Part shown: positions 1 through 64,000 of the stretch, piece by piece | How the letters are laid out: each line of letters begins with the position of its first letter | Numbering within the stretch: the first letter of the stretch is position 1 | DNA from: an uncultured Spirochaetales bacterium | Lineage (GTDB): Bacteria > Spirochaetota > GWE2-31-10 > CAYYKD01 | Length of the DNA stretch: 64,000 bases | NCBI GenBank assembly: GCA_964471825.1 | Contig: CAYYKD010000003.1 | Location: 69,601 to 133,600 of the forward strand | Direction of reading: 5' to 3' | Translations under genes and position numbers: made by a program | Notes under the pieces: generated by a model | The model's database searches: none | What the model was told of the DNA's origin: nothing | Seen by the model: the letters and a program-made list of their open reading frames with translations, nothing else

Positions 1-1891
1 AAACTATGCATTTATTACCCAAAAAGAGCAACTCTCAAAAAACTGGTTGGGATTGTTAAAAAAACAAACTCTTAGAGCATTAAAAGAAACCAAAAGATGG
101 GCAGCTCATTATGGGGGTGCATTACGGATAAGAGCCAAATATCTTGCGCTTGTCGGTAAAAACAGCAAGGCAGACAAATACTTTAGGGCAAGCATCGTAC
201 ACACGGCAAAAATCGGACGCCGTTATGAAGAAGCTAAAAGCCGTTATGAGTATGGGTTATTCTTAAAAAAACTCTCGGAGCAAGACAGGATAAGCGTTAA
301 AAAGTCTAAAGAGTATCGCAAAGATGCCATAACAGAGTTAGAAAAAAGCTACACCATCTGCAAGGAGATCGGTGCTAAACAATATTTTAAACGGTGTACA
401 GAGGCACTTGGGGGAAGGGTTGAGCGGGAAGCATCTAATGCGGGTGAGGATATGCATACTGCTATGAAGTTTAAGGATATCCTAAAAATCCAGTCCTCCA
501 TACAGGAAGCATCCACAGTTGAAGAGGTGATCGAGGAGTTTGCACAGACCTTTATAAAAAGCACATTCTCTGAAAGGGTTGCTATCTTTCTTACAGACTC
601 AACCTCCGATAAACTCCGGTTTGTCAAAGGGATCGGCTTTACAGGTGCAAAAGATATCCCGTCGCAGATTATCGATACTGTTTCCTCCGGGCAGATGCCC
701 CTTATCTCAAACAATCTTCGGGAGAGTCGCTCATTTCAGTCAAAATACTTTGGTGGCTTTGAGTCAAAACACTTTGATCCACTCCCCAAATCCCTCATGG
801 CTGCACCGGTTGTTATCAAGGACTGGAATAAAACAATGGGAGTTATCTATATGGACTCCCACGCCACAGCTAACCTTTACACCGAAAAAGAGCAGGAAGA
901 TACCATCGAGCCGTTGGTTGCCTCAATTGCCGGATTATACAAAAAAGAGCGGATTAGTGCCTATTCAAACAAGGTTATGAATAACAGGATGGTAGAATGG
1001 ATTGTTGACCATGGAAACGATCCGTCTAAAATGACCTCTGTCAATCAAAACAACGCGGTAATGTTTACCGACATCAGAAGATTCACAGACCTTAGTGAAA
1101 AAATCGGTGATCCTGAAAAACTAACCGGTTTTTTAAACGCCTATTTTGAAGCAGTCTCTATGCCGATCTTTGAACTTGAAGACAAAAACTCTGCCCACAT
1201 AGATAAATATATCGGTGATGCAATGATGATCCTTTTTGATGATCCGCAAATCGCACTCTCAACAGCAGTTAAAATGCGTTCACAGGTTCATCTTTTCAAC
1301 ACCCAACGGGATAAGTTTTTAAAAAATGATTTTAAGTTTTATGATCCGGTTGATATGGGGGTAGGGCTTGCGTTTGGTCCTGTAACACTCGGTACTATGG
1401 GAACACCGCATTATCTGGATTTTACCTCGATTGGGGACACTGTAAATGTTGCATCCCGTATTGAGGGGGTAACCAAAGAATACCACGCTCCACTTATCAT
1501 AAATGATGAACTGTATAACAATATTGATAAAAACCTCTTCAACCTTCGGCTAATCGATAAGATCCGCGTCAAAGGGAAAGAAAAGCCGGTTAGCATATAT
1601 GAAGAGTTTAGCTCCAATAGCCCTCCGGTTAGGGATTTTAAGAATGCCGTTATGGATAGATACAACGAGCTGCAAGCGATCTATTTTTCAGGGAAAGATC
1701 TTGATAGCGGGATAAAACTTGCAGATGAACTCCTGGAATCAGCAAAAAAACTTGTGATCAAGCACAATCTCGGAACAGACTCACCGGCAGACTTTGTACC
1801 GTTTATCTACAAAGAACGGATGATCGAGTTACAAAACAATACGCATCTTTTAGAAAAGTGGGATGGTGTCTTTACATTTATGAAGAAGTAG
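1..1891 (+). CDS. Adenylate/guanylate cyclase (class III catalytic domain) with N-terminal TPR-like repeats and a GAF domain. The 5' end is probably truncated by the window edge (frame is open back to nt 2; the TTG at 47 is only the ORF-track start).
   Basis: Cyclase-homology motif AVMFTDIRRFTDLSEKIGD...YIGDAMMILF. GAF-like stretch AIFLTDSTSDKLRFVKGIGF. TPR-like N-terminus. No in-frame stop upstream to the window start. Confidence 0.7.
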   Translation, partial: NYAFITQKEQLSKNWLGLLKKQTLRALKETKRWAAHYGGALRIRAKYLALVGKNSKADKYFRASIVHTAKIGRRYEEAKSRYEYGLFLKKLSEQDRISVKKSKEYRKDAITELEKSYTICKEIGAKQYFKRCTEALGGRVEREASNAGEDMHTAMKFKDILKIQSSIQEASTVEEVIEEFAQTFIKSTFSERVAIFLTDSTSDKLRFVKGIGFTGAKDIPSQIIDTVSSGQMPLISNNLRESRSFQSKYFGGFESKHFDPLPKSLMAAPVVIKDWNKTMGVIYMDSHATANLYTEKEQEDTIEPLVASIAGLYKKERISAYSNKVMNNRMVEWIVDHGNDPSKMTSVNQNNAVMFTDIRRFTDLSEKIGDPEKLTGFLNAYFEAVSMPIFELEDKNSAHIDKYIGDAMMILFDDPQIALSTAVKMRSQVHLFNTQRDKFLKNDFKFYDPVDMGVGLAFGPVTLGTMGTPHYLDFTSIGDTVNVASRIEGVTKEYHAPLIINDELYNNIDKNLFNLRLIDKIRVKGKEKPVSIYEEFSSNSPPVRDFKNAVMDRYNELQAIYFSGKDLDSGIKLADELLESAKKLVIKHNLGTDSPADFVPFIYKERMIELQNNTHLLEKWDGVFTFMKK

Positions 1892-2133
1892 TTGAGGGTG
1901 TATGACGACTACTAAACCATTCAACCACTAAACTATTCAATTATCATAAGTGTACCGGCAAAGTAGGTTTTTCGAGATGTCTTATTACTTATGAAAATAC
2001 TACAGAATGCCGGAGTGATTTTCCATAAAATTGAATTTACACAAAATAGAATATTTTTCTTGACAATCTATATTTAAATATGGTTTATTGTTTTTGTAGA
2101 TAAGTCCTGTTGGTGTCAAAATAATTTTATTTA

Positions 2134-4068
2134 ATGGAGAATACTATGTATAATGACCTAAAAACCTTGGTAGATGTAATGTATAACTCAAAGAATCGAG
2201 TTGGAGAGAAAACTTTTCTTAAATACAGAGTTGATGAAAAATTTACTGATATTTCATACAACAAATTTGTTGAGATGGTTGAGGGATTGTCCGGATCACT
2301 CTACGAGGCGGGACTAAAAAAAGGTGATAGGGTGGGCATTATATCAGACAACCTCTATAAATGGCTTGTTGCGGATATGGCAATTCTCTCTCTTGGTGCA
2401 GCCGATGTTCCTAGAGGGTCAGACTCCACACCCCAGGAAGTTCAGTATATACTCAAACATTCAGGTGCGGTGTTCTGCTTTGTAGAGTCGCCAAAAGAGG
2501 CTGATATGATTATTTCATTTATCAGTGAGATCCCTGAATTAAAAAAGATAATCCTGTTAACCGGTTCAACTGAAGAGGTTAAAGGCAAACTGCCTTCTGG
2601 AATAGGTCTTACAACTTTTGATGAGTTGCTTAAAGATGGCTACAAACTGTATGAAAAAAACCGTAATGATATCGAGAAGATTAGAAATTCTATAAATAGC
2701 GATGATCTGGTTACTCTTATTTACACATCCGGCACAACAGGTGCTCCTAAGGGGGTTATGCTTACAAATAAGAATATAATGCATAATCTTCACTCGCTAC
2801 CGGACATTCTGCCTGTAACACATAAAGATAGATGGGTCTCTATACTACCGGTTTGGCATGTGTTTGAGAGAACTGTTGAATATTGTGTAATGATCACCGG
2901 TGGTCTGATGGCATATTCTAAGCCGGCAGCTAAATTTCTCCTTCCTGACCTGGAGGAAATCAAACCGACATTTATGGTCTCAGTTCCCAGAGTATGGCAG
3001 TCAGTCTATAATGGCGTTCTAGCAAAAGTTGATAAGGGTTCACCTGTAAAGAAGGGGCTTTTCTACGGATTTTTAAGCATTGGCAGTCTATTTATTAATC
3101 TGAAAAAAACTATTCTCAATCTTCATCCGAAATATAAAAAGGAATTTTTCCTATTAAGGTTGATTAAACTTCTATTTAGCCTTGTAGGGTTTATAGCTCT
3201 ACTTCCTCTATATGCACTTGGTGATCTTCTTGTATTCAGAAAGGTTAGAGCAAAGACGGGCGGTAAACTGATCGGCCCTATTTCAGGCGGAGGTGCATTA
3301 CCACCATATGTTGATCTATTCTTTGCAGTTATTGGTGTAGAGATAATTGAGGGCTACGGACTAACAGAGACCTCACCTGTAGTCGGGGTAAGAACATTCA
3401 GTACTAAGGTTCCTACAACTATCGGGCGGCCTATACCCGGCTGTCAGATTATGATAGGTGACGAGAACTTCAAACCTCTCCCATGCCAGCAGGATAAAGG
3501 GATTGTCTACATAAAAGGTGATCTTGTAATGGCCGGCTACTATAAAGCAGAAGATAAGACAAGGGCAGTTATAAATGATCAGGGCTGGTTTAATTCAGGA
3601 GATCTAGGTAGATTAACTATTTCTGGGGAACTTCATCTATGCGGCCGTGCCAAAGATACAATAGTTCTGATCGGTGGCGAAAACATCGAGCCTGAGCCGA
3701 TTGAGGCAAAAATACTTGAGGATCAGATGATTCATCAGGTAATAATCGCAGGACAGGATCAGAAAGTACTTAGTGCACTTATTTGCCCAAATGATGAAAG
3801 ACTGTTGGATTTTGCTAAATCTCATGGAATACAGGGCAATACTCGAGCAGAACTAATCAAGAACCCTAAGATTATTGAAGAATATGAACGGATTGCAAAA
3901 ACACAGTCAAGTCCAAAGAATGGATTTAAATCCTATGAAAGGGTACAGTTTATAACATTGTTAAATGAAAACTTCGAACTAGGCAAGGAGATGACAAACA
4001 GTCTTAAATTAAAAAGAAATGTTATCTTTGACAAGTATTCTAAAGAGATATCGGAGATGTACAAATAA
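2134..4068 (+). CDS. Long-chain-fatty-acid--CoA ligase (AMP-dependent synthetase/ligase family)
   Basis: AMP-binding signature LIYTSGTTGAPKGVMLTN. 644 aa. GGAG RBS 8 nt upstream of the ATG. Confidence 0.75.
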   Translation: MENTMYNDLKTLVDVMYNSKNRVGEKTFLKYRVDEKFTDISYNKFVEMVEGLSGSLYEAGLKKGDRVGIISDNLYKWLVADMAILSLGAADVPRGSDSTPQEVQYILKHSGAVFCFVESPKEADMIISFISEIPELKKIILLTGSTEEVKGKLPSGIGLTTFDELLKDGYKLYEKNRNDIEKIRNSINSDDLVTLIYTSGTTGAPKGVMLTNKNIMHNLHSLPDILPVTHKDRWVSILPVWHVFERTVEYCVMITGGLMAYSKPAAKFLLPDLEEIKPTFMVSVPRVWQSVYNGVLAKVDKGSPVKKGLFYGFLSIGSLFINLKKTILNLHPKYKKEFFLLRLIKLLFSLVGFIALLPLYALGDLLVFRKVRAKTGGKLIGPISGGGALPPYVDLFFAVIGVEIIEGYGLTETSPVVGVRTFSTKVPTTIGRPIPGCQIMIGDENFKPLPCQQDKGIVYIKGDLVMAGYYKAEDKTRAVINDQGWFNSGDLGRLTISGELHLCGRAKDTIVLIGGENIEPEPIEAKILEDQMIHQVIIAGQDQKVLSALICPNDERLLDFAKSHGIQGNTRAELIKNPKIIEEYERIAKTQSSPKNGFKSYERVQFITLLNENFELGKEMTNSLKLKRNVIFDKYSKEISEMYK

Positions 4069-4127
4069 TTTTTTCAAAAGATGCATTTATAGATGGGCTA
4101 TTCAAGGGGGAGACTCTCCCTCTTGTA

Positions 4128-5117
4128 TTGGCACCGATGGCAGACCTCACACATACCGGTTTTAGAACACTCGTTGAACATTTTGGCGGCTGTGATCTCT
4201 ATTTTAGCGAGATGATCTCAGTTGGTGCACTTGTTAGTTGTGCAAAATACGAAAAGTTTTATGTTAATCCGTCCCCCGTACCGAGGAAGACGATATTTCA
4301 ACTTATCGGCGGAAATCCCGAGTACTTCATAGAGGCTGTAGAGTTATTAAAACACGATCCTCATCTAGTTGAAAATCCGGTTGCAGGGTATGACATAAAT
4401 ATGGGTTGCGGTGCACCCGGCATAAAAGTACTTGGCGGCGGGATCTACCTTAGAAAGGAAACCGCTAAGATAAAACAGATCATAGAGTCACTTCGCAAGA
4501 TCTTACCTGATCAGACACTCTCAATTAAAATTAGAATTGGCGATGAGTTAACCGACTCAAACAACAAAAATTTGGAAAAAGAGAACCTTCTTACATTCTG
4601 TAGAATGGCCTGTGATAGCGGAGTTGATTTTATTACACTTCATCCGCGATATAGCGACGAGAGATTTAGGCGGACAGCCCGATGGGAGTTTGTTCAATAT
4701 CTAAAGGAAAAAACTTCAATTCCAATTATCGGATGCGGTGATGTAACAGACTATTCTGCCTATCAAAATAAAACCAGGTTTAACCCTTCTGCGATCATGA
4801 TCGGAAGAGCAGCGATTAGAATGCCCTGGATTTTTAGGATGATTAAAGAATTTGACTCAGACTCAAAGGAATTTACTGTTGATCTCTATGATACATACAA
4901 GAGATTTGTTGAGAATCTTAGGATCTATCAACATGAAGACTTCTGGCCATCAAGACTAAAGAAATTTTCAGTCTACTTCTTTTATAATCTTGCATTCGGT
5001 AATTATCTAAAAAACCAAATCTACCACCTAAGAGACTTCAACGAAATTGACGGAATAATCAGACAATACTTTGAAGATAATAGACCTGAACAGGTTAAAA
5101 CCTTCAAAAACAGTTGA
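4128..5117 (+). CDS. tRNA-dihydrouridine synthase (Dus family)
   Basis: LAPMADLTHTGFR N-terminus and DINMGCGAP motif typical of Dus enzymes. TTG start in ORF track (ATG at 4137 is an alternative). Confidence 0.7.
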   Translation: MAPMADLTHTGFRTLVEHFGGCDLYFSEMISVGALVSCAKYEKFYVNPSPVPRKTIFQLIGGNPEYFIEAVELLKHDPHLVENPVAGYDINMGCGAPGIKVLGGGIYLRKETAKIKQIIESLRKILPDQTLSIKIRIGDELTDSNNKNLEKENLLTFCRMACDSGVDFITLHPRYSDERFRRTARWEFVQYLKEKTSIPIIGCGDVTDYSAYQNKTRFNPSAIMIGRAAIRMPWIFRMIKEFDSDSKEFTVDLYDTYKRFVENLRIYQHEDFWPSRLKKFSVYFFYNLAFGNYLKNQIYHLRDFNEIDGIIRQYFEDNRPEQVKTFKNS

Positions 5118-5183
5118 CTGATTCAACACTTTATCGTAAACTCAACTGATAAATTATCCTATAGGGAACTATCCGAGGGAAAA

Positions 5184-5663
5184 ATGAACTCATTAACAAC
5201 ATATACAGAACATAAAGATTCAAGTATAGATATTCAAGCTGATCTAAACCAAGCTTTAATAAATGAAACTATGCTGAAAGGCAAGGTCATTGGAAACCTG
5301 ACAGCTAACAGGTATCAAGTAAACATAGAGAATGACTCCTGTAAATCGTGTTCATCATTTGGGCATAAATGTTCAACAGGCGGGTGCTTAATGACTGTAG
5401 TCTCGGAGGTCTTGTTAAATCCGGGCGATGCCGTTCTTGTTGAGAATAATCCTTCAAAGAATATCCTTGGGGCAGGCCTGTTATTTCTATTTCCATTGGT
5501 CTCATTGTTCTTAGTTTATTTTTTGACCGACATTGTTTTTAATAATCAAATAGCAGCCTCTGTTACTTCAGTTATTTCATTGTTACCGTCCTACTTCTTA
5601 GTGTATATCTTATCTAAAAAGTATTTCAATAAACTACCCGGAGCATACAAATCAGATGAATAG
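5184..5663 (+). CDS. RseC/MucC-family protein (SoxR-reducing system / sigma-E positive regulator-like), Cys-rich N-terminus plus two TM helices
   Basis: CKSCSSFGHKCSTGGC cysteine cluster followed by PGDAVLVE and a hydrophobic LLFLFPLVSLFLVYFL segment. The architecture matches RseC. Its last 8 nt overlap the RSH gene. Confidence 0.5.
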   Translation: MNSLTTYTEHKDSSIDIQADLNQALINETMLKGKVIGNLTANRYQVNIENDSCKSCSSFGHKCSTGGCLMTVVSEVLLNPGDAVLVENNPSKNILGAGLLFLFPLVSLFLVYFLTDIVFNNQIAASVTSVISLLPSYFLVYILSKKYFNKLPGAYKSDE

Positions 5664-7503
5664 TATAGGTGATCTCTTAAATGGTGAAAATGATCCGGTC
5701 AAACTACTCGAACTGCTAATGAGCAGGATAAATGGAATGGCTCAGGATGATATAGAATTGATAGTAAAGGCCTACAGGTTTGCTGAGGAAAGACACAGAG
5801 GTCAGGCAAGGGCATCAGGCGAACCGTTTATCATCCACCCCCTATCAGTAGCAATAAATCTCTCTGTTATGAATGTTGATAAGAATATGATAATAACAGG
5901 TCTACTTCATGATGTGGTTGAAGATACAGAGGTAACGCTTAATGACATCTCCGAGATGTTTGGAGCAGATGTCGCGTTTCTTGTCGATGGTGTTACAAAG
6001 ATAACTAAGCTAAAATCCTCGAATTCATTTGACGCAAAGGCTGAAACTATCAGAAAAATGCTTCTTGCAATGATTGGCGATCCAAGGGTTATAATTATCA
6101 AGTTTGCCGACAAGTTGCACAATATGCGAACCCTGGGATTTCTCAGAGAGGACAAACAGAGACGGATAGCAACAGAGACACTTGAAATATATGCACCGCT
6201 TGCCGGTAAGCTGGGATTGAACACAATTAAGACTGAGCTGGAGGATCTCTCATTTAAACACCTCTTTAGGGACTCCTATGAACTAATCGATGAGACACTT
6301 AAACAGTGGAGCGTTGAATGGGAAAGCAGTGATCAGATCGTTCAGAAAAAACTAAGAGAGAAACTTATAGATGGCCGTATCCCCTTTAAGATAAAATCAA
6401 GAAACAAACATTACTACTCAATATTCAATAAGATGAGAAAGTATAACAAAAAGATTGAAGAAATATTTGATCTCCATGGTCTAAGGATAATTACAGATAC
6501 GGTTGAGAATTGTTATCAGATATTCGGGCTTGTTCACAGTCTATGGCAGCCGATACCGGGGAGATTTAAGGACTACATTGCAAATCCCAAGGAAAACGGA
6601 TATAGATCACTTCATACTACGGTTCTACTTGATAAGCGAAAGGCCGTAGAGATTCAGATCAGAACTCAGGACATGGATGAGGTAAATGAGTACGGTATTG
6701 CGGCACACTGGTACTATAAGAAAGGGGAGTCTGCTGTTCAGAGAGAGCTTGACTGGTTGAACAAACTAAAGCAGGTTCATAATGAACAACTTAGCTCAGA
6801 GGAATACTACGAGCAAATAAGAGATGAGATCTTAAAGGATCAGATATTTGTCTTTACACCTAAGGGGGATCCAATCCAGCTGCCAAAGGGTGCTACTGCG
6901 ATCGATCTTGCCTATAGAATACATACTGACATAGGTAACCGATGTAAGGGTGCAAAGGGCAATGGGAAGATTATACCTCTTGATGCACCGCTAGAGAACG
7001 GTATGATTGTTGATATACTAACCACTAAGACACCTAATCCGCGAGAATCATGGCTCTCCTTTGTTAAGACCACACATGCCCAGAGAAAGATAAGGCATGA
7101 ACTTATTCGCTATAGTGAAAAAAATGGCTATAGCGACAAACATGATAGATCTGAAAAACCGGAAAAACCGGAAAAACCGGATAAAACAGATAAATCTGAT
7201 AAAAATGACAGACTTGACAAAACCCGAACAGACCGTGATGAGTCAAGACAGGGCAATAAGAGCACTAAGAAGACAATAAATGAAACAGGTCAAGATTCTA
7301 CCGGAAAATTCAAGATAGAGGTGTTCGGTGAAAAGAATGTACTCTTTGCAGTAGCAAACTGTTGCAATCCTGCCCCATCTGATGATTGCGTTGGGCTTGT
7401 TTCCAGAGGCAGAGGGATTATTATTCATAAAAGAGGGTGTTCAAATTTAAAAAATGTAAAGGATAGGGATCTCAGACTGCTCGAGATTAAATGGGGGAAA
7501 TAA
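5656..7503 (+). CDS. rel: Bifunctional (p)ppGpp synthetase/hydrolase (RelA/SpoT homologue, RSH) with a low-complexity insertion in the C-terminal linker
   Basis: HD hydrolase motif HPLSVA...LLHDVVEDT. Synthetase domain, TGS and C-terminal ACT-like region are present. The insertion EKPEKPEKPDKTDKSDKNDRLDKT is encoded by a tandem DNA repeat. Confidence 0.85.
   Translation: MNSIGDLLNGENDPVKLLELLMSRINGMAQDDIELIVKAYRFAEERHRGQARASGEPFIIHPLSVAINLSVMNVDKNMIITGLLHDVVEDTEVTLNDISEMFGADVAFLVDGVTKITKLKSSNSFDAKAETIRKMLLAMIGDPRVIIIKFADKLHNMRTLGFLREDKQRRIATETLEIYAPLAGKLGLNTIKTELEDLSFKHLFRDSYELIDETLKQWSVEWESSDQIVQKKLREKLIDGRIPFKIKSRNKHYYSIFNKMRKYNKKIEEIFDLHGLRIITDTVENCYQIFGLVHSLWQPIPGRFKDYIANPKENGYRSLHTTVLLDKRKAVEIQIRTQDMDEVNEYGIAAHWYYKKGESAVQRELDWLNKLKQVHNEQLSSEEYYEQIRDEILKDQIFVFTPKGDPIQLPKGATAIDLAYRIHTDIGNRCKGAKGNGKIIPLDAPLENGMIVDILTTKTPNPRESWLSFVKTTHAQRKIRHELIRYSEKNGYSDKHDRSEKPEKPEKPDKTDKSDKNDRLDKTRTDRDESRQGNKSTKKTINETGQDSTGKFKIEVFGEKNVLFAVANCCNPAPSDDCVGLVSRGRGIIIHKRGCSNLKNVKDRDLRLLEIKWGK
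7153..7225 (+). repeat. In-frame tandem repeat (gaaaaaccg x3 followed by gataaa-like units) inside the RSH gene, encoding (EKP)3 and a D/K-rich linker
   Basis: gaaaaaccg at 7153-7161, 7162-7170 and 7171-7179, read directly in the sequence. Confidence 0.8.
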
Positions 7504-7504
7504 C

Positions 7505-8086
7505 ATGAAAACAGTTGTATTTTTTGCGGGCCGCTCTGAGGCCGATGCATTATTAAATCACTCAGGTATTAAATTTAACAAGGTCTCAGGTGATTGCTAT
7601 ATTGATAGTGAGGGAAAAATATTCATCTATATAACCGGAATCGGGGTTGATGCTGTAAATAGTTTCTTTAAGAAACATGATTTAAAGATTGACAACAAGA
7701 ATCTATACATCAAGGCCGGGTCCTGCGGCATCATAAACAGAAAATTTGAAATAATGACACCTCTCTATCCTTCAAGTGTCTCTGACGCCATAGAGACAAA
7801 TAGGACTATTGAGTTGCAAAGAGATTCTAAGACCGGTGCAGATAATATTAAACTAATAAGTACTACACAACCAATAAATAATGAGATACTTAGAGATCAG
7901 TTTGGCAATTATGACCTTGTTGATATGGAGTCATATACTATTGCCGGTCTTATTCCTTCGATCAGGATAATACTTGTAGGTACAGATCTTGCAGACAGTA
8001 ATTCTAAGATTGATTTTATGATGAATATTAAGAACGCATCTGACAAACTACGGGATGCAATACTTCAGATGATAAAAAAACGATAA
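7505..8086 (+). CDS. Nucleoside phosphorylase-I family protein (MTA/SAH nucleosidase- or futalosine hydrolase-like)
   Basis: YIKAGSCGII and VDMESYTIAGL resemble PNP_UDP_1 / MTA-nucleosidase motifs. Starts 2 nt after the RSH stop. Confidence 0.45.
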   Translation: MKTVVFFAGRSEADALLNHSGIKFNKVSGDCYIDSEGKIFIYITGIGVDAVNSFFKKHDLKIDNKNLYIKAGSCGIINRKFEIMTPLYPSSVSDAIETNRTIELQRDSKTGADNIKLISTTQPINNEILRDQFGNYDLVDMESYTIAGLIPSIRIILVGTDLADSNSKIDFMMNIKNASDKLRDAILQMIKKR

Positions 8087-8112
8087 AGATAACGATAACG
8101 ATAAAGATAATC
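8083..8112. repeat. Tandem hexamer repeat gataa(a/c) x~5 beginning at the stop codon of the upstream gene
   Basis: cgataaagataacgataacgataaagataatc. Confidence 0.7.
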
Positions 8113-8143
8113 AAAAATATGAATAAAAAATAAGAAACAGAAA

Positions 8144-9841
8144 ATGATATTACGCTTATTAAAGAAATTATTTACAGGCAGATTTACAATAAATGCAACG
8201 CTTCTAATTGCGGTATTCTCACTTCTCTCGAGAGTTCTCGGTCTACTAAGATCAACGCTGATGGCTGCATTCTACGGAGCAACTGAGAGTCAGGGGTTTG
8301 CGGATTGCTATGCTGTTAGCTTTAAACTTCCTGATATCATATTCAATCTAATTGTATCCGGTGTTATATCAGTTGTACTTGTCCCATACTTCTCTTCACT
8401 TTTAGTGGCACACAGAGACAGAGACAGAGGCACGGATAAAGATACAGATAGTGGCACAGATAGAGATAGTGAAAAACAAAGAAAGATTGAAAAAGAGCGA
8501 AAGATTGAAAAAGAGGCCGAGTTGGACGCAATCAACAGGGGCTGTTCCAATTTTTTAAATATTTTTTTTATCCTGCTTGCGGTTTTTAATATTGCAGCCT
8601 ACATATTTACCCCATATTTCGTAAGGGTTCATCTGGTTCCGGGTTGGACAGACCAGGTAAATATAGAGTTGACTATTAAGATGACAAGGATTCTGCTTCT
8701 TCAGGTCTTATTTATGACAATGTCAGGTGTGTTTAGTTCATATCTGAATTCGCTTGAGAAGTTTTTCTATTACAGTGTCGCGTTATTATCATACAATATA
8801 GGGATAATTCTCGGTATAACATTATTTGGCAAATTTATGAGTATAGAGGGTGTTGCGTGGGGTGCGGTTCTTGGTAGTTTCATGCAGTTCTTTATTCAAT
8901 TCATAGGTGCAAGGATAAGCGGTTTTAAGTATCACTTTAGACTTCCAATAGTCAATAGGGAGATTGTTCATCTATTTGGCATCGCAGTCCCCAGAATTAT
9001 AGCACTCGGCGGAGAGCAGTTTGTTAAGTTTCAGCTTGTTAACTTTGGATCATTTATCTTTACGGGAGCGATATTTATATTCGAGTCAGCTGAGAATTTT
9101 GGAATGGTTCCCTATGGAATGATAGCAGTCAGCATATCTGTTACAGTTTTTCCTTTGTTTAGCAAGTTATTTGCCAGGGGTGAGTTCAATAGGGCGTTCT
9201 ATGCACTTTTTCACCATATTAGAATGGCACTATTCTACATGGTATTTATATCGATCTGTATTATAGTCTATAGGGTACAGTTAATCGATCTCCTGATCGG
9301 CTATAACAGATTTACTGCGAATGACATCAAACTAACCGCTGATGCACTTGCCTATTTTATGATAGGCATCCCATTTTTTTCACTCTCAATAATCATAGTT
9401 AGATATCTCTATGCACAGAAGATCTCCATCGCACCAATGATTTTTACACTGATCTCTGTTGTTGTAACAGTATTCTCTGCAAAGGCACTTATCCCGACAC
9501 TAAGCGTATCAGCACTCTCGGCAGGCCGTTCGGCAGGCTATGTTGTGCAGTTTGTTTTGATGATCTCCATGATAGTTATCCACACAGTTACTAAGTACAG
9601 ACCAATAACGATCCCATACGGCCAGATCAGACAGATCTTATTAATTATCCTTGCAAACGGGGTTATTCTATTAGGAGGTATATACCTTGAAAAATTTGCA
9701 CAGATAAATATCGCCGGCAAGCTTTCCCCATTGCTTGAGGGGTTGATTGGTGCTGTCGTCCTATCCATCTCATATTACTTGATAACAGCCCTGATGGGTA
9801 TTGAGGACTCAAAAAAACTGCTAAAAAAATTCACGGGTTAA
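8144..9841 (+). CDS. murJ: Lipid II flippase MurJ (murein biosynthesis integral membrane protein) with a ~50-aa charged low-complexity loop insertion
   Basis: N-terminal LLSRVLGLLRSTLMAAFYGAT...FKLPDIIFNLIV matches the MurJ signature. Multi-pass TM protein of 565 aa. Insertion HRDRDRGTDKDTDSGTDRDSEKQRKIEKERKIEKEAE. Confidence 0.75.
   Translation: MILRLLKKLFTGRFTINATLLIAVFSLLSRVLGLLRSTLMAAFYGATESQGFADCYAVSFKLPDIIFNLIVSGVISVVLVPYFSSLLVAHRDRDRGTDKDTDSGTDRDSEKQRKIEKERKIEKEAELDAINRGCSNFLNIFFILLAVFNIAAYIFTPYFVRVHLVPGWTDQVNIELTIKMTRILLLQVLFMTMSGVFSSYLNSLEKFFYYSVALLSYNIGIILGITLFGKFMSIEGVAWGAVLGSFMQFFIQFIGARISGFKYHFRLPIVNREIVHLFGIAVPRIIALGGEQFVKFQLVNFGSFIFTGAIFIFESAENFGMVPYGMIAVSISVTVFPLFSKLFARGEFNRAFYALFHHIRMALFYMVFISICIIVYRVQLIDLLIGYNRFTANDIKLTADALAYFMIGIPFFSLSIIIVRYLYAQKISIAPMIFTLISVVVTVFSAKALIPTLSVSALSAGRSAGYVVQFVLMISMIVIHTVTKYRPITIPYGQIRQILLIILANGVILLGGIYLEKFAQINIAGKLSPLLEGLIGAVVLSISYYLITALMGIEDSKKLLKKFTG
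8410..8520 (+). repeat. GA-rich microsatellite-like tract (gacaga x3, then an 18-bp tandem duplication aaagattgaaaaagag(cg/gc)) encoding the MurJ loop insertion
   Basis: Read directly: cacagagacagagacagagg ... aaagattgaaaaagagcgaaagattgaaaaagagg. Confidence 0.75.
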
Positions 9842-9907
9842 AGGCTCTTGTCCTCCAGTTGTAGAAATAAATCCCAAAGCAGATTTTATATGCTCGATTG
9901 TTCTCAT

Positions 9908-10795
9908 CTACAGCTTCTCTATTTCCTTTATCGATAGACCTGTAGCTTTTGAGATAATATCACTTGATACACCAAGTTTTTTAAAATTTCTTGCATCTTC
10001 AAGTTTACCTTTTTCTATCCCTTTTTCAATACCCTTTTCTGTAAAATAGGCTTCTAATGTCAACAATTTACTACCTCCTTCAGAGTTCTGTTTTTGTACT
10101 ATTTCAATTATTTGGTCTTCATTTAAGTTTTTAGTTAAGAAAATATATATCAAAAACAACTCTAATGTCTGAAAATTATTTAAAAGACCCAGTGTATTAA
10201 GGTTAGTTATGATTTTATTTACCGAATCAAGATCATCCTGACGAAATGCCGTTTTTAGAGCTATCATTGATGAAGATAGTAAAAGATTTTTGTGAAATGC
10301 ATCGCTGTTCTCTATATTAAAATTAATTGTATCATATAGAATATAACGAAAATTCAATAATAAGTTCTTTATAGAATCATCTACACTGAAAATGTTAGAA
10401 AATTCGCTTGGAATATCCCATTTTTCAGTGCCATGATAAAAGACTATAGGTATTATCAGTCGAAAATCCTTTTTGTCAGAAAAGTCGCGTTCAAACATAG
10501 AGTATGTGTAGGACAGTATCTGTAAGAAAAGAGCATTTGTATCGGGAAGGTAGGATTTGTGTTCAACAAGGATAAAAATATCGATATTCTTATCATCAAG
10601 TTTTGATTTAATTACAACATCAGAAAAAAATTCTTTAAATCGGGTTTGAATATATGAAGTGTCATCAAATTCAAGGTTTTTAAAATCAAGTTTTGATGAA
10701 ATATTAGAAGGTAGTGTTTCAAGCAAAAAATCCCTTGCATTATCGGGATTTTTAATAATGTTAACAAAGAAATCATTGTGTAAATTTTTTTCCAT
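9908..10795 (-). CDS. Rpn-family recombination-promoting nuclease / putative transposase (PD-(D/E)XK superfamily)
   Basis: ILVEHKSY core and PIVFYHGTEKWDIP, plus a C-terminal ...KATGLSIKEIEKL tail typical of the Rpn/YhgA-like family. Very AT-rich gene. Confidence 0.6.
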   Translation of the reverse strand: MEKNLHNDFFVNIIKNPDNARDFLLETLPSNISSKLDFKNLEFDDTSYIQTRFKEFFSDVVIKSKLDDKNIDIFILVEHKSYLPDTNALFLQILSYTYSMFERDFSDKKDFRLIIPIVFYHGTEKWDIPSEFSNIFSVDDSIKNLLLNFRYILYDTINFNIENSDAFHKNLLLSSSMIALKTAFRQDDLDSVNKIITNLNTLGLLNNFQTLELFLIYIFLTKNLNEDQIIEIVQKQNSEGGSKLLTLEAYFTEKGIEKGIEKGKLEDARNFKKLGVSSDIISKATGLSIKEIEKL

Positions 10796-10981
10796 GTTTA
10801 TATAATATAAAAAACTATACTAAATGTCAATTTTTAATAACTATGAAAGACACTTTTTTTAATAATATCACGCAACCAGGATTATTCAGATTGTTATTCT
10901 ATACTTTTATTTTGTTTCTTCAGAGGCTCTATAGAGTAGATTTAACAGAATAAAAGTTAAAACTTATTAACGCTTATTGAT

Positions 10982-13900
10982 TTGACATATATTTATAATT
11001 TTGATATAAAAGAACTAGGATTGTATAATTTTGGAGCGTTGATGGACAATAGCTGTTATGACAACTTGTTTGAAAGATCAAATGCTGCATATGCAGTGAT
11101 CGACCTCAAATCAAAGACCTATGAATACACTAATAGGTTGTTTTATAAAATCTTTAAGGTAAAAGCAAACAACTCAATTATAGACAATAAACTTCTACCG
11201 ATAGACAATGTGTCAGTGCCTGATATAGATACACTTAAAAAAAAGATCATAAGGGTAAAATTTAATCATTTTAAAAAAAATTGCATATTACTCGGTAGGT
11301 TTCTGTCAAAACGAAAACTGCTTATAAAGTTTAATTTTGTTAAGGATCAGGAAACTAATAAGTTTATCTCATTATTGAAGATTACAAGGCAAATATCAGA
11401 GTCAAAAAATAATAGGCACCTATACTCAAGGATTATGGATCATGTTCATGAACTTAGCGGTTCATCATATTCATTTCTAAACCTCTACACAAGCAATTCT
11501 GAGTACTACAAAACGGTTGCAATGTCCGGTCCGTCAAAGACTATAAGCAGAGCATTAAAACTAGTAGGGATTGACCTTTCAACAAAGCTGTGGAGTACTG
11601 ATCACTTCAAGTTTGAGGCGATCAAGAAACGACCTACCGTCTTCTTTAGGACTTTGACTGATCTCTCACATAAAACGCTCCCTGTTACAGTTACAAGGCT
11701 ATTAGAGAAATCATTTAATCTTGGTATTGTGGTAATTATGCGGCTTCAATTTAACGAAAAACTCATTGGAGATATAACACTGATATTTAAAAAAGGAAAA
11801 CTTCTCAGGAATAGATTAAAACTTGAGTTGTTCTCTAATATTTTTGGGACAACAACAGGTCAAAACATTCTAAACAAACAGATAGCCTATGATCTGTCAA
11901 AGTTAAATATAATTCTTGACTCTGCAGGTGATGGAATCCTTGGAATAGATGAAAAAGGCAATCATACATTTGTCAATAATAAAGCATCTGAGATACTGGG
12001 ATTTACAAAGAGTGAACTAATCGGTAAGAATAGCCATGCTCTATGGCACCATCACAGAAAAGATAATACGGTATTTAAAGATGCCGATTGCCCAATCTAC
12101 AAATCTATCAATGAGAATAGACCGGTATTTATGGAAGACTACTTTATAAAAAAGAACAACAAGTTTGTAAATGTTGAGTTTTCATGCGTGCCTTATATCG
12201 ATAATGAAGATAGAAAGGGGGGTGTTTTAATTTTTCGTGATATAACAGAGAAAAAATTTATTGCCGATCGGCTGCAAAAAAGTGAGGAGAGATTAAAACT
12301 TGCAACATGGGGTACAAATGTAGGGATCTGGGATTACTATATAGACGATGATAGGCTGATCTGGGATGATAAGATGTTTGAGCTTTTTGGTGTTGATACA
12401 GCAAATTTTTCTCACAACTTTAAATCATGGCAAGATAGAATCCGCCCTGATGCATTAGAGCAGGCACTCAGTCAATTTCGTACAGCTCTCAAAGAAGACA
12501 AAAAATTCTATATTGAATTCCCTATTATTACTGAAAATGGTGAAGAGAGATACCTGGCAGGAGCGGGACTTCCTGTTAAAGACACAAAAGGTAAACCGAT
12601 CAGGGTTGTCGGCATCAACTATGATATCACAAATAGAAAGGCCGATGAACAGGAGCTGATCAAATCGAAGGAGATTGCAATCCAGGCAAACTATGCAAAG
12701 AGCAGATTCCTTGCGAATATGAGTCATGAGATTAGAACTCCTATGAATGGAATAGTCGGATTCCTACAACTTATGGAGGACACTCCGCTTGATGACAATC
12801 AAAGAGAGTTCTTGAAAAATATGCAGATCTCATCTGATATACTCCTCTCTGTAATTAACGATATACTAGATATCTCTAAGATCGAGGCAGGTAAGATTAC
12901 TCTCGAGAACATTAATTTTAATCTGAGATCGACAATTGATACAACTCTTGATCTCTTTGAAACTAAAGCTAAATCAAAAAACTTAAATCTTATTTTAAAG
13001 ACTCATCCTGAATTGCCTGAGTTTGTCACCGGTGATCCGACAAGGCTTAGACAGGTTCTGTCTAATTTGATAAGCAATGCTATTAAGTTTACAGACTCCG
13101 GAACTGTTCAAGTTGAGGTCTGTCCTGTAATAGATGTTAATGAAAACTATGATTGTTCAGATAATAATAATAGTGATCAGGGTAAAGCTGATATGGTGTT
13201 ATTTAAAATTACTGATACAGGAATTGGACTCAACCCTGAACAAATAGAAAACCTTTTCAAACCATTTGTGCAGGGCGATATCTCATCTACCAGAAAATAT
13301 GGCGGTACAGGATTGGGACTTGCAATTTCTAAGAACCTTGTTCAGCTCATGGGTGGTGAGATAAGTGTTGAGAGTGGGCTAAATAGAGGTTCAACATTCT
13401 ACTTTACGGCATTATTTCAGAAGTCAGCGACAAGATTAAACTATGAACTTGACGAGTCAGCCTTACGAGGAAAAACAGTCATGCTGGTAGATTACAATAC
13501 AGTTAATCTAAAACTTACAGCATCATATATTAAAGATCAAGGCTGCACGATTCATACCTTAGAGAATATCTCAGATGCAAATAAACTATTATCAGATCTA
13601 AATAGAACAGGCTCAAATGTAGATATTTTTATGATTGACAAGTATTTTATTGACTTTGATCCGGATGGTTTCAATGTTTTAAACAAGTATCTGAATGATA
13701 TGGGGATTTCTTCAATAGTTTTAACTGTAAGCGGCGTTATTGGCGACGGTCTTGTCGCATCAAACTACGGATTTGATGCATACCTCACTAAGCCCTATAC
13801 TAAGCAATCACTGATTGGTGTACTATCTCTTGTTCTTAAAAATACAGAGCAAAACAAAACCGGCCTAATTACCAAACACACCTTAAATGAAGTAATTCAG

Positions 13901-14275
13901 CATAAACAAAAGAGGGTGCTGATAGTAGAACAAGATGCAGGTATTTTCAATACAATTGAAAAGGCACTAAAAACGATTGGTGTAAAATCCGAATCTCTAA
14001 GTGAATGTTCAAGTGCTTTAAACTCAATAAACAAAACTAAGTATGATCTAATTGTAATAGACTGTCTTATGCCCGAAAAAAGTTACTGTGAAACTGCTTT
14101 AAAAATAACAAAAACAAACGGCCCGAATAAGGAGACGCCTGTTCTTCTTATTAAACGCAGTATTAAGCAGGCAGATTGCCCAATTCCTAATATTTATGAG
14201 AGTCTGATAATCCCTATTGAGCAGGATATGATACAAGAAGTTGTAAATAGGATCTTAAACACTTCAAATAGTTAG
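10982..14275 (+). CDS. Hybrid sensor histidine kinase with multiple PAS domains, HisKA/HATPase_c and C-terminal receiver-like domains
   Basis: H-box [15 protein letters not shown]. ATPase G-boxes TDTGIGL / [14 protein letters not shown]-like repeats. D-containing receiver segment [11 protein letters not shown] likely true ATG start is at 11042 (MDNSCYDN...). Confidence 0.75.
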
Positions 14276-14342
14276 TCCGGCTAAAAGTCTGGCTAAAAGA
14301 ACCTCATGGAAAAAATTCAAAATTTATTTTTTCGGGGAAGCT

Positions 14343-15512
14343 CTACCAGAGTGAAAATTTTAATAATCGTCCCTCAATTGGTCCGTTATAGACGGTCTTT
14401 TTAAAGTTTGTACGAAGTCCAATCTGTTTTGCCGCCTGAAGATCTCCTGAAAAAACAAAGGCATCCGAATTTTTTGCCTGCTTTTTAAAGAAGTCTCCAA
14501 GAGATTTGTGAAATACCGTAGGGTCATCCAATTTCATCCGCTCACCATAGGGAGGATTTGTAATAATATGATATCCCTCAAAAACTCTTGTCTCGGTTGT
14601 AAAGTTACCTCTCTCCACCATTATACATCCATCAAGACCTGCTCTGGCGATGTTACTCTTTGCAATGTTCACATTTGTAAGATCTGCATCATACCCGTTT
14701 ATAGGAAGATCTATAGTTTTAATTTTTTTCTTTAGATTCTCCTTGGCTCTAAGGTAGAGATCGTTGTCATAACCTATCCACTTCTGAAATGAAAAAGTTC
14801 TGTTTAAATTTGGGGGGATATTACCGGATATCATTGCAGCCTCAATAAGAAAAGTTCCGGATCCGCACATGGGGTCAAGCAATGGACGGCTTCCATCATA
14901 ACCGCTTAGTATCAACAGACCTGCAGCGAGATCCTCCTTAATTGGTGCCTCCCCTTTTTCAAGTCTATATCCTCGTTTAAAAAGCGGTTCTCCGGAAGAG
15001 TCTATATAGATCGTAACCCTTCTTCCATTTAAATAGGCAACAATTCGTATGTCAGGATTATCCTTTACAACTGTTGGTCTTGCTCCATCATTTACATTCA
15101 TAAAGGTATCTACAATTGCATCTTTGATTCTATGTGTAACAAACTGTGAGTTCCTTAAAAAATTAGATCCGCCCTTAACATCTACTCTAAATGTCTTATC
15201 CACAGTGAATAATCTGTGCCAGTTTATCTTCTTTGCTCTAAAATAGAGGTTGTCATAGTCGCCTACACTAAACTCCTTAATAGCCCTTAGAATCATAGTT
15301 GCCGAACGAAGGCTCATATTTAAACTGTATAGCGTACTCTGATCACAGTTAAATTTTATTGTATTGTGAAGCCTTTCTAATATTGTAGCTCCTGAGTTCG
15401 CCAGTTCAGTCTCTAACGCTTCCTCAATCCCGGTCTGACAGATAGCAGCATAAAACTCCTTATCGTTGTCTAATTCTTCACCTATATTAGGATTTTCATT
15501 TTTATCACTCAT
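14343..15512 (-). CDS. THUMP-domain class I SAM-dependent RNA methyltransferase (RlmL/RlmK-like, 23S rRNA m2G)
   Basis: N-terminal THUMP-like region, SAM-binding LDPMCGSGTFLIEA and catalytic NPPYG motif (IITNPPYGERM). Confidence 0.65.
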   Translation of the reverse strand: MSDKNENPNIGEELDNDKEFYAAICQTGIEEALETELANSGATILERLHNTIKFNCDQSTLYSLNMSLRSATMILRAIKEFSVGDYDNLYFRAKKINWHRLFTVDKTFRVDVKGGSNFLRNSQFVTHRIKDAIVDTFMNVNDGARPTVVKDNPDIRIVAYLNGRRVTIYIDSSGEPLFKRGYRLEKGEAPIKEDLAAGLLILSGYDGSRPLLDPMCGSGTFLIEAAMISGNIPPNLNRTFSFQKWIGYDNDLYLRAKENLKKKIKTIDLPINGYDADLTNVNIAKSNIARAGLDGCIMVERGNFTTETRVFEGYHIITNPPYGERMKLDDPTVFHKSLGDFFKKQAKNSDAFVFSGDLQAAKQIGLRTNFKKTVYNGPIEGRLLKFSLW

Positions 15513-16027
15513 ATTATTCCCTTATTACGATTTTTTATAAATATTACTTTTAATCTACGGTAAAATTTCTGAAACAGTAGTGCTGCTGGCCCCAGAAACA
15601 TGAAAACAAAGAACCCGACATTGTTATTTATTACTTCAATTGGATTAAGACTTGAATATAATTCGAGTAAAGACATACTCTTTATAAAAAAGGAGAACAA
15701 AGGAAAGAATAAAATTAAAAATAGGCTGTCATAAATCTTACATTTGAAAAATACGCTTCTAACGAGAAGTATTAAAATGATCAATATGAACGGTATAAAA
15801 AAGGCTAAGAATATTATTAGATCAGGCATGTAGCCAATTATAAGAGGAATGAAACTTTCTGAACCTCTATTTTCCAGATTAGACACCGGGTGTTTTAATA
15901 TGTAAATTACAGCACTGACAATAGAAATAGTCAAATAGAAAATAAGTAGTTCCGGGTCAAGGTGCCGTTCATTATTTTTTATTGGTTCCGGTTTACTGTT
16001 CATATAGCCCTTCGTACAATCTCTCAA
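15509..16027 (-). CDS. Hypothetical integral membrane protein
   Basis: Several hydrophobic helices. No recognisable motif. Overlaps its neighbours by a few nt, suggesting an operon. Confidence 0.35.
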   Translation of the reverse strand: MRDCTKGYMNSKPEPIKNNERHLDPELLIFYLTISIVSAVIYILKHPVSNLENRGSESFIPLIIGYMPDLIIFLAFFIPFILIILILLVRSVFFKCKIYDSLFLILFFPLFSFFIKSMSLLELYSSLNPIEVINNNVGFFVFMFLGPAALLFQKFYRRLKVIFIKNRNKGII

Positions 16028-17477
16028 TATTATACAGCTCTATAGTGTCATCTCTAAAGTTTGAAAATACGAGAAGTTTGCCATCATTACTTATATCAAG
16101 TCCTGTAGGCTGATTACCGCCATAAAACTTGCATATAATTTTATTCATACTAAGATCAATAATCGATATCTCACCTGATCGGGGACTATTTAACAGATAA
16201 CTTTCAGGGTTGTTTGGGCCTCTTGATGAGACTATCAAAAAACGATCATCAGGTGTAATGTCAATTGTATTGGGATTATAGTCAACTTTCCATTTTTTGT
16301 CTATAGTAAAGTTTTCAGTATTGACCTCAAGGATCTCACTATAACTCATATCGCTAACGAAAACTTTTGGCAGTTTATTTGATTGAACAATATGACGCAT
16401 AGCAGAACCCTTTCTAACGATATACTTATCCTCTTTCCATGTGTCAGTTTGATACCTCGAAAATCTGCCCCCATCAAATGATGCAACAAACATCCATTTT
16501 CCGTCTGGCGAAAAAGCTAAACCGCGTGGTGCATCTGCAGTTTTAATTATCTTCTTTGACTCGCCATCGAGTAGGTCAATGAGTGACACATTGTTACTTC
16601 CCCAATTTGAAACTGCCAGAGTAGAATGAAACTCTGTCCATGCGATATATTTTGGCCATACACCACCGGTTTTAATTGATCTGATAAATTCAAGCTCAGG
16701 ATAACTAAATTCATGTATGTAACCTGTATTCATCTGAGACACAAAGAACCTATTTAATTGCTCTATAAATAATCCCTCTGCAAATCCAAGCTCTCTATTT
16801 CCATGGGGATTAAAAAGCTGTTTCTTCATAGTTAACTGTTTTAGATCAAAAACCTGAAATCCGAGATCAAATAGTAATGGGACAAATATGTACATATTAT
16901 CCGGTGAAAATAATACCTGCTTTGGTTGTTTTCCTGTCTTAAATACGCCAATCTGATCGATAGGCAAATTATGTTCTTTATGCTCAAAGTCGACCCGATT
17001 TATACCTGTATTAACAAATATCAGACATCTTTGATCAGGAAGACCTTTTCGTCTCAAGAATATATACTGTTTTCCATATTCAAGGTCAACATCTATTTTA
17101 CCGTTCCCAAGTAATATTCCATCATGAAGAATCTCAGAGTTCCCATTAATTACGCTAATTATCACAGGGAAACTATCTTTTTTAAGGTTAATATTTATTG
17201 TGAATTCTGTTCCCGCTTGCGGATTGTAATAAGTGTTAGATGACTCGATATAGCCCTCTCTCTCAACTCTTACCAGGATATTATCATTCTTAAGTTCAAA
17301 TCTTTTTTTATCACCAAACTCTTGTGTGTCGTGATCATTGATATAGACCTTTGCATCGGATGGCTCTACAACTATATTATAGATATAGTTCTTCCCAAAA
17401 TGAGTGTTGCCAATATCCTTACAGGATATCAGAAAAAGCATTATTAAAATAGATATAGTGAAATATATAAATCTCAA
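15993..17477 (-). CDS. Lipoprotein with PEGA-like domain and beta-propeller repeats
   Basis: Lipobox LFLISC. PEGA-like VVEPSDAKVYINDHDTQEFG. Repeated propeller-like blades with Gly/Trp/Asp-rich motifs. Confidence 0.4.
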   Translation of the reverse strand: MRFIYFTISILIMLFLISCKDIGNTHFGKNYIYNIVVEPSDAKVYINDHDTQEFGDKKRFELKNDNILVRVEREGYIESSNTYYNPQAGTEFTININLKKDSFPVIISVINGNSEILHDGILLGNGKIDVDLEYGKQYIFLRRKGLPDQRCLIFVNTGINRVDFEHKEHNLPIDQIGVFKTGKQPKQVLFSPDNMYIFVPLLFDLGFQVFDLKQLTMKKQLFNPHGNRELGFAEGLFIEQLNRFFVSQMNTGYIHEFSYPELEFIRSIKTGGVWPKYIAWTEFHSTLAVSNWGSNNVSLIDLLDGESKKIIKTADAPRGLAFSPDGKWMFVASFDGGRFSRYQTDTWKEDKYIVRKGSAMRHIVQSNKLPKVFVSDMSYSEILEVNTENFTIDKKWKVDYNPNTIDITPDDRFLIVSSRGPNNPESYLLNSPRSGEISIIDLSMNKIICKFYGGNQPTGLDISNDGKLLVFSNFRDDTIELYNIERLYEGLYEQ

Positions 17478-17484
17478 TTTCTGT

Positions 17485-17961
17485 CTATTCCTTAATTTCG
17501 TGAACTGTAATAAAGTATTTATTGTCTAATTTATCAATTGTGATATTATGGAAAACTCCAAAATCAGTGTTTTCCCAGACATTAAAGAATTTGATGCTAT
17601 ATGGTTTAGTCTTATTATTAAGCTCCATAATGTCATATTCTATATTGGTTAAATATCTTTTTTTAAAAAGATAATCATATTCTGCAACTATATTATCACG
17701 CCCAACAATCTGTTGAGATTTTGCACCCGTTTTTAGACCATATCGATTATAACCATAGCCGTAGACTGCATCATCACTATAACACGAGGCAATTGTTTCA
17801 TAATCTCTCTGTTTTATTGCAGCAATCAGGCGATTGTACAGCAAAATTATCTCCCCGTTAGTTTCCTCTTTTACAACAGGCTCATCTATTATTGCGGTCT
17901 TTTTATGAGCACATGATATAAGCAGAACAGCTATACTAAATATGAATACAATTTTTTTCAT
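17485..17961 (-). CDS. Hypothetical lipoprotein
   Basis: Signal peptide with lipobox VLLISC. 158 aa. Confidence 0.4.
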   Translation of the reverse strand: MKKIVFIFSIAVLLISCAHKKTAIIDEPVVKEETNGEIILLYNRLIAAIKQRDYETIASCYSDDAVYGYGYNRYGLKTGAKSQQIVGRDNIVAEYDYLFKKRYLTNIEYDIMELNNKTKPYSIKFFNVWENTDFGVFHNITIDKLDNKYFITVHEIKE

Positions 17962-18119
17962 CTAATTATTTCCTTGATATTACTGACAAAATATATATAA
18001 CAAAATATAAATAATAAATTATAAATCAATATACAATATTCTCAAATAAAAGTCAATTTAGACATTTATACCAAGTTAATATAGTTAAAAAAAAATGTCT
18101 TTCTTTAAACAAAAAATTC

Positions 18120-18148
18120 TTGACATTTGATTGTAAATATTGTATATA
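18120..18148 (+). promoter_or_regulatory. Sigma-70-like promoter for the tRNA-Thr/tRNA-Tyr transcript
   Basis: TTGACA (18120-18125), 17-nt spacer, TATATA (18143-18148), about 15 nt upstream of the tRNA-Thr 5' end. Confidence 0.4.
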
Positions 18149-18162
18149 TTCATAACCTTAAT

Positions 18163-18235
18163 GCTGGGTTAGCTCAATTGGCAGAGCAGCTGACTTGTAA
18201 TCAGCAGGTTGCGGGTTCAATTCCCATACCCAGCT
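18163..18235 (+). tRNA. tRNA-Thr (anticodon TGT)
   Basis: Cloverleaf read by hand. Acceptor GCTGGGT/ACCCAGC. Anticodon stem GCTGA/TCAGC with loop CTTGTAA. T-loop TTCAATT. One C·A mismatch in the T-stem. Confidence 0.7.
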
Positions 18236-18261
18236 ATGAACAATTTTGTTCATGTTTAAAC

Positions 18262-18344
18262 GGGAAGGTGGCCGAGTGGTCAATGGCAGCAGACTGTAAA
18301 TCTGTCGACTCACGTCTTCGGGGGTTCAAGTCCCTCTCTTCCCA
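18262..18344 (+). tRNA. tRNA-Tyr (anticodon GTA) with long variable arm
   Basis: Acceptor GGGAAGG/TCTTCCC. Anticodon loop CTGTAAA. Long variable arm. T-arm GGGGG-TTCAAGT-CCCTC. No encoded CCA. Confidence 0.75.
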
Positions 18345-18347
18345 CTG

Positions 18348-18389
18348 ACTCCTCTTCTTTAACTAGTTTAAAGTAAGAGGAGTTTTTTT
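18348..18389 (+). terminator. Rho-independent terminator after the tRNA pair
   Basis: 9-bp stem ACTCCTCTT ... AAGAGGAGT followed by TTTTTTT. Confidence 0.6.
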
Positions 18390-18478
18390 ATAAACAGGAA
18401 TTTATTTTGCTAAGTTATTTATGAAGGAGTGCTTCTAAATACCTTGAGTAATAACAACAGTATTAATAGGAAATATAT

Positions 18479-19051
18479 ATGAAACAGAGAGCGATGTACA
18501 TAATTAGCGGTAAACTTAAAGGCAGAAGGATAGAGTGCCCGCCGGGAGAGATTAGACCTATGACCGGGCTATGCAGAAAGGCACTATTTTCAATTCTTGG
18601 AGATCTAACCGGAAAGACTATGTTGGATCTATTCTCAGGCTCAGGTATAATTGCATTAGAGGGGATCTCTCATGGAATAGAAACAGCCGATCTGGTTGAA
18701 TTTGATTATAACAAGAAACCTGTGCTAACAAAGAACCTCTCGACATGCGGTATTGTTAATTCAAAAACCTTCTTTGGTGACGCTCTGGCTTTTTGCGAGA
18801 GAGCCGAAAAAAAATATGATCTCATAACTGCAGACCCGCCTTTTAAATACACTATGAAGGAAAGAATGGTAGAGGTTATAGGTATGAGAAGTCTATTGTC
18901 AGATAATGGGATTCTTATGATTCACATTACAAGTAAAGAAACCCTGCCTGAGAAGATCGGAGGTCTTCTACTGTATGATAGACGAAAATATGGCATAAAT
19001 GTTCTTTTGTTCTATAAAAAAGATGTTGGATGTATTGATAGTGTGAACTAA
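18479..19051 (+). CDS. rsmD: 16S rRNA (guanine966-N2)-methyltransferase RsmD
   Basis: LDLFSGSGIIALE SAM motif and catalytic DPPF (TADPPFKY). 190 aa. Confidence 0.7.
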   Translation: MKQRAMYIISGKLKGRRIECPPGEIRPMTGLCRKALFSILGDLTGKTMLDLFSGSGIIALEGISHGIETADLVEFDYNKKPVLTKNLSTCGIVNSKTFFGDALAFCERAEKKYDLITADPPFKYTMKERMVEVIGMRSLLSDNGILMIHITSKETLPEKIGGLLLYDRRKYGINVLLFYKKDVGCIDSVN

Positions 19052-19085
19052 TTATCTCTAATTCCCTTCTATTTGATTAATTCCT

Positions 19086-20270
19086 TTATATTTCATTTCT
19101 AATAACTATGGATAGCCCGGTAACCTCTTCAAAGGTCATGTCGGCAGTTAGAGACAATCGTACCCTTGCGGAATTTACAGGGACTGTTGGAGGTCTTATT
19201 GGGAGAGCGTAATAGCCGTTTGATTGAAGGAATTCTGCAAGATCAAGTGCCGACTTATCTGTTCCTGTAATTATTGGAGTTATCATGCTCCAATTTTCAT
19301 CACACTTAATAAGTTTAGGAGATCCGCCTGTTAAAATAGTTGAGATATTTTTTAGGTGGCACCGTTCAACTTGCATCTGCACTATTCTATCCAAAACGAA
19401 TCTTGTCCATGCTGTCTGTAAGGGTGAAATATTTGTTGAAAAGATCACTGATCGGCACTTATTAATTAATAGTTCTTTAACTTCGTTTTCGCATACGATA
19501 AATGCACCGGTAGAGGCTGCACTTTTCCCAAATGTACCGCCGATAATGTCAACCTTATCTATAATATTAAGCTCCTCACATAGACCAAGCCCCTGTTTAC
19601 CGTAGACACCAAAAGAGTGTGCCTCATCTACATAGAGAAGTGTATTATATTTCTTGCTTAACTCTGTTATTCTTACAAGATCAGGAATGTCGCCATCCAT
19701 ACTAAACAGGGATTCTGTAATTATCATGGCATTTTTTGCATTTCCTCTGTGTTTCTCAAGGATCAACTCCAGCTGTTCTATATCACCATGATTGAATCGA
19801 TAATACTCTGCCTTTGATAGGAGAATTCCGTCAATAATACTTGCGTGGTTAAGTTTGTCAGATAGGATCAGATCGCCCTTTTCCATCAATGGAGGAATAA
19901 TACCTGAGTTCATGTGATATCCGGAATTAAATATAAGTGCGGATTCGCGATTGTACAGCGAACTGATTTTTTGTTCGAGTTGATCATGTTCATCAAAATT
20001 ACCGGTTAGAAGTCTTGAGGAGGATGATCCAAAAGATGGGATAGACTCCATATCTAGGACGGTCTCTAGGAATTCTTTTCTTAATGAAGCGTTTGAGGCA
20101 ATTCCAAGATAATCGTTCGAGGAGAGATTTAGCATTGATCGACCCGATTTAACTATATATCTGCCCTCTCTCTTTTCAAATGAAGTTAACTGTCTTTTCC
20201 TTGATTGATCCTCGAGTTTTTTTAATTGATCCCGTAGCCTCTGATAAATTAAATTCTTTTCTGACCTCAT
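19086..20270 (-). CDS. bioF: 8-amino-7-oxononanoate synthase (BioF/KBL family, PLP-dependent)
   Basis: SNDYLGI and PLP-lysine region GGTFGKSAASTGAF. Its ORF overlaps the bioA 3' end by 95 nt, so the true start may be an internal Met. Confidence 0.7.
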   Translation of the reverse strand: MRSEKNLIYQRLRDQLKKLEDQSRKRQLTSFEKREGRYIVKSGRSMLNLSSNDYLGIASNASLRKEFLETVLDMESIPSFGSSSSRLLTGNFDEHDQLEQKISSLYNRESALIFNSGYHMNSGIIPPLMEKGDLILSDKLNHASIIDGILLSKAEYYRFNHGDIEQLELILEKHRGNAKNAMIITESLFSMDGDIPDLVRITELSKKYNTLLYVDEAHSFGVYGKQGLGLCEELNIIDKVDIIGGTFGKSAASTGAFIVCENEVKELLINKCRSVIFSTNISPLQTAWTRFVLDRIVQMQVERCHLKNISTILTGGSPKLIKCDENWSMITPIITGTDKSALDLAEFLQSNGYYALPIRPPTVPVNSARVRLSLTADMTFEEVTGLSIVIRNEI

Positions 20271-21633
20271 AGACAGTATCCTTTATGACTTTTATGCTTT
20301 TCTTCATTATAGCTCTAATATCATCTTCATTAACTGCAAGTGGTAAAAACCAGTAAATAATATCACCGAGAGGTCTTAAAACAAGCCCGGCTTTTAATGA
20401 ATTCATATAGATTCTATAGCCGATCCTGCACTCATCCGGAAACTGCAGTCTGTTTTTAAGATCAGAGACGATATCGACAGCCCCAATAAACCCCAAAAAT
20501 CTTACATCACTGACAAAGTCCAACTCTGTAAAAGCAGTCAACTCACTATGAAACTTCTCTATTACATCAACTTTTGAATATGGCAGTTTTTCCGACTCAA
20601 ATATCTTAAGTGAGGCAATGCCCGTTGAACAGGCAAGCGGATTGGCGGTATAGCTGTGACCATGATAGAAAGATTTATTATCGAAATTGTCATTGTAGAA
20701 AGGTTCGTAGATCTCATCAGTTGTGACCGTAAGGCCTAAGGGCATATAGCCGCCCGAAAGCCCCTTCGAAAGACAGATAAAATCCGGAACAGTCGCGGTT
20801 TGCTGATAGGCAAACATAGAGCCTGTCCTGCCAAACCCAGTAGCGACCTCATCATATATCAAATGAATATTAAGTTCTTTAGTAAGATTTCTCAGCTCCC
20901 TGAGATATTTAGGGGGATAATTAATCATTCCACCTGCACATTGAATTAATGGCTCTATGATTACTGCAGCAATTTCTGAACTAGAGCTTGTTAATAGACT
21001 TCTCATGGTCTCAAAACACCTGTTATCACATGAAATATCAGTAGCATCCAGTGTATATTGTTGTTTCTTGGCCTTGCATTTGCTGCAATGCGGGCCGTCA
21101 ACCATAAAACTACTAAAGCAAAGTTCTCTGAATGTTCCGTGAAATGACTCCATTCCACCAACACTTACAGAGCCAATTGTGTCGCCATGATATGAATTCT
21201 TCAGATAAACGAACTTAGTTTTCCCCTCAATTCCTCTATTTTTATAGTATTGAAATGAGAGTTTTAGAGCAACCTCTGTAGCAGTCGAACCATTATCGGA
21301 GAAAAAAAATCTTGTTAATACAGGGGATAAAAAATTTTTAAGAAGTGAAACAAGTTTTGTTGCAGGCTTGTGAGTAAATCCTGAGAAATTAACATGCTCA
21401 AGCTTTTTTACCTGTTTTGTTAAGGCATCATTAATTAATGGGTGACAATGACCGTGAAGATTTGTCCACCAGGAAGAGATTGTATCATAGTAGCTCTTTC
21501 CATCCACATCATATAACTTTAAACCCTTAGCTCGTTTTATTGCAATATGGTCAAGTTTCTCATAGTCTTTCATTCTTGTAAAAGGATGCCAGATGTTATT
21601 TCTATCGATGTCCAATATCTCTTTTTTATTCAT
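20176..21633 (-). CDS. bioA: Adenosylmethionine-8-amino-7-oxononanoate aminotransferase (class III aminotransferase)
   Basis: DEVATGFGRTGSMFA PLP-lysine motif characteristic of BioA. 485 aa with a Cys-rich internal insert. Confidence 0.8.
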   Translation of the reverse strand: MNKKEILDIDRNNIWHPFTRMKDYEKLDHIAIKRAKGLKLYDVDGKSYYDTISSWWTNLHGHCHPLINDALTKQVKKLEHVNFSGFTHKPATKLVSLLKNFLSPVLTRFFFSDNGSTATEVALKLSFQYYKNRGIEGKTKFVYLKNSYHGDTIGSVSVGGMESFHGTFRELCFSSFMVDGPHCSKCKAKKQQYTLDATDISCDNRCFETMRSLLTSSSSEIAAVIIEPLIQCAGGMINYPPKYLRELRNLTKELNIHLIYDEVATGFGRTGSMFAYQQTATVPDFICLSKGLSGGYMPLGLTVTTDEIYEPFYNDNFDNKSFYHGHSYTANPLACSTGIASLKIFESEKLPYSKVDVIEKFHSELTAFTELDFVSDVRFLGFIGAVDIVSDLKNRLQFPDECRIGYRIYMNSLKAGLVLRPLGDIIYWFLPLAVNEDDIRAIMKKSIKVIKDTVYEVRKEFNLSEATGSIKKTRGSIKEKTVNFI

Positions 21634-21659
21634 TACTACCTAAAAATATTTTGCGTTAC

Positions 21660-22637
21660 TTAAAAATTATTTAGTTCATCTATAAAAGTGTTATCTTCTT
21701 CAGGTGTTCGACCCCTTGTAGTCAGATATCCTCCGGTTAATATCCCATTTGCTCCGGACAACATTAGAAGTCCTTGAAAATCTTTCATCTTGGTCTCTCG
21801 TCCTGCAGCAAACTTAATAGTCTTAGTTGGATTTATAAGCCTAAAGATTGCAAAGGTTTTAGCTATCTCTGCCACCGTAACGGATTTGGCACCTTCAAGA
21901 GGTGTACCCTTAATGGGGATTAACACATTTAAAGGGATTACATCGGCATCAAGTTCTTTGAGCGTGTATGCCATTTTTATTCTATCCTGCATTGTTTCAC
22001 CTAGGCCGATTATTCCACCTGAGCAAACCCTTATGCCGTTTTTCTTTAGAAGTTTTACAGTATTAATCCTGTCATCAATTGAGTGTGTTGTTGCAACAAG
22101 TTCACCATATTTAGAAGGATCAACCTGAAGGTTGTGGTTATACTCAACAATTTTGTGTTCAGCTAAAGCCTTCGCTGTTATTTCGGATAGAATTCCAAAA
22201 GAACCGCAAACATTAAGTCCGGGAAACTTTTTATAAATTTCATCGATAGCTTTAAGTATTAGTTTAAATTCATCGTTAATCTCTGAATATCCCCAACCGC
22301 TTGTAACCAGACCAAAAGTTTTTACCCCTGATCTATAGGTCTTTTCAGCATCCTCTAATATCTTTTCTAAAGATGCAAGGGGATAGACCTCAACATTTGT
22401 TGAATGGTGGATTGATTGTGAACAATACTTGCAGTTTTGCTCACACTCGCCTGACTTAGTATTCATTATAGTGCAGACCTCGACACCATTAGTAAATTTA
22501 TTTTTTACTTTATTTGCAAGGGATAATAGATCCATTATATCATCGCCATTTATTTGTTCAACAAGATTAGCACTTTCAATACTTAATTCTATTCCGTCAA
22601 GGACTCTATAAAAATCGCTTATTATACTATTTATCAA
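21660..22637 (-). CDS. bioB: Biotin synthase (radical SAM)
   Basis: Radical-SAM CxxxCxxC (CEQNCKYCSQS). BioB-like length and C-terminal motifs. Starts 3 nt after rnfB. Confidence 0.85.
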   Translation of the reverse strand: MINSIISDFYRVLDGIELSIESANLVEQINGDDIMDLLSLANKVKNKFTNGVEVCTIMNTKSGECEQNCKYCSQSIHHSTNVEVYPLASLEKILEDAEKTYRSGVKTFGLVTSGWGYSEINDEFKLILKAIDEIYKKFPGLNVCGSFGILSEITAKALAEHKIVEYNHNLQVDPSKYGELVATTHSIDDRINTVKLLKKNGIRVCSGGIIGLGETMQDRIKMAYTLKELDADVIPLNVLIPIKGTPLEGAKSVTVAEIAKTFAIFRLINPTKTIKFAAGRETKMKDFQGLLMLSGANGILTGGYLTTRGRTPEEDNTFIDELNNF

Positions 22638-22640
22638 ATC

Positions 22641-23597
22641 TTACTCCGTTTTATGAATATTTTCTTTATTAAAAAGTCTATTTTTTAACTCTACAGTAGC
22701 ATCTGATGGCGGCAAGTTTTCATTGATTTTTTCCGGTGAAATTTTAACCGGAATATGCACTGGTGCCTTATCAACTACCGGCTTATTCTTAACAAATGAT
22801 TTCTGGTCTTTTATAGGAAGAATTACATCAGCAGGACATTTTATAGCGGCCGCGTGAAGATCTCCAGTTATATTATAGTTTACTACTGCAAGATTGTTAT
22901 TGACGGTAATTCTACCTGGGTCTGATATTCTCTCACAAATCTTACAGCCGATACATCCCTTTTTACATATTTCTTTTACTGTTTTTCCATTATAGTAACT
23001 GGAACAGGCAACAAAGTGCCCCCCTGTTTCAGGAATCATCTTTATTACTTTTGGCGGACACACCGTTACGCATCTCTCACAACTAATACACAGATTGGAA
23101 TCAACCCATACTCTATTTAGTTCATCCCGCTTAATTGCATCGACAGGGCAGACCCTGATACAGTTACCGTTCCCAACACAACCATATTTACACTTTTTGT
23201 CACCATTAAAAAGGTTGTAGACAACAGAGCAGTCTTCCTCGCCATCAAATATATAATCTTTAGCGGCTACTCTATCATCGCCCAGACACATGACCTTAGC
23301 AACCATCTTCATCTTTGTTATTGGTTTTATTCCAAGAATATTGCCGATGATCTTAGCAGATTTTTCTCCACCCGGTGTACAGAGGTTTATCTCAATGCCG
23401 TTTTTTAATATTGCATCAGCATAGCCTGCACAACCCGGATATCCGCACGCACCACAGTTGACCCCAGGTAGTGCGGCTTGAATAAGACCAATTCTAGGAT
23501 CCTCTTTTACAGCAAAAACTTTTGCCAGGAAGGCAAGGGCTATTCCAAAAACAAATCCTAATATACTTAGTAATAATATTCCCCAAAAAATTCCCAT
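22641..23597 (-). CDS. rnfB: Rnf electron-transport complex subunit B (polyferredoxin)
   Basis: N-terminal TM helix. CGACGYPGC cluster plus several 4Fe-4S ferredoxin CxxCxxCxxxCP motifs. Confidence 0.8.
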   Translation of the reverse strand: MGIFWGILLLSILGFVFGIALAFLAKVFAVKEDPRIGLIQAALPGVNCGACGYPGCAGYADAILKNGIEINLCTPGGEKSAKIIGNILGIKPITKMKMVAKVMCLGDDRVAAKDYIFDGEEDCSVVYNLFNGDKKCKYGCVGNGNCIRVCPVDAIKRDELNRVWVDSNLCISCERCVTVCPPKVIKMIPETGGHFVACSSYYNGKTVKEICKKGCIGCKICERISDPGRITVNNNLAVVNYNITGDLHAAAIKCPADVILPIKDQKSFVKNKPVVDKAPVHIPVKISPEKINENLPPSDATVELKNRLFNKENIHKTE

Positions 23598-23621
23598 AAA
23601 AAAATCCTTTTTAAAAAAATA

Positions 23622-24221
23622 TTAAGGAGTTAAGTAACTCAACATAGACTTATCAGCTGCAAAGAAGGCTAGAGCCATAAGCCCTGCAGTAATAAATGCA
23701 ATAGGGACACCCCTAAAAGGTTTAGGAATATCTACAAGTTCGAGTTTCTCCCTGATTGTTGCCATTAAGAATAGAGCAAGGAAAAAACCTATTCCACCCG
23801 CAAAACCATGAAGAGTAGAAGAGATAAATGTCAGCTTTTTATCAATATTTAAGACAGCGACACCAAGGACTGCACAGTTTGTAGTAATCAATGGCAGGAA
23901 TATACCAAGAGCATTGTATAGTGTTGGGAACATTTTTTTCATTATTATCTCAATAGCCTGAACAAGAGTAGCAATGACAAGTATAAATGTAACAATTTTT
24001 AAATAGGTGATATTAAAAAATGTATTTGCGAGAATTCCATGATAGATAATGTAGGTAACCATACTTGCGAGAGTCATTACAAATGTTACCGCAAGCCCCA
24101 TTCCGACTACAGAATCCAGCTTCTTGCTTACGCCAATAAAAGGGCAGATGCCTAGGAATTGTGCGAGTACAAAGTTATTGATAAAAATTGTTCCTATAAG
24201 AATTGCAATTATTTCTTTCAT
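23622..24221 (-). CDS. rnfA: Rnf complex subunit A (integral membrane)
   Basis: ~199-aa six-TM protein of the RnfA/NqrE type, in the conserved position within the cluster. Confidence 0.75.
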   Translation of the reverse strand: MKEIIAILIGTIFINNFVLAQFLGICPFIGVSKKLDSVVGMGLAVTFVMTLASMVTYIIYHGILANTFFNITYLKIVTFILVIATLVQAIEIIMKKMFPTLYNALGIFLPLITTNCAVLGVAVLNIDKKLTFISSTLHGFAGGIGFFLALFLMATIREKLELVDIPKPFRGVPIAFITAGLMALAFFAADKSMLSYLTP

Positions 24222-24248
24222 GCTAATACCTCTAATTCATCCATAAAA

Positions 24249-24938
24249 TTAACTTTTCTTATTTTTAATGGCACTAATAAATGCAAGAATTAGCCCAAGT
24301 ACAAAAAATGCTCCTGCAGGCAAAACTAATATCATTGCTCCGCTATAGACTTCGATGTTGCCAAAAGTTACAATACCGCCATTTCCAAACGGGAGATTCC
24401 AGACATCCTTAGCACCGAAAGAGGTAAAATCAATTGCCCATTTACCAAATACCTCTCTAAAGAAGCTGATGATAATAAGAGCGCCTGTAAACCCTAAACC
24501 CATCCCCAGGGCATCAAAAATGGATGGAACAACGGTGTTTTTACTTGCAAAGGCCTCTGCTCTGCCTAATATGATGCAATTTACAACTATAAGTGGAATA
24601 AAAACTCCAAGTGTGTCGGCAAGAACAGGGAAAAATGCTTTTATCAGCAGATCAATTATAGTTACAAAGGTCGCAATTATTACAATGTAGGCCGGGATTC
24701 TAACCTTATCAGGAATATAATCTTTTAATATTGAGATTAGTATGTTGGAGCAGATAAGGACAAATGTCGTTGCAACTCCCATACCAATTCCATTTGCAAT
24801 CATGGTTGTTGTTCCTAATGTCGGACACAAGCCAAGCATAATAACAAATATAGGATTTTCTTTTATTAATCCCTTTGTGAATTCTCTAATGTTGTTTATA
24901 CCGCTGTTATCCGGATTATCTATGTTTTCAGCACTCAT
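24249..24938 (-). CDS. rnfE: Rnf complex subunit E (integral membrane)
   Basis: 229-aa polytopic membrane protein homologous to RnfE/NqrD, within the cluster. Confidence 0.75.
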   Translation of the reverse strand: MSAENIDNPDNSGINNIREFTKGLIKENPIFVIMLGLCPTLGTTTMIANGIGMGVATTFVLICSNILISILKDYIPDKVRIPAYIVIIATFVTIIDLLIKAFFPVLADTLGVFIPLIVVNCIILGRAEAFASKNTVVPSIFDALGMGLGFTGALIIISFFREVFGKWAIDFTSFGAKDVWNLPFGNGGIVTFGNIEVYSGAMILVLPAGAFFVLGLILAFISAIKNKKS

Positions 24939-24942
24939 TATT

Positions 24943-25503
24943 TTATCCTTTTAGATTTTCCTTCATAATTTTTAATGCTCTGTCCACGGCCTCTGTTATC
25001 CCGTTAAATGTAATAGTAGCTCCTGATATAGCCTCAGCATCATCCGGTGATAACATATGTTTAGCCTTTGGAAATGGCTTAGAATTTGTATTTGTGCCGA
25101 TAAATTTTTTCATATAGGCATCATCTTTAGCTTTGCTGCCAATTCCGGGAGTTTCGCTATTTGATAACAGCTTCATGTTTAAGACCTTAAAATTCTTATC
25201 TGTGGCAACTAGAATTTTCATCTCTCCACCGTACCCATTTCCAGTTGTTGAGACTATATAACCGGCAAGTTGTTTTTTTAGCTTTGCCTCATAGTAGTAG
25301 AGTTGAGATTCATCAAGTCCGTCGAACAGTTTTTTCTCAGAGAATGTACAACCCGGCATAAGAAACTTGTTTGCGGCACTTTCTACAGCCATCTGGTTGG
25401 ACTTGATCTTTTTTTCTGTAAGTGCATTTACGATACCGAGCAGGAGAACCGCAGATGAACATATAATAGTAAGTCTTAAGGCAATTTTTAAATAGTTATT
25501 CAT
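24943..25503 (-). CDS. rnfG: Rnf complex subunit G (FMN-binding)
   Basis: N-terminal anchor and FMN-attachment-like SGATIT motif. 186 aa. Confidence 0.75.
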   Translation of the reverse strand: MNNYLKIALRLTIICSSAVLLLGIVNALTEKKIKSNQMAVESAANKFLMPGCTFSEKKLFDGLDESQLYYYEAKLKKQLAGYIVSTTGNGYGGEMKILVATDKNFKVLNMKLLSNSETPGIGSKAKDDAYMKKFIGTNTNSKPFPKAKHMLSPDDAEAISGATITFNGITEAVDRALKIMKENLKG

Positions 25504-25514
25504 AGTTTACCCTT

Positions 25515-26597
25515 CTAATCTTTTATCTTAACGCCACCCATAGGCCGTCTTTTTATTAAGATGTCTATGGCAGGAGTCAAGAGATTCATAAATAATATAG
25601 AGAGACTTACACCCTCAGGCAGCCCCCCAAATGATCTTACAAGTATTGTAATTAATCCGCACCCTATACCAAAAAGAATTCTCCCTTTGATAGTAATAGG
25701 TGTTGTAACCATATCTGTGGCACAAAAAAATGCACCAAAGACTAGGCCTCCTGTAAAAAGTTGAAATAATACATCGCCTGTAAAATAGCCCGATCCGTAT
25801 TTTAGACCGTCAAACACCCAGGCAAAGATTAATGCGGATAGAATAAAACTAAGAGGAATCTCAAGTGTTATTATTTTTTTGTATATTAGATAGGCCGCAC
25901 CGATGAGAAGTAAAAATATAGAGATCTCTCCAATACTTCCGCCCTTAAATCCAAAAAAAAGATCGAAGTATGTGCCGCCATTTTCCAGACCGATATTTTG
26001 AAGTATGTCCATAGGACCCGTTGTCGCGTCTGTAACAGTGCCTTGTAAAAAAGCACCCTTTACTATATTAAGAGGAGTTGCTGATGTTACGGTGTCAATT
26101 TTGTTTTGACTGAAAAAATTGCAGATACCTCCGTATGAAAATGGTACTGCCCAGGTCGTCATATGTTTAGTCCATGCAAATAGAGCAAAAATTCTTGCTG
26201 CTATGGCGGGGGTTGCCCAGTTGCATCCCAATCCGCCAAATGCTTGTTTAACTATTGCAATTGCAAATATCGAAGAGATGACGGGTATATATAGAGGGAC
26301 TGTAGGCGGCATATTTAATGCAACAATGAGTCCAGTTAATAATGCGGATCCATCTGTTAAAGTCTTAATTGGTTTTCTTCTCATTAATAAGATGAAAAAC
26401 TCAGAAATTACTGCTCCGGCGATAGAACTAAGAACAACAAACATGGCACTACAGCCAAACGAATAAACACCAAACACTGTTGCCGGCATAAGTGCCAGAG
26501 TAACCAGCCACATAATCTTCTTTGTAGTATCAGAATTCAATATATGAGGTGAGGATGAAACTGTAAGCATTCGATTCTGGATTGATTTATCAGACAT
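25515..26597 (-). CDS. rnfD: Rnf complex subunit D (integral membrane, FMN-binding)
   Basis: 360-aa polytopic RnfD/NqrB-like protein. Confidence 0.75.
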   Translation of the reverse strand: MSDKSIQNRMLTVSSSPHILNSDTTKKIMWLVTLALMPATVFGVYSFGCSAMFVVLSSIAGAVISEFFILLMRRKPIKTLTDGSALLTGLIVALNMPPTVPLYIPVISSIFAIAIVKQAFGGLGCNWATPAIAARIFALFAWTKHMTTWAVPFSYGGICNFFSQNKIDTVTSATPLNIVKGAFLQGTVTDATTGPMDILQNIGLENGGTYFDLFFGFKGGSIGEISIFLLLIGAAYLIYKKIITLEIPLSFILSALIFAWVFDGLKYGSGYFTGDVLFQLFTGGLVFGAFFCATDMVTTPITIKGRILFGIGCGLITILVRSFGGLPEGVSLSILFMNLLTPAIDILIKRRPMGGVKIKD

Positions 26598-26600
26598 AAA

Positions 26601-27947
26601 TTAACTCTTCCCCTTAGATTTTTCAATTACAAGTTTACGAGCAAGTTCCTTGCCGGTTCTAAATACCTGAACAAGTGGAATTCTTGCAGGACATACCCAG
26701 GCACATGATCCGCATTCCTTACAATAGAGCAAACCATATTTAAGTGACTTTTCAAAAAGGTCATTTTTAAGATATCTGTTTAGTAGGGTAGGCATGAGTC
26801 CAAATGCACAGGCGTTTATGCATTTTCCACAATTTATACAGGTTCCATTTTTTTCATATGAACCGGTTTCTTCCTCTGTCAAGGCGATTACTGCAGAACA
26901 GCCTTTTGTTATAGGGACATCAAGATTCATCTGTGAAAAACCCATCATAGGTCCACCGATAATAATTTTTTTTACATTTGGCTTTAATCCGCCACATTCT
27001 TCAATTATTTCTTTTAATAGAGTGCCAACCTTTACTTTTAGGTTTTTTGGTTCAACAATCCCTTGTCCTGTAACCGTAACTACCCTCTCAATAAGAGGCT
27101 TATCATATATAATTGCCTCTGCTACCGCCAATATAGTTGAAACATTTGATACGACGACACCAACTTCAAGCGGGATCTTGTCAACAGGAACAATTCTTCC
27201 TGTAATCGCCTTTATCAGTTGTTTTTCATCTCCCTGAGGATACTTTACTTTCAATGGAACAATTTGTATATCATATTTATTATGGCACAATGCCTTAAGT
27301 CTCTTAATAGCGTCTTTTTTATTTGATTCAATGCCTATACAAACTTTACCGGCATCAAGAACCTTTTTAATAATTTCTACCCCTTCAAGAAAATCTTCAC
27401 TCTTGTCTATCATTATTCTATGATCACTTGTAATAAATGGTTCGCATTCTGCTCCATTAATCAAAAAGTAGTCAACTTTTTTATTCTGTGGTATTACGAA
27501 CTTAACATGGGATGGGAATGTTGCTCCGCCTAGACCTACAATTCCATATTCTTGAATCTTAGATGAGATCGCTTCTTTTGGTAATGAACGCCAGTCGGTG
27601 ATAATTAGCTGTTTTCCGGATTTTTTGAATTCTCCTTCAAGTTCTATTACTATAACCTTGCTCTTTCGTCCTATATTTAAATATAACTCTTCTATAGCTA
27701 CTACTGTTCCGGGTATAGAGGAATGAATATTACCGGATACAAATCCCGGTGCTTTAGCTATCAACTCCCCCTCTTCCACTTTTTGTCCGACAGTTACAAT
27801 AATCTCTGCCGGTGCACCAATGTGTTGAGAAACAGGTATATACGCTCTATTAGGTATATCAGCACTTTCAATTTTCCTGTTTTTTGTGAAACCTTTGAAA
27901 CTTTCTGGATGTATGCCAGTATGACCAAACCCTTTTTCAAAAAACAT
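26601..27947 (-). CDS. rnfC: Rnf complex subunit C (NADH-binding, 2x[4Fe-4S])
   Basis: Two ferredoxin-type clusters (CINCGKCINACAFG..., CKECGSCAWVCPAR). RnfC-like N-terminus. First gene of the rnfCDGEAB order. Confidence 0.8.
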   Translation of the reverse strand: MFFEKGFGHTGIHPESFKGFTKNRKIESADIPNRAYIPVSQHIGAPAEIIVTVGQKVEEGELIAKAPGFVSGNIHSSIPGTVVAIEELYLNIGRKSKVIVIELEGEFKKSGKQLIITDWRSLPKEAISSKIQEYGIVGLGGATFPSHVKFVIPQNKKVDYFLINGAECEPFITSDHRIMIDKSEDFLEGVEIIKKVLDAGKVCIGIESNKKDAIKRLKALCHNKYDIQIVPLKVKYPQGDEKQLIKAITGRIVPVDKIPLEVGVVVSNVSTILAVAEAIIYDKPLIERVVTVTGQGIVEPKNLKVKVGTLLKEIIEECGGLKPNVKKIIIGGPMMGFSQMNLDVPITKGCSAVIALTEEETGSYEKNGTCINCGKCINACAFGLMPTLLNRYLKNDLFEKSLKYGLLYCKECGSCAWVCPARIPLVQVFRTGKELARKLVIEKSKGKS

Positions 27948-28199
27948 CTTATGTTGCCTCTAATTTTTTGATGTTACTATACAAAGATATTTTAAATGTG
28001 TCAATAAATTATTTAAGTAAAAGAAGGTATATACATCTTTTATCCTGTGCTTGAAAAGTAATTGTCGGGTAAAAGTGTAGTTTGAATTTCAAGGGAATGT
28101 TCTATAAGGGAAGGAAATGATATATAGGGATTGAATAAACAATTAAGGATTGAATAGGCGATTGGAGTATAGATGTGAGTTGAATAGATGAGGGATTGT

Positions 28200-28281
28200 G
28201 GGGGACAACTTATGCCTGTCTAATTTTGTGAGAAATATCAATTGACATATACAATTATCATCAAACATAGGCTGTCCCTCC
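28200..28281. repeat. REP-like element, inverted pair (full copy gggggacaacttatgcctgtcta in reverse orientation; partner cataggctgtccctcc), ~45-nt spacer
   Basis: The reverse complement of the left copy is TAGACAGGCATAAGTTGTCCCCC, matching the family consensus seen at four other loci. Confidence 0.6.
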
Positions 28282-28350
28282 TTATCATAAGCCGACAAAA
28301 AACAGAAATCGTTTCTCATGGGTTATGGTTTTAAGATGAAAAAGTTTTCT

Positions 28351-28379
28351 TTGACATTTTTCTTTCTCTGTAGTATAAA
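28351..28379 (+). promoter_or_regulatory. Sigma-70-like promoter upstream of the glycosyltransferase gene
   Basis: TTGACA (28351-56), 17-nt spacer, TATAAA (28374-79), ~48 nt before the ATG at 28427. Confidence 0.5.
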
Positions 28380-28426
28380 TTGGTATATATAGATTATCAA
28401 ATTAAAAATTAAAATTTGGGGTAAAA

Positions 28427-29245
28427 ATGCTGATTCTACAGTCTGTCGGCGGTCTTTGTAATAGAATAAGAGCAATAGACACAATGCTCTCATTATCAAG
28501 AAAAATAGATACTAAGCTTGTAGTTTATTGGGATAGAAATGATGAATTAAATGCATCTTTTACCGCTCTATTTGATTTTAGAAATCAATTTGTCTTAAAG
28601 GAAACTAAGTACCATTCTAAAAACCATCCGTCTACAAAAATAAAAAATCTTATTGCACGAATAAAGTTATATAGATTTTTTAAATTTTTAGGGTATAGCG
28701 GGGTTTACTATGTGGATGACATTGTTAAAATGAAAGAACAGGGGTTCGATTTTACATCATTAGATAGAGACAAAAATTATTACTTTTATTTCTATGCTAA
28801 GATCATAGAGAATCCAACTCCATATCAGGAGTTTACACCGCAGCCCTATATAATGAAGATCATTGATCAGGTTACGGCCGGGTTCACACCTCATACTATC
28901 GGAGTTCATATTAGAAGAACTGACAATACACATTCTATTAAGAATAGCCCTGTACAGCTCTTTGTTGACAGAATGGCAAAAGAGTTGGAGCTTAATCCTC
29001 TAACGAATTTTTATCTTGCAACAGATGATCCGGAGACTGAGCAATTTGTAGAGTCAAATTTTCCCGGTAAAATTATGAAGTACAGTAAGGAACTATCAAG
29101 AAGTAGTGAGACCGGCATTAGAGATGCAGTAGTTGATCTCTGGGCATTATCACGAACAAAAAAGATACTTGGGTCATTCTACAGTTCTTTTAGTCATACT
29201 GCAGCTGAAATTGGAGGAATTCCGGAAATTACCATTAAAGAGTGA
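28427..29245 (+). CDS. Glycosyltransferase of the fucosyltransferase superfamily (GT11/GT23/NodZ-like)
   Basis: N-terminal GGLCNRIRAI (cf. GGLGNQMF). HxRRxD motif (GVHIRRTDN). C-terminal ILGSFYSSFSHTAAEIGG resembling the GT11 C-terminal motif. Confidence 0.5.
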   Translation: MLILQSVGGLCNRIRAIDTMLSLSRKIDTKLVVYWDRNDELNASFTALFDFRNQFVLKETKYHSKNHPSTKIKNLIARIKLYRFFKFLGYSGVYYVDDIVKMKEQGFDFTSLDRDKNYYFYFYAKIIENPTPYQEFTPQPYIMKIIDQVTAGFTPHTIGVHIRRTDNTHSIKNSPVQLFVDRMAKELELNPLTNFYLATDDPETEQFVESNFPGKIMKYSKELSRSSETGIRDAVVDLWALSRTKKILGSFYSSFSHTAAEIGGIPEITIKE

Positions 29246-29349
29246 GGTCTTTTTATTATTTGTTGTATTTTTACAATACACAAAGTTGATATTGTTAAAT
29301 TGCTGAGGTGAATTTGCCGAAGATATAGTTTAAACATTTATGAGGGTCT

Positions 29350-31188
29350 ATGGATGATAGCGAGAATACAGTGGGCATAGAAATAATTAACGCAATAAAT
29401 GACATAAAAAATTCAAATATCCCGCAAGAGGTTCTGGAACTGTTAGATAATATATCTCTGGAACTGATTGGTCTCTATACTGAGAATGGTAGTCGAAAGG
29501 ATAAGATTGTTGCAAGTAACACAAAACGCGTGATTACTGAGTATATGATTCAGCACTTAAACGAGATCGAACGGGAAATAATTAATAATACTAAAACAAA
29601 GACTAAAATTTATCAAAAAATTAATAGTCTTATAACACACTATTTTTCTACTAACTATTTTCGTAAAATCTATATTGTAACGATGGTTGATGATTTTATA
29701 GAATCCATCTTTGGTGATGAATTGACACTCTCAAAGTATATATTTGATAAATATTCAAAAAAAATGGTCGGGCATGAATATGATGAGATGGTAAAATATA
29801 TCGCAATCTATGGACAGGTTATTGATAATTCTGATGTTCATGACCTGAAGATCGGCTATAGAAAGGCAATTGTTGAAGAGGCTCATTCAAATGATATAAT
29901 TACGGATGTCTGGGTTAAACTAAAGGAGATTGCCGGAAAGCCTGTCTGCGATAAGCTGTATAATAACCTTTCAACATTCAATTTTGATAAATTGAATCAC
30001 AATAAGAAGTTTCTTAAACCGGTTATAGAAAAAATATTATTGGGAAAGGAGATGATTACAGATGAGTTTTGCAGAGTAAGGCAGGCAGGAATAGAATATT
30101 ACGGTGCACCGATCAGCACGCTTGGGGCAGCAAATATTTATGATTTTGAAGCATTTCATAAAAAGATTCGAGAAAAAGGGTATTTTGACGAGGCAAACAT
30201 TCTATCCGCATATATTCAGAATAATATTCTCCTGTTTACTGACGATGTTATAGATCTTAAATTTTGTGGTCTGGATGAATCACTGCTTATGGAATTAAAA
30301 AACCTTAACAGCAGAAAATATAGAAACATATGTCTTGGATTTATTATTCTATCAGAGCCGACTGAACAGATATTTGAAGCAGATGGTTCGCTTAATTTTA
30401 TTGTTAACAATCTGTTAAAATCTATCTACAAAATGAGTGAGGTGGTTTTGATAGGTGATTTTGAATTTCAGGAATTTCAGAAGGAAATTCTCGTAACTCT
30501 ACAACAGATATCGAGATTACGGGATATTGAGACTAGTGCCCATCAGGAAAGGGTTACAATATATACTAAGGTGCTTGCAGAGGCCCTCCTGGCCAAAAAG
30601 GAGTCGGGTGAGTTAACAAAACTTGTTTTGGCAAGCGGTCTTTCGGAGTCAACGGATTATAATATTGTTGATAAAGAGTATGTTAGAGATCTTGTATATA
30701 GTGCTTCGCTACATGATCTGGGTAAGGTGGGCATTTCGGATGATGTTCTGAAAAAACCTGACAGATTAACGCATGACGAGTATGTCTATATGCAATCCCA
30801 CGCGGATCTTGGTTTTCAGAAGTTGAACAGTGTGACTAGAATGTCTAAGAATAAGACATTTCTCGTGCTTGCGGCGGCTCTTGCCGGTAATCATCATGAA
30901 AAGTGGAATGGTCATGGCTACCCTCTAGGCAAGAAGGGTTATGAGATCCCTTTATCTGCCAGGATTCTCGCGATTGCAGATGTCTACGATGCACTTAGAG
31001 TGAGACGGCCATATAAGAAGCCGTTTACCCATGTTGATGCTGTAAAAGTGATCCTGCATGAAAAGGGAAGACATTTTGATCCTGTCCTTGTCGATATTTT
31101 TTATGAGTACAATAAAAGTTTTGATGAATCATTTAAATCTGTGCAGGAAAACAACATTGTTGTAACGAAATCATACGATAGTGATTAA
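29350..31188 (+). CDS. HD-GYP domain phosphodiesterase (c-di-GMP) with ~380-aa uncharacterised N-terminal domain
   Basis: HD (SLHDLGKVG) and HHEKWNGHGYP (HD-GYP signature) in the C-terminal third. Confidence 0.7.
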   Translation: MDDSENTVGIEIINAINDIKNSNIPQEVLELLDNISLELIGLYTENGSRKDKIVASNTKRVITEYMIQHLNEIEREIINNTKTKTKIYQKINSLITHYFSTNYFRKIYIVTMVDDFIESIFGDELTLSKYIFDKYSKKMVGHEYDEMVKYIAIYGQVIDNSDVHDLKIGYRKAIVEEAHSNDIITDVWVKLKEIAGKPVCDKLYNNLSTFNFDKLNHNKKFLKPVIEKILLGKEMITDEFCRVRQAGIEYYGAPISTLGAANIYDFEAFHKKIREKGYFDEANILSAYIQNNILLFTDDVIDLKFCGLDESLLMELKNLNSRKYRNICLGFIILSEPTEQIFEADGSLNFIVNNLLKSIYKMSEVVLIGDFEFQEFQKEILVTLQQISRLRDIETSAHQERVTIYTKVLAEALLAKKESGELTKLVLASGLSESTDYNIVDKEYVRDLVYSASLHDLGKVGISDDVLKKPDRLTHDEYVYMQSHADLGFQKLNSVTRMSKNKTFLVLAAALAGNHHEKWNGHGYPLGKKGYEIPLSARILAIADVYDALRVRRPYKKPFTHVDAVKVILHEKGRHFDPVLVDIFYEYNKSFDESFKSVQENNIVVTKSYDSD

Positions 31189-31215
31189 TAGATTAATCGC
31201 AATGCAGGTGTTGTT

Positions 31216-34200
31216 ATGAAACAAGGGCAAGGTGTAACTTCATTTTTGAAAATTTTCTCTATTGTTGTTATTGCTCTGATAATATTTATGGCTATACTTA
31301 TTTTTATTGCCGCAAAGAATATCACACCGATTGCACGAAGGTTAATTAATAGAGAGCTGCACTATCAAAGGGCATCATTTAATCCGGCATCACTTGAAAT
31401 ATCTCTGGATAATTTAACGCTTGGGATAGATATTGACAATACTTTTTTTTCTGTTTCAAAAATCACTGCAAGGCTATCTATTCGAGACATTGTTAGAGGC
31501 AAACTGAGATTCTCATCAATTGCTGCAGAGTCCCCTGTGTTGAAAGTGTACAGAACAGTCGATGGTAAATTTGTCTTTCCCGACTTCATTTCACCGGAAA
31601 AAATTAAAGGATCAACGCAATTCAATATTATTTCAGGGAGTTCCTTTGAGAATATCAAGGTGAGTAATGGTCGAGTAGTCTCAGATAATGGTCTGGTAAT
31701 ACTTGACGAACTTGTTATCTCAATACCCGGTTTTAGACCCGACAATATTAAGGTTGAGCCTGTCATATCAGGGAAACTATACAATAATGTGTTTAGGATA
31801 TCTGGAAACTCTGAGGTTAAACAGGATTTAATTATCAACACATTTGCAGCTGATTTGAGTAAATTTAAGTTGCTTGACATCTATAATCTATTTAACTTTA
31901 GTCTGCCCTATACTATCAGCTCAGGAGAGCTATCCGGAACAATATATTTTAAACACATTTCAAAGAAAGGCAGGGTCAATTGGAGCGTAGGTGGAACAAT
32001 CTCACTTCGCAATCTCTCTATTGTAGAAGGTGTAGAGCGGTCGCGATTTTTGAAAAATATAGAAGGTGAATTAAAGGGTTTCAATTATAATGGAACGGAC
32101 AACCTATTTTCTGCTGAAATGATTAATGTACGCAAAGGTGAGTGGCATCATCAAATTAAAATACCAAATAAGACTGTTAAATCTCTGAAATCACAGGAGC
32201 CTTTTTTCTATAAGATTGAAATGCTTGCACTCTCAAATATTGATCTGAGGTATATTGACGAGCTTACAGACTTTAGCGAAACACTTCGGGTTGAATCATT
32301 GAAAATTAGTTCACTGTCAAATATTCGATCAGGGTTGTCAGATGTGATTTTGAAAATAAGGGGCAATAGGTTTGATGAGCTAGTACTTAACGGCCAGATC
32401 AATCAGGCTGATGGTGTATATATATTAAATAGCGGCACTCTTAGGAAACTCACTCTTGACGGTTATAGGCCACTTCTTAAGCGAATTACAACTGTTAGAG
32501 GGGGACTTATAGATATTAATAAGCTCAGTGGCTCCTTGGATAGAAATGGTTTTCAGTTTAATACAGAGGTTGATCTTAGGTCGCTTGTTATACCGGGAAA
32601 GAACACAGAGATATATATAGACAGACTATGGTGTCAAATTGAGAGAGAGCGTGATGGTTCATTAATTGCCGGGCAGGTGATTGTTTCTGAGCTTGATCCG
32701 GCAATTCCAAACATAAGGAATATTAGTTTCAGTATTAATGGTAAGCCGGAAGGCTATAGAATGGGAGTGGTAAAAAAGAGATCCGGTCTAATTGGTAGTG
32801 TTGATGAAAAGCAGATGCAGAGCTACATTATGGACGATTTTCTTACAGTTACCAATATCAAGATATCTGCTCTCCATGATGGGAGATCACTTAGTATTGA
32901 GTCAGACTCCATTGACATGAATGTAAAGGCTACTATTGATTCAGAACCAACGCTTCAATTTGCAGGGAGTGCCGAGATGTCTATTAATGGTCTGCTTCTA
33001 AGAGCTGACCAACGGATAGGACTAAAGATCGACAGGGCAAAACTAACTATTAAAAAAATAAACTTCTTTCCAATGGATATCTTTATTTCGGAGGGAACGA
33101 TAAATAGTCCTCTAATATCCGCAGGGGTAAAGGCTGACAATTCGTTTGAACTGTTCTCATTTCTAGAGCCATTTAAGAAATCAAAGCCTGCATCGAATAT
33201 CACAGAAATAAGAAGCATGGATAATAAGTTCACAATAAACAAACTAAATATTGCTGATGGGACTATAGTCTTTAATGATAGAACGACCGCTCCTAACTTT
33301 TTAGCCACGGTAGATAAGATAGAGGGTGTTATTCAGGACTTTCCCTCGGTAACACAAAGCACGGGCAGATATCTGCTTTCAGGAAAATATGACGGACTAA
33401 CTGATGTCTATCTGGATGGAACAATAAATCCATCAGGACACAAACTGAAGATATCCTGTTCTGATTTAAAATTGCCCGGTCTATCATCATATTTTATCAG
33501 ATATCTCGGAAATGAGGTAATCTCCGGATCATCAAATATTAACATGGATGTCCGGATCGATAATAAGGGGTTTTCTGTAGACAATAGTATAGAGTTGTAC
33601 TCTGTATCGGCTAAAAAAATAAACGGAAATATCAATCTTGAGAGGCTTCTGAGAATTATCGAGGATAGCTCAGGAGTGATTAAGCTGAATATTCCAATCA
33701 AGAGTATAGATGGCGATATAAAAGTTGATTATAGGAAAAACTTTTTTGATCTATTTATGCAGTCCATTGATAAGCCTGTGGCTGGTGTATCCGGTGTGGT
33801 TGGCTTTATTCCCGATAATATATATGATATTATACTCTTTAAGGATGGAATGTCGGAAATTCAATCTATTGACGGAGTGTTTAGTGATAAAATAGTGTCA
33901 TCATTTAATGTAAAATCAAAATACTTCCTTATTGAGAGTTTTGTTGATCAGAAAACTGATAGGGATGAAATTAGAAATAGTAAATTTATGCGTGTCTATG
34001 ATCTCTACTCAATACAGGCTAAGGATCAGAGGCCGGCATTAATTGAAGTCTATAGACATTTTGATATGGTTTTTAATTATGATTATTTAAGTGACAATGA
34101 GTTCAAGAAATCAATAATTGAAAACATTAAACTTGACTATTCGGATTACACAAACCTTTCTCAGAAAAGATCAGAGGAGATTGCCAAGGTGATAACCAGC

Positions 34201-34320
34201 ATCTATGGAGTAGATGAGAAGAGGATTATTATTAGAATTCCTAAAGAAGTCAATAATAATAATCTTGTTGAGGGGTATTCAAATAATCTGGGTGTAGTAA
34301 GGTCAGGAGAAAAAAAATAG
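31216..34320 (+). CDS. Large envelope protein of the DUF748 / AsmA-TamB-like family with N-terminal TM anchor and possible C-terminal OmpA-like segment
   Basis: N-terminal TM helix. Long predicted beta-rich repeat region. 1034 aa. C-terminal ...LSQKRSEEIAKVITSIYGVDEKRIIIRIPKE is weakly OmpA-like. Confidence 0.4.
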   Translation: MKQGQGVTSFLKIFSIVVIALIIFMAILIFIAAKNITPIARRLINRELHYQRASFNPASLEISLDNLTLGIDIDNTFFSVSKITARLSIRDIVRGKLRFSSIAAESPVLKVYRTVDGKFVFPDFISPEKIKGSTQFNIISGSSFENIKVSNGRVVSDNGLVILDELVISIPGFRPDNIKVEPVISGKLYNNVFRISGNSEVKQDLIINTFAADLSKFKLLDIYNLFNFSLPYTISSGELSGTIYFKHISKKGRVNWSVGGTISLRNLSIVEGVERSRFLKNIEGELKGFNYNGTDNLFSAEMINVRKGEWHHQIKIPNKTVKSLKSQEPFFYKIEMLALSNIDLRYIDELTDFSETLRVESLKISSLSNIRSGLSDVILKIRGNRFDELVLNGQINQADGVYILNSGTLRKLTLDGYRPLLKRITTVRGGLIDINKLSGSLDRNGFQFNTEVDLRSLVIPGKNTEIYIDRLWCQIERERDGSLIAGQVIVSELDPAIPNIRNISFSINGKPEGYRMGVVKKRSGLIGSVDEKQMQSYIMDDFLTVTNIKISALHDGRSLSIESDSIDMNVKATIDSEPTLQFAGSAEMSINGLLLRADQRIGLKIDRAKLTIKKINFFPMDIFISEGTINSPLISAGVKADNSFELFSFLEPFKKSKPASNITEIRSMDNKFTINKLNIADGTIVFNDRTTAPNFLATVDKIEGVIQDFPSVTQSTGRYLLSGKYDGLTDVYLDGTINPSGHKLKISCSDLKLPGLSSYFIRYLGNEVISGSSNINMDVRIDNKGFSVDNSIELYSVSAKKINGNINLERLLRIIEDSSGVIKLNIPIKSIDGDIKVDYRKNFFDLFMQSIDKPVAGVSGVVGFIPDNIYDIILFKDGMSEIQSIDGVFSDKIVSSFNVKSKYFLIESFVDQKTDRDEIRNSKFMRVYDLYSIQAKDQRPALIEVYRHFDMVFNYDYLSDNEFKKSIIENIKLDYSDYTNLSQKRSEEIAKVITSIYGVDEKRIIIRIPKEVNNNNLVEGYSNNLGVVRSGEKK

Positions 34321-34342
34321 AAGGGCTGGTCAGACCCTTCTA
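34318..34342 (+). terminator. Possible hairpin terminator after the DUF748 gene (no immediately adjacent T-tract)
   Basis: 8-bp stem TAGAAGGG/CCCTTCTA with a 9-nt loop. A- and T-runs follow after a few nt. Confidence 0.3.
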
Positions 34343-34626
34343 AGTTTAAAAAAAAGTTTCGTTTTTGTTTGTTACTTCTTAGTTTGTAAGAATCTTTGTA
34401 ATAAATTGTTATTACTATTTATTATTACTACTATGATAGTAAATATAACACAGCCGGTTTGAAAAGTCAATATATTTTAGAAAAAAAATTTTTGTTTTTT
34501 CAGATGTTCGGAGTGTACCGGAATTGTGTATTGTTTATTCTTTGAAATGTGCATAGAAATGTGCATAATTTGACGGAAAGAATTTAGATGTATTCTGTGC
34601 TATGTTTTGATAATCTGTACTGATCA

Positions 34627-34641
34627 ACCATAGGTTGTCCC
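34627..34641 (+). repeat. REP-like element, single partial copy (ccataggttgtcccc)
   Basis: Matches the 3' half of the family consensus. Confidence 0.5.
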
Positions 34642-34948
34642 CACTAATCATGTTCCGGCAAAATATGTAACTTAAAAAAACTCTATTTTAAAAAACTTCA
34701 TTTTAAAAAAACTCCTTTGATGTGTAAGTAATATTTAGAGAATCTGGCAGAAGTAATGATTTTTGCCGGATTCTAATTCTAACTGGAGCTTTATGTCAGA
34801 GAATTTGCAGGTGAGAGCGTAATAAGTCAATATATTCCCTTATTATTAGCGTATTAAATAAAAATTTTTATATAATTTATTGAGTTATAATTCAATATTT
34901 GATATATTAGTTTAATTGAAGTATTAAAACATTATAAAGGTAGTACAG

Positions 34949-37099
34949 GTGAAAATAGTACAGGTGAAAATAAAGAAACAAATTCTTTTGCTTATTACAG
35001 TTTTGACAATTTTGACAATCTGTGTAAACATAGCGGCAGATGAATATGATTTACAGAGCAGCTTGTTAAACGGAAGTTCACAGAATAGTACAACTACTAA
35101 TGTGTCATCTGATGAGATGATATACTTTACTGTGGGTAAGCTCCGATACTACAGAACAATAATGCTGGTTGTAGACCCATCAACAGGGGTGATACTTGCA
35201 AGTTCAGGCGGTGCAGTTAGTTTCTATGGCTATAATAAACTTGAGGGGATGAATATCTCCGAAATAAATACTCTTAATCAGTATCAGATAGCTGATGAAA
35301 TGAATAAAGCGGTAAATGAAAAAAGGAATTTTTTTCATTTCAAGCATAGGCTTGCAGATAGACGGATTGTGGATGTTCATGTGAATTCATACCCGATGAT
35401 TTATAAAGATAGACCAGTACTTGTTTCCCGTGTTATGGATGTGTCTGATCAAATTTTTTCTGAATCGACACACTCGGTTATTAAATATATGATGTTTATC
35501 GCATTATTTCTCATAATTATTATCTTAATTGTTTTCATGGTGTATATTAGGAACAATGAAAAAAAATATCGTCTGCTCTTTGAAAACATGGTTGAGGGGT
35601 TTGCACTTCATGAGATAATCTTTGACAAGGAGAATAATCCTGTAGACTATAGATTCATCGATATCAATCCCCGTTTTGAGGAGTTGACCGGTTTAAAACG
35701 GGAGACTGTCCTGGGTAGATCAGTTAAAGAGATGCTTCCTGAAACTGAGACCTATTGGATAGAGAACTACTCAAAAGTTGCCTTGAGCGGAAAGCCGCTC
35801 TCTTTTGAGAACTATTCTCAGGGGCTTAATAAATACTTTAGCTGCAATGCGTTTTCTCCATCAAGGGGGAAGTTTGCTGTAATTTTCTCTGATATTACTG
35901 ATAATAAAATTAAAGAACTTGAGATCATCAAGTCAAGGGATGAAGCACAGAAAGCAAATAAGACCAAGTCCGATTTTCTTGCAAATATGAATCATGAGAT
36001 ACGGACGCCTATTCATAGTATAATCGGTTTTTCAGATGCACTGCTCAAAACAGATCTCAGTTCTAATCAGAGGGATTTTGCAACAAATATAGTGATGGCC
36101 TCCTCTTCATTAATGGGGCTGATAAATGATATATTTGACCTTACCTCAGTAGAAAATGACACACTCATATTACATCCGGATAAAATAAAGATAACTCAAT
36201 TAATTGAGTCTGTTGTTGAATTATTGAGATATAAGGCGGTGGTAAAAGGGTTAAATCTAACATTTTTCAATAATTTACAGGATGATTTTACGATTATGGC
36301 TGACCCCGTGCGATTGAGACAGGTTCTAATCAATCTATTGGCAAATGCAGTTAAGTTTACCGATAATGGCGGTGTATCTATAGAATGTGCTGTTAACATC
36401 CTTGATGAAAAACTGGCGGCATTTACAATATCTGTAACTGATACAGGTGTAGGGATAGATGAGTCACACAGGCCCAGGCTCTATGAGGCCTTCTATCAGA
36501 TAGAGAATGAAAAGTCTAGAAAGCATGGCGGAACAGGGGTCGGGCTGCCGATTTCAGATAGAATTTTGAAGTTAATGGGCAGCAGTCTTGAATATGAAAG
36601 TAAGGTTGGCAGAGGTTCAAGATTCTATTTTACAATTACAACTGAATACTACACAGAGACAGTCAGGGAAAATCGGGATAGAAATAACCTGAAAGAGATT
36701 AGTGCTAATAAGCAGAGTTCATTTGATGGTACTATACTTGTGGTTGAAGATGAGAAGATCAACATGATTCTTATTAAATTTTACATCTCGCATCTCTTAC
36801 CCAATGCACAGATAATAGAGGCCTATAATGGACTTGAGGCAGTCAATCAAGCGAAGGAGTTTCATCCTGAGCTTATTCTTATGGATCTTAGGATGCCTGA
36901 GATGGATGGAATAGCTGCAACAATAAAGATTCGTGAGTTATTTCCGGAGCATCCTCCGATCATTGCAGTAACTGCAGATGTAACCGATGCAGTAAAAGAG
37001 GAGTGTTTTAATGCAGGGATGAATGATTACTACACAAAACCATTAAATGAAGAAGAGATGGGTGAAATAATAAATAAATATCTGTTTAAGACTATCTAA
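34949..37099 (+). CDS. Hybrid sensor histidine kinase (periplasmic sensor, PAS, HisKA, HATPase_c, C-terminal receiver)
   Basis: H-box MNHEIRTPIHSIIGF. G-boxes TDTGVGI / GGTGVGLPIS. Receiver ILVVEDEKINM...LILMDLRMPEMDG. The start region overlaps a 16-bp direct repeat, so an alternative start lies at 34964. Confidence 0.8.
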   Translation: MKIVQVKIKKQILLLITVLTILTICVNIAADEYDLQSSLLNGSSQNSTTTNVSSDEMIYFTVGKLRYYRTIMLVVDPSTGVILASSGGAVSFYGYNKLEGMNISEINTLNQYQIADEMNKAVNEKRNFFHFKHRLADRRIVDVHVNSYPMIYKDRPVLVSRVMDVSDQIFSESTHSVIKYMMFIALFLIIIILIVFMVYIRNNEKKYRLLFENMVEGFALHEIIFDKENNPVDYRFIDINPRFEELTGLKRETVLGRSVKEMLPETETYWIENYSKVALSGKPLSFENYSQGLNKYFSCNAFSPSRGKFAVIFSDITDNKIKELEIIKSRDEAQKANKTKSDFLANMNHEIRTPIHSIIGFSDALLKTDLSSNQRDFATNIVMASSSLMGLINDIFDLTSVENDTLILHPDKIKITQLIESVVELLRYKAVVKGLNLTFFNNLQDDFTIMADPVRLRQVLINLLANAVKFTDNGGVSIECAVNILDEKLAAFTISVTDTGVGIDESHRPRLYEAFYQIENEKSRKHGGTGVGLPISDRILKLMGSSLEYESKVGRGSRFYFTITTEYYTETVRENRDRNNLKEISANKQSSFDGTILVVEDEKINMILIKFYISHLLPNAQIIEAYNGLEAVNQAKEFHPELILMDLRMPEMDGIAATIKIRELFPEHPPIIAVTADVTDAVKEECFNAGMNDYYTKPLNEEEMGEIINKYLFKTI

Positions 37100-38148
37100 T
37101 GTTTGATAAAACATCACAAAAGAGAGTATGTATGATAAAAGAGTTGATAAATGATTTAGTATCTGTTTTTAAACCTGAGATTTACCATGGTTTTTTAAAA
37201 AAAGGCAAGTTTTTTGAAGGTTGGTATTACAAAATAACTGATAGGAGCGGGAAGCGAACAGCAGTGTTTATTCCGGGTATATCTAAATATACGAAAGACA
37301 GGCATTCATTTATTCAGTTTTTTCATACAGAACAGTTAAATAGAGATTATTTTCGGTTTGAGAGTGATAGTTTTAAGTCTGACTATAACCATCTTGGTGT
37401 CACTATAGACAGATCCTCATTCAGTTCGGATTCTATACAGGTAGAGATTGATCAAGGCAAGAAGATATCTGGAGATTTTAAGTTTACCAATCTGATTAGA
37501 TGGCCTGTTCTGTTATTTAGCCCCGGAATTATGGGTTTCTTTGGTGTTCTACCATTTATGGAGTGTTACTATGATCTCATCTCAACAAAGGGAGCTGTAA
37601 CCGGCAAGCTCAAAATTGATGATCAAATAATAGACTTTGATGGCGGCTCTGTCTACATAGAGAAAAACTGGGGTTCATCATTTCCGTCAGAGTGGATTTG
37701 GCTTCAGGCTAACAGGTTTAATACGGAGACTGTGGGTATAACTTTTTCATATGCGACAATTCCATTCCTGGGCACAAGTTTTAAGGGGCTGGTTTGCGGT
37801 CTGTCAATCGGTAAGAAGTTCTATAAGTTTGCAACCTACAATGGCGGCAAGGTCTTAAGTTTAGATATCAGCGATCACTCTGTAAAAGTACTTCTTAGAA
37901 AGGGCAGTCTCTATCTTGAAATTGAAGCTCAAAGGATTGATGGTGCATATTTGCCGTATCCGACCATAACAGGTATGAACGGCACTATCTATGAAAGTAT
38001 AAGCGGTAATATGAAAGCATTGCTATACAGACTTAAGGGCGGATCCAGGCAGGTGATCTTTGAAGGCGTTAGTGATAATTGCGGTGTTGAGATAACCATG
38101 AAAAAAAATAATGGCTTTTCATGGGATAAATTAACTAAGCAGGGTTAG
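37099..38148 (+). CDS. Tocopherol-cyclase-like family protein (PF14249-like), function unknown in bacteria
   Basis: N-terminal YHGFLKKGKFFEGWYYKITD resembles the tocopherol cyclase PHSGYHF...RRFFEGWYF signature. Translationally coupled to the kinase (TAATG). Confidence 0.45.
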   Translation: MFDKTSQKRVCMIKELINDLVSVFKPEIYHGFLKKGKFFEGWYYKITDRSGKRTAVFIPGISKYTKDRHSFIQFFHTEQLNRDYFRFESDSFKSDYNHLGVTIDRSSFSSDSIQVEIDQGKKISGDFKFTNLIRWPVLLFSPGIMGFFGVLPFMECYYDLISTKGAVTGKLKIDDQIIDFDGGSVYIEKNWGSSFPSEWIWLQANRFNTETVGITFSYATIPFLGTSFKGLVCGLSIGKKFYKFATYNGGKVLSLDISDHSVKVLLRKGSLYLEIEAQRIDGAYLPYPTITGMNGTIYESISGNMKALLYRLKGGSRQVIFEGVSDNCGVEITMKKNNGFSWDKLTKQG

Positions 38149-38198
38149 GTTGTCCCTAATGGGTTAAATCAACTAATGAGGGATAGGTTGTCCCTAAT
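38146..38198 (+). repeat. REP-like elements, two direct partial copies (ggg(t/a)taggttgtccctaat) 37 nt apart between convergent genes
   Basis: Copies at 38146-38160 and 38183-38198. The first overlaps the stop codon of the upstream gene. Confidence 0.55.
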
Positions 38199-39528
38199 AT
38201 TCCTTGTTGGTTTTGAAGACCGGGATTTTGTCAAATATTGGATTGAGCTGGCATGGGGTTTTGTATAACTTCAGATTAAAGTCTGTATTTAGAAAATGGT
38301 CTTCATATACGCTATAGACTGTGTCTTTTATAAGACAATTTGAGTCAGCATTGAGCCTGTTTATATTTACCGTAGGATTTCTATAGTCCGATGATGCAGA
38401 CCATGATTCTTCAGTATTAAGATAGTCAGATCTATATATAAACTCATTTTCAAAATTGCCGCCCTGAGCGTGACTCTTTCCTGATTTAAATCCAAAATCC
38501 TGACCTGAAATAATCACAGATTTAAATCCAAGCTGACCTATAATCCTAAGAGTGTTAAAAAAAACTGTTCCTTCAGCCGGGCTCTTTAGAATGGGTTGAG
38601 ATCTAAAAAGCTCATTGCCGAGACCATTACAGTAGTCATAGAAATAGAAGTCCTGTTTGAGATTTAATAATGAACTGTTAATGCAGGGGTGTGCTAGAAC
38701 TATATATCTATGCTTTAGTAAATAGAGATGATAGAGGGAGCCATAGCCCGGATCAGCTAATACAATATAGTCTGCAAATATCTGTGCGGATTCTAAAAAT
38801 CTAACAGCGGATGGAAGTGCAAAGATAGGGATTTTCGCAGAGAGTTCTCTGATGTACTCTATGTTTAGTTCTAGACTTCCGCCGGATGAACAGATCAACG
38901 CAACGCTCTCACTCTCTATATTGTCATTTATATTATTGTTTTTTGAGTTGTTCTTATCAGTATGCAGTAATTTGGGGTGATTGCCTGTTATTTGAATTTT
39001 CTGCATATTTCTTGTATAGTTTCTTTGCATCAGATCGTCAAATCCAACCCCCGTATTTAGAGAAAGCCCTGTTTTGTAGAGAATTGATTTTATACGCTGA
39101 ATGTATGGAATATAGAACTCATGATTGTGTTTTAAAAGCTCAGGCCATACAACAACAGATATATCAGATGAATGTATATTGTTGTCTACAAGGTAGCGTT
39201 CAAGTTCCTCATGAGTATTTAGATATACAATGCTCTTAGATTGAATTGATTCTTCGAATTTTTCGGGCGTGCAGGAAATCACTTTTTTATTGATACCAAG
39301 TAGTATCTTATTGATGTACTCTGCACCGCAGACTGTGATCACTGTGTCCTTTAGAACGCCAAGCGATTTGATATATCTATCAGCCTCTGATATGGGATCA
39401 TATAGTGAATATAGCAATTTGTCATTATATGAATATGTTATAAAGCCTTTTTTACCAATAATTGATTTGTATTTTAACTGATCACTTTTCATATATCTAT
39501 ATATACCAATTAAACTGAAATATTTCAA
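38194..39528 (-). CDS. Hypothetical protein (444 aa), possibly DUF115/MptE-like. Contains an Asn-rich low-complexity stretch.
   Basis: Long ORF with good coding periodicity. No confident motif match. Confidence 0.4.
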   Translation of the reverse strand: MKYFSLIGIYRYMKSDQLKYKSIIGKKGFITYSYNDKLLYSLYDPISEADRYIKSLGVLKDTVITVCGAEYINKILLGINKKVISCTPEKFEESIQSKSIVYLNTHEELERYLVDNNIHSSDISVVVWPELLKHNHEFYIPYIQRIKSILYKTGLSLNTGVGFDDLMQRNYTRNMQKIQITGNHPKLLHTDKNNSKNNNINDNIESESVALICSSGGSLELNIEYIRELSAKIPIFALPSAVRFLESAQIFADYIVLADPGYGSLYHLYLLKHRYIVLAHPCINSSLLNLKQDFYFYDYCNGLGNELFRSQPILKSPAEGTVFFNTLRIIGQLGFKSVIISGQDFGFKSGKSHAQGGNFENEFIYRSDYLNTEESWSASSDYRNPTVNINRLNADSNCLIKDTVYSVYEDHFLNTDFNLKLYKTPCQLNPIFDKIPVFKTNKEY

Positions 39529-39546
39529 GAATCTCTATAATTAATC

Positions 39547-39585
39547 TCACTATAAATAAGCTCTATAAATAAGCTCTATAATCAT
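39547..39585. repeat. 13-bp tandem repeat x3 (c(a/t)ctataa(at)(ac)a(at)g) in the promoter region of the 444-aa gene
   Basis: cactataaataag / ctctataaataag / ctctataatcatg, read directly. Confidence 0.6.
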
Positions 39586-39596
39586 GCCACGCACAC

Positions 39597-39632
39597 TAAA
39601 AAAAGCACGAAGTCTCTGCTCCGTGCTTTTTT
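39597..39632 (-). terminator. Bidirectional rho-independent terminator downstream of groES
   Basis: Stem AGCACG/CGTGCT with a 12-nt loop, flanked by A7 on one side and T5 on the other. On the minus strand the hairpin is followed by TTTTTTT. Confidence 0.6.
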
Positions 39633-39666
39633 AGTACTAAATATTAAATATCTTCATTACATTTAG

Positions 39667-39930
39667 TTAATCAATAATTGCCAATATGTCTTCACACTTG
39701 ATAACAAGGTGATCTTTACCGTCAATCTTTATCTGAGTGCCTGCGTACTTATCGTAAATAACTTTGTCGCCTGCCTTTACTGTTACATTTTCGCCCTTAC
39801 CAACAGCAATAACCTTACCTTCTTGAGTCTTTTCCTGTGCTGCCTGAGGAATTAAAATCCCTCCTGTACTTTTTTCCTCTGAAGTTTTAATCTCAATTAG
39901 AACTCTCTCTCCTAATGGTTTAACCGCCAT
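39667..39930 (-). CDS. groES: Co-chaperonin GroES (Cpn10), not followed by groEL
   Basis: MAVKPLGERVLIE...GKVIAVGKGE...VKAGDKVIYDKYAGTQIKIDGKDHLVIKCEDILAIID, a typical Cpn10 pattern. 87 aa. Confidence 0.8.
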   Translation of the reverse strand: MAVKPLGERVLIEIKTSEEKSTGGILIPQAAQEKTQEGKVIAVGKGENVTVKAGDKVIYDKYAGTQIKIDGKDHLVIKCEDILAIID

Positions 39931-40262
39931 TTCTTGCTCCTTAACAACTGAATTTTTTATTATGGCGCGAGCTGAAGTTAAAAACCTCTATGCTCGAACG
40001 CATTGTTATATTTTTATATGCGGTAATTTAATAATCTATTATAAAAAAGTCAAGCATAATTCGTTTTTTTTGTTATTAAAATATGATGGTTGTAAAAGTG
40101 GTACTTATCAATTGTCATTCTAATCTTAATCTAAAACATCCATTGACAATTTTTAGAATAAAATATATTTATAGTTTGAGGCAAAGAATACCTCTGAAAT
40201 TCTCGAGTAGATGATTTCAGCAGGAGCCTCGTTTAATGAATTACAGTAGTGAGGTATAGAAA

Positions 40263-41876
40263 TTGATACAGGCAGCAGGTATAACACTTAGATTTGGTAA
40301 GAGAGCATTGTTCGAAGATGTTAATATAAAATTTACGCAGGGAAATTGCTATGGTCTGATTGGTGCAAATGGTTCGGGCAAATCAACATTCCTTAAGATA
40401 CTCTCAGGTGAGATAGAATCATCGAGTGGCGAAGTCATTGTAGGCTCAAAAGAGAGAGTAGCTGTACTTAAACAGGATCACTATGCATTTGATGACTACA
40501 GTGTTCTTGATACGGTTATTATGGGGCATAAAAAGCTCTATGACATCATGAAACAAAAAGATGAGATCTATGCAAAACCTGACTTCTCAGATGCAGATGG
40601 ATTAAAGGCTGCTGAACTTGAAAATGAGTTTGCTGAGATGGATGGGTGGAATGCGGAGACGGATGCGGCAACGCTATTAAGCGGTCTTGGTATTCAGGAA
40701 TCCTTGCATTACTCGATGATGAAGGATATAGGCGGAGGAGAAAAAGTCAGGGTACTCCTTGCTCAGGCATTATTCGGTAATCCTGATATATTACTTCTCG
40801 ATGAGCCAACTAACCATCTTGACATTGATTCAATCACATGGCTGGAAGAGTTCCTTATAGATTTTGATAATACCGTTATAGTAGTTTCGCATGATAGACA
40901 TTTTTTAAATAAAGTCTGTACACATATAGCCGACATTGACTTTAGTAAGATCACGCTCTATGTAGGTAACTATGACTTCTGGTATGAGTCAAGTCGTCTT
41001 GCACAGCAACAGATGAAGGATGAGAACAAGAAAAAAGAACAGAAGATGAAAGAGTTACAGGCATTTATCCAGCGATTCTCATCAAATGCCTCAAAAGCCA
41101 GACAGGCGACTTCCAGGAAAAAGGTTCTTGATAAAATTCAGCTTGAAGATATCAGACCATCAACCCGGAAATACCCATATATTGCTTTTACGCAGGAAAG
41201 GGAGGCCGGTAAGGAGATCCTAACTGTCGAGAAGTTGACAAAGACAGTTGAGGGAGTTAAGGTATTCAATAATCTGGAGCTTACTATAAATAAGGGTGAA
41301 AAAGTTGCCTTTGTCGGATCAGATAGTCTTCCTAAAACAACACTGTTTAAGATCCTAATGGGAGAGATGAAGCAGGATAGCGGAGATTTCAAATGGGGGA
41401 TTACAACTGCAAGGTCCTATTTTCCAAAGGACAATTCTGAATTTTTTAAAGCCGATTACAACCTTGTGGACTGGCTTAGACAGTATTCTAAGAACCAGGA
41501 AGAGACCTATATACGGGGATTTCTCGGACGGATGCTCTTCTCAGGCGAGGAGTCGCTAAAAAAAGCCTCTGTGTTATCAGGTGGTGAAAAAGTAAGGTGT
41601 ATGTTGTCAAGAATGATGTTGTCCGAGTCAAATATTCTCATACTTGATGAGCCGACAAACCACCTTGATCTTGAAACAATAACCTCATTAAACGAGTCTC
41701 TAATAAATTTTAGCGGGACTGTTCTATTTACATCTCATGACCATCAGTTTACACATACGATTGCAACAAGGATAATTGAGATCACTCCAAGGGGTGTAAT
41801 TGATAAGATGATGTCCTATGATGACTATATTGAAAGTGCGGACATAAAAGAGCTTAGAAAAAAATACTATTCATAA
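40263..41876 (+). CDS. ABC-F family ATPase (two ABC ATPase domains, no TM)
   Basis: Two Walker A motifs (GANGSGKST; second degenerate), two signature motifs (LSGGEKVR x2), and an inter-domain charged linker. TTG start. Confidence 0.8.
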   Translation: MIQAAGITLRFGKRALFEDVNIKFTQGNCYGLIGANGSGKSTFLKILSGEIESSSGEVIVGSKERVAVLKQDHYAFDDYSVLDTVIMGHKKLYDIMKQKDEIYAKPDFSDADGLKAAELENEFAEMDGWNAETDAATLLSGLGIQESLHYSMMKDIGGGEKVRVLLAQALFGNPDILLLDEPTNHLDIDSITWLEEFLIDFDNTVIVVSHDRHFLNKVCTHIADIDFSKITLYVGNYDFWYESSRLAQQQMKDENKKKEQKMKELQAFIQRFSSNASKARQATSRKKVLDKIQLEDIRPSTRKYPYIAFTQEREAGKEILTVEKLTKTVEGVKVFNNLELTINKGEKVAFVGSDSLPKTTLFKILMGEMKQDSGDFKWGITTARSYFPKDNSEFFKADYNLVDWLRQYSKNQEETYIRGFLGRMLFSGEESLKKASVLSGGEKVRCMLSRMMLSESNILILDEPTNHLDLETITSLNESLINFSGTVLFTSHDHQFTHTIATRIIEITPRGVIDKMMSYDDYIESADIKELRKKYYS

Positions 41877-41952
41877 ATGGATGCCTACATCTCTGCGTTA
41901 AGTTTATAAACGAGTATACACTTATTTAAGAAAAAGTGAAACGGAGGTACCT

Positions 41953-43092
41953 GTGAAATATCATCTTTATCCTATAAAGAACTTAGTTATAGACGAAAAA
42001 GATAGCCTTACCTTAGACTCAGGTGAGAGTTTTGGACCTATTAATATAGCCTATGAGACATTCGGTACACTCAATGAAAAGAAAGACAATGCAATTCTTG
42101 TGATCCATGCTTTAACAGGCGATACTCATGTGTGCTCTGACTATGACAAGGATGATCAAACCCCCGGCTGGTGGGATGATGTTATCGGCAAGGGCAAGGC
42201 TATTGATACAGATAAATACTTTATTATATGTTCAAACTGTTTTGGCGGCTGTTCAGGTACAACAGGTCCGGCAACAATCAGTCCAAAGACAGGCAAACCA
42301 TATGGACTTGAATTTCCGATAATAACAGTCAGAGATATGGTTAGGGTTCAAAAGCTGCTGGTAGATTACCTCGGCATAGAGTCCTTAAAGGCGGTTATAG
42401 GCGGCTCTCTTGGTGGTATGCAGGTTCTTGAGTGGGCGGTTAGTTTTCCTGATACAGTAAAAAAAGCTATTGTTATAGCCTCAGCAGCTAAAACTTCGCC
42501 GCAGGTTATAGCTTTCGGAGAGGTAGGAAGAAATGCGATAATGGCAGACCCGAATTTTAATAGCGGCAATTACTATGATGGGGAACGACCTGTGAAAGGT
42601 TTATCGATAGCGAGGATGGTTGCACATATCACATATCTTTCGAATGAGTCCATGCAGCTTAAATTCGGTAGAGATATAAAGACTGAGATAAAAAAGAGTG
42701 ATGAGCTCTATGGATTATTCGGGCCGATGTTTCAGGTAGAGAGTTACCTCAGGTATCAGGGGCAGAAATTTGTAGAAAGATTTGATGCAAATAGCTATCT
42801 CTATATTACGAAGGCTATGGATATGTTTGATGTAAAACGGGATAAACAGACTCTTGCAGAGGCACTTCAAGTCGTAAAGTCAAGAATGCTTGTCATTTCA
42901 TTTACAAGTGATTGGCACTTCATGCCATCAGAAAGCTGGGAGATTGTTAAGGCTATGATGAGCTGTGATAAGGAGATTAGTTATATCAATCTCAACTCGC
43001 CATATGGACACGATGCATTTCTCATAAAAAATCCGGAACAGGAAAGGCTGATCAAAAGCTTTATTGACAATGACAGGAGAAAAGCTCTATGA
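41953..43092 (+). CDS. metX: Homoserine O-acetyltransferase
   Basis: Alpha/beta-hydrolase GGSLGGMQVLEWA nucleophile elbow. MetX-like length. GGAGG RBS then GTG start. Followed by metW with a 4-nt overlap. Confidence 0.85.
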   Translation: MKYHLYPIKNLVIDEKDSLTLDSGESFGPINIAYETFGTLNEKKDNAILVIHALTGDTHVCSDYDKDDQTPGWWDDVIGKGKAIDTDKYFIICSNCFGGCSGTTGPATISPKTGKPYGLEFPIITVRDMVRVQKLLVDYLGIESLKAVIGGSLGGMQVLEWAVSFPDTVKKAIVIASAAKTSPQVIAFGEVGRNAIMADPNFNSGNYYDGERPVKGLSIARMVAHITYLSNESMQLKFGRDIKTEIKKSDELYGLFGPMFQVESYLRYQGQKFVERFDANSYLYITKAMDMFDVKRDKQTLAEALQVVKSRMLVISFTSDWHFMPSESWEIVKAMMSCDKEISYINLNSPYGHDAFLIKNPEQERLIKSFIDNDRRKAL

Positions 43093-43709
43093 AAAACTTA
43101 AAGGAAGCACTACATGAGATTATCTCAGAATACATATCAGACAAATCAACAGTACTCGATCTTGGATGTGGCAATGGAGTTCTCTTAAAACACCTTGTTG
43201 ATACCAAGGAAGTTATCTGTCATGGAATAGAGATTAAGACAGATGCAATTATAAGTGCCATCGAAAAAGGTATAAGTGTTATTCAATGGGATCTTAATAA
43301 ACTTCCGCTTGACTTTCCGGATAATGCGTTTGATTTTGTTACAATGCAGCAGGCAATTCAGGAGATTAAGGAACCAAAGAAACTTATCCTGGAGATGCTA
43401 AGGATCGGTAAAGAGGTAATAATGAGTTTTCCTAACTTTGGAAATATAAATATCAGAGGCAAGTTCTTTTTTACCGGGCAGATGCCGATTACAGATGAAC
43501 TTCCCAATAAATGGTATGATACTCCAAACATTCATCTTCTTACCGTTAAGGATTTTGAAGGTTTCTGCGATGATTACGGCATCAGAATAATCCGCAAAAT
43601 CTTTCTTAAAAGAGATCGGATGACCAAAAAGTACAAACGAATTAAGGCACTAAGCAATATGAGAGCTGATGTTGCTGTCTATAAAATCCGTCTAAAAAGC
43701 AAGGGTTAA
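43089..43709 (+). CDS. metW: Methionine biosynthesis protein MetW
   Basis: SAM-MTase-like LDLGCGNGVLL. ~200 aa. Immediately downstream of and overlapping metX. Confidence 0.75.
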   Translation: MKNLKEALHEIISEYISDKSTVLDLGCGNGVLLKHLVDTKEVICHGIEIKTDAIISAIEKGISVIQWDLNKLPLDFPDNAFDFVTMQQAIQEIKEPKKLILEMLRIGKEVIMSFPNFGNINIRGKFFFTGQMPITDELPNKWYDTPNIHLLTVKDFEGFCDDYGIRIIRKIFLKRDRMTKKYKRIKALSNMRADVAVYKIRLKSKG

Positions 43710-43863
43710 CCCTAGTAGACGGAGCTACATTTTTAAGCATCTATCATATTTCAAAATCACAACTTGCTACTTGCGAAATTATTAAATTAAATATATAATT
43801 ATAGGAATTCAAATTCTATAATAGGCTCTAATAGAGTTGTAGTTTATTAAACCGGAGAGAAAA

Positions 43864-44262
43864 ATGTATAGTTATCCTGTCAGGGTGCAGTTTGAGGATA
43901 TAGATGTATATAATATCGCACATCACACAAAGATTATCTGTTATCTTGAGCGGGCAAGGGTGAATTTTTTTTCCGATAGAGGTTTTGATGTACGAAATGC
44001 CCCCTATGGCCTTGTACTTAGAAATATAAATATAAAATTCAGGGTACCACTGTTAATGCTTGATGATATTGTGATAACACTTCAGACGAAGGATATTGGA
44101 AATTTTAAGTTTATATTTTACTATGAGGTGTTAAAAAATGGTGTAAAACACGCCTCAGCTGAGATCGAGATGGCTGTTATAGATCTTGAAACAAAGAAAC
44201 CTAAAAAAATACCTGATCTAATGATGGAAATGCTGAAAAGCATAGAGATAGAAAATAGTTAA
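43864..44262 (+). CDS. Acyl-CoA thioesterase (4HBT/YbgC-like hot-dog fold)
   Basis: 132 aa. YSYPVRVQFEDIDVYNIAHHTKII resembles the N-terminus of YbgC-type thioesterases. Confidence 0.55.
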   Translation: MYSYPVRVQFEDIDVYNIAHHTKIICYLERARVNFFSDRGFDVRNAPYGLVLRNINIKFRVPLLMLDDIVITLQTKDIGNFKFIFYYEVLKNGVKHASAEIEMAVIDLETKKPKKIPDLMMEMLKSIEIENS

Positions 44263-44272
44263 ACAATAAAAA

Positions 44273-44950
44273 ATGGGAGGTGGTATGTCGGGTGCTTCAA
44301 TAAATAACTTTGAATTCGTCCTAACATTGCTTGAGGCCTCCTATAGAGAATCAGATGCCCCCTCTATAACATTAATCTCACAGACAAAAAGAGATCCGTT
44401 TTATGTTTTAATCTCAACAATTATAAGTCTGAGGACTAAGGATGAAGTAACGCTTGATGTCTCAAACAGACTCTATGAAACTGTTCAGAACATGGAAGAT
44501 ATTGAGAAGACCGGCGTTGAGAGATTGACAGAGCTTCTATATCCTGCGGGATTTTATAGGACTAAGGCAAGAAACATCTTGACTATAGCAGCATTGGTTA
44601 GGGAAGAGTTTGGCGGTAGAATCCCCGATAGCATGGATGATCTGCTAAGGCTTCCGGGAGTCGGACGCAAAACCGCAAACCTTGTTCTAATACTTGGCTA
44701 TAATAAAGAGGGACTCTGTGTTGATACACATGTACACAGGATATCAAATAGATTTGGCTGGGTTAAAACAAAGAGGCCTGACGATACTGAGTTTGCGCTT
44801 AGATCATTTCTGCCTATTCAATATTGGCGGATTATTAATGACTATCTGGTTAGTTATGGGCAAACAGTCTGTAGACCTGTGTCACCTCATTGCTCTGTAT
44901 GTACTTTAAGTTTGGTCTGTCCAAAGATCGGTGTTGATCGAATGCGTTAA
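44273..44950 (+). CDS. nth: Endonuclease III (DNA glycosylase/AP lyase)
   Basis: HhH-GPD LPGVGRKTANLVL, catalytic Asp region, and C-terminal 4Fe-4S CRPVSPHCSVCTLSLVCP (C-x6-C-x2-C-x5-C). Confidence 0.85.
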   Translation: MGGGMSGASINNFEFVLTLLEASYRESDAPSITLISQTKRDPFYVLISTIISLRTKDEVTLDVSNRLYETVQNMEDIEKTGVERLTELLYPAGFYRTKARNILTIAALVREEFGGRIPDSMDDLLRLPGVGRKTANLVLILGYNKEGLCVDTHVHRISNRFGWVKTKRPDDTEFALRSFLPIQYWRIINDYLVSYGQTVCRPVSPHCSVCTLSLVCPKIGVDRMR

Positions 44951-44977
44951 ACAGGTCCGTTTATTAGGAGGCATTTC

Positions 44978-47512
44978 GTGAGAAAAGTATTATTGTGCGT
45001 GTGTTTGTTATGTGCTGTAACAGGCATTTATTCATATGATATAAATATCAGTGTTATCGACAAAGATATCGATATTCCTCTGGAGGGTGTTAAGTTAACA
45101 CTAATAAAAACGGGGAATAGCGTATCAACCGATAGTAATGGATCTGCAAGGATAACGATCGGAGATGATCAGGGACAGATAGTTGTAGTTGCCTTCCTAA
45201 ATGGCTATGAGACAAAGAGATTTGTACTTAAAAAAGCGGCTGAGGTTCAGATAGTCTCGATGAGTATACAGGGTGTGCTTGAGGGACAGGGTCTTGTTGT
45301 GGAGAGGAAGGCGTTGCAGATTAAGGATGAGAAGTCCGGCGTCTCTACAATGGTAGATAAGCAGGAGATCAAACAGACTACCAAGGGGCCGCTTGAGGAT
45401 ATAATGACAACAATAAAGACTCTACCCGGAGTAAGCTACGCCGGTAAGTTTAGTTCAAGACCATCTGTAAGGGGCGGACATCCATCTGAGGTGTCGGCAT
45501 TACTTGATGGTTTCTTGATTAGAATGCCCTACCATTGGGGCGGTGCATTTTCAATATTCAATCCAAATATTATTGAATCGGTTAAGTTCTCAAATGGCGT
45601 GTTTAGTGCAAGGTATGGTGTAGCAATGAGCGGCCTTATTGAGGTAAACTCGACGACTCCGGATCAGGGAGTTAGATTTGACGGTATATTATCAACTACC
45701 ACTGCCGAGGCTTTTCTTCAGCTACCGTTATGGAAGAATTCCGGCCTATTTGTAGGAGGGCGGGTAACATACCTTGATCCCGTCTTGTTGATCGCTGAGA
45801 GTGCAGTCACAAGTACAGGAACCGCAATTCAGACAGCACCATACATTAGAGATGCCTCATTTAAATGGTTCTGGAAACCCCACGAAAGAGTGGAGTGGTA
45901 TATAAACTCATTTTTCGGGTCAGATGGCGTTGCTCTAAAGAATAAGGATATAGGTGTTGATGACACAAAGACGATCGTGTCTGACTTTAATTTTGGTTAC
46001 TACAAGTACAATACCTTTGTTGTGACCGGCGTTAAGTTTTTGCCGGTTGACAGGTTGTTTATACATATACTTGCAGGCTATGAGTTTCTGTTGAATGGCG
46101 TTGATGGGAAATTTAACGAAAATGGTACTAAGAACTATTCGCAAGAATTTAAGGATCAATATGCAGGGTTTAAATTGGCAATGCCTACACTACCCGATAT
46201 TAATGATAGTTTCTCAGTTAAGAACCTGGGTTCTAACTTTGCCAGATACGATCTTGTACATAGTGCTCAGACTCGTATTGATTTTGATATAACGCTCCAT
46301 GAGAGGGTTCAATTTTCATGCGGAGCAGGTCTTCTCTACGATAATATACTACATAGCGAATCAGGGAAGATGTATTCTATCATTCCTACACAGGGTTTTC
46401 CACTCTACTCTAAGATCACAGTGGATCTTTCTGTAAAGGATAATCTCGTATTTAATTCCTTTACATTTATAAATTTTTTATTTACACCGCTTCCGGGTGT
46501 ACTTGAAATTGAGGCGGGAGTACGGGTTGATCATTTCTATATGCAGGGCAATGATGTGAGTCTTAACACCTATCCTGTGCCAAATCCAAGATTGATGATC
46601 TCCTATACACCTGTAAGAGACAAGAAGTATATTAATAGTCTTACTCTTAGTCTGGGGGTGGGACTATTTTCTAAGATTCCGCTTGAGAGTTCAATCATTG
46701 AAAAGAAGTATGGAATAGATCATTTTGAGGTTCATCAGCCTAAGTCATTAACAGCTATAACCGGTGTTGAGATTAATCTGCCATTGGACTTTAAGATAAA
46801 GGTTGAGGGGTACTACAAGTACTATTTTGATAGATTCTACTTTAATCTTGATACAACAGGTAATCAGACTAAGTTTCTCGTACACTCGGACGGGATTGGA
46901 CATGCGGCAGGTTTTGATGTGCTACTTCAGAGGAAAATCTCAAGATGGGTAGATGGATGGATCTCATATTCGTTTATCTTTGCGAAGTACTACAATCCGG
47001 AAACCGATAATATGCCGTCAAAGACAACATTTCGAGGGGAACCTACAGGGACATGGTATTATCCTTCATATCATAGATGGCACAATATGAATATAGTTCT
47101 AAATATCAAGCCTGTAACATGGTTTACAATATCTTTAGCCCTAGCCCTGGCAAGCGGTAATCCTAAGAAGAGTTTTGAGACAGAGATGTTTCCTGTTCTG
47201 CTTGAAGATGGTCAGACTGTCCTTGAGATGTATCGTGATAAAGGGGTCTACACCGAGAAAGACGGCGATTCATTAAGAACGGGATTTAGTATTCCACTTG
47301 ATTTGACTCTGAGATTTAATGTCTACTTTCCAAAATCTAAGGTCAAAATGGAGGCCTATGTTTCTGTCGAGGATATATTTGTCATGGTCTACTCCGATCA
47401 GGTTAATGCAAAGTCTATTGATAAATACACAGGCAAGGAGTCAACGGGACAGGCTGCATCGTTTAGTGTAGGCATCCCGATCCCAAGTATAGGTATTAAA
47501 ATAAATTTCTAG
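44978..47512 (+). CDS. TonB-dependent-receptor-like outer-membrane beta-barrel protein with N-terminal carboxypeptidase-regulatory-like domain
   Basis: Signal peptide. CarbopepD_reg-like VIDKDIDIPLEGVKLTLIKTGNSVSTDSNGSARI. Plug-like region. Long barrel ending in aromatic ...IKINF. Confidence 0.65.
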   Translation: MRKVLLCVCLLCAVTGIYSYDINISVIDKDIDIPLEGVKLTLIKTGNSVSTDSNGSARITIGDDQGQIVVVAFLNGYETKRFVLKKAAEVQIVSMSIQGVLEGQGLVVERKALQIKDEKSGVSTMVDKQEIKQTTKGPLEDIMTTIKTLPGVSYAGKFSSRPSVRGGHPSEVSALLDGFLIRMPYHWGGAFSIFNPNIIESVKFSNGVFSARYGVAMSGLIEVNSTTPDQGVRFDGILSTTTAEAFLQLPLWKNSGLFVGGRVTYLDPVLLIAESAVTSTGTAIQTAPYIRDASFKWFWKPHERVEWYINSFFGSDGVALKNKDIGVDDTKTIVSDFNFGYYKYNTFVVTGVKFLPVDRLFIHILAGYEFLLNGVDGKFNENGTKNYSQEFKDQYAGFKLAMPTLPDINDSFSVKNLGSNFARYDLVHSAQTRIDFDITLHERVQFSCGAGLLYDNILHSESGKMYSIIPTQGFPLYSKITVDLSVKDNLVFNSFTFINFLFTPLPGVLEIEAGVRVDHFYMQGNDVSLNTYPVPNPRLMISYTPVRDKKYINSLTLSLGVGLFSKIPLESSIIEKKYGIDHFEVHQPKSLTAITGVEINLPLDFKIKVEGYYKYYFDRFYFNLDTTGNQTKFLVHSDGIGHAAGFDVLLQRKISRWVDGWISYSFIFAKYYNPETDNMPSKTTFRGEPTGTWYYPSYHRWHNMNIVLNIKPVTWFTISLALALASGNPKKSFETEMFPVLLEDGQTVLEMYRDKGVYTEKDGDSLRTGFSIPLDLTLRFNVYFPKSKVKMEAYVSVEDIFVMVYSDQVNAKSIDKYTGKESTGQAASFSVGIPIPSIGIKINF

Positions 47513-47561
47513 GATAAACGGACCATGTTAGGCAAGTGAAAAAATATAAGGAAAACGCAAT

Positions 47562-48455
47562 ATGAATATAAATAGAAATAAAAATATTAAAATAATAGTA
47601 AAAAAACTTTTTTCTATAGCTCTAGTAGTTATAGGTATGACAGTTATACCGGCCTGTCAGACGGTTAAAGGTGTTTATAATTATGCAAGGGAGAATCACA
47701 GCGTTAAACTGACAATTACAGAGGATAGCAAGCAGGTTAGAAGGGGTCGCTTGAGCGGAACTTTAATAAGTCCTGCCTATTTTGGCGGAGTTATTTCAAC
47801 GGATTCATCAGGTGATCAAGTTTTGATTGTTGATGAGTTTGGATATTTTACTAACTGGTTTGACGGATGGACTCAAGCCCTGCATGAAGCCGGCGGCTCA
47901 GTAAAGATAGAATTAAACAAGGACAGATCGTTTAACATTGTTGTAAGGGAGGAACTCTTTGTAGGTGAAATAAAAACCGCACAGACACGCTATGCCGATC
48001 TATACTACAAGGGTGATAGAGCAAATGAGTTGTTGAGGAATAGAATAGCAAGAATCAAGTCGGTAAATGAGTATCTCGTTGAATATGGAATGCCTATGTT
48101 CTTTAGTTCAGCTATTTACCCTCCTGTTTTTTCTACATCTAAGAGTGATAAAAAGCAGAAGACATTTTTTGAGGCAACCCGTTCACTACTGTTTCCTGAG
48201 ATGTATCCATTCGGGGCCGTTAAGGTGGACTACCAGGCAAAAAGTACCTATGAGCTTGCCGATTCAATACTCTGGAATAGACAGTATTCAGAGAAGATGT
48301 TTCCTGAACACCTTAGGGATGTGCGAAATGGCGGTTCACTCTATAAGGACTATGAGGAATCAATAGAGTTGTTCTATGTTTTTTACAATCTGGATTATTT
48401 TTTGAGAATGTTAGTTTTAAATACACCATTAAATACACCATTAAATTCACAATGA
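47562..48455 (+). CDS. Hypothetical lipoprotein. C-terminus has tandem LNTP repeat.
   Basis: Signal peptide with lipobox TVIPAC. 12-bp tandem DNA repeat taaatacaccat x2 at the 3' end. Confidence 0.4.
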   Translation: MNINRNKNIKIIVKKLFSIALVVIGMTVIPACQTVKGVYNYARENHSVKLTITEDSKQVRRGRLSGTLISPAYFGGVISTDSSGDQVLIVDEFGYFTNWFDGWTQALHEAGGSVKIELNKDRSFNIVVREELFVGEIKTAQTRYADLYYKGDRANELLRNRIARIKSVNEYLVEYGMPMFFSSAIYPPVFSTSKSDKKQKTFFEATRSLLFPEMYPFGAVKVDYQAKSTYELADSILWNRQYSEKMFPEHLRDVRNGGSLYKDYEESIELFYVFYNLDYFLRMLVLNTPLNTPLNSQ

Positions 48456-48550
48456 TAGCGAATAAATAATCATAGAGATTGCTAACTACAAGTGAGCCTT
48501 TAAATATGTTTGAAAAACAGAAGTATAATATTAATATTTAATCTGCCAAG

Positions 48551-49030
48551 CTAATTGTAGGCTATTTTTTTTATGATTGTAATAATCCTGTTGTTTATAT
48601 GATACTGTCCAGAAAACTTAAATTCTCCCATTTCAAGACATAATTTTAGTTTAACAGGTAATTCATTAATTTTTTTAATATATTCTTCCACCTTTTCTTT
48701 GATCTTAAGTAAAACGCTCTTGAAACGGCCACGCCAGACTGTACCGAATCGGTTAAATCTTCTGTTAAATCGAATTGAGAAGGACTGCTTAATCCATTGC
48801 ATTACAACTGATATATCTGTTTTACCGATTGTTTGAATTACTATCTGAAACTCATCTTTAAGAATGATGAAATTTTCAATTATAATATCGAATTTGATCA
48901 TTGCCTCTTCCATAACTTCCATAAAAATTGATTGTGTTTCTTCTGAGCAGAGTTTTTGAGCTGTTTCCGGAACAACGCTTGATTTTACAAAATATGTTCC
49001 GCCTTCTACTTTTTCTCGGTTTTTTCTCAT
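48551..49030 (-). CDS. IS200/IS605-family (Y1/HuH, RAYT-like) transposase homologue with HuH histidines substituted. Probably an inactivated or domesticated derivative.
   Basis: Alignable by eye to IS200 TnpA over its whole length: DIIIENFIILKDEFQIVIQ vs ...IIEMQTDKDHIHILAD (H-I-H replaced by E-F-Q), MQWIKQSFSIRFNRRF vs FIKTAKGRSSRILRQEF, TVWRGRF vs TLWTNSCF, and a retained Tyr in the C-terminal helix KVEEYIKKINE vs VVKQYIENQ. Confidence 0.5.
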   Translation of the reverse strand: MRKNREKVEGGTYFVKSSVVPETAQKLCSEETQSIFMEVMEEAMIKFDIIIENFIILKDEFQIVIQTIGKTDISVVMQWIKQSFSIRFNRRFNRFGTVWRGRFKSVLLKIKEKVEEYIKKINELPVKLKLCLEMGEFKFSGQYHINNRIITIIKKIAYN

Positions 49031-49145
49031 AATCTGTCCTTATAATTTGGATTTTTAATATATCACTTAGTTAAAACGATTTTTTTGATTTATTATTTAT
49101 GGAATTGACAAAAGAGTTACAATTTTTTTTTGAAGAATATCAAGC

Positions 49146-49210
49146 GGGACAACCTATTGCCGTTGATAGTGGTTTTTTCACCCAAGACTAGACTGGCATA
49201 GGTTGTCCCC
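49146..49210. repeat. REP-like element, inverted pair (gggacaacctattgcc ... gactagactggcataggttgtcccc) with ~24-nt loop, ~115 bp from the IS200-like gene
   Basis: The arms are reverse-complementary over ~15/16 nt. The right arm is the full 25-nt family consensus. Confidence 0.65.
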
Positions 49211-49389
49211 TACAGATAGTACACAGCCTAGAGTGACAATTCAATTCTTTATCATATTGTAGAGGCTATTGTAGAGAATTAATATTTAGAAATCATATAC
49301 ACAAAACCTTCCACTAAAAATTTATTAAAGACTAATAAAAATATCTTTATAAATTGCATTAATTTAATTTTTTTGTTAAATCTTTCTAT

Positions 49390-51381
49390 ATGGGAAACAA
49401 AAAGCTAAGCCGCTCACTATTACAGTACGATGTTATTACTCTTATTATGATCTATATTATTGTATTTCTAATGTTTGAGGTCTTAATAAAGAATCTTCTT
49501 GTCAATTATAAAGTTGATAGTCTAAACGAGAATCTTGTGTCGCTACAATTGGACTTCTTTGACGCTGTAACCTCACTTGAGGAGAAGTCAATTCTAAGTT
49601 ATGACGAATATATTAGAAATATTATCGACTATTCTAAAAGGTCAACACTCAGCAGACTGAAATATGATAACAGTATTGTTGCAATAGTATTTCCTGATGA
49701 GTATGGGTTAACCACATTTGGCTCAAAGAATAAGTTTGATAGAGTGTTAAACAAAGACAGCTATGGGTTAATCCATCGAGTTCTGTTTAACGGTGATTCA
49801 AATTCCAAGTATTCTTCAAACAAGGGCTCAAAAAACATAAAAAAAAGAGACAAATATATAGAGTTAAATGCTGACAGCTCAGAATATATTGCTATAGCTC
49901 AGATCTCAACGAAGGGGATAAAGTCTGGTTTGGAGCGTAATTCAGATGAGGATATTTACCCGATATTTATTGTTGGTGATAAAAGAGGCGATTTCTTTTA
50001 TATAATTAATCTGGCAGAGATAATATTTATATTCTGGCTTACTGTAGTATTTTTAATATTAGGTACCTTTAAGTTTCTTGCAACCAAGCGATCAACAGTA
50101 CAGATCTACGAATTCAGTAATATGTTGAATGAAGAATCTGAAAATATAACTCAGAAAGGTATAGTTGGCGGTTCATTAAGAAAGATAGAAACAGAGTTTG
50201 TTGAGATAGAGAATCTTAATACAGCATCAGCATCCCTAAGCAATTCCCTTAAAGAGTTAAGAAGAATAGTACAGGGTACAACTACAGAGGAATTTTTTAT
50301 AGGAACAATAACAAATAATAAGAGTATTACTGAACAGCATGATGTTTTTGTTACAGTTATGTTTCTCGATATAAAGGGATTTACGGGTATATCAGAGAAG
50401 CACAAATCAAATGCAATGGTTATTGGTAATACAATTTTTAGTCATGTAGGTAAGATAATCAAGGAACATGGAGGACAGATAAGAAAGCTCCTGGGTGATG
50501 CCGCACTAATAACATTTAAAAATCCACCCGACACCGGTTCAAATTCTGCACTAAATGCGGTTTCTGCCGGCATAAGGATACTAAACGATGTCTCTACGAT
50601 ATGTGACAAGCTTAATGAGTTATTTAACCCTGAAAAATCATCTGATCTCATGATAGATTTCAATTTTAGAATTGGGCTTGATTCGGGTACAATTGGAGAG
50701 GGGCTATACGGTACAGAGGATAATTTTGAGTATGGTATAATCGGTGATGCAGTGAATACGGCATCTAGATTTGAGTCATTAAACAAGCAGTACAATACAA
50801 ATATTTTAGTATCTGATAATACCTATAATGAACTTATAAGTGTGATTGTTTCAATATATGGTATAAAAAATGAGGCAAAATCCATAGAGACGAAGATCGC
50901 GGACACTCTAAAAGTGCGGTGGTTCTGTGTTGATACGGCCAGACCAAAGGGTAAGATTAAGCCAAATAAGATATACACGCTTTCCTATTTACAAAAAGAC
51001 AACCTAAGGTTGCTCGGACAAGGAGAATGCTTTAACATTGAGATTTTTGGAGGTTTCTCAGAACTGCTTGAAAGATTTCATCAGAGCATTCAACTATGGA
51101 AAAAAACAGTTGAACCGGAAAGTGATGCTGCTCTAGTAAACGCTGCTCTAGTAAATGCAAAAAAAGAATGGTCAAATATTGCAAAACATTTTGCTCAATA
51201 CATGATAGACAAAAACTTTAAAGTAGCAGAGCCGTTTCTAAAACTTATATTAAACTATCAGGAGTTCAATCGACTTCAAGCAGACTATGAAGGTTGGAAA
51301 GATAGGGAGATATATGACCTAAAAATTCCATCGTCTGATTGGATTAGCAACCCCTACGGATGCAGGGAGTTGGATAAATGA
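49390..51381 (+). CDS. Membrane-anchored class III adenylate/guanylate cyclase with periplasmic sensor region and ~190-aa C-terminal extension
   Basis: Two TM segments flank a ~170-aa extracytoplasmic region. Cyclase motif VFVTVMFLDIKGFTGISE...LGDAALITF...IGDAVNTASR. Confidence 0.75.
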   Translation: MGNKKLSRSLLQYDVITLIMIYIIVFLMFEVLIKNLLVNYKVDSLNENLVSLQLDFFDAVTSLEEKSILSYDEYIRNIIDYSKRSTLSRLKYDNSIVAIVFPDEYGLTTFGSKNKFDRVLNKDSYGLIHRVLFNGDSNSKYSSNKGSKNIKKRDKYIELNADSSEYIAIAQISTKGIKSGLERNSDEDIYPIFIVGDKRGDFFYIINLAEIIFIFWLTVVFLILGTFKFLATKRSTVQIYEFSNMLNEESENITQKGIVGGSLRKIETEFVEIENLNTASASLSNSLKELRRIVQGTTTEEFFIGTITNNKSITEQHDVFVTVMFLDIKGFTGISEKHKSNAMVIGNTIFSHVGKIIKEHGGQIRKLLGDAALITFKNPPDTGSNSALNAVSAGIRILNDVSTICDKLNELFNPEKSSDLMIDFNFRIGLDSGTIGEGLYGTEDNFEYGIIGDAVNTASRFESLNKQYNTNILVSDNTYNELISVIVSIYGIKNEAKSIETKIADTLKVRWFCVDTARPKGKIKPNKIYTLSYLQKDNLRLLGQGECFNIEIFGGFSELLERFHQSIQLWKKTVEPESDAALVNAALVNAKKEWSNIAKHFAQYMIDKNFKVAEPFLKLILNYQEFNRLQADYEGWKDREIYDLKIPSSDWISNPYGCRELDK

Positions 51382-52907
51382 TAAAAAAAATAATAAGTAA
51401 ATTTAAAAAGCTATCAACGATTCGGTTTGTAAAAGAGTCTCTCTATGGAATTGGAACAGTAGTTTTAATTGTCGCAATAATAGCCTCAATAACAGCATTA
51501 AAAGATAAAAAAAGTCTTATTGTGTTTGAGGATGAACAAAATATTCTGTCATTTTTGAATGATACAGAACGAAAACTTCTAATTGAAGAAAAATCAAAAC
51601 TCGAAAGTGAGTTAAAACTTTTGTATTCTCAAAGATTCAGCCATAGTTCGGCCCTGTCGCAGGAGGAGAAAAAAAGAATATCTGATAAAATTGCGGAAAT
51701 AGAAGAAAAAAAACGACAAAATGAAAGCAGCTATTCAAAAAACAAACAGGAGCTTGACACATTAAAGGCGAAAATGTCAAGTAGTGAAAACCTCCTCAAT
51801 GATATGCAGTTAATAATAAAAAAAACCTCGGATGAACTGGAAAAGGTAAAGAAAGAAAAAGATAATAGTGAGGTTTACTGGAAAAACTATAAGGATTTTT
51901 TAAAAAGCTCTGTAAAAAATGTAGCAGTCTCTACTAACAACGAGTCAAATCTAAATCGTGAGTTCGAAAACAGTGATGGAAAGTTCTTTATCGCCGGCCA
52001 ATTTCAAAAATTGCTTGATATTATCAAACAGTTGAATGAAGATAATAGTAAAAAATCGGCTAGAATTTTAGAACTCGAACAGAGTTTGATTGACGAGTCC
52101 GACTCTAATCGATTGAAGGAATCATCTGTTTCCTCAATAGTATCAATTGAATCACTTCAATCAATCAGAGCGGAAGAATATGAGCAAAATCAGAAGTCTA
52201 TTTCAAAACTTAATGCTGAGATTCTAGATAGAGATGCAGAGATTCTTCGTCTTAAAAATATTATTTTAAAAATAAATACAGAGAAGAGCAACCTTCAGAC
52301 AATACAGGAATCGCATGAAGAAGAGAAGCCCGTTATAGAGATAGATGACAAAGTATTAATACCCGAAAAAAACATTCAGAAAGATATGAATGAATTGGAT
52401 ATTGATTTCTGGAAAGAGAGGAAATACAGTTGGGTTTTTCCGTTGAAGGGCGGTTATGTCGATGATCCAGGTAATATTGAATCAAAATTCGGTTACGAAC
52501 GGCCGGACTCTAATGCATCAAATCCGGGTATATTTATCATTCCAAAGATTGCAAGCGGTGTAAAAGTGCTTTCAATGACTGACGGTGTTATTATAAACTA
52601 TTATTCCTATGTAGGCGGCACCTATGCAATGGAGATTAAGAACGACGATGGAACTATAGCCAGATATTGCTATATCAGCTCTTCGTTAAAGACCGGGACA
52701 AGAGTATCAAAAGCACAGGTTATTGGAATTGTTCTAAATGTAGGCAGTAGATATGGACTCCATATAGAGCTATACCAGGGCACTCTAGGGGGGGCTCTTT
52801 CAAATATAAATAATACTAAGTACAGGTTCGTGGAACCGAAAAACTATATGAGAAGAGGCGACCTTCAAGACCCCTCAGGTATAATGTATTTAAACATTAT
52901 CTATTGA
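51378..52907 (+). CDS. Membrane-anchored coiled-coil protein with C-terminal degenerate LytM/M23 domain (EnvC-like)
   Basis: N-terminal TM. ~300 aa of heptad-rich E/K sequence. C-terminal M23-like fold (GVKVLSMTDGVII...GLHIELYQG) lacking the HxxxD His and the first His of HxH. Start overlaps the cyclase stop (ATGA). Confidence 0.6.
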   Translation: MIKKIISKFKKLSTIRFVKESLYGIGTVVLIVAIIASITALKDKKSLIVFEDEQNILSFLNDTERKLLIEEKSKLESELKLLYSQRFSHSSALSQEEKKRISDKIAEIEEKKRQNESSYSKNKQELDTLKAKMSSSENLLNDMQLIIKKTSDELEKVKKEKDNSEVYWKNYKDFLKSSVKNVAVSTNNESNLNREFENSDGKFFIAGQFQKLLDIIKQLNEDNSKKSARILELEQSLIDESDSNRLKESSVSSIVSIESLQSIRAEEYEQNQKSISKLNAEILDRDAEILRLKNIILKINTEKSNLQTIQESHEEEKPVIEIDDKVLIPEKNIQKDMNELDIDFWKERKYSWVFPLKGGYVDDPGNIESKFGYERPDSNASNPGIFIIPKIASGVKVLSMTDGVIINYYSYVGGTYAMEIKNDDGTIARYCYISSSLKTGTRVSKAQVIGIVLNVGSRYGLHIELYQGTLGGALSNINNTKYRFVEPKNYMRRGDLQDPSGIMYLNIIY

Positions 52908-52964
52908 GCCTCTCGCAAAAATTCAAAATTTATTTTTGAAAGAGGCCTATTGACAGGATGTACT

Positions 52965-53225
52965 ATGCCATTTGTTTACATTGCAAGGTGTTCTGATGAT
53001 ACTCTATATACAGGGACAGCAGTTAATCTTGAGAAACGGATAATGACACACAATGCCGGAAAGGGTGCGAAATATACGAGAGGAAGGATACCTTTAACCG
53101 TTGTTTTTTCAGAGGAGTTTTCAACTCTGGGCGAGGCAATGAAAAGAGAGTCAATCATTAAAAAGATGAGCAGGAATGAAAAGATGCGAATGGCTGAAAT
53201 GCAGGGATCCGGCTTAATTATTTAA
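52965..53225 (+). CDS. GIY-YIG nuclease family protein (YhbQ-like)
   Basis: MPFVYIARCSDDTLYTGTAVNLEKRIMTHN matches the GIY-YIG N-terminus. The ORF track starts at TTG 52950, but the ATG at 52965 gives the canonical N-terminus. Confidence 0.7.
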   Translation: MPFVYIARCSDDTLYTGTAVNLEKRIMTHNAGKGAKYTRGRIPLTVVFSEEFSTLGEAMKRESIIKKMSRNEKMRMAEMQGSGLII

Positions 53226-54476
53226 TTTTTTTTTTGATGATGCGATCTGAGTCTCAATTATTTTCTTTATAGTGTCGGAAGATTCTCCTGTGTTTAACTT
53301 TTTGAAATAGTCCTCGTAGATCACAACTTTATTTCTACCCGATAGCTTTGCGTGATAGAGTGCCTTGTCAGCTCTGCTTAGTAAATCATTAGGGGTGATG
53401 TCCTCAGGATAGAACTCAGATATACCTACACTTATTGTTACTCTAATCTTATCACCGGCAGTATCCTTAATCTCATGGGATTCTATAGCTCTTCTGAGTC
53501 TCTCTGCAGGAATAACAGCATTGCGTGCATTAGTTTCCGGTAATAGAACAAGGAATTCTTCACCGCCATACCGTCCGACAGAGTCAACCTCCCTAAATAT
53601 CCTATGATTCTTTAGTATATCGCCAAATATTCTAAGAACATTATCGCCGACAAGGTGACCATGCAAGTCATTAATGTTCTTAAAAAAATCAATATCGATC
53701 ATTAACACAGAGAATACTCCGTAATGATCAAGAAAATTGCCAACGGATTGGTTATTCCCAAGTAATTCTGAGCATTTATCCGGGTTCTCTTCTTCGATTA
53801 CACTTTTAATACGCCAAAGATCACGCATTGTTCTCTTACTTTCATTCTCAAGTATCTCAACTATTGCTTTTCGATTTAGAATGTTGGTTAGGAAGTCTAT
53901 CTTGCTGATGTTAACGATGTTTTCATATAATTCCTGAATATTTTCTTTTTGCTGCTTAATCAACTCTGTATCAGCAATGTACTTAAATGATTCTACTATA
54001 TAGTTATTGATACGCCCCTCTGTTAGTATTTGACTATAGGCAGACACTAGAAATGAGGTTAGATTTATGATGTATGATATGTCACCTGGATTAGAGGGCA
54101 TAAAAAAAGTAAAATCCCTATCTGATATTATTTTATTAATTGATTGTTCAGACCCCTCTGTAGAGGTAAAGCAGTAAAGTATATGCGGTTTACTAATTTT
54201 ATGATGAGATATAAAATAACTGTGAATTTGATCCTTTCTAACGATGTTTATGAGTTCATGATTTATTGCTATTATTGTATTGCCGGAATATATACTGTCA
54301 TTAAGTTCATTTATAGTTCTTGATAACGATGAAAGATCAGTTAAAACAACTGATATCTCATTGCTATTTACTGCCTTAAAAAACTCACGGTAATTTTCAA
54401 ATAGATCGGTTAGAACGATTAAATATTTTTTCATAGAATAAAAAGTATAATATTTTAAGTATTTTGTAAATACCAT
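53214..54476 (-). CDS. GGDEF-domain diguanylate cyclase with N-terminal receiver-like/unknown domain
   Basis: Active-site GGEEF (RYGGEEFLVLLP) and upstream DxLT-like region. Converges on the GIY-YIG gene and overlaps it by 12 nt. Confidence 0.75.
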   Translation of the reverse strand: MVFTKYLKYYTFYSMKKYLIVLTDLFENYREFFKAVNSNEISVVLTDLSSLSRTINELNDSIYSGNTIIAINHELINIVRKDQIHSYFISHHKISKPHILYCFTSTEGSEQSINKIISDRDFTFFMPSNPGDISYIINLTSFLVSAYSQILTEGRINNYIVESFKYIADTELIKQQKENIQELYENIVNISKIDFLTNILNRKAIVEILENESKRTMRDLWRIKSVIEEENPDKCSELLGNNQSVGNFLDHYGVFSVLMIDIDFFKNINDLHGHLVGDNVLRIFGDILKNHRIFREVDSVGRYGGEEFLVLLPETNARNAVIPAERLRRAIESHEIKDTAGDKIRVTISVGISEFYPEDITPNDLLSRADKALYHAKLSGRNKVVIYEDYFKKLNTGESSDTIKKIIETQIASSKKKLNN

Positions 54477-54510
54477 AAATACAAATTCAAAAAAAAAGAT
54501 TAATAGATGT

Positions 54511-55326
54511 ATGAAAATATCAATAATATTATTACTTACAATTTATTTTTTTAGCTGTTCCGGTCAACACAAAACCCTGGACATAGATCCACCCTCTGTA
54601 GGTTTTGTATTTGCCTCAGGGTACAATTGGGTTATTTCATTTGACGAACCTGTATCGTCTCTCAAGATCGAGTCTGAAAAAGCAGATAAGGTACTTCAAA
54701 TTAACCCGCTCTATCCACAGGCTAATTTTAGTATAGACTCGAGATATTTTCTAAATCACTCTATACCCGTTATCAATGAGAGTGTAAAGCTAAGGTTGAC
54801 ATCAGAGGACACAAGTAGTAATAGTTTAACAGAAGAATTAGTTTTTCCGCCAATCAATCAAAATCCTGCAGATATAAAGATCGTAAAGATAAATACAGTG
54901 AAGAGTGCTAAAAAATCACAATCAATAGTATTAGAAAAAAAACATGGATCACCTGTTGGATTTAAACTGAATCTCTTAAATCATACTTCAAATTGCGGGA
55001 TAGAACTTGAAAGTTATTTAACTGTAAATAAATCCTATGAGTTTAAATCATCCTCAAACTATAATAATTCTGAGATACGACTTACAGCAACATATGGATT
55101 GATATTTATAACAGATAACAATAGTGTAATAACGGATTATTATCTTTACTACGATAGCACAAAGAATGAGATTTCAAAATTGATTATACGAAAAAGATTT
55201 AAGGATTTTATAAGAATCCTACTTGATGGTGGCGTAGAGGAGGAGGAAATTATTATTCATGATATAAATAAAAAAGCGCCCTCTAAAGGACGCCTATTGG
55301 GACAGAAGGGACTCGAACCCTCATAG
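54511..55326 (+). CDS. Hypothetical lipoprotein
   Basis: Signal peptide with lipobox FFSC. The 3' end overlaps tRNA-Leu (opposite strand) by ~29 nt, so the true stop/extent is uncertain. Confidence 0.4.
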   Translation: MKISIILLLTIYFFSCSGQHKTLDIDPPSVGFVFASGYNWVISFDEPVSSLKIESEKADKVLQINPLYPQANFSIDSRYFLNHSIPVINESVKLRLTSEDTSSNSLTEELVFPPINQNPADIKIVKINTVKSAKKSQSIVLEKKHGSPVGFKLNLLNHTSNCGIELESYLTVNKSYEFKSSSNYNNSEIRLTATYGLIFITDNNSVITDYYLYYDSTKNEISKLIIRKRFKDFIRILLDGGVEEEEIIIHDINKKAPSKGRLLGQKGLEPS

Positions 55327-55381
55327 CGTTTCCGCCACAAACACCTCAAGCTTGCGTGTCTACCAATTTCACCACCATCCC
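55298..55381 (-). tRNA. tRNA-Leu (anticodon GAG) with long variable arm
   Basis: Reverse complement folds as acceptor GGGATGG/CTGTCCC (two G·U pairs), D-arm, anticodon stem CAAGC/GTTTG with loop TTGAGGT, long variable arm, T-arm GAGGG-TTCGAGT-CCCTT, and discriminator A. Confidence 0.7.
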
Positions 55382-55508
55382 GTTAAACTAACATATATCA
55401 AAATGGAACCGTTTTGTCAATCTGAATTTCTATGAGATTTACTTAAGTTTTTGCAACTAATAAAACACTCTCATATACCTAGATTATATCTATGTTCATG
55501 TACAAATA

Positions 55509-57170
55509 TTAAACTATAAAGACACCCTGCCAGTCGGCTGGAGGCGGTTTTTTTAAAAACGCATCGCATCGTTGGATCATAACACTTGATGGGCCGTCAC
55601 CATTTAAGAGTGCAGAGGCAAACTCAAAGGAGGATCTGGCCTTGCCCCACTCTCTTCTCTGATATTTAGCAAAACCATCCTCATAGGTCTCGAGCATATC
55701 GAGAATTGCCTGGGAGACCTCGCCGTTTTTACCGACCAGTTCATATATCCTACCGCCTATAGTTTTACCTTTGACCTGAACTGTATCTATTAATCTGGTA
55801 ACAAATTTACTCCTGATGATAGAGTTAGTTGATTCACTGATGAGTATTCTGGTAGAATATATCTTGTTAAGTGACTCGAGCCTTGAAGACAGGTTCACAT
55901 TGTCTCCTAGTGTTGTATAGTTGAATCTTTCACTATAACCTATGTTACCAACAAAAACCTCACCGGTATTAATTCCAAATCGTGTAACAAATTCAGGATA
56001 ACCTTTTGGCATTATAAGTTTATTGAAATCCTCTTCAAAATGTTTGCAACTTAGAGCTGCATTTGCTGCAAGCTCAGCGTGGTTCTTCATTGTGATAGGA
56101 GCGTTCCAGAAAGCCATAACAGCATCACCGATATATTTGTCAACTGTTCCGTTATTGTCAATAATAGCTCTGGTAATACCCTCAAAATATCTTGACATTA
56201 CTGAGACAAGTTTTTCCGGCAATAGGCTCTCTGAAAGTGTTGTAAAATTTTGAATATCTGAAAACATAATTGTCAGCTCTTTCTTTTCTCCACCAAGGAT
56301 CGCCTCTTTATTATGATCAATCATACTTTTTACGATATCTGACGGGACATATTTAATAAATGATTTAAGACTGGTTTTCATATTTGACAATGCACTTTCT
56401 ACGCTCTCAATCTCTTTGAAAACAGATTTGTTATTTGAGCGATTTAACAATTTCAAGGACTTTATATTGTCAATATCAGCCTCAATGATCTTAAGTGGTG
56501 CGGATATACGAATTGAAAGATACATAGCCACAAGTATCGAAATTAATGAAACAAGACCTGAGATCAGAACAATGGAGAATAGTAGTCTGTTTTCGGTTGC
56601 AATAACATCGGAGGCGGAGATATCAGCTCCAACTACACCGGCAAACTCTCCCGAACTCGTAAATATTGGGGCATAACCTGATATCCAGGTTCCCCATTTA
56701 TCTGTTGAAAAACTATTCTCAATTATAACATTTTTTTTATTTTTAAAAACCTCTAAGAGTTCAGGTGTTGCATCACTATAGACATCTCCGGGGTGTGCAG
56801 CACTATCTATGTCGTTGTCAGAATCAAGAACAAAGTATATTTCATCTTTAAGATTGATATTCATTGTATAGAGGAATTTAATATCTCTTGTTTTCTCTTG
56901 GGCCTTGACTAAAATACTTCTCAACTTCTTATACTCGGATGAGGTCGTCCATGATGAATCTTTTATTCTACTATGCAGGTCACCGTCAATTAATAATGAT
57001 GCAGTGGCCACCGCATTGTATATCTGTTTTGCAAGTTCCTGCCTCAATGATTTTTTTACGCTTATATATGAGGAAGTGCTTAACGCAATAGAGGTTATTA
57101 ATATTAGTACAATAAAACATGACGAAATCCCTAAATTTATCGATAGAGTACCCAATTTCTTATTATTCAT
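55509..57170 (-). CDS. Membrane-anchored class III adenylate/guanylate cyclase with periplasmic Cache-like sensor, HAMP-like linker and conserved C-terminal tail
   Basis: TM, ~170-aa periplasmic domain, TM. Cyclase motifs LTIMFSDIQNFTTLSE...YIGDAVMAFW...LGDNVNLSSR. C-terminal ...PPADWQGVFIV. Confidence 0.8.
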   Translation of the reverse strand: MNNKKLGTLSINLGISSCFIVLILITSIALSTSSYISVKKSLRQELAKQIYNAVATASLLIDGDLHSRIKDSSWTTSSEYKKLRSILVKAQEKTRDIKFLYTMNINLKDEIYFVLDSDNDIDSAAHPGDVYSDATPELLEVFKNKKNVIIENSFSTDKWGTWISGYAPIFTSSGEFAGVVGADISASDVIATENRLLFSIVLISGLVSLISILVAMYLSIRISAPLKIIEADIDNIKSLKLLNRSNNKSVFKEIESVESALSNMKTSLKSFIKYVPSDIVKSMIDHNKEAILGGEKKELTIMFSDIQNFTTLSESLLPEKLVSVMSRYFEGITRAIIDNNGTVDKYIGDAVMAFWNAPITMKNHAELAANAALSCKHFEEDFNKLIMPKGYPEFVTRFGINTGEVFVGNIGYSERFNYTTLGDNVNLSSRLESLNKIYSTRILISESTNSIIRSKFVTRLIDTVQVKGKTIGGRIYELVGKNGEVSQAILDMLETYEDGFAKYQRREWGKARSSFEFASALLNGDGPSSVMIQRCDAFLKKPPPADWQGVFIV

Positions 57171-57201
57171 AATAAATCCTAGAATATAGCGAATATAGTC
57201 A

Positions 57202-57612
57202 TCAATCTATGTATTGAAGAATCTTGTCTTTGTAAATTTCCGCGAAAACTCTATCTGCATAGCAGAGATCAAGTTTTAGAAATTCTGAATAACTTACAAA
57301 TTTCCCCTCGGTATGATCAACCAGTTTGATAGAGTTAGTATCACATTCTACCAGAAAGAATATAACGCCCAGAACAAAGCTGTTCGAATCAACCTCTACA
57401 CTTCCGACCTCTTCGATGACAGTTACTGTTATACCCAGTTCCTCTCTGCACTCTCTAAGAAGTGCTTCATCATACTTTTCTCCGGGGTTCAATTTTCCAC
57501 CCGGAAGTTCCCACTTTTCTGCGTCTATAGATTTTTTATTTCTCTTTACAGTATATAATTTCCTATTTTTTACGATAAAAGCAGCCGAAACCTCAACCAA
57601 ATCAAAGTTCAT
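57202..57612 (-). CDS. NUDIX hydrolase (MutT-like)
   Basis: Nudix box GGKLNPGEKYDEALLRECREELGI. Confidence 0.75.
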   Translation of the reverse strand: MNFDLVEVSAAFIVKNRKLYTVKRNKKSIDAEKWELPGGKLNPGEKYDEALLRECREELGITVTVIEEVGSVEVDSNSFVLGVIFFLVECDTNSIKLVDHTEGKFVSYSEFLKLDLCYADRVFAEIYKDKILQYID

Positions 57613-57821
57613 TTAATACCTCGGTAAATTTATTAGAGATAGATTAGATATCTAATTGAATATAATTTTAATCTACAACATAGTTTGAAAAAAATCAACA
57701 TAAATAATAAGTCTGATAGAAATTCGGTTGTAGAAATAATTGCAAGTAAAATAGTTTATAATACACAGGCATCTGTATCGATCTGCTGTTTAACCTCTTC
57801 CTCCCTATCCATATCGGAAAA

Positions 57822-58085
57822 TTACTTTACGATCGGAACATCTTTCTCACTCAGCAAATAGTACTCATAATTCGGTATGTATTTTGCAGGAATGTTTTGT
57901 TCTATCAGATCCTTGATATTTGTAGGAATGTTCCAGTCATCGTTACCGTTGTAAAGAATTATCGGAAAAATATTTGGGAGCTGTCCCTTTTGAGAATTCC
58001 TGTATATCAAATCATAAAGACTCATAATATACAAAAATAGTCTAATAGGTATCGACTTGTCTGGTTTAGATTGAAATTCAAGCAA
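57822..58085 (-). pseudogene. Truncated Rpn-family (PD-(D/E)XK) transposase-like gene fragment, paralogous to the full gene at 9908-10795
   Basis: MLEFQSKPDKSIPIRLF...PIILYNGNDDWNIPTNIKDL parallels FILVEHKSYLPD...PIVFYHGTEKWDIPSEF of the full-length copy. An in-frame TGA lies immediately upstream with no ATG, and the fragment lacks the ~65-aa N-terminus and ~140-aa C-terminus. Confidence 0.55.
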
Positions 58086-58292
58086 AATGTATGTAATTAT
58101 TTCTTTATTATCAATATTTATTTTTCATAACAATGTAAGTATGATCGAATTTTATTTAAAAATCAACTCTTAATATCAAAACGGATTGTTGTATTCTACA
58201 AAACATTTATAAATTGTGAATGGGTATCAATTTTGCTGAGCTTTTTTGCTCTATCGGGAAAAATGCTTTATTTTTCTAAATAATGTTTCGAA

Positions 58293-58355
58293 GGACAACC
58301 TAAGGTCGTTGACAATGTCACATCACACATGACTAGACAGGCATAGGTTGTCCCC
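58293..58355. repeat. REP-like element, inverted pair (ggacaacctaagg ... gactagacaggcataggttgtcccc)
   Basis: The right arm is identical to the 49186-49210 copy except for one nt. The left arm is reverse-complementary over ~10 nt. Confidence 0.65.
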
Positions 58356-58387
58356 ATTGGCTTACGCCTTATGAATAAATTAATAAT

Positions 58388-58422
58388 CAAATCGTTGCAT
58401 AGACAGACTATGCAACGATTTG
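58388..58422. repeat. Perfect 15-bp inverted repeat (hairpin) caaatcgttgcatag-acaga-ctatgcaacgatttg
   Basis: Read directly. No adjacent T-tract. Confidence 0.7.
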
Positions 58423-58501
58423 ATAAATAGACTTCGCATAAATTCAAAATTTAATTTTGCAAGAGCCTCTAATAATAATGAATTATGCAATAAAGGGGCG
58501 A

Positions 58502-59815
58502 TTATTTTTTCTTAAACTCTCTAACTGCAGTTGCTAGGATCTCGAATATCTCTGCTATCTGATTTTCCTCAACACAGCTGAATGCTACCCGGATGTCATG
58601 TTTACCGAGTGCGATTGTTCCAACACCGTGTTTTTCAAGGACATACATTCTAAAGTCATTAGCATCAACATTGTCCTTAAGCCTAACACACATAAAATAG
58701 CCTGAATTAAAAGGATAGACATCCCAGCAATCCGCATATTTTTTTTCATAGACAACTTCACGGCATTTTTCAGATCTGGCTTTCATTATATTGAACTTTT
58801 CAATCTTCTCTTTTTTGTATGCATCACCTGAGAGTGCCTGAACGAATATTGATTGAGCAGGAAGTGAGCAGTTTGAAAGCACGCTTCTTATACATCCTGT
58901 GATTTTTACCTCAAGGGCTGCATAGGCCTCAGGGTCTTTATTGTAATCAGCGAATGTTATAAAACCTACTCTAAAACCCCATGCATAGAATTCTTTTGTA
59001 AAACCATCAAGTTTAATTGCAACAATATTTTTATGAATGCCTGCAAGTCTTGCAAAGATAGTTTCCTTAAGGCACTTATCATCAAAGAGAAGACCAAAGT
59101 ATGAGTCATCGCTTATAACCAGGATCTTCTTGCCTGCATCAGCGTGTTTTTTTAGCACTGCTACGATCTCGTCAGCCTCTTTGAGCGTTGGAGTATAACC
59201 TGCCGGGTTATTAGGAAAGTTAAGTAGAAGCGTTACCTTGTCCTTCTTAGAGTTTTTTATAGCCTCATCCATTCCCTTTGTATTAAAACCTTTTAGGTCA
59301 TCTGTAAAGGACTGGAAATTTTTTATAACAGCACCGATTCTTGTTTCATATATAAGCGGATAGTTGTCCCAGAGCATATCCGGGATAATAATCTCATCGC
59401 CCTCATCAGCAAAAAGATCTGCAGCAATAGCAATCCCATGAGTAAGACCGCTTGTAACTATAGGCAAAGTTATTGCTGATTTATCACCGATAGATGGATT
59501 GTCGGCAAGCATTTTGTCCCGCCAAATCTCTCTTAATTTCGCTACACCTGTAGGAGGTGCATAGTTGAAAACAGTGTTAGGATCAAGGTCATCAGAGAAG
59601 TATTTCTTAACTGATGGAAGAAACATTGGCCCCTTTCCTTCCTTAGCAATCCCTATAGTTGCGTTAAATTTATTTGCCTTTGCAGTAGCCTCGGCTCCCT
59701 GTTTTAGAATTCCTTTCGGCATGTATATCTCTTTACCAAACCTGCTTAAAAACGAATAGAAGACAGGTGATTTTGATTGAATCTTGTCATTCAATTCCTT
59801 AGCAATCTCATTCAT
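58502..59815 (-). CDS. PLP-dependent aminotransferase, class I/II (aspartate/LL-DAP aminotransferase-like)
   Basis: 437 aa. PLP-lysine region KLDGFTKEFYAWGFRVGF. Fold-type I aminotransferase layout. Confidence 0.65.
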   Translation of the reverse strand: MNEIAKELNDKIQSKSPVFYSFLSRFGKEIYMPKGILKQGAEATAKANKFNATIGIAKEGKGPMFLPSVKKYFSDDLDPNTVFNYAPPTGVAKLREIWRDKMLADNPSIGDKSAITLPIVTSGLTHGIAIAADLFADEGDEIIIPDMLWDNYPLIYETRIGAVIKNFQSFTDDLKGFNTKGMDEAIKNSKKDKVTLLLNFPNNPAGYTPTLKEADEIVAVLKKHADAGKKILVISDDSYFGLLFDDKCLKETIFARLAGIHKNIVAIKLDGFTKEFYAWGFRVGFITFADYNKDPEAYAALEVKITGCIRSVLSNCSLPAQSIFVQALSGDAYKKEKIEKFNIMKARSEKCREVVYEKKYADCWDVYPFNSGYFMCVRLKDNVDANDFRMYVLEKHGVGTIALGKHDIRVAFSCVEENQIAEIFEILATAVREFKKK

Positions 59816-60117
59816 TAATCTCTCCTTAAAGTATAATAGTCTTTAACCAAAATAATTAGGTATTTTACAACTTCTATCTGAAATAATCAAGAAAAAAAAT
59901 ATGAAATAAAAAATATGAAATAAATAATTAAACAGAGGCTATATAGGTGCAAATAGAATCTGCAAGACAGATATTATTTAACGAAATAAATATAGATTGA
60001 TAAATAATGCAAAAAAATATATATATATAGATATCTAAGAGTGTCTACACCTATAGTATTTTTTTAGCGATTGACGAGTTATTGTTTAGTTAATAAAAAA
60101 AGAGGAGCATAACCAGA

Positions 60118-62367
60118 GTGTTATTAAATAGCCCTATTACAACAGATAGAAACTATATTGTAATATCACCGGTAATATTTTTTTTCATATGGCTTCTATA
60201 TACAGGCGTCTCGGTAAATGCAGATGATAAGATCAAGTTTGCAGCAGGTACTTCAACTGTAGATCATAGCAACTTCAATTCCAAAGGAAGAGTCGATAGT
60301 AGAATAGTAATGGATCAGTTCTTAATGCTGGAGTCGGAGGTTTCAATTGCGGCTCACCTTGGGTTAGATGAGAATACGCCCGGCGTTGTCCGTTACAGGG
60401 GCGGTAAACTTCCTACGAATATTGGCCTAAGACAGCGGCAGTACTCCTTGAAGAGGACATTTAAACTATCAGAGAGCGATAGAGACAGATCATATTCTAT
60501 GTTCATGGGGTTGTCGGAGTATCCCTATAATGTCTATTTAAACAGAATTAAGATATTTACCAAGGGAAGGTTTACTGAGAGATACTACAACTCTAGCATG
60601 CGAGCTGTCTATGGGGTGTACCTTTCACCGGATATACTAAAGTATGGCGGTGAAAATGAGCTTGTATTAGAGATATTTCCAAGGACGGAGAGCTATGGAC
60701 TCGACAGGATCTATATTGATACAACAGATCGGGTGACGGGTGCAGTATTTGTCAGGAACTTTATTGGAATAAATCTTATCCAGGGTGGCTTTGTTCTTTC
60801 ATTATTTATTACTATCTACTTCTTGATCCTCTTCTTTGCTGAGAAGAGATCGAAAAATAAGAACCTTGTATTTGCACTTTTCTGCCTGTCATTTTTCTTT
60901 GCTACAATGGATATCGCCACGCATCATGATACAAATCTAGAATTTATGATGAATAACTTATCGAAATTCGGTCTGATACTATCGTCAGTGTTTATATGCA
61001 GCTTTTTTATGGAGTTCACACAGACATGGAACAAGGTTCGTCTTGTTAGAGTGATTATATATATATTTGGCTTGACTGCAGGGTTTGGGGCGCTATTTCA
61101 ACCTGACAAACCGTCACTAGAGATATGGTTTTCGTATTCAATTTTGCTGGTTATTATTCCGCTTATGATTCTATCTATGGTTGTTCTTGTTGTCGCATTT
61201 ATCAGAGATAGAAGTAAGAATGCATTGTTTTTACTAGGTTCATTTGTTATAATGGTCTGTGCAGTTTCGCACGATATTTCCTATCTGGTACGCTCCCAAT
61301 TGCCATTTGCATGGCTTACTACCTATGGGTATTTTGGCATTGTGATTACTGCATTTGCTTTGCTGGCACAGGAACAGGCTCTTAACTATCACAAATCAAT
61401 ACAGAGTGGAGTAGATCTGTTGATAGACCGTAACAGGATTAGAGCCTTAAATGAGGAGATAATAAAACAGAAGGATTCGTTTTTTCGTTTCGTACCAACT
61501 CAGTTTTTGGAACTTCTTGGCCATAAATCTGTTGTTGACATAAAGGCCGGGGATAGTTCGCTTCGTAAACTTACTGTCCTTTTTTCGGATATCCGTAATT
61601 TTACAACTATTTCTGAGGGCTTAATGCCGATTGAGATATTTGAATTTTTAAATAGCTACCTGTCTAGGATGGAAAATGCTGTCCTAAGAAATAACGGGTT
61701 TGTCGACAAATACATTGGGGACGCTATAATGGCCCTATACTCAAGTGAGAATGATACTGAAAATTCATGTGCGGATAATGCTCTTCGTTCTGTACTGATG
61801 ATCAACATAGAGCTTAGTGAGTTCAATAGATTTATCATATCTAAAGGGTTTTCTTCTGTAAATATCGGCATAGGGATAAACACCGGTGAGGTTACACTTG
61901 GGACTGTCGGCAGTGAGAATAGGCTCGATACAACTGTAATTGGCGATGCTGTAAACCTGGCCTCAAGGCTTGAAACACTTACAAAGCTCTATAGAACAAG
62001 GAATTTGGTCTCAGAGTATACTATAAACAATATCAAGAGCTCCGGGGAGTTTCACTTTCGAATGGTAGATTATCTCTCTGTACCCGGAAGAAAAGCACCT
62101 CTAAGAGTCTATGAACTTCTGGATCCGGTAATTGACAGGTTAAAATATGAGCAGTCTGATGAATTTAAAATTGCACAGACGCACTATCAGAACATGAATT
62201 TTGATGCAGCCATGAATTGTTTTAGGAAGATTAGCCATGAGAATCCTGATGACAATCTTCCTTTACTGTATATGCAGAGATGCAGCGAGCTGATGCAATA
62301 TATTCCTGATAACTGGGACGGGGTTTATAGGATAGACTCAAAAGATAACACCGGCATAAAGATATAA
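60118..62367 (+). CDS. 7TMR-DISM-type receptor adenylate/guanylate cyclase (extracellular domain, 7 TM helices, class III cyclase, conserved C-terminal tail)
   Basis: Signal peptide, ~180-aa extracellular domain, seven hydrophobic helices. Cyclase motifs LTVLFSDIRNFTTISEG...YIGDAIMALY...IGDAVNLASR. C-terminal ...IPDNWDGVYRI. RBS AGAGGAG then GTG start. Confidence 0.8.
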   Translation: MLLNSPITTDRNYIVISPVIFFFIWLLYTGVSVNADDKIKFAAGTSTVDHSNFNSKGRVDSRIVMDQFLMLESEVSIAAHLGLDENTPGVVRYRGGKLPTNIGLRQRQYSLKRTFKLSESDRDRSYSMFMGLSEYPYNVYLNRIKIFTKGRFTERYYNSSMRAVYGVYLSPDILKYGGENELVLEIFPRTESYGLDRIYIDTTDRVTGAVFVRNFIGINLIQGGFVLSLFITIYFLILFFAEKRSKNKNLVFALFCLSFFFATMDIATHHDTNLEFMMNNLSKFGLILSSVFICSFFMEFTQTWNKVRLVRVIIYIFGLTAGFGALFQPDKPSLEIWFSYSILLVIIPLMILSMVVLVVAFIRDRSKNALFLLGSFVIMVCAVSHDISYLVRSQLPFAWLTTYGYFGIVITAFALLAQEQALNYHKSIQSGVDLLIDRNRIRALNEEIIKQKDSFFRFVPTQFLELLGHKSVVDIKAGDSSLRKLTVLFSDIRNFTTISEGLMPIEIFEFLNSYLSRMENAVLRNNGFVDKYIGDAIMALYSSENDTENSCADNALRSVLMINIELSEFNRFIISKGFSSVNIGIGINTGEVTLGTVGSENRLDTTVIGDAVNLASRLETLTKLYRTRNLVSEYTINNIKSSGEFHFRMVDYLSVPGRKAPLRVYELLDPVIDRLKYEQSDEFKIAQTHYQNMNFDAAMNCFRKISHENPDDNLPLLYMQRCSELMQYIPDNWDGVYRIDSKDNTGIKI

Positions 62368-62532
62368 AGATATAATCCGGTTAAATTGTATTGATTAAAC
62401 TATTTATTAAGCATATTGCAATTTGTGGGGTCAACCTGCTTGAGGATGTTAATGTTAAAAAAGACAGGTGATGTAACCGGTGATGAATTATGAATTATGA
62501 GTTATGTGAGTGATGAATAAGGAATAGGAAAT

Positions 62533-64000
62533 ATGAAAAAAAGGATCTTGCAAAGGGACATAGAATCTTCAAAAATTATCAATAGCTCTAAAAACTGTGA
62601 AAATCAGATTGTATCAACAGACCAACTGCTTATGGCAGAGGTTATTGAAAGTACCAAGGTTGGGACTTGGCAGTGGAATGTGCAGACGGGAGAGACGGTA
62701 TTTAGTGAACGATGGGCAGAAATAATAGGCTATTCACTTGAGGAGCTGAGTCCTGTATCGATTGAGACATGGATGAGGTATGCCCATCCGGATGATCTGG
62801 CAGGGAGCAATGAGCTTTTACAAAGGCATTTTAACGGAGAGTTAGATTATTATGAATATGAATCTAGAATGCTGCATAAAAATGGTGATTGGGTCTGGGT
62901 AATAGATCGAGGTAGGGTAATATCAAGGACTACAGACGGTAAACCATTATGGATGTTAGGTTCACATCAGGATATAACCGAACGAAAACGGGAAAAACAG
63001 TTGTTAGAGATGAGGATAAAACTGATAGAATATGCCTCAGGGCATTCTTTATCCGAACTGATGACCAAAGCTCTTGATGAAATCGAGGTGTTTTTAAACA
63101 GTAAGATAAGTTTTTTGCATTTTGTGTTGCCTGATCAAAAAACACTTTCACTGCAACAATGGTCTACTGCAACAGCTCAAAAGTTCTGTAAGATACTTGA
63201 ACGAGGGCTGCACTATGGCGTTGAAAAGGCCGGCGTATGGGCAGAATGTCTTCAAAAACAAGAAGGTGTGATACATAACGATTATAAATCATTGCCTCAT
63301 AAAAAAGGTTTGCCCGATGGACATGCTGAGGTGATCCGTGAAATGGTTGTCCCTGTCCAGCGGAATGGATTAATTACTGCAATAATCGGTGTAGGTAATA
63401 AACCGACTAATTATTCACAGAATGAGATGGACCTGTTATCCTATCTTGCTGATAATATCTGGGAGGTTATTGAGAGAAAACAAGCGGAAGAGTCGTTACG
63501 AAATAGTCAGGAAAAATACCGATTGTTAACAGAGTTTACTGCGGATGTAATTTGGGTATTAAATCTAACATCTCAGAAATTTACCTATATAAGTCCCTCT
63601 ATTTATCACCTGAGAGGTCTTACACCGGAAGAAGCTATGAATGAGACCCTTGAGGATGCATTAACACCGGAGTCAGTAGATATTGTAAAAAAAGCAATTG
63701 AGGTCAACAGCAATGAATTTATAGTGCATCCTGATAGACCAAATTACTATATTAATGAGATACAACAACCTCATAGGGACGGTAGACTGATTTGGGTTGA
63801 GGTTTCAACACAATTTAGATATAATAAGGATGGTGAGATAGAGATAGTCGGTGTCAGCCGTAATATTGAGGCACGAAGGGAGACTGAAAACGCATTGAAA
63901 CAACTATCCACCCGTCTCTCACTTGCTACACGAGCAGGTAGGGTTGGTGTCTGGGATTATGATACAGTAAATAATATTCTTATATGGGATGATGAAATGT
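62533..64000 (+). CDS. Multi-PAS/GAF sensor protein, 5' part only (continues beyond window end)
   Basis: Open frame from ATG 62533 to the window edge. PAS_3-like repeats (GTWQWNVQTGETVFSERWAEIIGY...; VGVWDYDTVNNILIWDDEM) and a GAF-like region. Not in the ORF track because there is no stop in the window. Confidence 0.65.
   Translation, partial: MKKRILQRDIESSKIINSSKNCENQIVSTDQLLMAEVIESTKVGTWQWNVQTGETVFSERWAEIIGYSLEELSPVSIETWMRYAHPDDLAGSNELLQRHFNGELDYYEYESRMLHKNGDWVWVIDRGRVISRTTDGKPLWMLGSHQDITERKREKQLLEMRIKLIEYASGHSLSELMTKALDEIEVFLNSKISFLHFVLPDQKTLSLQQWSTATAQKFCKILERGLHYGVEKAGVWAECLQKQEGVIHNDYKSLPHKKGLPDGHAEVIREMVVPVQRNGLITAIIGVGNKPTNYSQNEMDLLSYLADNIWEVIERKQAEESLRNSQEKYRLLTEFTADVIWVLNLTSQKFTYISPSIYHLRGLTPEEAMNETLEDALTPESVDIVKKAIEVNSNEFIVHPDRPNYYINEIQQPHRDGRLIWVEVSTQFRYNKDGEIEIVGVSRNIEARRETENALKQLSTRLSLATRAGRVGVWDYDTVNNILIWDDEM

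Follow-up and report, generated by a model that had tools for sequence, protein, structure and literature searches.

A TPR-like module downstream of the catalytic domain in three class III cyclases of an uncultured Spirochaetales bacterium

Three of the four class III cyclases encoded by a 64,000-nucleotide stretch of DNA from an uncultured Spirochaetales bacterium (here, the window) end in the same module of 70 to 90 amino acids, in which a single TPR repeat is followed by a capping helix, marked by a conserved Arg-Cys pair (R-C), and by a C-terminal PPxxDWDGVxxxxxK segment. Rather than a device tied to one signal in this genome, the module is an output-side accessory common to many cyclases. 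Class III cyclases are the main bacterial producers of cAMP, with dozens of representatives in some genomes, and work on their regulation has centered on upstream elements, i.e., sensors, HAMP domains, and transducer helices. In a large share of these enzymes, the catalytic domain is also followed by a conserved domain, for which we found neither a name, nor a structure, nor an assigned function in the resources searched. This downstream domain merits a name, and the annotation of thousands of proteins would benefit from a Pfam-style definition.

Class III cyclases of the window and their C-terminal tails

The presence of four class III cyclases, noted in a first-pass annotation of the window, was verified by Pfam searches, since the four ORFs (P1 to P4) exceeded the PF00211 gathering cut-off of 21.9 bits (P1, 53.0 bits, E = 4e-14; P2, 62.4 bits, E = 5e-17; P3, 81.4 bits, E = 8e-23; P4, 74.0 bits, E = 1.5e-20). 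Four-way alignment of P1 to P4 revealed invariant columns D6, K51, D55, N131, and R135, which we take to be the two metal-binding aspartates, the substrate lysine, and the transition-state asparagine and arginine, respectively. In class IIIb enzymes, the second substrate-defining position is Thr rather than Asp (T-x-x-G-D). Read by eye, this position is occupied by Thr in P1 (FTSIGD), P3 (YTTLGD), and P4 (TTVIGD) and by Gly in P2 (YGIIGD). By inspection, P1, P3, and P4 appear to be class IIIb-like. They are putative adenylate cyclases of a very large class III subfamily, in which each catalytic domain is followed by the module.

The sensor labels of the first-pass annotation fared unevenly. 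The 7TMR-DISM label of P4 stood, with a match to PF07695 (7TMR-DISM_7TM) at residues 220 to 415 (E = 2.8e-10; 40.9 bits for a cut-off of 29) and six hydrophobic segments detected, whereas "TPR+GAF" for P1 and "Cache-like plus HAMP" for P3 found no backing in Pfam at E ≤ 0.1. P2 and P3 display hydrophobic segments on either side of a presumed extracytoplasmic stretch (residues 5 to 23 and 189 to 226 in P3). No transmembrane segment was detected in P1, which is 100% identical to a database protein (P0271) located on a JGI metagenome contig. Among the other signaling genes, one GGDEF gene and one HD-GYP gene were found as described; of the three PAS kinases announced, two are complete and the third has no visible kinase domain in the portion retained within the window.

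Table 1. Positions of the cyclase genes, their domains, and other signaling genes in the window
Feature	Coordinates	Strand	Basis or remark
P1, class III cyclase	2..1891	+	PF00211; 5' end missing, window start cuts gene
P1 cyclase-homology domain	1046..1588	+	PF00211, residues 349-529
P1 tail, divergent module variant	1613..1888	+	Own-subfamily profile, hhalign
P2, membrane cyclase, unrelated C-terminal extension	49390..51381	+	PF00211
P3, membrane cyclase, canonical tail	55509..57170	-	PF00211 and hydrophobic segments
P3 cyclase-homology domain	55764..56285	-	Pfam
P3 tail, residues 484-553	55512..55721	-	Tail HMM
P4, 7TMR-DISM cyclase, canonical tail	60118..62367	+	PF07695 and PF00211
P4 cyclase-homology domain	61564..62112	+	Pfam
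P4 tail, residues 673-749	62134..62364	+	Tail HMM, model positions 8-72
GGDEF protein	53217-54476	-	GGEEF motif
HD-GYP protein	29350-31185	+	HD and HHEKWNGHGYP motifs
PAS hybrid histidine kinase, complete	10982-14272		
PAS hybrid histidine kinase, complete	34949-37096		
PAS-GAF-PAS protein	62533 to window end		Window end cuts gene before any kinase domain

The tails of 120 database proteins homologous to P3 served to build a hidden Markov model of 72 positions (tail HMM), which was searched against all stop-to-stop ORFs of the window. The tails of P3 (76.8 bits, E = 5e-23, model positions 3 to 68) and P4 (51.3 bits, E = 4e-15) were matched. P1 matched in the same C-terminal register but weakly, with E = 0.07 across the whole ORF and a domain E of 0.5 across the C-terminal 37 residues. 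No match was obtained in P2 or in any ORF of the window other than P1, P3, and P4. Alignment by hhalign of a profile of the P1 subfamily with the canonical tails afforded a probability of 98.2% (E = 5e-14) over 64 columns. The extension of P2 (ca. 130 residues, from about position 50980) is unrelated to the module, as judged from hhalign probabilities of 1.2% and 0.4%, and only two database homologues reach into it, one fully and the other partly.

The tail of P3 comprises three helices followed by PPPADWQGVFIV and ends (...WQGVFIV) three residues before the consensus terminal Lys. That of P4 comprises the TPR repeat, a helix containing MQRC, and then IPDNWDGVYRIDSK, with seven additional residues (DNTGIKI) beyond the consensus terminal Lys. 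The tail of P1 consists of a pair of TPR-like helices, an insertion of ca. 13 residues, R-M in place of R-C, and WDGVFTFMKK at the stop codon; the alignment of its subfamily displays a C-terminal W-D-G-V-Y-T-F-x-x-K and an invariant Met in place of Cys. The conserved Arg and Trp are retained in the three tails (QRC and DWQGV in P3, QRC and NWDGV in P4, ERM and KWDGV in P1). The Lys located five residues after W-x-G-V-x is terminal in P1, absent from P3, and internal in P4, indicating that the exact C terminus is not essential in every member. Thus, the C-terminal strings that had led to the proposal of a common tail were found exactly, the profile matches confirm that P1, P3, and P4 share it, and the likeness extends far beyond W-x-G-V to about 70 residues, helices included.

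Conservation, spread, and TPR character of the module

In each of the best 120 of 5,258 homologues of the P3 cyclase plus tail, the match spanned 92% or more of the query and took in the tail, which reached the end of the protein in 120 of 120. In the same set, the Trp was present in 119, the terminal Lys in 115, and R-C in 102 of the 120 proteins. A 106-row alignment identified R236 and W249 as invariant tail columns and Y205, A213, D227, P245, and G251 as conserved at 95% or more. The Cys follows the invariant Arg in 83% of the sequences. Variants devoid of the DWDGV strand accounted for 33 of 120 among the P1 matches listed. In genomic loci, the end of the tail HMM coincided with the stop codon in 70 of 81 cases and fell one residue earlier in 9 of 81. 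PF00211 was located directly upstream of the tail in 50 of 51 long tail-bearing ORFs, the sensors of which were CHASE2 (33 ORFs), GAF/PAS (12), HAMP (3), and dCache (2). The occurrence of the tail behind unrelated sensors was therefore borne out both in the window and among homologues. One database protein has the tandem organization cyclase-tail-cyclase-tail, indicating one tail per catalytic domain.

The tail is not confined to this lineage but is pan-bacterial, since it follows cyclase domains in more than 15 phyla; it was confirmed at no fewer than 508 genomic loci, among others in Chloroflexota, Planctomycetota, Nitrospinota, Nitrospirota, Myxococcota, Bdellovibrionota, Verrucomicrobiota, Acidobacteriota, Gemmatimonadota, Elusimicrobiota, Bacteroidota, and Spirochaetota, as well as in Alpha-, Beta-, and Gammaproteobacteria. 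The genes of the window are thus ordinary members of a large family. P3 and P4 are 36% identical over the cyclase plus tail, whereas P3 is up to 50% identical to homologues from unrelated metagenomes, indicating that none of the three tails was recently copied from another. These data bear on a trivial origin of the likeness, i.e., a chance short motif or a recent duplication in this genome, which might be suggested by the clustering of four cyclase genes within 64 kb and by the weak score of P1, taken alone, against the canonical tail HMM. Such an origin has next to no chance of being correct: it is refuted by the profile matches of P3, P4, and the P1 subfamily, by the sequence identities, and by the phylogenetic spread.

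No dedicated family for the module was found in Pfam or NCBIfam, and no solved structure contains the cyclase tail, since the matches in the PDB stop at about column 190 to 194 of 255. Together with the conservation of about 70 residues, these results set the tail apart both from a bare W-x-G-V string and from an already defined C-terminal subdomain of cyclases. The module is only partly undefined, as its first half is a recognizable single TPR repeat. The tails of the window did not reach the thresholds of the Pfam TPR families, with no match to these families at E ≤ 0.1 and ANAPC3 in P4 (E = 0.071) as the sole TPR-related match, but homologous tails matched TPR_2 in 26 of 47 cases (best E = 1.5e-6). 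A structure search with the predicted tail revealed a helix-turn-helix fold superposable on TPR proteins of known structure, and the structural neighbors were peptide-binding TPR domains. Functional TPR domains normally contain at least three repeats. In contrast to the TPR domains of Hop (TPR1), PP5, and Tom70 and to designed CTPR proteins, the tail has only one repeat and a capping helix, and its conserved PPxxDWDGVxxxxxK segment is not modeled by generic TPR families.

Conservation of the Cys after the invariant Arg in most canonical tails, and of Trp, Asp, and terminal Lys residues with no obvious catalytic role, could point to a small sensor responding to redox state or metals through the Cys of R-C, or to a small ligand, independently of the N-terminal sensor. 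We regard this as very unlikely: the Cys is single, with no second ligand or Cys pair, it is missing from ca. 15% of the canonical tails and replaced by an invariant Met in the P1 subfamily, and a plain TPR unit offers no pocket-forming elements.

Predicted structure and relation to known cyclases

AlphaFold modeling of the P3 cyclase plus tail (residue 1 of the model being residue 299 of P3) returned a pLDDT of 96.9 and a pTM of 0.92, with no low-confidence segment. The tail contains helices 189 to 206, 210 to 223, and 228 to 242 (pLDDT >90), and residues 253 and 254 were scored as strand or bridge, no other strand being present in the tail. A model of the tail alone had a pLDDT of 94.5 overall and of 86 over the last 10 residues; in that model, the residues equivalent to 253 and 254 are not in a strand, yet they are confidently placed. 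The tail is thus predicted to fold by itself and to form a rigid unit fixed on its own catalytic domain. In the fused model, the chain would exit the catalytic core after its final strand, form the three-helix unit, and bridge back through its terminal residues to a β-strand of the core. The tail may act in cis as a clamp or cap, stabilizing or tuning the catalytic domain or its dimer. Its concave TPR face may form, with the conserved Arg and Trp and the terminal Lys, a common docking surface for a partner, independent of the sensor. We slightly favor the view that the module is a cis-docked accessory domain offering a TPR-type interaction surface. The variants lacking DWDGV, the missing terminal Lys of P3, and the extension of P4 past this residue speak against this view. 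An interaction or regulatory role, as proposed in the first-pass annotation, is plausible. If the tail clamps the core or docks a common partner, it would provide a layer of output-side control across cyclases with differing sensors.

The closest solved structure for P3 is that of CyaB from Pseudomonas aeruginosa (3r5g), which has the same catalytic core and was the best match both in sequence (E = 1e-26) and in fold (34% identity, root mean square deviation of 2.2 Å over 193 columns). CyaB and Spirulina CyaC (1wc0), both of the class IIIb type, share this core, but none of the solved chains continues into the tail; the TM-score of PDB chains against the cyclase-plus-tail model, on the query, did not exceed 0.68.

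The C-terminal region of cyclases of the Anabaena CyaB1 type (GAF-GAF-PAS) is reportedly described as "TPR-like." In 12 of the 51 tail-bearing proteins sampled, the cyclase domain is likewise preceded by GAF and PAS domains, indicating that the tail is probably this informally noted C terminus, for which our literature search found no functional or structural study. Unlike the CyaB1 type, the cyclases of the window have a 7TMR-DISM sensor (P4), membrane sensors unrecognized by Pfam, or a soluble N terminus. Mycobacterial cyclases of the Rv0386 type carry a C-terminal region with ATPase, TPR, and helix-turn-helix parts. They resemble P1, P3, and P4 in having TPR-type helices after the cyclase domain, but their extensions span hundreds of residues and include both an NTPase and a DNA-binding domain, whereas the tail comprises ca. 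70 residues and a single repeat, with no further domain. Mammalian adenylyl cyclases have C-terminal regulatory extensions (C2b), and that of AC9 is reported to occlude the active site. A similar principle, a postcatalytic segment folding back to tune activity, is possible for the bacterial tail, but there is no relation in sequence or fold, the bacterial tail being a predicted folded TPR-like domain.

Free-standing copies of the module in Spirochaetota

In Spirochaetota, the module is also encoded by a free-standing gene located directly upstream of a bactofilin gene. The products, of 73 to 75 residues, start with their own Met, and no cyclase ORF lies upstream at these loci (about 24), which belong to Leptospira, other Leptospiraceae, Turneriella, Brevinematales, and Spirochaetales. 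The bactofilin gene is immediately downstream in 24 loci. At one locus (L063), the module and bactofilin genes overlap by 4 nucleotides, and a gene for a tail-less GAF-cyclase lies 77 nucleotides upstream.

The free-standing copies indicate that a covalent link to a cyclase is not required, and they fit partner binding at least as well as capping in cis. TPR units are typical protein-binding modules. The tail might therefore be mainly an adaptor acting in trans, which brings the cyclase to a common partner or is regulated by that partner; in spirochetes, this partner would be a bactofilin scaffold organizing cAMP synthesis in space, and the free-standing form would compete for this contact, imitate it, or supply the module to tail-less cyclases. 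The TPR character of the module, its peptide-binding structural neighbors, the confident folding of the isolated module by AlphaFold, the recurrent position of the free-standing gene upstream of bactofilin, and the gene arrangement at L063 are in favor of such an adaptor. We nevertheless hold it to be unlikely, since the link to bactofilin is one of gene order, seen for the free-standing form in a single phylum. No bactofilin gene was detected beside the 51 fused cyclase genes, neither bactofilin nor a free-standing module is encoded in the window, and the fused model, with its high pTM, favors a fixed contact in cis. The literature examined on spirochete bactofilins makes no mention of a TPR partner.

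More specifically, and doubtfully, the tail could be a portable docking module coupling cAMP synthesis to the cytoskeleton or another shared scaffold, with the 74-residue spirochete protein, cotranscribed and in places translationally coupled with bactofilin, binding bactofilin or tail-less cyclases in trans via DWDGV...K. If so, a single common partner would position or gate the hundreds of cyclases with diverse sensors that carry the tail. The free-standing copies beside bactofilin genes offer an experimental entry point in Leptospira, a free-standing protein of which scored 33.1 bits against Pfam TPR (cut-off, 27 bits).

A C-terminal module shared by three of four class III cyclases

A Pfam scan revealed matches to PF00211 well above the gathering score in four ORFs of the window, designated P1 to P4 by position. 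None of the catalytic positions (two metal-binding Asp, substrate Lys, and transition-state Asn and Arg) varies in a four-way alignment of these proteins. The second substrate-defining position, assigned by eye, is occupied by Thr in P1, P3, and P4, as in class IIIb-like enzymes, and by Gly in P2. The window cyclase genes are unremarkable representatives of the class III family. Among the sensor assignments of the first-pass annotation, the 7TMR-DISM module of P4 was recovered by Pfam (PF07695), whereas the labels TPR plus GAF for P1 and Cache-like plus HAMP for P3 were not at an E value of ≤0.1. P2 and P3 contain hydrophobic segments of the kind expected in membrane sensors.

The same annotation proposed that three of the four cyclases end in a common tail. 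To define this tail, an HMM of 72 positions was derived from the tails of the 120 best database matches to the P3 cyclase domain plus tail (query coverage of 98 to 100% in all but two matches and of 92 to 93% in those two) and searched against all stop-to-stop ORFs of the window. The HMM matched P3 (E value, 5e-23) and P4 (4e-15) over approximately its whole length, indicating that the likeness extends well past the W-x-G-V string, and it matched P1 weakly. The P1 subfamily (n = 12) displays the canonical layout, with about 13 inserted residues and with R-M replacing R-C, and profile-profile comparison of its alignment with the canonical tails (probability, 98.2%; E value, 5e-14; 64 columns) established the relationship for P1. 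The identity between P3 and P4 is only 36%, and their common tail is therefore an old trait of the family rather than the product of local duplication. P2 did not match the HMM; its C-terminal extension of about 130 residues (window positions 50980 to 51381) has just two database relatives and no relation to the module detectable by profile-profile comparison. The presence of PSSDW and of a terminal Lys in P2 had raised the possibility of a degenerate module copy, which was ruled out by hhalign (8 columns; probability, 1.2%).

The tail consensus is ...Y..G...Y..R.W..A...F......P.D.PS.....RC..F...PP..DWDGV.....K-stop. Among the 120 P3 homologues, Trp is present in 119, R-C in 102, and the terminal Lys, located five residues past W-x-G-V-x, in 115. 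A 106-row alignment shows no variation at Arg and Trp and conservation of at least 95% at Tyr, Ala, Asp, Pro, and Gly. The P3 C terminus (55512 to 55532) is three residues short, with no in-frame Lys codon downstream, and that of P4 (62344 to 62364) runs seven residues beyond the consensus Lys.

One TPR repeat makes up the first 30 to 40 residues of the tail: consensus TPR proteins in the PDB are matched by the tail profile, and TPR_2 or related Pfam families match 26 of 47 tails, none of the window's own tails reaching a Pfam threshold. The tail matches no dedicated family in Pfam or NCBIfam, and no PDB sequence or fold covers it, every structural match ending at about column 190 of the 255 columns of the P3 cyclase-plus-tail model. 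A TPR repeat and R-C helix lacking the DWDGV...K segment were found in 33 of the 120 cyclases retrieved with P1 (P0283 to P0293 and others), indicating that the terminal segment is separable from the helical part. The observation of a common tail is confirmed, and the proposal of a shared, uncharacterized C-terminal module is supported in part: the module exists, is common to three of the cyclases, and is apparently uncharacterized, but half of it is a TPR repeat of known type. In the portion of the literature covered, on TPR-like cyclase C termini, the DWDGV motif, CHASE2 cyclases with TPR, and Leptospira cyclases, no description of the tail was found. A "TPR-like" C terminus has reportedly been noted in cyclases of the Anabaena CyaB1 type; no functional or structural study of such a C terminus was found in the literature covered.

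Coordinates of the features in the window and in two Leptospiraceae loci
Feature	Sequence	Coordinates	Strand	Remark
P1, class III cyclase	Window	2-1888	+	PF00211; truncated by window start
P2, class III cyclase	Window	49390-51378	+	PF00211
P3, class III cyclase	Window	55512-57170	-	PF00211
P4, class III cyclase	Window	60118-62364	+	PF00211
RelA/SpoT enzyme	Window	5656-7500
PAS hybrid kinase	Window	10982-14272
HD-GYP protein	Window	29350-31185
PAS hybrid kinase	Window	34949-37096
GGDEF protein	Window	53217-54476	-	GGEEF motif
PAS-GAF-PAS protein	Window	from 62533		truncated by window end
Free-standing module	L033 (L. yanagawae)	2495-2719
Bactofilin	L033 (L. yanagawae)	2725-3093		PF04519; after the module
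GAF-cyclase without tail	L063 (Leptospiraceae MAG)	954-2420
Free-standing tail	L063 (Leptospiraceae MAG)	2498-2719		77 nt after GAF-cyclase
Bactofilin	L063 (Leptospiraceae MAG)	2716-3087		start overlaps tail gene by 4 nt
STAS-like gene	L063 (Leptospiraceae MAG)	3214-3549		after bactofilin; assigned by eye

Distribution and possible role of the module

One genome per GTDB species was scanned with a pattern built from 8 closer tail rows. This pattern imposes PPxxDW[DQE]GV and biases residue conservation in the returned loci, and conservation figures were for this reason drawn from the P3 homologues. At least 508 tail loci were confirmed. The 80 loci retained from the scan were distributed among Chloroflexota, Planctomycetota, Nitrospinota, Nitrospirota, Myxococcota, Bdellovibrionota, Desulfobacterota, Verrucomicrobiota, Acidobacteriota, Gemmatimonadota, Elusimicrobiota, Bacteroidota, Calditrichota, Latescibacterota, Spirochaetota, and Alpha-, Beta-, and Gammaproteobacteria. 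Thus, the tail is pan-bacterial and not confined to this lineage or neighborhood. It is not universal, since only 12 of the 120 cyclases retrieved with P2 carry it. A tail-profile search of 1.84 billion representatives returned 25,196 matches at an E value of ≤0.001, a number unusable as a census because multi-repeat TPR proteins dominate the top of the list; the informative matches were single stretches at protein ends, stand-alone proteins, and one tandem. For plasmids, tblastn with a 75-residue tail gave nothing at an E value of ≤1e-5. The match of a full-length CHASE2-cyclase-tail query to the genetically studied cyaK of S. meliloti ends ahead of the tail, which this cyclase therefore does not seem to carry. 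Tail-bearing relatives from plasmids and RefSeq are named merely "adenylate/guanylate cyclase domain-containing protein."

The end of the tail HMM coincided exactly with the stop codon in 70 of 81 loci, and a cyclase domain was located just upstream of the tail in 50 of 51 long ORFs, in which the sensors were CHASE2 (n = 33), GAF/PAS (n = 12), HAMP (n = 3), and dCache (n = 2). The tandem protein P0185 (783 residues) contains cyclase domains at positions 208 to 382 and 527 to 710, each followed by a tail (389 to 455 and 716 to 782), indicating that the module can be internal and is associated one-to-one with the catalytic domain. The best-supported reading is that each catalytic domain has one accessory domain docked in cis, in a fixed orientation predicted by modeling and independently of the sensor. 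Such a domain could stabilize or tune the catalytic unit and would expose a TPR-type surface. That Arg, Trp, and the C-terminal Lys are so extremely conserved points either to a specific contact with the core or to a partner in common. In the main rival reading, the tail serves primarily to bind a partner. Whole subfamilies have another residue in place of the conserved Cys, which makes sensing of redox state or of a ligand through it unlikely.

Free-standing modules and bactofilin genes in Spirochaetota

At about 24 loci, the module is encoded by a separate gene of 73 to 75 codons, which has its own start and is not preceded by a cyclase ORF. The hosts are Leptospira, other Leptospiraceae, Turneriella, Brevinematales, and Spirochaetales, and the proteins keep all conserved residues. 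Stand-alone module proteins of 73 to 79 residues were also found by the unbiased tail-profile search. The existence of free-standing copies demonstrates that the module acts as a unit in its own right.

A bactofilin gene (PF04519; E value, 2.6e-29) directly follows the free-standing module in 24 loci, as in L033 of L. yanagawae and in L006, L007, L009, L010, L014, L016, L018, L021, L035, L038, L042, L045, L046, L053, L058, L061, L063, L066, L069, L073, L075, and L079. In Leptospira, acpS is located directly upstream of the module. The L063 cluster, in which a tailless GAF-cyclase gene precedes the tail gene, looks like a split version of the cyclase-plus-tail arrangement joined to the bactofilin pair. 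A link between cyclases and a scaffold through the module is speculative. In the portion of the bactofilin literature covered, such a partner is not mentioned and no description of the gene pair was found. The window itself is of modest interest, with some value in the definition of the domain and in this spirochaete bactofilin lead.

Other genes of the window

The signaling inventory of the first-pass annotation was largely recovered, comprising GGDEF and HD-GYP proteins and two PAS hybrid kinases; the third listed kinase is a PAS-GAF-PAS protein cut off by the window end ahead of any kinase domain. Housekeeping genes (Rnf operon, biotin genes, MurJ, and ABC-F ATPase) are located among the signaling genes. 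Exact-sequence searches gave no match for P3 or for an Rnf subunit and matched MetW to a JGI metagenome contig; the closest relatives bearing a name are MAGs of Spirochaetota. The Rnf-type operon (RnfC, D, G, E, A, and B homologues; 22644-27947, minus strand) is complete and adjoins biotin-synthesis genes (BioB-, BioA-, and BioF-like; 19089-22637, minus strand). Transposase-related ORFs are present near the cyclase genes, namely, YhgA-like (PF04754; 9911-10795, minus strand) and IS200-like (PF01797; 48554-49030, minus strand), and a short YhgA-like fragment identified by eye (57825-58124, minus strand) lies between P3 and an aminotransferase gene. A 271-residue ORF without a Pfam match (54511-55326, plus strand) overlaps tRNA-Leu(GAG) (55298-55381, minus strand) by 29 nt and may be shorter than given or spurious. 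The start of an M23-peptidase-domain gene (51378-52907) overlaps the stop of P2, and the two genes are therefore probably cotranscribed; M23 peptidases are known, from the portion of the literature covered, as bactofilin partners in other bacteria.

Follow-up and report, generated by a model that had tools for sequence, protein, structure and literature searches.

Diverged REPIN/TIR-type repeats adjoin a RAYT-family gene lacking catalytic motifs in an uncultured Spirochaetota lineage

INTRODUCTION

What are the short repeats that lie scattered between genes in the genome of an uncultured Spirochaetales bacterium, and what put them there? The stretch of DNA analyzed in this study (64,000 nucleotides, hereafter the window) carries several intergenic copies of one motif, some of them facing inverted partners. 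Such an arrangement is reminiscent of REPINs and the RAYT transposases that serve them. REPIN-RAYT systems are usually seen as long-lived replicators that require an active, single-copy transposase. The original prediction for this locus, made from the sequence alone, proposed REP/BIME-type elements or a small MITE and held that no gene call explains them. Here we examine the repeats, the gene next to one of them, and their counterparts in related genomes.

RESULTS

An intergenic motif present in few copies

The 12-mer TAGGTTGTCCCC has 7 matches in the window with at most one mismatch, compared to 0.14 expected, and none of 100 shuffled sequences reaches this count. Likewise, the 25-mer unit has 3 matches with at most three mismatches where 0 are expected. 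The 11-mer TAGGTTGTCCC has 10 matches with at most one mismatch, and 9 of these fall in the approximately 9% of the window that is outside long open reading frames (ORFs). The remaining match (32096-32106, TAGGTTGTCCG) is located within ORF 31216-34320 and probably occurs there by chance. The five intergenic motif loci that had been predicted were all recovered at the same coordinates, and the claim that copies are confined to intergenic DNA agrees with the distribution of 11-mer matches. These sequences are therefore short, multicopy, and almost exclusively extragenic, as REPs are, with five loci in 30 kb. More copies are present in related genomes. Of the source genome, approximately 69 kb were readable, along with some 100 kb of DNA from genomes that carry the gene described below, and full copies away from this gene number about one per ~55 kb of readable sequence.

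Full elements and solo arms

Three loci in the window carry full elements of 69-83 nt, which have 14-nt inverted ends (GGGGACAACCTATG and CATAGGTTGTCCCC) and a polar interior; in the family as a whole, 63-66 nt separate the outer ends. The three inverted pairs are those that had been predicted. The first (win49; 49143-49212, - strand) reads GGGGACAACCTATGCCAGTCTAGTC...CTATCAACGGCAATAGGTTGTCCCG on the - strand, has its A arm at 49186-49212 and its B arm at 49143-49170, and places the inverted 11-mers at 49146-49156 and 49199-49209 (gap 42). The second (win58; 58289-58357, - strand) combines an A arm at 58331-58357 with a degenerate B arm at 58289-58315 (…GGTTGTCCTT), and its inverted 11-mers occupy 58292-58302 and 58344-58354 (gap 41). 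Its stretch 58331-58355 differs from 49186-49210 by one base, again as predicted. The third (win28; 28199-28281, + strand) has an interior that is 14 nt longer, two uncompensated arm mismatches, and inverted 11-mers at 28202-28212 and 28268-28278 (gap 55). It lies between the divergent rnfC (26601-27947, - strand) and ORF 28427-29245 (+ strand). When scored with our covariance model R1, these elements favor one strand: 74.6 bits on - and 26.3 on + for win49, 74.0 on - and 16.7 on + for win58, and 68.8 on + and 24.8 on - for win28.

The other two loci carry solo arms. A B-type arm (CTGATCAACCATAGGTTGTCCCC; 34620-34642, + strand) includes the exact 12-mer at 34631-34642 and the B-arm signature ATCAAC..ATAGG, and sits 307 nt upstream of a histidine-kinase ORF that starts at 34949. 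Neither the 11-mer search nor R1 revealed a partner for this arm, which is consistent with its prediction as a singleton. The predicted direct pair, with motif matches that begin at 38146 and 38184, is a tandem pair of solo arms (…ATCAACTAAGCAGGGATAGGTTGTCCCTA; 38121-38198, + strand) that TRF reports with a period of 38, 2.1 copies, and 87% match. This pair occupies the gap between convergent ORFs 37099-38148 and 38194-39528, and R1 gives it only 10.1 bits. The TAG stop codon of ORF 37099-38148 is located within the first 38-nt repeat copy, as the prediction of one copy overlapping a stop codon had anticipated.

Elements from different loci and genomes share a homologous, polar interior (GCCTGTCTAGTC…GTGAAAT…CTATCAAC). 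The copies in the window share 66-74% interior identity, and there are no identical “master” copies. In 10 of 12 elements the arm-to-arm gap is 41 nt, which corresponds to 52 bp from center to center, and the arms do not vary even among species with saturated synonymous sites. From these alignments, the invariant arms and fixed gap indicate constraint on both the arms and their spacing. The hairpin foot is GGGG/CCCC and lacks a GT[AG]G tag; the three bases 5′ of the GGGG vary (TAG, ATG, GTG, TTG, ACG, GCG, and others).

A RAYT-family gene without catalytic motifs

The prediction that the repeats lack an explanatory gene call did not hold. A RAYT-family ORF that had been overlooked (P0001, 159 aa; 48551-49030, - strand) lies 112 nt from win49. 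P0001 matches Pfam Y1_Tnp (1.5e-7) and NCBIfam NF047646 REP_Tyr_transpos (9.6e-14, 51.5 bits, which is below the family cutoff of 80). All 34 aligned homologues have NF047646 as their best NCBIfam model, and the IS200 model scores P0001 far lower. A profile of the family matches the structure 4ER8 (E 9.6e-11), and an AlphaFold (AF2) model of P0001, in which only the core fold is seen, has a pLDDT of 89.8. Foldseek returned 4ER8_A (E. coli TnpAREP) as the best match to this model (E 2.3e-9, TMq 0.79), compared to a TM of 0.56 for the TnpA proteins of IS608 and ISDra2. Thus, on its predicted structure, P0001 has the TnpAREP fold, and the family and structure matches together place it in the RAYT branch of Y1 transposases.

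HUH and a catalytic Tyr have been described as conserved across all RAYT groups. The HUH columns hold E and Q in every member of the P0001 family (DEFQ at the HUH position), the Tyr column holds K, I, or L (K in P0001), and P0001 has a single His in the whole protein. With these residues replaced, P0001 is very unlikely to be able to act as an HUH nuclease. Both motifs are retained in 96 of the 161 nearest homologues. The catalytic residues are also missing from about one in three of the closest RAYT-like cluster representatives. Regardless, the gene is under purifying selection (dN/dS of 0.06-0.23, with dS saturated) and has stayed intact in 10 or more lineages. The paralogues P0011-P0014 are truncated or internally deleted.

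Pairing of element and gene in related genomes

A co-oriented full element precedes the gene by 102-112 nt in 7 of 8 related Spirochaetota genomes (the window and L001, L003, L015, L248, L249, and L250, where it is the positional counterpart of win49); the eighth, L005, has a half-site. The gene neighborhoods differ in all eight genomes. Given this pairing, we consider it highly probable that the repeats belong with the RAYT-family gene. The 112-nt spacer between element and ATG (49031-49142, - strand) is conserved and includes a block, TTGTAA..TGTCAATTCCATAAATAAT, that is kept in the window, L001, L003, and L248, with greater divergence in L249, L250, and L015. This block looks like a promoter by eye, and a consensus promoter scan did not call it. 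The 300 nt downstream of the gene contain no arm at up to 6 errors and thus no convincing copy of the repeat, which is seen on one side only.

The REP/REPIN reading of the original prediction thus pointed toward the right family, as judged from the adjoining RAYT gene and the pairing across genomes. Several traits of canonical REP/BIME elements are missing: the elements are tagless, low copy, and diverged, full copies occur not in 3′ regions but ahead of co-oriented ORFs at distances of 102-203 nt, and the RAYT lacks its catalytic motifs.

Alternative origins of the repeats

The elements could instead be a live REPIN population that is mobilized in trans by an intact RAYT or another nuclease encoded elsewhere in the genome, with the disabled homologue serving as a competitor, a regulator, or passive cargo of a larger repeat unit. 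Several observations point in this direction. Element likeness within genomes is slightly above that between genomes, and interiors cluster modestly by genome (CAZSQU copies are 77-83% identical among themselves versus 51-71% to other genomes). In the L250/CAZSQU subclade, the shared unit runs approximately 80 nt further left before the sequences become unrelated, and each of the four CAZSQU contigs stops within the element-gene unit, as expected for a multicopy unit. Together, these features hint at copying after catalytic loss, beyond what a dead enzyme explains. The defective paralogues and the different gene neighborhoods in all eight genomes likewise count in favor of this view. However, no homologue with intact HUH and Tyr was found in approximately 300 kb (the window plus related loci), copies in the window are diverged with no identical pair, and the closest relative has no element copy in 39 kb. 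Furthermore, the contig breaks could stem from strain mixtures in a co-assembled MAG. We therefore regard mobilization in trans as rather unlikely.

The arms might also be ordinary transcription-factor sites that arose by selection, with the RAYT-like gene being an autoregulated member of the regulon. The positions of full copies upstream of co-oriented ORFs are what operators would show, as are the invariant arms, a constant spacing of 52 bp, or about five helical turns, and stem changes that are never compensated. This proposal does not readily accommodate the homologous polar interiors, which argue for descent from one element, or the solo arms between convergent genes at 38121-38198. Likewise, win28 is missing upstream of rnfC in the closest relative even though the rnfC promoter block is conserved there, and 41 nt would be an unusual distance between the half-sites of a simple operator. 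On balance, an origin as regulon operators appears improbable.

Each of the three paired loci in the window is a doublet of two inverted REP-like arms that is capable of forming a hairpin, as in REPINs. The elements might instead be structured RNA elements, such as terminators or mRNA-stabilizing hairpins, that are selected for their secondary structure. As single-stranded DNA, the paired loci outfold shuffled sequences clearly at 49140-49215 (z = -4.3), moderately at 58286-58360 (z = -2.5), and weakly at 28195-28285 (z = -1.7), and elements in relatives reach z values of -3.9 to -8.0. However, compensatory change was seen in 0 of 17 stem pairs, and mismatches are uncompensated. Because the stem pairs never covary, hairpin formation as such stays putative. 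Rfam has no match at the elements, which also lack a T-run; a terminator scan called none there, and the aminotransferase gene near win58 is served by a distinct terminator-like hairpin at 58386-58424. That the elements precede genes, and precede the conserved promoter-like block too, also speaks against an RNA function, and we consider this explanation very improbable.

The proposal of a MITE of a DDE-type insertion sequence with terminal inverted repeats GGGGACAACCTATG and an incidental Y1-like neighbor fits the inverted ends, small size, and intergenic location, but it finds no support and is hardly credible. The Y1-like gene adjoins the element in 7 of 8 genomes with distance and orientation preserved, and no DDE transposase with such ends was seen. 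Target-site duplications are lacking: at the boundaries, the best direct repeat is 1.67 nt long on average, versus 1.63 nt for random flanks, and 0 of 12 elements have one of at least 4 nt. For Y1-type insertion, a lack of target-site duplication is the expectation.

DISCUSSION

A low-copy, decaying family of REPIN/TIR-type repeats, accompanied by a disabled but retained cognate RAYT, is the explanation we favor for this uncultured Spirochaetota lineage, and we assign it a probability of about 0.55. The system looks like a retired REPIN/RAYT pair kept for a role other than cutting. An ancestral active RAYT would have spread the elements by single-strand cut-and-paste of the HUH/Y1 type, without target duplication, and the loss of catalysis would predate the divergence of these species. 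The dispersed copies, with their solo arms, mismatched arms, and lack of identical copies, would then be decaying relics. The absence of win28 from the rnfC upstream region of the closest relative also fits such past mobility and decay.

The retained RAYT may be a protein that binds the element, although we rate a present role in DNA binding or autoregulation as somewhat less likely than not. Under this putative scheme, P0001 would be kept for a noncatalytic job, most likely binding both arms upstream of its own promoter to regulate itself, and it could act likewise at the few other copies located upstream of co-oriented genes. A bolder version, which we think is doubtful, holds that the RAYT has been fully domesticated into a noncatalytic, sequence-specific DNA-binding protein, with the former REPIN arms, spaced about five helical turns apart, serving as operators for its own promoter and a handful of genes. 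If domestication proves true, this would be a bacterial example of a transposase and its nonautonomous elements turned into parts of a regulatory circuit, and the share of RAYT-like cluster representatives without catalytic residues suggests that such a transition may be recurrent. Should the regulatory reading fail, the locus would still be a clean example of a decaying REPIN population.

Homologues without HUH and Tyr have previously been set aside as nonfunctional (Quentin 2018, PMC6006769). Here, purifying selection maintains a motif-less homologue in multiple species, with its cognate element at a fixed upstream distance. The locus thus offers a concrete test case for functions of RAYT-fold proteins other than DNA cutting, and it adds an uncultured Spirochaetota lineage to those with REPIN/TIR-type repeats.

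Comparison with known systems

Close counterparts of this system are REPIN-RAYTs, or REPtrons, such as E. coli TnpAREP with REP/BIME and the Group 2/3 RAYTs of Pseudomonas. The shared features are short, intergenic, hairpin-capable inverted doublets along with solo units, a copy that adjoins a RAYT-family gene, a lack of target duplications, REP_Tyr_transpos as the best NCBIfam model, and 4ER8 as the best structural match. In contrast, our repeats have no GT[AG]G tag, low copy density, and a location on one side of the gene only, and P0001 scores under the family cutoff, with neither HUH nor the catalytic Tyr. The host also differs, as it belongs to the phylum Spirochaetota. The GT[AG]G tetranucleotide at the hairpin foot is a hallmark of canonical REPs (Quentin et al. 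2018, PMC6006769), and REPs of subclass 2.6 and class 3 likewise lack it.

TIRYTs, or TIRtrons, are RAYT-like genes with inverted repeats other than GTAG REPs (Di Nocera et al. 2013, PMC3733652; Quentin et al. 2018 subclass 2.1, PMC6006769). Some of the associated repeats form moderately abundant families that are arranged as dimers (PMC3733652; PMC6006769). The TIRYT TIR motif GGGGWSAS matches GGGGACAA of our elements at 7 of 8 positions. However, TIRs occur on both sides of a TIRYT gene, whereas both arms are upstream here, and subclass 2.1 proteins have a C-terminal HTH and HUH/Tyr, neither of which is found in the 159 aa of P0001.

IS200/IS605 TnpA proteins (IS608, ISDra2) belong to the same Y1/HUH fold superfamily and recognize hairpin DNA at element ends. 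They are weaker matches to P0001 by structure and by NCBIfam score, and the gene examined here has no left-end and right-end hairpins around it and lacks the catalytic residues.

A parallel for the state of the repeats is Neisseria gonorrhoeae, where a RAYT disabled by a frameshift accompanies a small, diverged repeat population without master copies, and REPINs have been reported to decay once RAYT function is gone (bioRxiv 10.1101/2021.07.10.451892). The RAYT of that species is a pseudogene, whereas the Spirochaetota gene remains intact under purifying selection, with conservation of the element next to it.

Repeat loci in the window

We found that the repeat motif is not a chance occurrence in this DNA, as the original prediction had held. 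At one mismatch or fewer, TAGGTTGTCCCC has 7 matches in the window versus 0.14 expected, and the 25-mer has 3 matches at three mismatches or fewer versus 0 expected, with two of the copies differing by a single base. The accompanying claim that all copies are strictly intergenic held for nine of the ten 11-mer matches, which lie outside long ORFs (DNA that constitutes only ~9% of the window), but not for the tenth (32096-32106), which is in a gene and is probably a chance match.

When the five loci were read directly, three proved to be inverted pairs, which we refer to as full elements: win28 (28199-28281, + strand), win49 (49143-49212, - strand), and win58 (58289-58357, - strand). The remaining two are a solo arm (34620-34642) and a 38-nt tandem duplication with two arms (38121-38198). 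The stop codon of the ORF at 37099-38148 lies inside the first copy of this duplication, in agreement with the overlap noted previously. In the literature, the motif strings were found in unrelated primers only.

In their common orientation, full elements read GGGGACAACCTATG-CCTGTCTAGTC…GTGAAAT…CTATCAAC-nn-CATAGGTTGTCCCC. Both arms (the inverted ends A and B) carry a common 14-nt inverted end, and their sequences diverge further inward; the element is therefore polar. A covariance model (R1) trained on nine element copies scores the 69-70-nt copies win49 and win58 at ~74 bits on one strand versus 17-26 bits on the other. In 10 of 12 elements, 41 nt separate the two 11-mers (52 bp centre to centre); the exceptions are win49 (42 nt) and win28 (55 nt).

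Compared with shuffled sequences, single-stranded win49 DNA folds far better (z = -4.3), whereas the result is less clear for win58 (z = -2.5) and win28 (z = -1.7) because of arm mismatches. Covariation was assessed at 17 stem pairs, of which nine are invariant and none exhibits compensatory changes, the mismatches being uncompensated. Therefore, hairpin structure as such is unproven, and the conserved feature is the sequence itself. An origin as a MITE is disfavoured, since the test for target-site duplications at the elements was negative. Likewise, an Rfam search yielded no match at the elements, and no terminator signature was found there. Separate from the repeat family is a 17-bp near-perfect hairpin at 58386-58424 (- strand; ATCAAATCGTTGCATAGTC…GACTATGCAACGATTTGAT, then a T-rich tail), the sole terminator-like call in the region, which is located directly after an aminotransferase gene and looks like its terminator.

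A RAYT-family gene is paired with the element

It was originally stated that no gene call explains the repeats. This view missed the ORF at 48551-49030 (- strand; 159 aa), which is located 112 nt from win49 and belongs to the REP-associated transposase (RAYT) family. The protein matches Pfam Y1_Tnp and also the NCBIfam model NF047646 "REP-associated tyrosine transposase" at 9.6e-14 (51.5 bits, below the curated cutoff of 80), which is preferred over the IS200 model by all 34 of the 34 aligned homologues. Its close family is tiny, with 14 clusters among 5.8 billion proteins, and only 4 representatives among 1.84 billion are homologues at E < 1e-30. The wider set of homologues numbers 5,853. From the 14-sequence family alignment alone, AF2 produced a poor model (pLDDT 58), and a PDB sequence search with the 14-sequence profile gave noise only. 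Adding distant homologues solved both problems and yielded an AlphaFold model with a pLDDT of 89.8. The top solved-structure match of this model is E. coli TnpAREP with its REP hairpin (4ER8_A; E 2.3e-9, TMq 0.79), with the IS608/ISDra2 transposases matching far less well (TM 0.56). The ORF at 47562-48455, convergent with the RAYT-like gene, carries a 12-nt tandem repeat at its 3' end (48417-48450; TTAAATACACCA, 2.8 copies, 95% match).

The pairing of element and gene extends to other genomes. In seven of eight contexts (the window and related loci L001, L003, L015, L248, L249, and L250), a full, co-oriented element precedes the ATG by 102-112 nt, and only a half-site is present in the eighth (L005). 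The surroundings of the gene differ in all eight. Between the element and the ATG, the closer relatives share a conserved block, TTGTAA…TGTCAATTCCATAAATAAT, of promoter-like appearance, although a consensus promoter scan did not call this putative promoter. A search 3' of the gene for a second repeat copy, as in the REPtron/TIRtron layout, revealed nothing convincing.

Loss of catalytic motifs under purifying constraint

The HUH and Tyr catalytic motifs lie in the consensus IMxNHxH…FxYIxxNPV of the alignment that includes distant homologues (25-33% identity), and in the profile with these homologues the same columns align to EHMH and DYIYINPVK of 4ER8. All members of the window's protein family instead have D-E-F-Q at the HUH position and K, I, or L in the Tyr column. 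The window protein has one histidine in total, and its Tyr117, near the motif column, is Phe in most orthologues. With these replacements, the HUH/Y1 cleavage mechanism is very probably unavailable to these proteins. Pairwise dN/dS values of 0.06-0.23, with synonymous sites saturated, nevertheless indicate that the protein is functional.

Among 161 sequences (the 14 family members plus the 147 nearest cluster representatives), 96 carry both motifs and 31 lack both, and on the basis of these sequences catalytic loss appears to be recurrent in this RAYT branch. One or both of the catalytic motifs (HUH and Tyr) are missing from about 35-40% of the nearest RAYT-like representatives (P0015-P0161), including many full-length proteins. 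Motif-less TnpAY1 proteins were noted earlier and set aside as presumably non-functional (Quentin et al. 2018, PMC6006769).

Repeat copies in the window and in related genomes

Interior identity among the window copies is 66-74%, no full copies are identical, and two loci consist of solo or tandem arms. Only three full copies that are not adjacent to the gene (win28, win58, and L003b, a second element in locus L003) are present in ~166 kb from gene-carrying genomes, which extrapolates to tens of full copies per genome, a rough and possibly biased figure. Scanning ~300 kb with R1 revealed no full copies beyond those from motif searches. No element copy is present in the 39 kb (L242 and L245) of the closest relative, whose protein identity is 74-78%. 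Upstream of rnfC, where the window carries win28, this relative retains the promoter block and lacks the element, a presence/absence contrast of the kind that insertion would leave. At the aminotransferase locus, broken synteny made the comparison of orthologous sites uninformative.

The three non-gene full copies lie 143, 203, and 108 nt upstream of co-oriented ORFs, a placement that is only suggestive at n = 3. Neither Pfam nor NCBIfam yields a match for two ORFs directly downstream of such copies, 28427-29245 (+; 272 aa) and L003:15472-15717 (+; 81 aa, hydrophobic); both would be candidate regulon members should the elements serve as operators. The ORF at 57822-58085 (- strand; 87 aa), co-oriented with win58 and 203 nt downstream of it, is clearly a fragment, and is annotated as PF04754 Transposase_31 (Rpn/PD-(D/E)XK family) by JGI in an identical contig.

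Window positions 48521-64000 are 99.7% identical to contig Ga0207193_1001023 of JGI metagenome 3300020048, and the window's housekeeping genes have their nearest named homologues in Spirochaetes/Spirochaetota MAGs. Among the matches listed from a 16-mer scan of GTDB genomes, most are single chance matches, many of them in Micromonospora, and the only multi-match genome is the uncultured Spirochaetales MAG CAZSQU01. Signalling genes are unusually dense at 49390-62367, including three class III adenylate/guanylate cyclase genes (49390-51381, 55509-57170, and 60118-62367) and a GGDEF gene (53214-54476); hybrid histidine kinases are encoded elsewhere in the window (10982-14275 and 34949-37099).

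A huge, seemingly related family with the pattern GGGACAACCTA-N38-45-TAGGTTGTCCC at >120 metagenome loci was discarded, because its members are ~200-nt near-perfect palindromes sharing just 12 nt with the element. Long ORFs cover 12% of the palindrome loci versus 91% of the window, and the palindromes are therefore presumably non-prokaryotic MITEs, presumably of a eukaryotic host or protist in gut-type metagenomes. Given perfect palindromes, a 12-nt overlap by coincidence is plausible. This palindromic repeat (L122-L241, e.g., L126:290-456 and L133:516-576) is very abundant, with the consensus arm …TGAGAACTGCGCTCTTCTGGGTTATTACGCAGCGAGTAGTGGTAATTTCTTACCGACGTTTCGGGACAACCTATCGGTCCCATCTTCAAGG, and one arm often includes a further conserved ~35 nt (GCGTGATTTCAGGCTTCCGCCGCGAAGTAGA); the 12-mer GGGACAACCTAT is the only part in common with the window element.

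A proposed history of the element and its gene

The simplest account of these findings has four steps. An ancestral active RAYT would have disseminated an element of the REPIN/TIR type, and catalysis would have been lost ahead of the species split, because the loss is common to all orthologues. Dispersed copies would have been decaying since that loss (decay of REPINs after RAYT loss has been described; bioRxiv 10.1101/2021.07.10.451892), and the protein and its promoter-proximal element would have been kept together.

Some observations hint that copying occurred after catalytic loss, with a different enzyme at work or with a larger unit being copied. There is slight clustering of elements by genome, and the paralogues P0011-P0014 are truncated or carry internal deletions. 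The shared unit of the L250/CAZSQU subclade reaches ~80 nt further left (upstream of the element), with unrelated DNA beyond; this extension (…AATTTTTGGCAAATA..CAAAAGAGT.AGATAGAGATTTGT.TTATTAATTCAGTTGGAGAATCAGC) is present at L250:9750-9900 and in all four CAZSQU01 contigs (L015, L020, L023, and L115), each of which breaks within the element-gene unit. This pattern suggests that the unit is multi-copy in this subclade. However, a co-assembled MAG that mixes strains could give the same signs, and no intact RAYT was found in ~300 kb, a span far short of a whole genome.

Regarding the joint retention of protein and element, the invariant arms and fixed spacing despite saturated synonymous sites point to continuing sequence-specific recognition. 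The arms are most plausibly recognized by the retained protein itself, which would thereby regulate its own gene.

Comparison with known repeat-plus-RAYT systems

The initial REP/REPIN reading survives as kinship with REPIN-RAYT and TIRYT systems, which the window system resembles in operation and from which it descends, but not as canonical membership. A GTAG tag and the catalytic motifs define canonical REPIN-RAYT systems, whereas the window system has neither. It also departs from the TIRtron layout, in which TIRs are located on both sides of a gene encoding a C-terminal HTH, although the element end GGGGACAA resembles the TIRYT motif GGGGWSAS. The repeats themselves are ordinary, and the part worth following is a conserved, motif-less RAYT with a retained element.

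Follow-up and report, generated by a model that had tools for sequence, protein, structure and literature searches.

The RAYT-like gene and its protein

The window (the whole 64-kb stretch of DNA analysed here) contains on its reverse strand an ORF of 159 aa (48551..49030) whose product is a RAYT-type homologue with the Y1/HUH fold, characterized here by ORF calling, homology searches, AF2 modelling with Foldseek, residue mapping and dN/dS. On the same strand a Shine-Dalgarno sequence (AAGGA, 49037..49041) is located 6 nt 5' of the ATG, and its AGG core is invariant in all the copies of the gene (alignment columns A251 G252 G253). The protein matched Pfam Y1_Tnp (PF01797) with 32 bits, above the gathering cut-off of 23 (E 1.5e-7), confirming the Y1 homology proposed in the initial annotation of this DNA. 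The best NCBIfam model was REP_Tyr_transpos with 51.5 bits, a score under the model cut-off of 80, so the equivalog rule would not name this protein RayT. The NCBIfam IS200 model gave 23.6 bits (cut-off 55).

The AF2 model built from an alignment of 87 sequences reached a pLDDT of 90.1; a run with 10 sequences gave a pLDDT of 50 and the larger alignment was used instead. In the Foldseek comparison the best PDB match was 4er8_A (TM 0.79/0.76, rmsd 2.3 Å, 149 columns, E 3e-9), corresponding to the E. coli TnpA_REP in complex with a REP hairpin, while the TnpA proteins of IS200, IS608 and ISDra2 aligned to the model with a TM of ~0.56. The same 4er8 entry was the sole match of the 87-sequence profile against PDB (E 3.7e-11). 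When PDB was searched by sequence, neither the single protein nor a 14-member profile retrieved more than insignificant Cmr4 matches, and the link to 4ER8 emerged solely from the 87-sequence profile and the structure model. The structure prediction hence recovered the expected Y1/HUH fold, with 4ER8 as nearest structure. The likeness to the TnpA of IS200/IS605 (ISHp608) that had been seen by eye stands as Y1 homology, but the closest solved relative is not ISHp608 but the RAYT in 4ER8.

The family is very narrow, with 14 proteins among 5.8 billion, found in two species and one sample, which makes its direct biological reach small. It includes 10 full-length members (154-159 aa) and the degenerate copies P0011-P0014. 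A tblastn of plasmid and phage collections retrieved nothing, and PADLOC gave no match for the 159-aa protein. A cyclase gene neighbouring the ORF gave generic PycC-like matches only in PADLOC.

Loss of the catalytic centre

The active site of TnpA_REP is formed by H59, H61, Y115, N119 and H123 (PMC3479197). In an alignment anchored on the profile and the structure these residues correspond to E60, Q62, K120, L124 and L128 of the 159-aa protein. The replacement of HuH, already noticed in the initial annotation, was found as E60-F61-Q62 in all 10 full-length members, and both E60 and Q62 are invariant across the family. The catalytic Tyr had been considered as retained, a claim that has to be withdrawn: the by-eye register was three residues off and the counterpart of Tyr115 of TnpA_REP is K120 and not Y117. 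The K120 position is occupied by I in eight paralogues and by L in one, and Y117 is actually F in 8 of the 10. The 10 members share the same non-catalytic states at the HuH, Tyr and Asn-ligand positions. At the sites equivalent to H59, H61, Y115 and N119 the relatives have H in 67/77, H in 67/77, Y in 64/77 and N in 67/77 of the sequences. There is no family-specific invariant Tyr close to the active site, and Y13 is also present in active relatives. Among 137 representative relatives, 22 have independently lost both the HuH and the Tyr motifs.

Judging from the aligned residues, the active site is fully dismantled, with HuH, Tyr and Asn ligand all lost, and the protein should be catalytically dead and unable to cleave DNA. 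The initial annotation had deduced such a dead copy from the missing HuH, and the loss of the Tyr and of the Asn ligand adds to its case. The invariant E60 and Q62 could yet coordinate a metal ion. Residues that contact the DNA in TnpA_REP are present here: R97 corresponds to R102 and K81 to K81, both invariant, and K91 to R or K at position 91. The positive helix C and the loop that follows it (including R102), which grip the REP hairpin in TnpA_REP, are kept, and F88-S105 is the most conserved stretch of the family.

Selection on the protein

The values of dN/dS among copies of the gene ranged from 0.06 to 0.22 with saturated synonymous divergence (dS > 1), and the young pair L001/L002 gave 0.136. 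Purifying selection is strong even between old paralogues. We find it hardly credible that we are dealing with a RAYT or IS200 pseudogene in decay, or that the loss of HuH is an artefact of sequencing or of the reading frame. The catalytic residues are indeed gone, and one survey set aside 202 of 924 sequences without HuH or Tyr as non-functional (PMC6006769). However, the ORF is intact in the 10 full-length copies in spite of the saturated synonymous divergence, and these dN/dS values together with the invariance of E60 and Q62 do not agree with the decaying RAYT contemplated in the initial annotation. A sequencing or frame error behind which an intact HuH could be hidden is excluded because an independent JGI assembly holds the same locus at 99.3% identity, and the same EFQ is found in all the copies.

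The hairpin and the leader

Upstream of the gene, on the same strand, there is a REPIN-like hairpin unit (49142..49213) identified by arm search, folding and nhmmer (65.4 bits). Read on the gene strand it consists of GGGGACAACCTA, a partly conserved loop of ~40-42 nt and TAGGTTGTCCCG. The 12-nt inverted pair is perfect (arms 49146-49157 and 49198-49209, 40 nt apart) and ends 114 nt 5' of the ATG, in agreement with the pair placed ~115 bp upstream by the initial annotation. Folded as single-stranded DNA the hairpin has energies of -15.5 and -16.2 kcal/mol for the two strands (z = -4.3 and -4.8). The gene-proximal arm is present at all 15 loci with 5' sequence, in line with the link between the gene and the repeat seen initially, and 11 of its 12 bases are invariant in all 10 aligned copies. 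The hairpin is also the 5' edge of the homology common to all the copies (borders 49210-49217). A hairpin ~95-135 nt 5' of the ATG is preserved in two distant inactive relatives as well. In the leader, the AATCGTTTT box (49073..49081, reverse strand) is found ~45 nt 5' of the ATG and includes a TCGTT that is invariant in 10 of 10 aligned copies (columns T212-T216); we regard it as a candidate promoter or operator element. The scan for promoters and terminators on the gene strand 5' of the ATG gave nothing distinctive and no terminator, with no T-run after the hairpin, and no Rfam match was found around the ORF. A right-end hairpin or a second 12-mer was sought at the 3' end of the unit and not found.

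The 12-mer arm, with one mismatch at most, occurs 7 times in the window against 0.14 expected, which substantiates that the inverted pair belongs to a dispersed repeat family. Full solo units amount to ~2 per 64 kb. One of them, intergenic and gene-less, preserves both arms and the conserved loop (58291..58359, reverse strand, nhmmer 66.7 bits and 14.7 in the other orientation), and the other, located in a divergent intergenic region, shows some decay, its loop being longer and its arms mismatched at two positions (28198..28283, forward strand, 55.9 bits). Both keep the loop, which is conserved and directional. There is also an intergenic half unit reduced to its right arm, TAGGTTGTCCCC (34621..34646, forward strand, 16 bits, E 0.002), and the repeat scan detected the arm twice as a direct repeat, TAGGTTGTCCCT, with the copies 38 nt apart in the space that separates convergent genes (38146..38195, forward strand). 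A 12-mer-like site at 32095, with 2 mismatches and within a gene, was taken as chance. A metagenome scan for GGACAACCTA-N30-60-TAGGTTGTCC was swamped by an unrelated and abundant palindrome of ~100 nt (ACCGACGTTTCGGGACAACCTATCGGTCCCATCTTCAAGGG...) and is uninformative on the hairpin family; there was no Y1 gene among the matches listed (at least 120 stretches, 622 kb).

A repeated unit with sharp borders

The hairpin with its 12-bp stem, the leader of ~115 nt and the ORF, which is the sole gene, form a repeated unit of ~0.66-0.75 kb, to which the better-preserved copies add a left segment of ~90 nt and terminal inverted repeats of ~25 bp. The further copies that the initial annotation had proposed to look for do exist, both inactive full-length and degenerate, at 15 or more sites in two related species of uncultured spirochaetes: at least 5 in the organism of the window and at least 10 in a sister species, with the loci assigned to the two genomes by tetranucleotide similarity and one MAG. 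The two organisms are represented by sample JGI 3300020048 (SRR7760390) and MAG GCA_964608985.1. Thirteen loci are found in one MAG, and MAG CAZSQU01 has 10 left flanks that differ from one another. The borders are sharp, the homology between loci is limited to the unit, and no two loci have their flanks in common. Contigs end at copies of the unit, and the synteny between the window and the MAG locus L001 ends before the copy. The neighbour genes have no function in common, and in 5 of 6 loci the gene that follows the copy has the same orientation. For the 297-aa downstream neighbour of the window copy, sought for an empty-site comparison, no homologue was found but itself.

Nine sister-species copies are 83-92% identical among themselves and 63-71% identical to those of the window species, within which the copies have 68-82% identity. 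All nine of these young copies carry EFQ and therefore the expansion came after the loss of catalysis, that is, the unit multiplied once its protein had lost the catalytic residues. The distribution of the copies suggests that the unit is mobile. The domesticated RAYT of the initial annotation, in the usual sense of a single-copy host gene that is vertically kept, does not suit a unit repeated at at least 15 unrelated sites of two species, because the young lineage-specific cluster and the degenerate copies are mobile-element behaviour. A search of the window and of ~220 kb of related loci yielded neither an active Y1 nor a transposase of another type.

Imperfect terminal inverted repeats of ~25 bp starting with GGGGYGC (GGGGYGC...TTTTGGCAA) are located exactly at both borders in sister-species copies and in L147, and were seen in L001, L002 and L147. 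They are weak or absent in four window-species copies. In the window copy, local alignment gave a possible left flanking repeat, CATATTGTAGAGGCTATTGTAG (49253..49275, no strand assigned), that pairs weakly with a possible right one, CTACAAGTGAGCCTTTAAATATG (48485..48507, no strand assigned), 44-66 nt past the stop codon. This tentative pair (p ~0.05 by shuffling) may match the clearer repeats of the sister-species copies. Out of 2000 shuffled sequences, those that matched or beat the alignment numbered 93 for the window copy, 48 for L147 and a single one for L001. L147 has the 6-bp direct repeat TAATCC immediately next to each of its ends; no target-site duplication was found in L001 and L002, and the left flanks of the copies have no short motif in common. 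No gene-less derivatives of the unit termini were found in the window. The similarity by eye between 'GGCAGATTAAAT', just past the stop codon of the window copy, and the left end of the sister-species copies was discarded as chance (wrong orientation, no extension).

Comparison with known systems

How RAYTs and their REP/REPIN partners move, and why cells keep them, has long been puzzling. The 159-aa protein has the same fold as the E. coli RAYT TnpA_REP (YafM, PDB 4ER8), a HuH-to-Tyr spacing of ~60 residues and the W-x-x-R-F and P-V-K motifs together with the base-contacting Arg, and its gene is likewise tied to a palindromic repeat that is also dispersed in the genome. Unlike RAYTs, it has no HuH, no Tyr and no Asn ligand (the Asn located four residues past the Tyr in RAYTs). 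RAYTs are single copy and vertically inherited, whereas this gene is present in at least 5 and at least 10 copies per genome. In addition, its hairpin lies at a constant distance 5' of the gene, with none on the 3' side, and the two are copied as one, and the solo hairpins are few, with no large REPIN population seen in the window. REPINs are inverted REP doublets mobilised in trans, whose populations number tens to hundreds of copies and are maintained by a cognate active RAYT. The hairpin described here resembles them in being a unit of ~66 nt with two inverted 12-nt arms, intergenic, dispersed and linked to a RAYT-type gene, but its copy number is low, its loop is conserved and directional, and the protein linked to it, catalytically dead to judge by its residues, would hence not be the mobilising enzyme.

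The IS200/IS605 elements (IS200, ISHp608, ISDra2) have in common with the unit a size of ~0.7 kb, one small ORF of Y1 fold within PF01797, a left-end hairpin, the presence as discrete units in multiple copies at unrelated sites with a birth-and-death pattern, and the absence of a consistent target duplication. They encode, however, an active Y1 with HuH and Tyr, and their TnpA is an obligate dimer, while the predicted fold of the 159-aa protein appears nearer to the monomeric TnpA_REP (0.79 vs ~0.56). They have a subterminal hairpin at each end and lack terminal inverted repeats, whereas the unit has the left hairpin only and some of its copies do have such repeats. They insert 3' of a specific tetra- or pentanucleotide; in the left flanks of our copies no common short motif was seen. 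The within-genome copies of the window species are, unlike theirs, old. The TnpB-derived TldR repressors and the truncated inhibitor transposases have, as is proposed for our protein, kept nucleic-acid recognition while losing catalysis, and are retained by selection, but they are host regulators at a fixed locus or products of otherwise active elements, and the unit described here multiplied with the dead protein as its only gene. Mobile insertion cassettes (MICs) and MITEs are transposase-less units with terminal inverted repeats, a possible passenger gene and mobilisation in trans; in our case there is no consistent target-site duplication, no matching autonomous element was found, and the passenger would be a transposase relative with its own hairpin.

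Possible nature of the unit

The reading that we favour, although we regard it as a balanced call, is a non-autonomous RAYT/IS200-like module in which a pseudo-transposase binds the hairpin and the cleavage is supplied in trans. The protein would be a monomeric RAYT (TnpA_REP) fold without the HUH nuclease centre that would bind the GGGGACAACCTA/TAGGTTGTCCCC hairpin when extruded in single-stranded DNA, at the 5' end of its own unit and also at the gene-less solo hairpins. It would not cut DNA itself, but would be the subunit that recognises the ends of the non-autonomous element or regulates it, and a hypothetical enzyme encoded elsewhere would perform the cleavage and the strand transfer. 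It is somewhat unlikely that the dead RAYT is instead a host-domesticated regulator, a sequence- or structure-specific DNA binder kept for the benefit of the cell. This might be a transcription factor or autorepressor, with the inverted repeat 5' of the promoter and the solo hairpins as operators, or an inhibitor shielding the hairpins from an active RAYT, and the multiple copies would be an ordinary paralogous family. Strong purifying selection, also between old paralogues, the co-orientation of the downstream gene in 5 of 6 loci and the invariance of the gene-proximal arm and the AATCGTTT box just 5' of the gene, as for an operator, argue in its favour. Parallels may be found in the TldR repressors, nuclease-dead derivatives of TnpB, and in truncated transposases with a dominant-negative effect such as Tn5 Inh and P-element KP. 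However, the sharp common borders, the unrelated flanks, the young cluster of nine copies and the several broken ones point to an element and not to a regulon, as do the contig breaks at the copies, the terminal inverted repeats and the lack of a common function among the neighbour genes. The regulator and the favoured module overlap in that the binding activity would be identical.

That the unit is a transposase-less cassette of the MIC/MITE type, moved through its terminal repeats by a DDE transposase located elsewhere and with the dead RAYT and the hairpin as passengers, seems to us quite improbable. The ~25-bp repeats bordering the sister-species copies and L147 on either side, and the TAATCC direct repeat at both L147 ends, would be explained in this way, but target-site duplications are missing from L001 and L002, four window-species copies have weak repeats or none, and in the window the solo hairpins spread without the termini, of which there are no gene-less derivatives. 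Besides, a passive passenger would not hold a dN/dS of ~0.1 in young copies. Even less probable is a protein that is still an enzyme, in which the Y1 fold would have a different active site, with E60 and Q62 as metal ligands and another Tyr, a Ser, a Thr or water as nucleophile, making the unit an insertion sequence that moves autonomously by a new type of mechanism. The multiplication of the unit after the loss of HuH and Tyr with no other gene aboard is consistent with this possibility, as are E60 and Q62, invariant and not drifting; some viral Rep proteins are active with a HUQ variant of the HUH motif, which may be a precedent. Against it, four conserved catalytic positions changed together, two of them to Leu, and no constraint is seen at the Tyr position (K, I, L). 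The tyrosines offer no family-specific candidate near the site (Y117 is mostly F and Y13 is common to active relatives), and the independent loss of both motifs in 22 of 137 relatives indicates repeated inactivation and not one invention.

In contrast to the sequences dismissed in the survey mentioned above, this family is a clean counter-example, in which the catalytic centre is gone and the protein is nevertheless strongly conserved, linked to a hairpin and still spread. The unit would be a natural case of hairpin recognition uncoupled from catalysis, and the 159-aa protein and its 66-nt hairpin are a small testable pair for the roles of the RAYT fold besides cutting. In parallel with the nuclease-dead TnpB derivatives, this suggests that dead Y1 proteins may serve as regulators or specificity factors. 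We consider it rather unlikely that the unit represents a new kind of mobile element, defined by a Y1-fold pseudo-transposase without HUH/Tyr centre as its sole gene, still multiplying and with the protein under purifying selection. In such an element the dead protein would be a subunit that recognises the ends on behalf of a nuclease provided in trans, or the Y1 fold would have evolved a non-HUH way of moving DNA. If this were true, the 22 of 137 relatives without both motifs would be a widespread and overlooked functional class, and not junk.

Fold of the Y1-like protein

The ORF at 48551-49030 on the reverse strand codes for 159 amino acids and is preceded by a good Shine-Dalgarno sequence (AAGGA), 6 nt before its ATG. 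The product matches Pfam Y1_Tnp with 32 bits (curated threshold 23, E 1.5e-7), and it scored higher with the NCBIfam model of REP-associated tyrosine transposases (RAYTs) than with the IS200 model (51.5 versus 23.6 bits), in both cases under the naming cut-offs (80 and 55, respectively). Sequence searches of the PDB gave no significant match, whether the query was the single protein or included its 14 close relatives. Among 1.84 billion representative proteins a profile search retrieved 5928 relatives at E<=0.001 and four at E<=1e-30, so the immediate family is tiny; the next relatives beyond it share 25-33% identity. The AlphaFold2 model (87 sequences; pLDDT 90.1, pTM 0.84) found its best PDB match in 4er8_A, the E. 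coli RAYT TnpA_REP with a bound REP hairpin (E 3e-9; TM 0.79/0.76, rmsd 2.3 A over 149 columns), followed by the IS200, IS608 and ISDra2 transposases at a TM of ~0.56, and 4er8 was also the sole PDB match of the 87-sequence profile (E 3.7e-11). The protein has a RAYT-type fold.

Active site, DNA-contact surface and selection

The active site of TnpA_REP is made up of H59, H61, Y115, N119, H123 and E161 (PMC3479197). The E. coli sequence was added to the family alignment to map these residues, and their states were counted in 10 family members and 77 relatives. H59 and H61 correspond to E60 and Q62, which are E and Q in 10 of 10 family members and H, at each position, in 67 of the 77 relatives, confirming the replacement of the HuH motif proposed in the initial annotation. 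Y115 falls on K120 (K in one member, I in eight and L in one; Y in 64/77 relatives), N119 on L124 (L in 10/10; N in 67/77) and H123 on L128 (L in 10/10; A in 56/77). The alignment is gapless from R97/R102 to K122/K127 (TnpA_REP/window), and P120 of TnpA_REP is aligned to P125. The tyrosine that had been taken for a retained catalytic residue is Y117, which precedes the catalytic position by three residues and is replaced by F in 8 of 10 paralogues. The HUH/Tyr centre has been lost entirely, not only its HuH half.

TnpA_REP grips the hairpin with helix C and the subsequent loop, and these are the most conserved part of the protein family. R97, which makes a base-specific contact in TnpA_REP, corresponds to R102, invariant in the family, as is K81 (K81 in TnpA_REP); K91 of TnpA_REP corresponds to R or K at position 91. 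Also invariant are F88, N89, F92, N93, R94, G96, T97, W99, F103, K104 and S105. The DNA-gripping surface is thus kept in the protein.

The gene is under strong purifying selection. Among seven full-length copies dN/dS was 0.06-0.22, with dS >1 in most pairs, and in the young pair formed by loci L001 and L002 it was 0.136 at a dS of 0.10. E60 and Q62, the residues replacing the HuH histidines, are invariant. An independent JGI assembly from the same sample contains the window locus with 99.3% identity, which excludes a sequencing or frame error. A decaying RAYT, one of the options suggested at first, is contradicted by the low dN/dS, the invariance of E60 and Q62 and the confirmation of the locus in this second assembly.

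The upstream hairpin and its gene-less copies

The 12-nt arms of a perfect inverted pair occupy 49146-49157 and 49198-49209; they are separated by 40 nt, and the pair ends 114 nt before the ATG. Folded as single-stranded DNA, the two strands of this hairpin gave -15.5 and -16.2 kcal/mol (z = -4.3 and -4.8), the shuffles averaging ~-6.5 kcal/mol and none of 200 being equally stable. The window contains seven occurrences of the 12-mer TAGGTTGTCCCC with no more than one mismatch, against 0.14 expected; this excess, the inverted pair and the Y1_Tnp score bear out the initial observation of a Y1-like ORF next to a REP-like inverted repeat. The gene-proximal arm TAGGTTGTCCC was found in all 15 loci having 5' sequence, and 11 of the 12 arm bases do not vary among 10 aligned copies despite the saturation of synonymous sites. 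The divergent copy L003/L021 has one mismatch in this arm, and two loci have no far arm.

Searching with a hairpin profile revealed full hairpin units without the gene at 58291-58359 (66.7 bits) and 28198-28283 (55.9 bits), and one more in the related locus L016. In these units one orientation scores far above the other, indicating that the loop (TGCCTGTCTAaTCATG...CCTATCAaCAAC) is conserved along with the arms. There is also a single-arm fragment at 34621-34646 and two more on the forward strand at 38146-38195, which are direct copies of the arm TAGGTTGTCCCT, 38 nt apart. The latter two sit exactly between convergent gene ends (37099-38148, forward; 38194-39528, reverse), and each holds a small TAGG...CCTA palindrome. 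All the solo hairpins and arm fragments of the window are intergenic, and inspection by eye of the sequence flanking the solo units showed no target duplication. The solo hairpin unit is REPIN-like, with a low copy number in the available sequence.

JGI metagenome contigs (L024-L143) contain an abundant palindromic repeat of ~100 nt (ACCGACGTTTCGGGACAACCTATCGGTCCCATCTTCAAGGGTCAAGAA..., for example at 1305-1372 of L027) that has the GGGACAACCTAT core alone in common with the window hairpin. It was found in at least 120 stretches with a mean GC of ~41%, with no Y1 gene in 622 kb among the matches listed. The repeat seems to form an unrelated family of foldback or MITE-like type.

Multiplication of the unit in two related species

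A word-indexed search of 5.8 billion proteins gave 14 family members and no more. Scanning one genome per species yielded 13 loci, many at contig ends, all in the MAG CAZSQU01, another uncultured Spirochaetales bacterium (species B). Five other members (P0002, P0003, P0004, P0005 and P0010), found in the same sample as the window, have five distinct gene neighbourhoods. By tetranucleotide profile, loci L014, L016, L019 and L147 cluster with the window (r = 0.978-0.983; species A) and the MAG loci cluster together. Both organisms are related, as seen in a 3.8-kb syntenic block of ~73% nucleotide identity. The block comprises four genes (window 5271-9052, L001 1-3497; ~79% amino-acid identity) and ends abruptly beside the Y1-like copy of the MAG, suggesting a rearrangement near the element.

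Species A has at least five copies and in species B there are 10 different left flanks. Pairwise comparison showed that between any two loci homology is limited to one unit, starting at the hairpin's left arm (49210-49217 in the window) and ending at the stop codon or just past it. Over 215 nt of leader and ORF start, nine species-B copies are 83-92% identical and species-A copies 68-82%, with 63-71% between the two species. Since all copies carry E60-F61-Q62, the unit multiplied after the loss of catalysis. Four copies (P0011-P0014) are broken by deletions or frameshifts, and this coexistence of intact and broken copies is the birth-and-death pattern that mobile elements typically show. A domesticated gene in single copy does not fit a discrete gene-hairpin unit, present at 15 or more unrelated sites with different neighbourhoods, that has a young cluster of copies in species B and some broken copies.

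The species-B copies and L147 have units that reach ~90 nt leftward from the hairpin and ~35 nt past the stop codon. They measure 738-747 bp and are bounded by imperfect inverted repeats of ~25 bp that start with GGGGYGC. The alignment of the two repeats was equalled or exceeded by 1 of 2000 shuffles in L001 and by 48 of 2000 in L147, and was weaker in L002. A 6-bp direct repeat (TAATCC) abuts both ends in L147; none was found at the ends of L001 and L002. The left segment of the window copy has diverged, and only a weak flanking inverted repeat is seen, at 48485-48507 and 49253-49275 (equalled or exceeded by 93/2000 shuffles). Overlapping its left part, just outside the hairpin, is a tandem 10-nt repeat, TATTGTAGAG x2 with 12-nt spacing (49255-49276, forward).

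A proposed pseudo-transposase module

We classify the gene-hairpin unit as a pseudo-transposase module. The protein would be unable to cleave the hairpin but would bind it, probably in the single-stranded form, as is the case for TnpA_REP. The unit would be non-autonomous and moved by an enzyme encoded elsewhere; no candidate for this putative partner was found, the window and the related loci containing no other Y1 gene. The protein could have been retained because it is needed at the end of the element or because it regulates it. It would function as a RAYT deprived of its nuclease. Strictly speaking it is not a RAYT, as it has neither the catalytic residues nor the single-copy state that define these enzymes. 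The unit is of IS200 size, but lacks an active Y1 transposase and the two subterminal hairpins; a second hairpin was sought at its 3' end and not found.

Besides decay, the main rivals are a regulator serving purely the host, a cassette that carries the gene as a passenger and is moved via its terminal inverted repeats, and a new catalytic mechanism. They differ from the pseudo-transposase module mainly in who benefits from the unit and what moves it. The family is very narrow. Such a module would be a natural and clean separation of hairpin recognition from catalysis.

Relatives without the catalytic motifs

Both motifs were covered in 137 representative relatives (from P0017-P0162). HuH and Tyr were both present in 96 and both absent in 22, while HuH alone was missing in 10 and Tyr alone in nine. 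The joint loss is about three times the ~7 expected under independence, and inactive RAYT-like proteins may be a recurrent class. Among them, P0054, a protein of 432 aa with a long C-terminal extension, and P0123 have S-x-E at the HuH position. The distant Y1-like proteins P0017 (locus L144) and P0022 (L145), with ~30% identity, lost HuH and Tyr independently. P0017 has a hairpin 95-120 nt upstream of its ATG (L144 3881-3910) whose arms, GGACCTGTCCCC and GGGACAGCC, resemble those of the window with an A-T to G-C double (compensatory) change; the hairpin of P0022, ~135 nt upstream of the ATG (L145 101-140), is unrelated. A phylogenomic survey discarded sequences not carrying both motifs as probably non-functional, which removed 202 of its 924 sequences (PMC6006769), and our literature search found no paper treating such Y1 proteins as functional. 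The present data hint at a functional class of motif-less Y1 proteins.

Neighbouring genes

The divergent neighbour (49390-51381, forward) codes for a protein of 663 aa that carries a class III nucleotide cyclase domain (Guanylate_cyc, 62 bits). Its PycC-like matches in PADLOC (best E 4.4e-17) probably reflect generic cyclase homology. On the other side, a convergent gene (47562-48455, forward) encodes 297 aa with no Pfam domain and no homologue but itself at E<=1e-10 among 5.8 billion proteins. The 3' end of this gene contains a perfect tandem 12-nt repeat, TTAAATACACCA x2 (48417-48440).

What the first reader, a model, noticed from the sequence alone, without database searches (positions are those of the whole stretch)
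49390..52907. Receptor adenylate cyclase translationally coupled (ATGA) to a membrane-anchored coiled-coil protein with a degenerate LytM/M23 domain
The cyclase stop and the downstream start overlap (ATG at 51378, TGA at 51379-51381). The downstream protein has a TM anchor, ~300 aa of heptad-like E/K-rich sequence and a C-terminal M23 fold lacking the zinc-ligand histidines. This is the EnvC/NlpD-type organisation of amidase activators. Fusion of cAMP signalling to a cell-wall hydrolase regulator in one transcription unit is not a described module.
Basis: partly seen in the sequence, partly recalled or inferred. Interest (0 to 1): 0.5.

Follow-up and report, generated by a model that had tools for sequence, protein, structure and literature searches.

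The report
Receptor cyclase with swappable-head membrane partner
A membrane adenylate cyclase gene and the overlapping gene after it stay together in every related spirochaete genome examined. The second protein is a membrane-tethered helical stalk whose outer tip differs between species and is here a catalytically dead cell-wall peptidase (LytM) domain, so the pair looks like a sensor with an exchangeable co-sensor, not a dedicated cell-wall-hydrolase activator.

Summary
ORF A (49390-51381) is a two-TM receptor-type class III cyclase with all core catalytic residues. ORF B (51378-52907) overlaps it by ATGA. ORF B has a signal-anchor TM, a proline-free E/K/S-rich helical stalk and a C-terminal LytM/M23 fold (Pfam above threshold; AF2 pLDDT 92.5; best structural match the EnvC LytM domain). 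That domain has lost the His, Asp and Glu conserved in its own subfamily.

The interpretation needs revision. In 27 distinct loci with an orthologous cyclase, all Spirochaetota MAGs or metagenome contigs, a same-strand gene follows directly. In 23 of them its TM and first ~230 aa are homologous to ORF B. The C-terminal head varies: BamB-like beta-propeller, TPR, ConA-like lectin fold, nothing, or unknown. The LytM head occurs only in this window. No amidase or FtsEX lies in the window.

The conserved unit is therefore cyclase plus tethered stalk protein. Most likely the partner is a periplasmic co-sensor or modulator of the cyclase, and here its dead LytM head binds peptidoglycan or a hydrolase. 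This mechanism is inferred, not shown. I found no description of such a module. I rate it a new variant of a known kind, of moderate interest.

The parts
49390..51381 (+). ORF A: receptor-type class III adenylate cyclase, 663 aa
49411..49509 (+). ORF A TM1 (aa 8-40), preceded by a K/R-rich N-terminus. The conserved FE.(V/I)IKK motif lies at its outer end.
   Evidence: Hydropathy. AF2 long helix 6-65. F29 and I33 invariant, E30 nearly invariant.
49510..49989 (+). ORF A periplasmic alpha/beta sensor domain (aa 41-200), with a lineage-variable insert. No Pfam family matches.
   Evidence: AF2 secondary structure: helices 6-65 and 71-89, then strands 96-198. Conserved LEEK..L.Y, YDNS and P..(V/I)..D..DFF motifs and a variable-length insert. 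No Pfam hit.
49990..50085 (+). ORF A TM2 (aa 201-232)
   Evidence: Hydropathy. AF2 helix 199-256.
50086..50337 (+). ORF A cytoplasmic helical linker (aa 233-316). No HAMP domain detected.
   Evidence: AF2 helices to 256 and 271-293. Invariant G257, F270, E272, L276, L283, L287, L290. Pfam finds no HAMP.
50338..51036 (+). ORF A catalytic cyclase domain (aa 317-549). D327 and D370 are the metal ligands, K366 specifies the base, N456 and R460 stabilise the transition state. G449 sits where CyaB has Thr.
51037..51378 (+). ORF A family-specific C-terminal helical extension (aa 550-663), ending in the conserved EL(D/E)K
   Evidence: AF2 helices 550-653. Invariant F563, I567, W570, W594, P647, W651, E660, L661, K663. 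No Pfam hit.
51364..51369 (+). AGGGAG Shine-Dalgarno-like motif for ORF B, inside the 3' end of ORF A and 8 nt before the ATG
   Evidence: Read directly from the sequence.
51378..51381 (+). ATGA start/stop overlap of ORF B and ORF A
   Evidence: Sequence. The same -4 overlap occurs in L010/L026 and, with the longest-ORF start, in L023. Other family loci have gaps from -82 to +48 nt by longest-ORF starts.
51378..52907 (+). ORF B: bitopic partner protein, 509 aa (signal anchor, conserved stalk, linker, degenerate LytM head)
   Evidence: ORF. A leave-one-out partner HMM scores it 76 bits against a shuffle maximum of -4.5. An identical protein occurs on two other contigs.
51438..51500 (+). ORF B signal-anchor TM helix (aa 21-41). 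Predicted topology is N-in, C-out.
   Evidence: Hydropathy. The N-flank is more positive than the C-flank in all 26 partner sequences listed.
51495..51632 (+). Most conserved partner segment: the juxtamembrane motif ll.Dkk......eg.yIl..L...ye..L (aa 40-85). Proposed docking region.
   Evidence: Conservation across 21 distinct partners. L41, D43, L68 and L75 invariant in A2.
51540..52307 (+). ORF B Pro-free, E/K/S-rich helical stalk (aa 55-310), with a conserved break F..N..G.FF near aa 196-205
   Evidence: Composition and heptad segments. Alignments A2 and A4. Orthologues give weak Pfam hits to coiled-coil families.
52398..52904 (+). ORF B degenerate LytM/M23-like head (aa 341-509). N382 (52521-52523), F386 (52533-52535), Y432 (52671-52673) and G460 (52755-52757) replace the family's H, D, E and M. 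H462 (52761-52763) and E464 (52767-52769) are kept.
   Evidence: Pfam. Subfamily of 423 representatives and its motif table. AF2 pLDDT 92.5. Foldseek.

Best explanation
ORF A and ORF B are one instance of a conserved two-gene signalling module of Spirochaetota.

Shown: ORF A is a two-TM receptor-type class III cyclase with an intact catalytic site. It is most likely an adenylate cyclase, because Lys366 occupies the base-specifying position. ORF B is co-encoded with overlapping stop and start. Its signal anchor and first ~230 residues are homologous to the gene that directly follows every orthologous cyclase. The distal C-terminal head domain differs between lineages. In this window the head is an M23/LytM fold that has lost two of three zinc ligands and the family's catalytic Glu.

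Inferred: ORF B is N-in/C-out, so the stalk and head lie in the periplasm. Its TM helix and the highly conserved 45-residue juxtamembrane segment dock onto the TM or periplasmic sensor region of the cyclase dimer. The head binds a periplasmic ligand. Occupancy of the head is transmitted through the stalk and changes cAMP synthesis. The partner thus acts as an exchangeable co-receptor or modulator.

In this genome the dead LytM head, derived from a family of secreted peptidoglycan hydrolases, would bind peptidoglycan or a peptidoglycan hydrolase. cAMP output would then report cell-wall state. Overlapping translation would help make the two proteins together.
For: Adjacency: a same-strand downstream gene follows the cyclase in all 27 distinct family loci. 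The gaps run from -82 to +48 nt by longest-ORF starts and include ATGA overlaps.

Homology of the partner N-terminus: a leave-one-out HMM scores ORF B 76 bits, against a shuffle maximum of -4.5. Twenty-three of the 27 loci match the partner HMM. Among 1234 ORFs in 0.91 Mb, all 34 HMM hits are the ORF directly after a family cyclase. None occurs near about 45 unrelated cyclase loci.

Co-divergence: partner and cyclase distances correlate, Spearman 0.72-0.79.

Head variability: PQQ_2 beta-propeller, TPR, GH43_C2/DUF1349 ConA-like, or none. The M23-like head is found only here. ORF B equals a 344-aa headless partner plus a linker plus LytM.

Topology: the N-flank is more positive than the C-flank in 26 of 26 partner sequences. 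Relatives of the head carry PG_binding_1, NlpC/P60 or dockerin domains, which marks them as exported.

The strongest partner conservation lies directly after the TM helix.

The cyclase looks catalytically competent: D327, K366, D370, N456 and R460 are invariant.

The LytM fold is present and its site is degenerate.

Two modules with different heads occur in one MAG, Bin_88 (L018 and L031).
Against: There is no direct evidence of a physical interaction or of the direction of signalling.

Topology is predicted only.

The cyclase already has its own periplasmic domain, so a co-sensor is not strictly required.

Several partners have no recognisable head. For those, a ligand-binding role must reside in the stalk or be absent.

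The reverse test, whether partner homologues exist without a cyclase, could not be made. The database search with the partner profile returned nothing.

Heptad periodicity of the stalk is only modest, and no structure prediction of the stalk was possible.

Binding of peptidoglycan by this dead LytM domain is untested.
Confidence: 0.5

Rival explanations
1. Scaffold or localisation factor. The partner carries no signal. It anchors or positions the cyclase at a particular envelope site, and the heads are attachment domains. Here the dead LytM domain would pin the complex to peptidoglycan.
For: The adjacency and homology data are the same as for the best explanation. Many partners are stalk-only. 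Degenerate LytM domains are used as binding and localisation modules in SpoIIQ and DipM, which are among the structural matches.
Against: Beta-propeller, TPR and lectin-like heads are diverse for a mere anchor. Two modules with different heads in one genome (L018, L031) fit input diversification better. Nothing tested here separates anchoring from signalling.
Confidence: 0.2
2. One reading: an EnvC-type hydrolase activator driven from inside. The cyclase plays the role of FtsEX. Nucleotide binding or catalysis in the cytoplasm changes the periplasmic side, releasing the dead LytM domain of ORF B to activate an amidase.
For: ORF B has a helical stalk plus a C-terminal degenerate LytM domain. 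EnvC is the top structural match. EnvC is controlled through its coiled coil by the periplasmic domain of a membrane partner (PMC7668044). The stop and start codons overlap.
Against: The LytM head is absent from all other members of the module. ORF B matches no EnvC, NlpD or ActS model. No amidase or FtsEX is in the window. Inside-out mechanotransmission is not known for class III cyclases (my own knowledge).
Confidence: 0.1
3. Co-expression only. The two proteins work in the same physiological context but do not touch. The operon link reflects shared regulation.
For: All evidence for coupling is genomic. No interaction was tested.
Against: The pair is kept, with near-zero spacing, across cyclase divergence down to 26-45% identity in 27 loci, while all other neighbours change. 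The partner's most conserved part is its membrane-proximal segment rather than its head.
Confidence: 0.12
4. ORF B is an active M23 peptidoglycan endopeptidase that uses an unusual set of ligands.
For: H462 and E464 of the MLHLE motif are retained. The fold is intact.
Against: N382, F386 and Y432 replace residues conserved in about 85-97% of the 152 subfamily sequences aligned. Y432 is unique among the 152. Phe and Asn at the HxxxD positions cannot supply the missing zinc ligands (established M23 chemistry).
Confidence: 0.03

Closest known systems
EnvC with FtsEX (E. coli; PMC7668044)
   Same: A periplasmic coiled-coil protein with a C-terminal LytM domain lacking catalytic zinc ligands. It is controlled through its coiled coil by the periplasmic domain of a membrane protein complex. 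The EnvC LytM domain is the best structural match of the ORF B head.
   Different: Here the partner is a class III cyclase, not an ABC transporter. ORF B is probably membrane-anchored rather than soluble. It shares no sequence-level family membership with EnvC. The LytM head is dispensable in orthologues. The likely signal direction is outside-in. No amidase link was found.
SpoIIQ (B. subtilis), DipM (Caulobacter), Csd2 (H. pylori): non-catalytic LytM domains used for binding
   Same: An M23 fold with an incomplete zinc site, used as a protein- or peptidoglycan-binding module. SpoIIQ is also a bitopic protein with an N-terminal TM helix. All appear among the structural matches.
   Different: None of them has a long stalk encoded with a cyclase. 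ORF B belongs to a different M23 subfamily, with the motifs H..D / Y.E / MLHLE.
YycH/YycI accessory proteins of the WalK histidine kinase (Firmicutes; PMC7355866, PMC5013275)
   Same: Accessory membrane proteins of WalK that modulate WalRK activity (abstracts seen). That they are N-terminally anchored, extracytoplasmic and encoded directly after the sensor gene is my own knowledge. This is the closest functional analogy to the proposed co-sensor role.
   Different: The sensor there is a histidine kinase, not a cyclase. There is no sequence or fold relationship, no long stalk and no exchangeable head domains.
NsrA with the CHASE2 cyclases CyaD1/CyaD2/CyaK of Sinorhizobium meliloti (PMC7529298)
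   Same: A precedent that receptor-type class III cyclases can depend on a separate envelope protein for signal perception (abstract seen).
   Different: NsrA is an outer-membrane-associated protein (PMC7529298 abstract). From my own knowledge it is a beta-barrel protein, not a tethered inner-membrane stalk, and is not encoded overlapping a cyclase gene. It is unrelated in sequence.
CyaB of P. aeruginosa (class IIIb adenylate cyclase, PDB 3r5g)
   Different: CyaB has Thr where ORF A has Gly449. From my own knowledge CyaB carries a MASE2 membrane domain rather than two TM helices flanking a periplasmic domain, and it has no C-terminal helical extension and no co-encoded stalk partner.

Membership tests
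Class III nucleotidyl cyclase (PF00211) | Profile match above the curated threshold, and the cyclase fold | tested here: met
Class III nucleotidyl cyclase (PF00211) | Two metal-binding Asp residues, and the transition-state Asn and Arg | tested here: met
   D327, D370, N456 and R460 are invariant in 12 orthologues and align to CyaB.
Adenylate-specific class III cyclase | Base-specifying Lys plus Asp or Thr | tested here: inconclusive
   K366 is present and invariant. The second position is G449 (CyaB has T; the Cya2 guanylate cyclase has E plus G). Lys argues for ATP, but specificity was not measured.
Peptidase M23 / LytM fold | Profile match above threshold, and the fold | tested here: met
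   34.4 bits against 28.7. AF2 pLDDT 92.5. Foldseek E 2.7e-7 to 4bh5_A and many other M23 structures.
Catalytically active M23 metallopeptidase | HxxxD and HxH zinc and catalytic residues (in this subfamily: H382, D386, E432, H462) | tested here: not met
   N382, F386, Y432 and G460; only H462 is kept.
EnvC/NlpD-type amidase activator | Extracytoplasmic helical region plus a C-terminal LytM domain with a defective zinc site | tested here: met
   The resemblance is architectural only.
EnvC/NlpD-type amidase activator | Sequence membership in the curated EnvC, NlpD or ActS families | tested here: not met
   NCBIfam gives only a 14.6-bit hit to an unrelated hydrolase model.
EnvC/NlpD-type amidase activator | Functional or genomic link to FtsEX or an amidase | tested here: not met
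   No FtsX, FtsE or Amidase_3 among the window ORFs of at least 150 aa, nearly all of which have a Pfam result (three went unscanned), or next to any orthologous pair. The rest of the genome could not be examined.
EnvC/NlpD-type amidase activator | Activation of an amidase through the LytM groove | not testable with these tools
   Requires biochemistry.
Cyclase-associated stalk partner (family defined here) | Encoded directly downstream of, and on the same strand as, an orthologue of the ORF A cyclase | tested here: met
   True of 27 of 27 distinct loci.
Cyclase-associated stalk partner (family defined here) | N-terminal signal anchor followed by the juxtamembrane motif ll.Dkk......eg.yIl..L and a helical stalk | tested here: met
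   ORF B scores 76 bits against an HMM built without it. Motif. TM and flanking charge.
Cyclase-associated stalk partner (family defined here) | Physical complex with the cyclase | not testable with these tools
   No multimer prediction or experiment was available.

The most novel reading that the evidence does not exclude
A family of spirochaete receptor adenylate cyclases delegates ligand recognition to a co-translated, membrane-tethered stalk protein. The periplasmic head of that protein has been swapped repeatedly during evolution (beta-propeller, TPR, lectin fold, dead LytM). In this organism the dead LytM head makes cAMP synthesis a direct read-out of peptidoglycan state. This would be a modular 'plug-in receptor' design not described for class III cyclases.
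Probability: 0.3. Interest if true: 0.75.

Novelty: new variant of a known kind. Interest (0 to 1): 0.55.

Why it matters
Most bacterial class III cyclases have unknown inputs, and very few are known to depend on an accessory protein. A conserved cyclase-partner pair with interchangeable periplasmic heads gives a concrete, testable route to those inputs. The head domains name candidate ligand classes, and head swaps predict changed specificity. The LytM-headed version would link cAMP to cell-wall state and would add a new use of catalytically dead LytM domains. If the partner only anchors the cyclase, the finding is still a clean new gene-pair family but of narrower interest.

Tried and rejected
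- A database search with the partner N-terminal alignment (A2) returned nothing at E <= 1e-3, probably because low-complexity candidates swamped it. Whether partner homologues occur without a cyclase stays open.
- A profile search of A2 against PDB sequences gave no hits.
- The promoter and terminator scan of 48900-53500 found no more sites than shuffles, and no + strand terminator between or after the genes. It is uninformative about the transcript.
- The Fourier test for heptad periodicity gave only modest support. I therefore describe the region as a helical stalk with heptad-compatible segments, not as a proven coiled coil.
- The region-wise mirror-tree test showed that all cyclase regions co-vary similarly with the partner (rho 0.72-0.79). 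It supports co-inheritance but does not locate a contact region.
- GC and GC3 of the LytM segment (0.385) against the stalk (0.318 and 0.294) differ no more than amino-acid composition would explain. There is no evidence of recent transfer.
- The split cyclase in the JGI contig L001 is caused by two compensating 1-nt indels at 50799 and 50812, while the ENA contig is identical to the window. I treat it as an assembly artefact or micro-variant, not a pseudogene.
- Literature searches for a cyclase plus LytM or coiled-coil partner found only EnvC and two-hybrid-method papers.
- I rejected membership in the EnvC/NlpD family and an active-peptidase reading.
Full report
**Observation**

The ORF listing gives ORF A at 49390..51381 (+, 663 aa) and ORF B at 51378..52907 (+, 509 aa). 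The DNA reads ...GAG TTG GAT AAA TGA with ATG at 51378-51380. The stop of A and the start of B therefore overlap as ATGA at 51378-51381. An AGGGAG motif lies at 51364-51369, 8 nt upstream of the ATG.

ORF A matches Pfam Guanylate_cyc (E 5e-17, aa 320-482). ORF B matches Peptidase_M23 (34.4 bits, threshold 28.7, aa 391-467).

Hydropathy shows two TM segments in A (aa 8-40 and 201-232) and one in B (aa ~17-43).

ORF B residues 55-310 have no proline, two glycines and 41% charged or Gln residues, with heptad-compatible stretches at 116-160, 203-239 and 265-309. Global 3.5-residue periodicity is only modestly above shuffles. The description is therefore accurate, with 'coiled coil' best read as 'helical stalk with heptad segments'.

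**The LytM domain**

An exhaustive search with aa 330-509 found 423 representative proteins at E <= 1e-3. Aligning the best 150 defines a distinct M23 subfamily. Its conserved motifs are W..P, FG..R, H382xxxD386, RY.E432, M460-L-H462-L-E464.Y and RR.DL.DP.

MLHLE corresponds to the canonical HLHFE, as in the alignment to 9k2v_E. The subfamily therefore keeps the three zinc ligands (H, D, H) and replaces the two auxiliary His residues by Glu and Met.

ORF B has N382, F386, Y432 and G460 and retains only H462 and E464. Y432 is unique among the 152 sequences. The domain is degenerate even by the standard of its own family.

An AlphaFold model built with 60 homologues has pLDDT 92.5 and pTM 0.88. 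Foldseek against the PDB gives the EnvC LytM domain (4bh5_A, E 2.7e-7), followed by StM23, EnvC-AmiB, DipM, ShyA, Csd1/2 and SpoIIQ.

Other subfamily members carry PG_binding_1 repeats, NlpC/P60, dockerin, Flg_new or BACON domains, which marks them as exported cell-wall or surface proteins. The nearest relatives (47-48% identity, Spirochaetes bacterium GWD1_27_9) have two PG_binding_1 domains, an intact H/D/E/H set and no cyclase nearby.

**The cyclase**

Twelve full-length orthologues (33-45% identity) align over the whole length. D327, K366, D370, N456 and R460 are invariant and align with the catalytic residues of P. aeruginosa CyaB. The second specificity position is G449, where CyaB has Thr and the Cya2 guanylate cyclase has Glu plus Gly. 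An adenylate cyclase is likely but not proven.

The AF2 model (pLDDT 79) shows these elements:
- a long TM1 helix;
- an alpha/beta periplasmic domain (aa ~66-198) with no Pfam match;
- TM2 running into cytoplasmic helices;
- the catalytic domain (317-549);
- a family-specific helical C-terminal domain (550-653).

**Conservation of the pair**

This is the key result. For eight orthologous cyclases looked up by exact sequence, the next gene is always on the same strand and close by: -32, -4, +2, +2, +10, +10, +34 and +48 nt.

A scan of one genome per GTDB species found 18 full-length orthologues, all in Spirochaetota MAGs (Spirochaetales, Brevinematales and unclassified). A JGI metagenome scan added more. 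After removing duplicates there are 27 distinct loci, and every one has a directly following same-strand ORF.

The N-terminal ~230 residues of these ORFs are collinear with ORF B (alignment A2). An HMM built from seven of them without ORF B scores ORF B at 76 bits, whereas 1000 shuffles reach at most -4.5. Twenty-three of the 27 loci match the family HMM at E < 1e-3. The other four (L029, L033, L063, L065) have the same TM-plus-helical architecture but are too divergent to match.

As a specificity control, the HMM was run against all 1234 ORFs of at least 120 aa in the 0.91 Mb of sequence held. All 34 hits are the ORF directly after a family cyclase. None lies near the ~45 unrelated cyclase loci or elsewhere in the window.

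Partner and cyclase distances co-vary (Spearman 0.72-0.79), consistent with inheritance as a unit.

**What varies**

Pfam classifies the C-terminal parts of the partners as follows:

| Head type | Loci |
|---|---|
| PQQ_2/BamB-like beta-propeller | L015/L017, L020, L021, L022 |
| TPR | L011, L013, L018, L019, L024 |
| GH43_C2/DUF1349 ConA-like | L025 |
| Nothing beyond helical sequence | L010, L014, L016, L029, L031-L033 |
| No match | L012, L027, L028 |

An HMM of the M23-like subfamily and a tblastn of the ORF B head find no such domain in any other locus.

The closest cyclase clade (41-45% identity) has 344-345-aa headless partners. ORF B aligns to them end to end and then continues with a linker and the LytM domain. 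The LytM head is therefore a lineage-specific addition to a conserved stalk protein.

One MAG (Bin_88) carries two modules with different partners (L018 with a TPR head, L031 helical only).

**Topology and the conserved contact candidate**

In all 26 partner sequences listed, the short N-terminal flank is more positive than the C-terminal flank of the single TM helix. The head types are typical of extracytoplasmic proteins. Together these predict N-in/C-out.

The strongest conservation across 21 distinct partners is the 45 residues directly after the TM helix, ll.Dkk......eg.yIl..L...ye..L, with L41 and D43 invariant in A2. The cyclase has a conserved charged motif, FE.(V/I)IKK, at the outer end of TM1. 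That these two motifs contact each other is my inference.

**Mechanism**

Shown:
- a conserved, tightly linked gene pair;
- an apparently competent receptor cyclase;
- a conserved stalk with exchangeable heads;
- in this window, a dead LytM head.

Inferred: the partner docks on the cyclase through its TM and juxtamembrane region and modulates cAMP synthesis according to what the head binds. Here that would be peptidoglycan or a peptidoglycan hydrolase.

The nearest functional analogies are:
- YycH/YycI with WalK (PMC7355866, PMC5013275);
- EnvC docking by its coiled coil on the FtsX periplasmic domain (PMC7668044);
- NsrA-dependent signalling of S. meliloti cyclases (PMC7529298).

Four rivals remain: a pure anchoring role, an EnvC-like inside-out activator, mere co-expression, and a still-active peptidase. 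The last is contradicted by the motif losses. The EnvC-like reading is weakened by three results: the LytM head is absent from all orthologous modules, ORF B matches no EnvC, NlpD or ActS model, and the window contains no amidase or FtsEX.

**Context**

The window is a chromosomal stretch of an uncultured Spirochaetota genome. Identical ORF B copies occur on a JGI contig from sample 3300020048 and an ENA contig from ERZ27262924. The window is rich in signalling genes:
- four class III cyclases;
- a GGDEF protein;
- an HD_5 protein;
- two hybrid kinases.

It also carries RelA/SpoT, MurJ and an Rnf operon.

No neighbour other than the partner is conserved around the orthologous cyclases.

**Novelty and verdict**

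Full-text searches found no description of a class III cyclase co-encoded with a LytM or stalk partner.

The LytM domain alone is a new member of a known kind, the degenerate LytM domains. The conserved cyclase-stalk module with swappable heads is, as far as I can tell, an undescribed variant of the 'membrane sensor plus accessory protein' theme.

The evidence is entirely comparative. Interaction, topology, ligand and signal direction all remain to be tested.

- Interest: 0.55.
- Confidence that the conserved two-gene module is real: about 0.9.
- Confidence in the co-sensor mechanism: about 0.5.

Noticed in passing
window 47-1891 (+), 55509-57170 (-), 60118-62367 (+), 53214-54476 (-), 29350-31188 (+): The window is dense in cyclic-nucleotide signalling genes. 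Besides ORF A there are three more class III cyclases, one of them fused to a 7TMR-DISM_7TM domain. There is also a GGDEF protein converging on the ORF B/GIY-YIG end, and an HD_5 (HD-GYP-like) protein. None of the other cyclases has a stalk partner.
   Followed up: partly
window 48551-49030 (-): An IS200-like Y1 transposase-family ORF (Pfam Y1_Tnp, E 1.5e-7) lies directly upstream of the cyclase, on the opposite strand. It is not present next to the orthologous cyclases.
   Followed up: partly
window 52950-53225 (+): A small stand-alone GIY-YIG protein (91 aa) starts 42 nt after ORF B on the same strand, with no terminator-like site between them. Its 3' end overlaps the 3' end of the convergent GGDEF gene (53214). 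It may be co-transcribed with the pair, but it is not conserved in other loci.
   Followed up: partly
ORF B aa 341-509 (window 52398-52904) and proteins P0002-P0152: The head belongs to an M23 subfamily with at least 423 representatives. In it the two auxiliary catalytic His residues of canonical M23 enzymes are replaced by Glu (RY.E) and Met (MLHLE), while the H/D/H zinc ligands are kept. About 10% of members have independently lost the HxxxD pair (A/F, A/Y or A/L). I found no curated model specific to this subfamily (NCBIfam).
   Followed up: partly
L001 (JGI Ga0207193_1001023), equivalent to window 50799 and 50812: Two compensating 1-nt indels split the cyclase into 472-aa and 179-aa calls on this otherwise identical contig. 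The 844-aa Plug-domain protein upstream (window 44978-47512) is likewise called as two genes there. These look like assembly errors.
   Followed up: yes
window 50734-50736 (ORF A G449) and 50485-50487 (K366): The base-specificity pair of this cyclase family is Lys plus Gly. This differs from the Lys+Asp or Lys+Thr of characterised adenylate cyclases and the Glu+Gly of the Cya2 guanylate cyclase, so nucleotide specificity deserves a direct test.
   Followed up: partly
window 51037-51378 (ORF A aa 550-663): This is a conserved ~115-aa helical C-terminal domain with invariant Trp residues and an invariant EL(D/E)K C-terminus. It is specific to this cyclase family and matches no Pfam family. Its function is unknown.
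   Followed up: no
window 9908-10795 (-) and 57822-58085 (-): There is one full-length Transposase_31 (YhgA-like PD-(D/E)XK) ORF (Pfam). A second, short ORF on the opposite side of the region lies where the equivalent L001 gene is called Transposase_31.
   Followed up: no
window 44978-47512 (+), 47562-48455 (+), 54511-55326 (+): A Plug-domain outer-membrane receptor-like protein is followed by a 297-aa ORF with no Pfam match. A separate 271-aa ORF also has no Pfam match. Both small ORFs have a hydrophobic N-terminus followed by a Cys, which looks lipoprotein-like.
   Followed up: no
L018 and L031 (both from MAG Spirochaetota bacterium Bin_88): One genome carries two copies of the cyclase-partner module, with different partner C-termini (TPR versus helical only).
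   Followed up: partly
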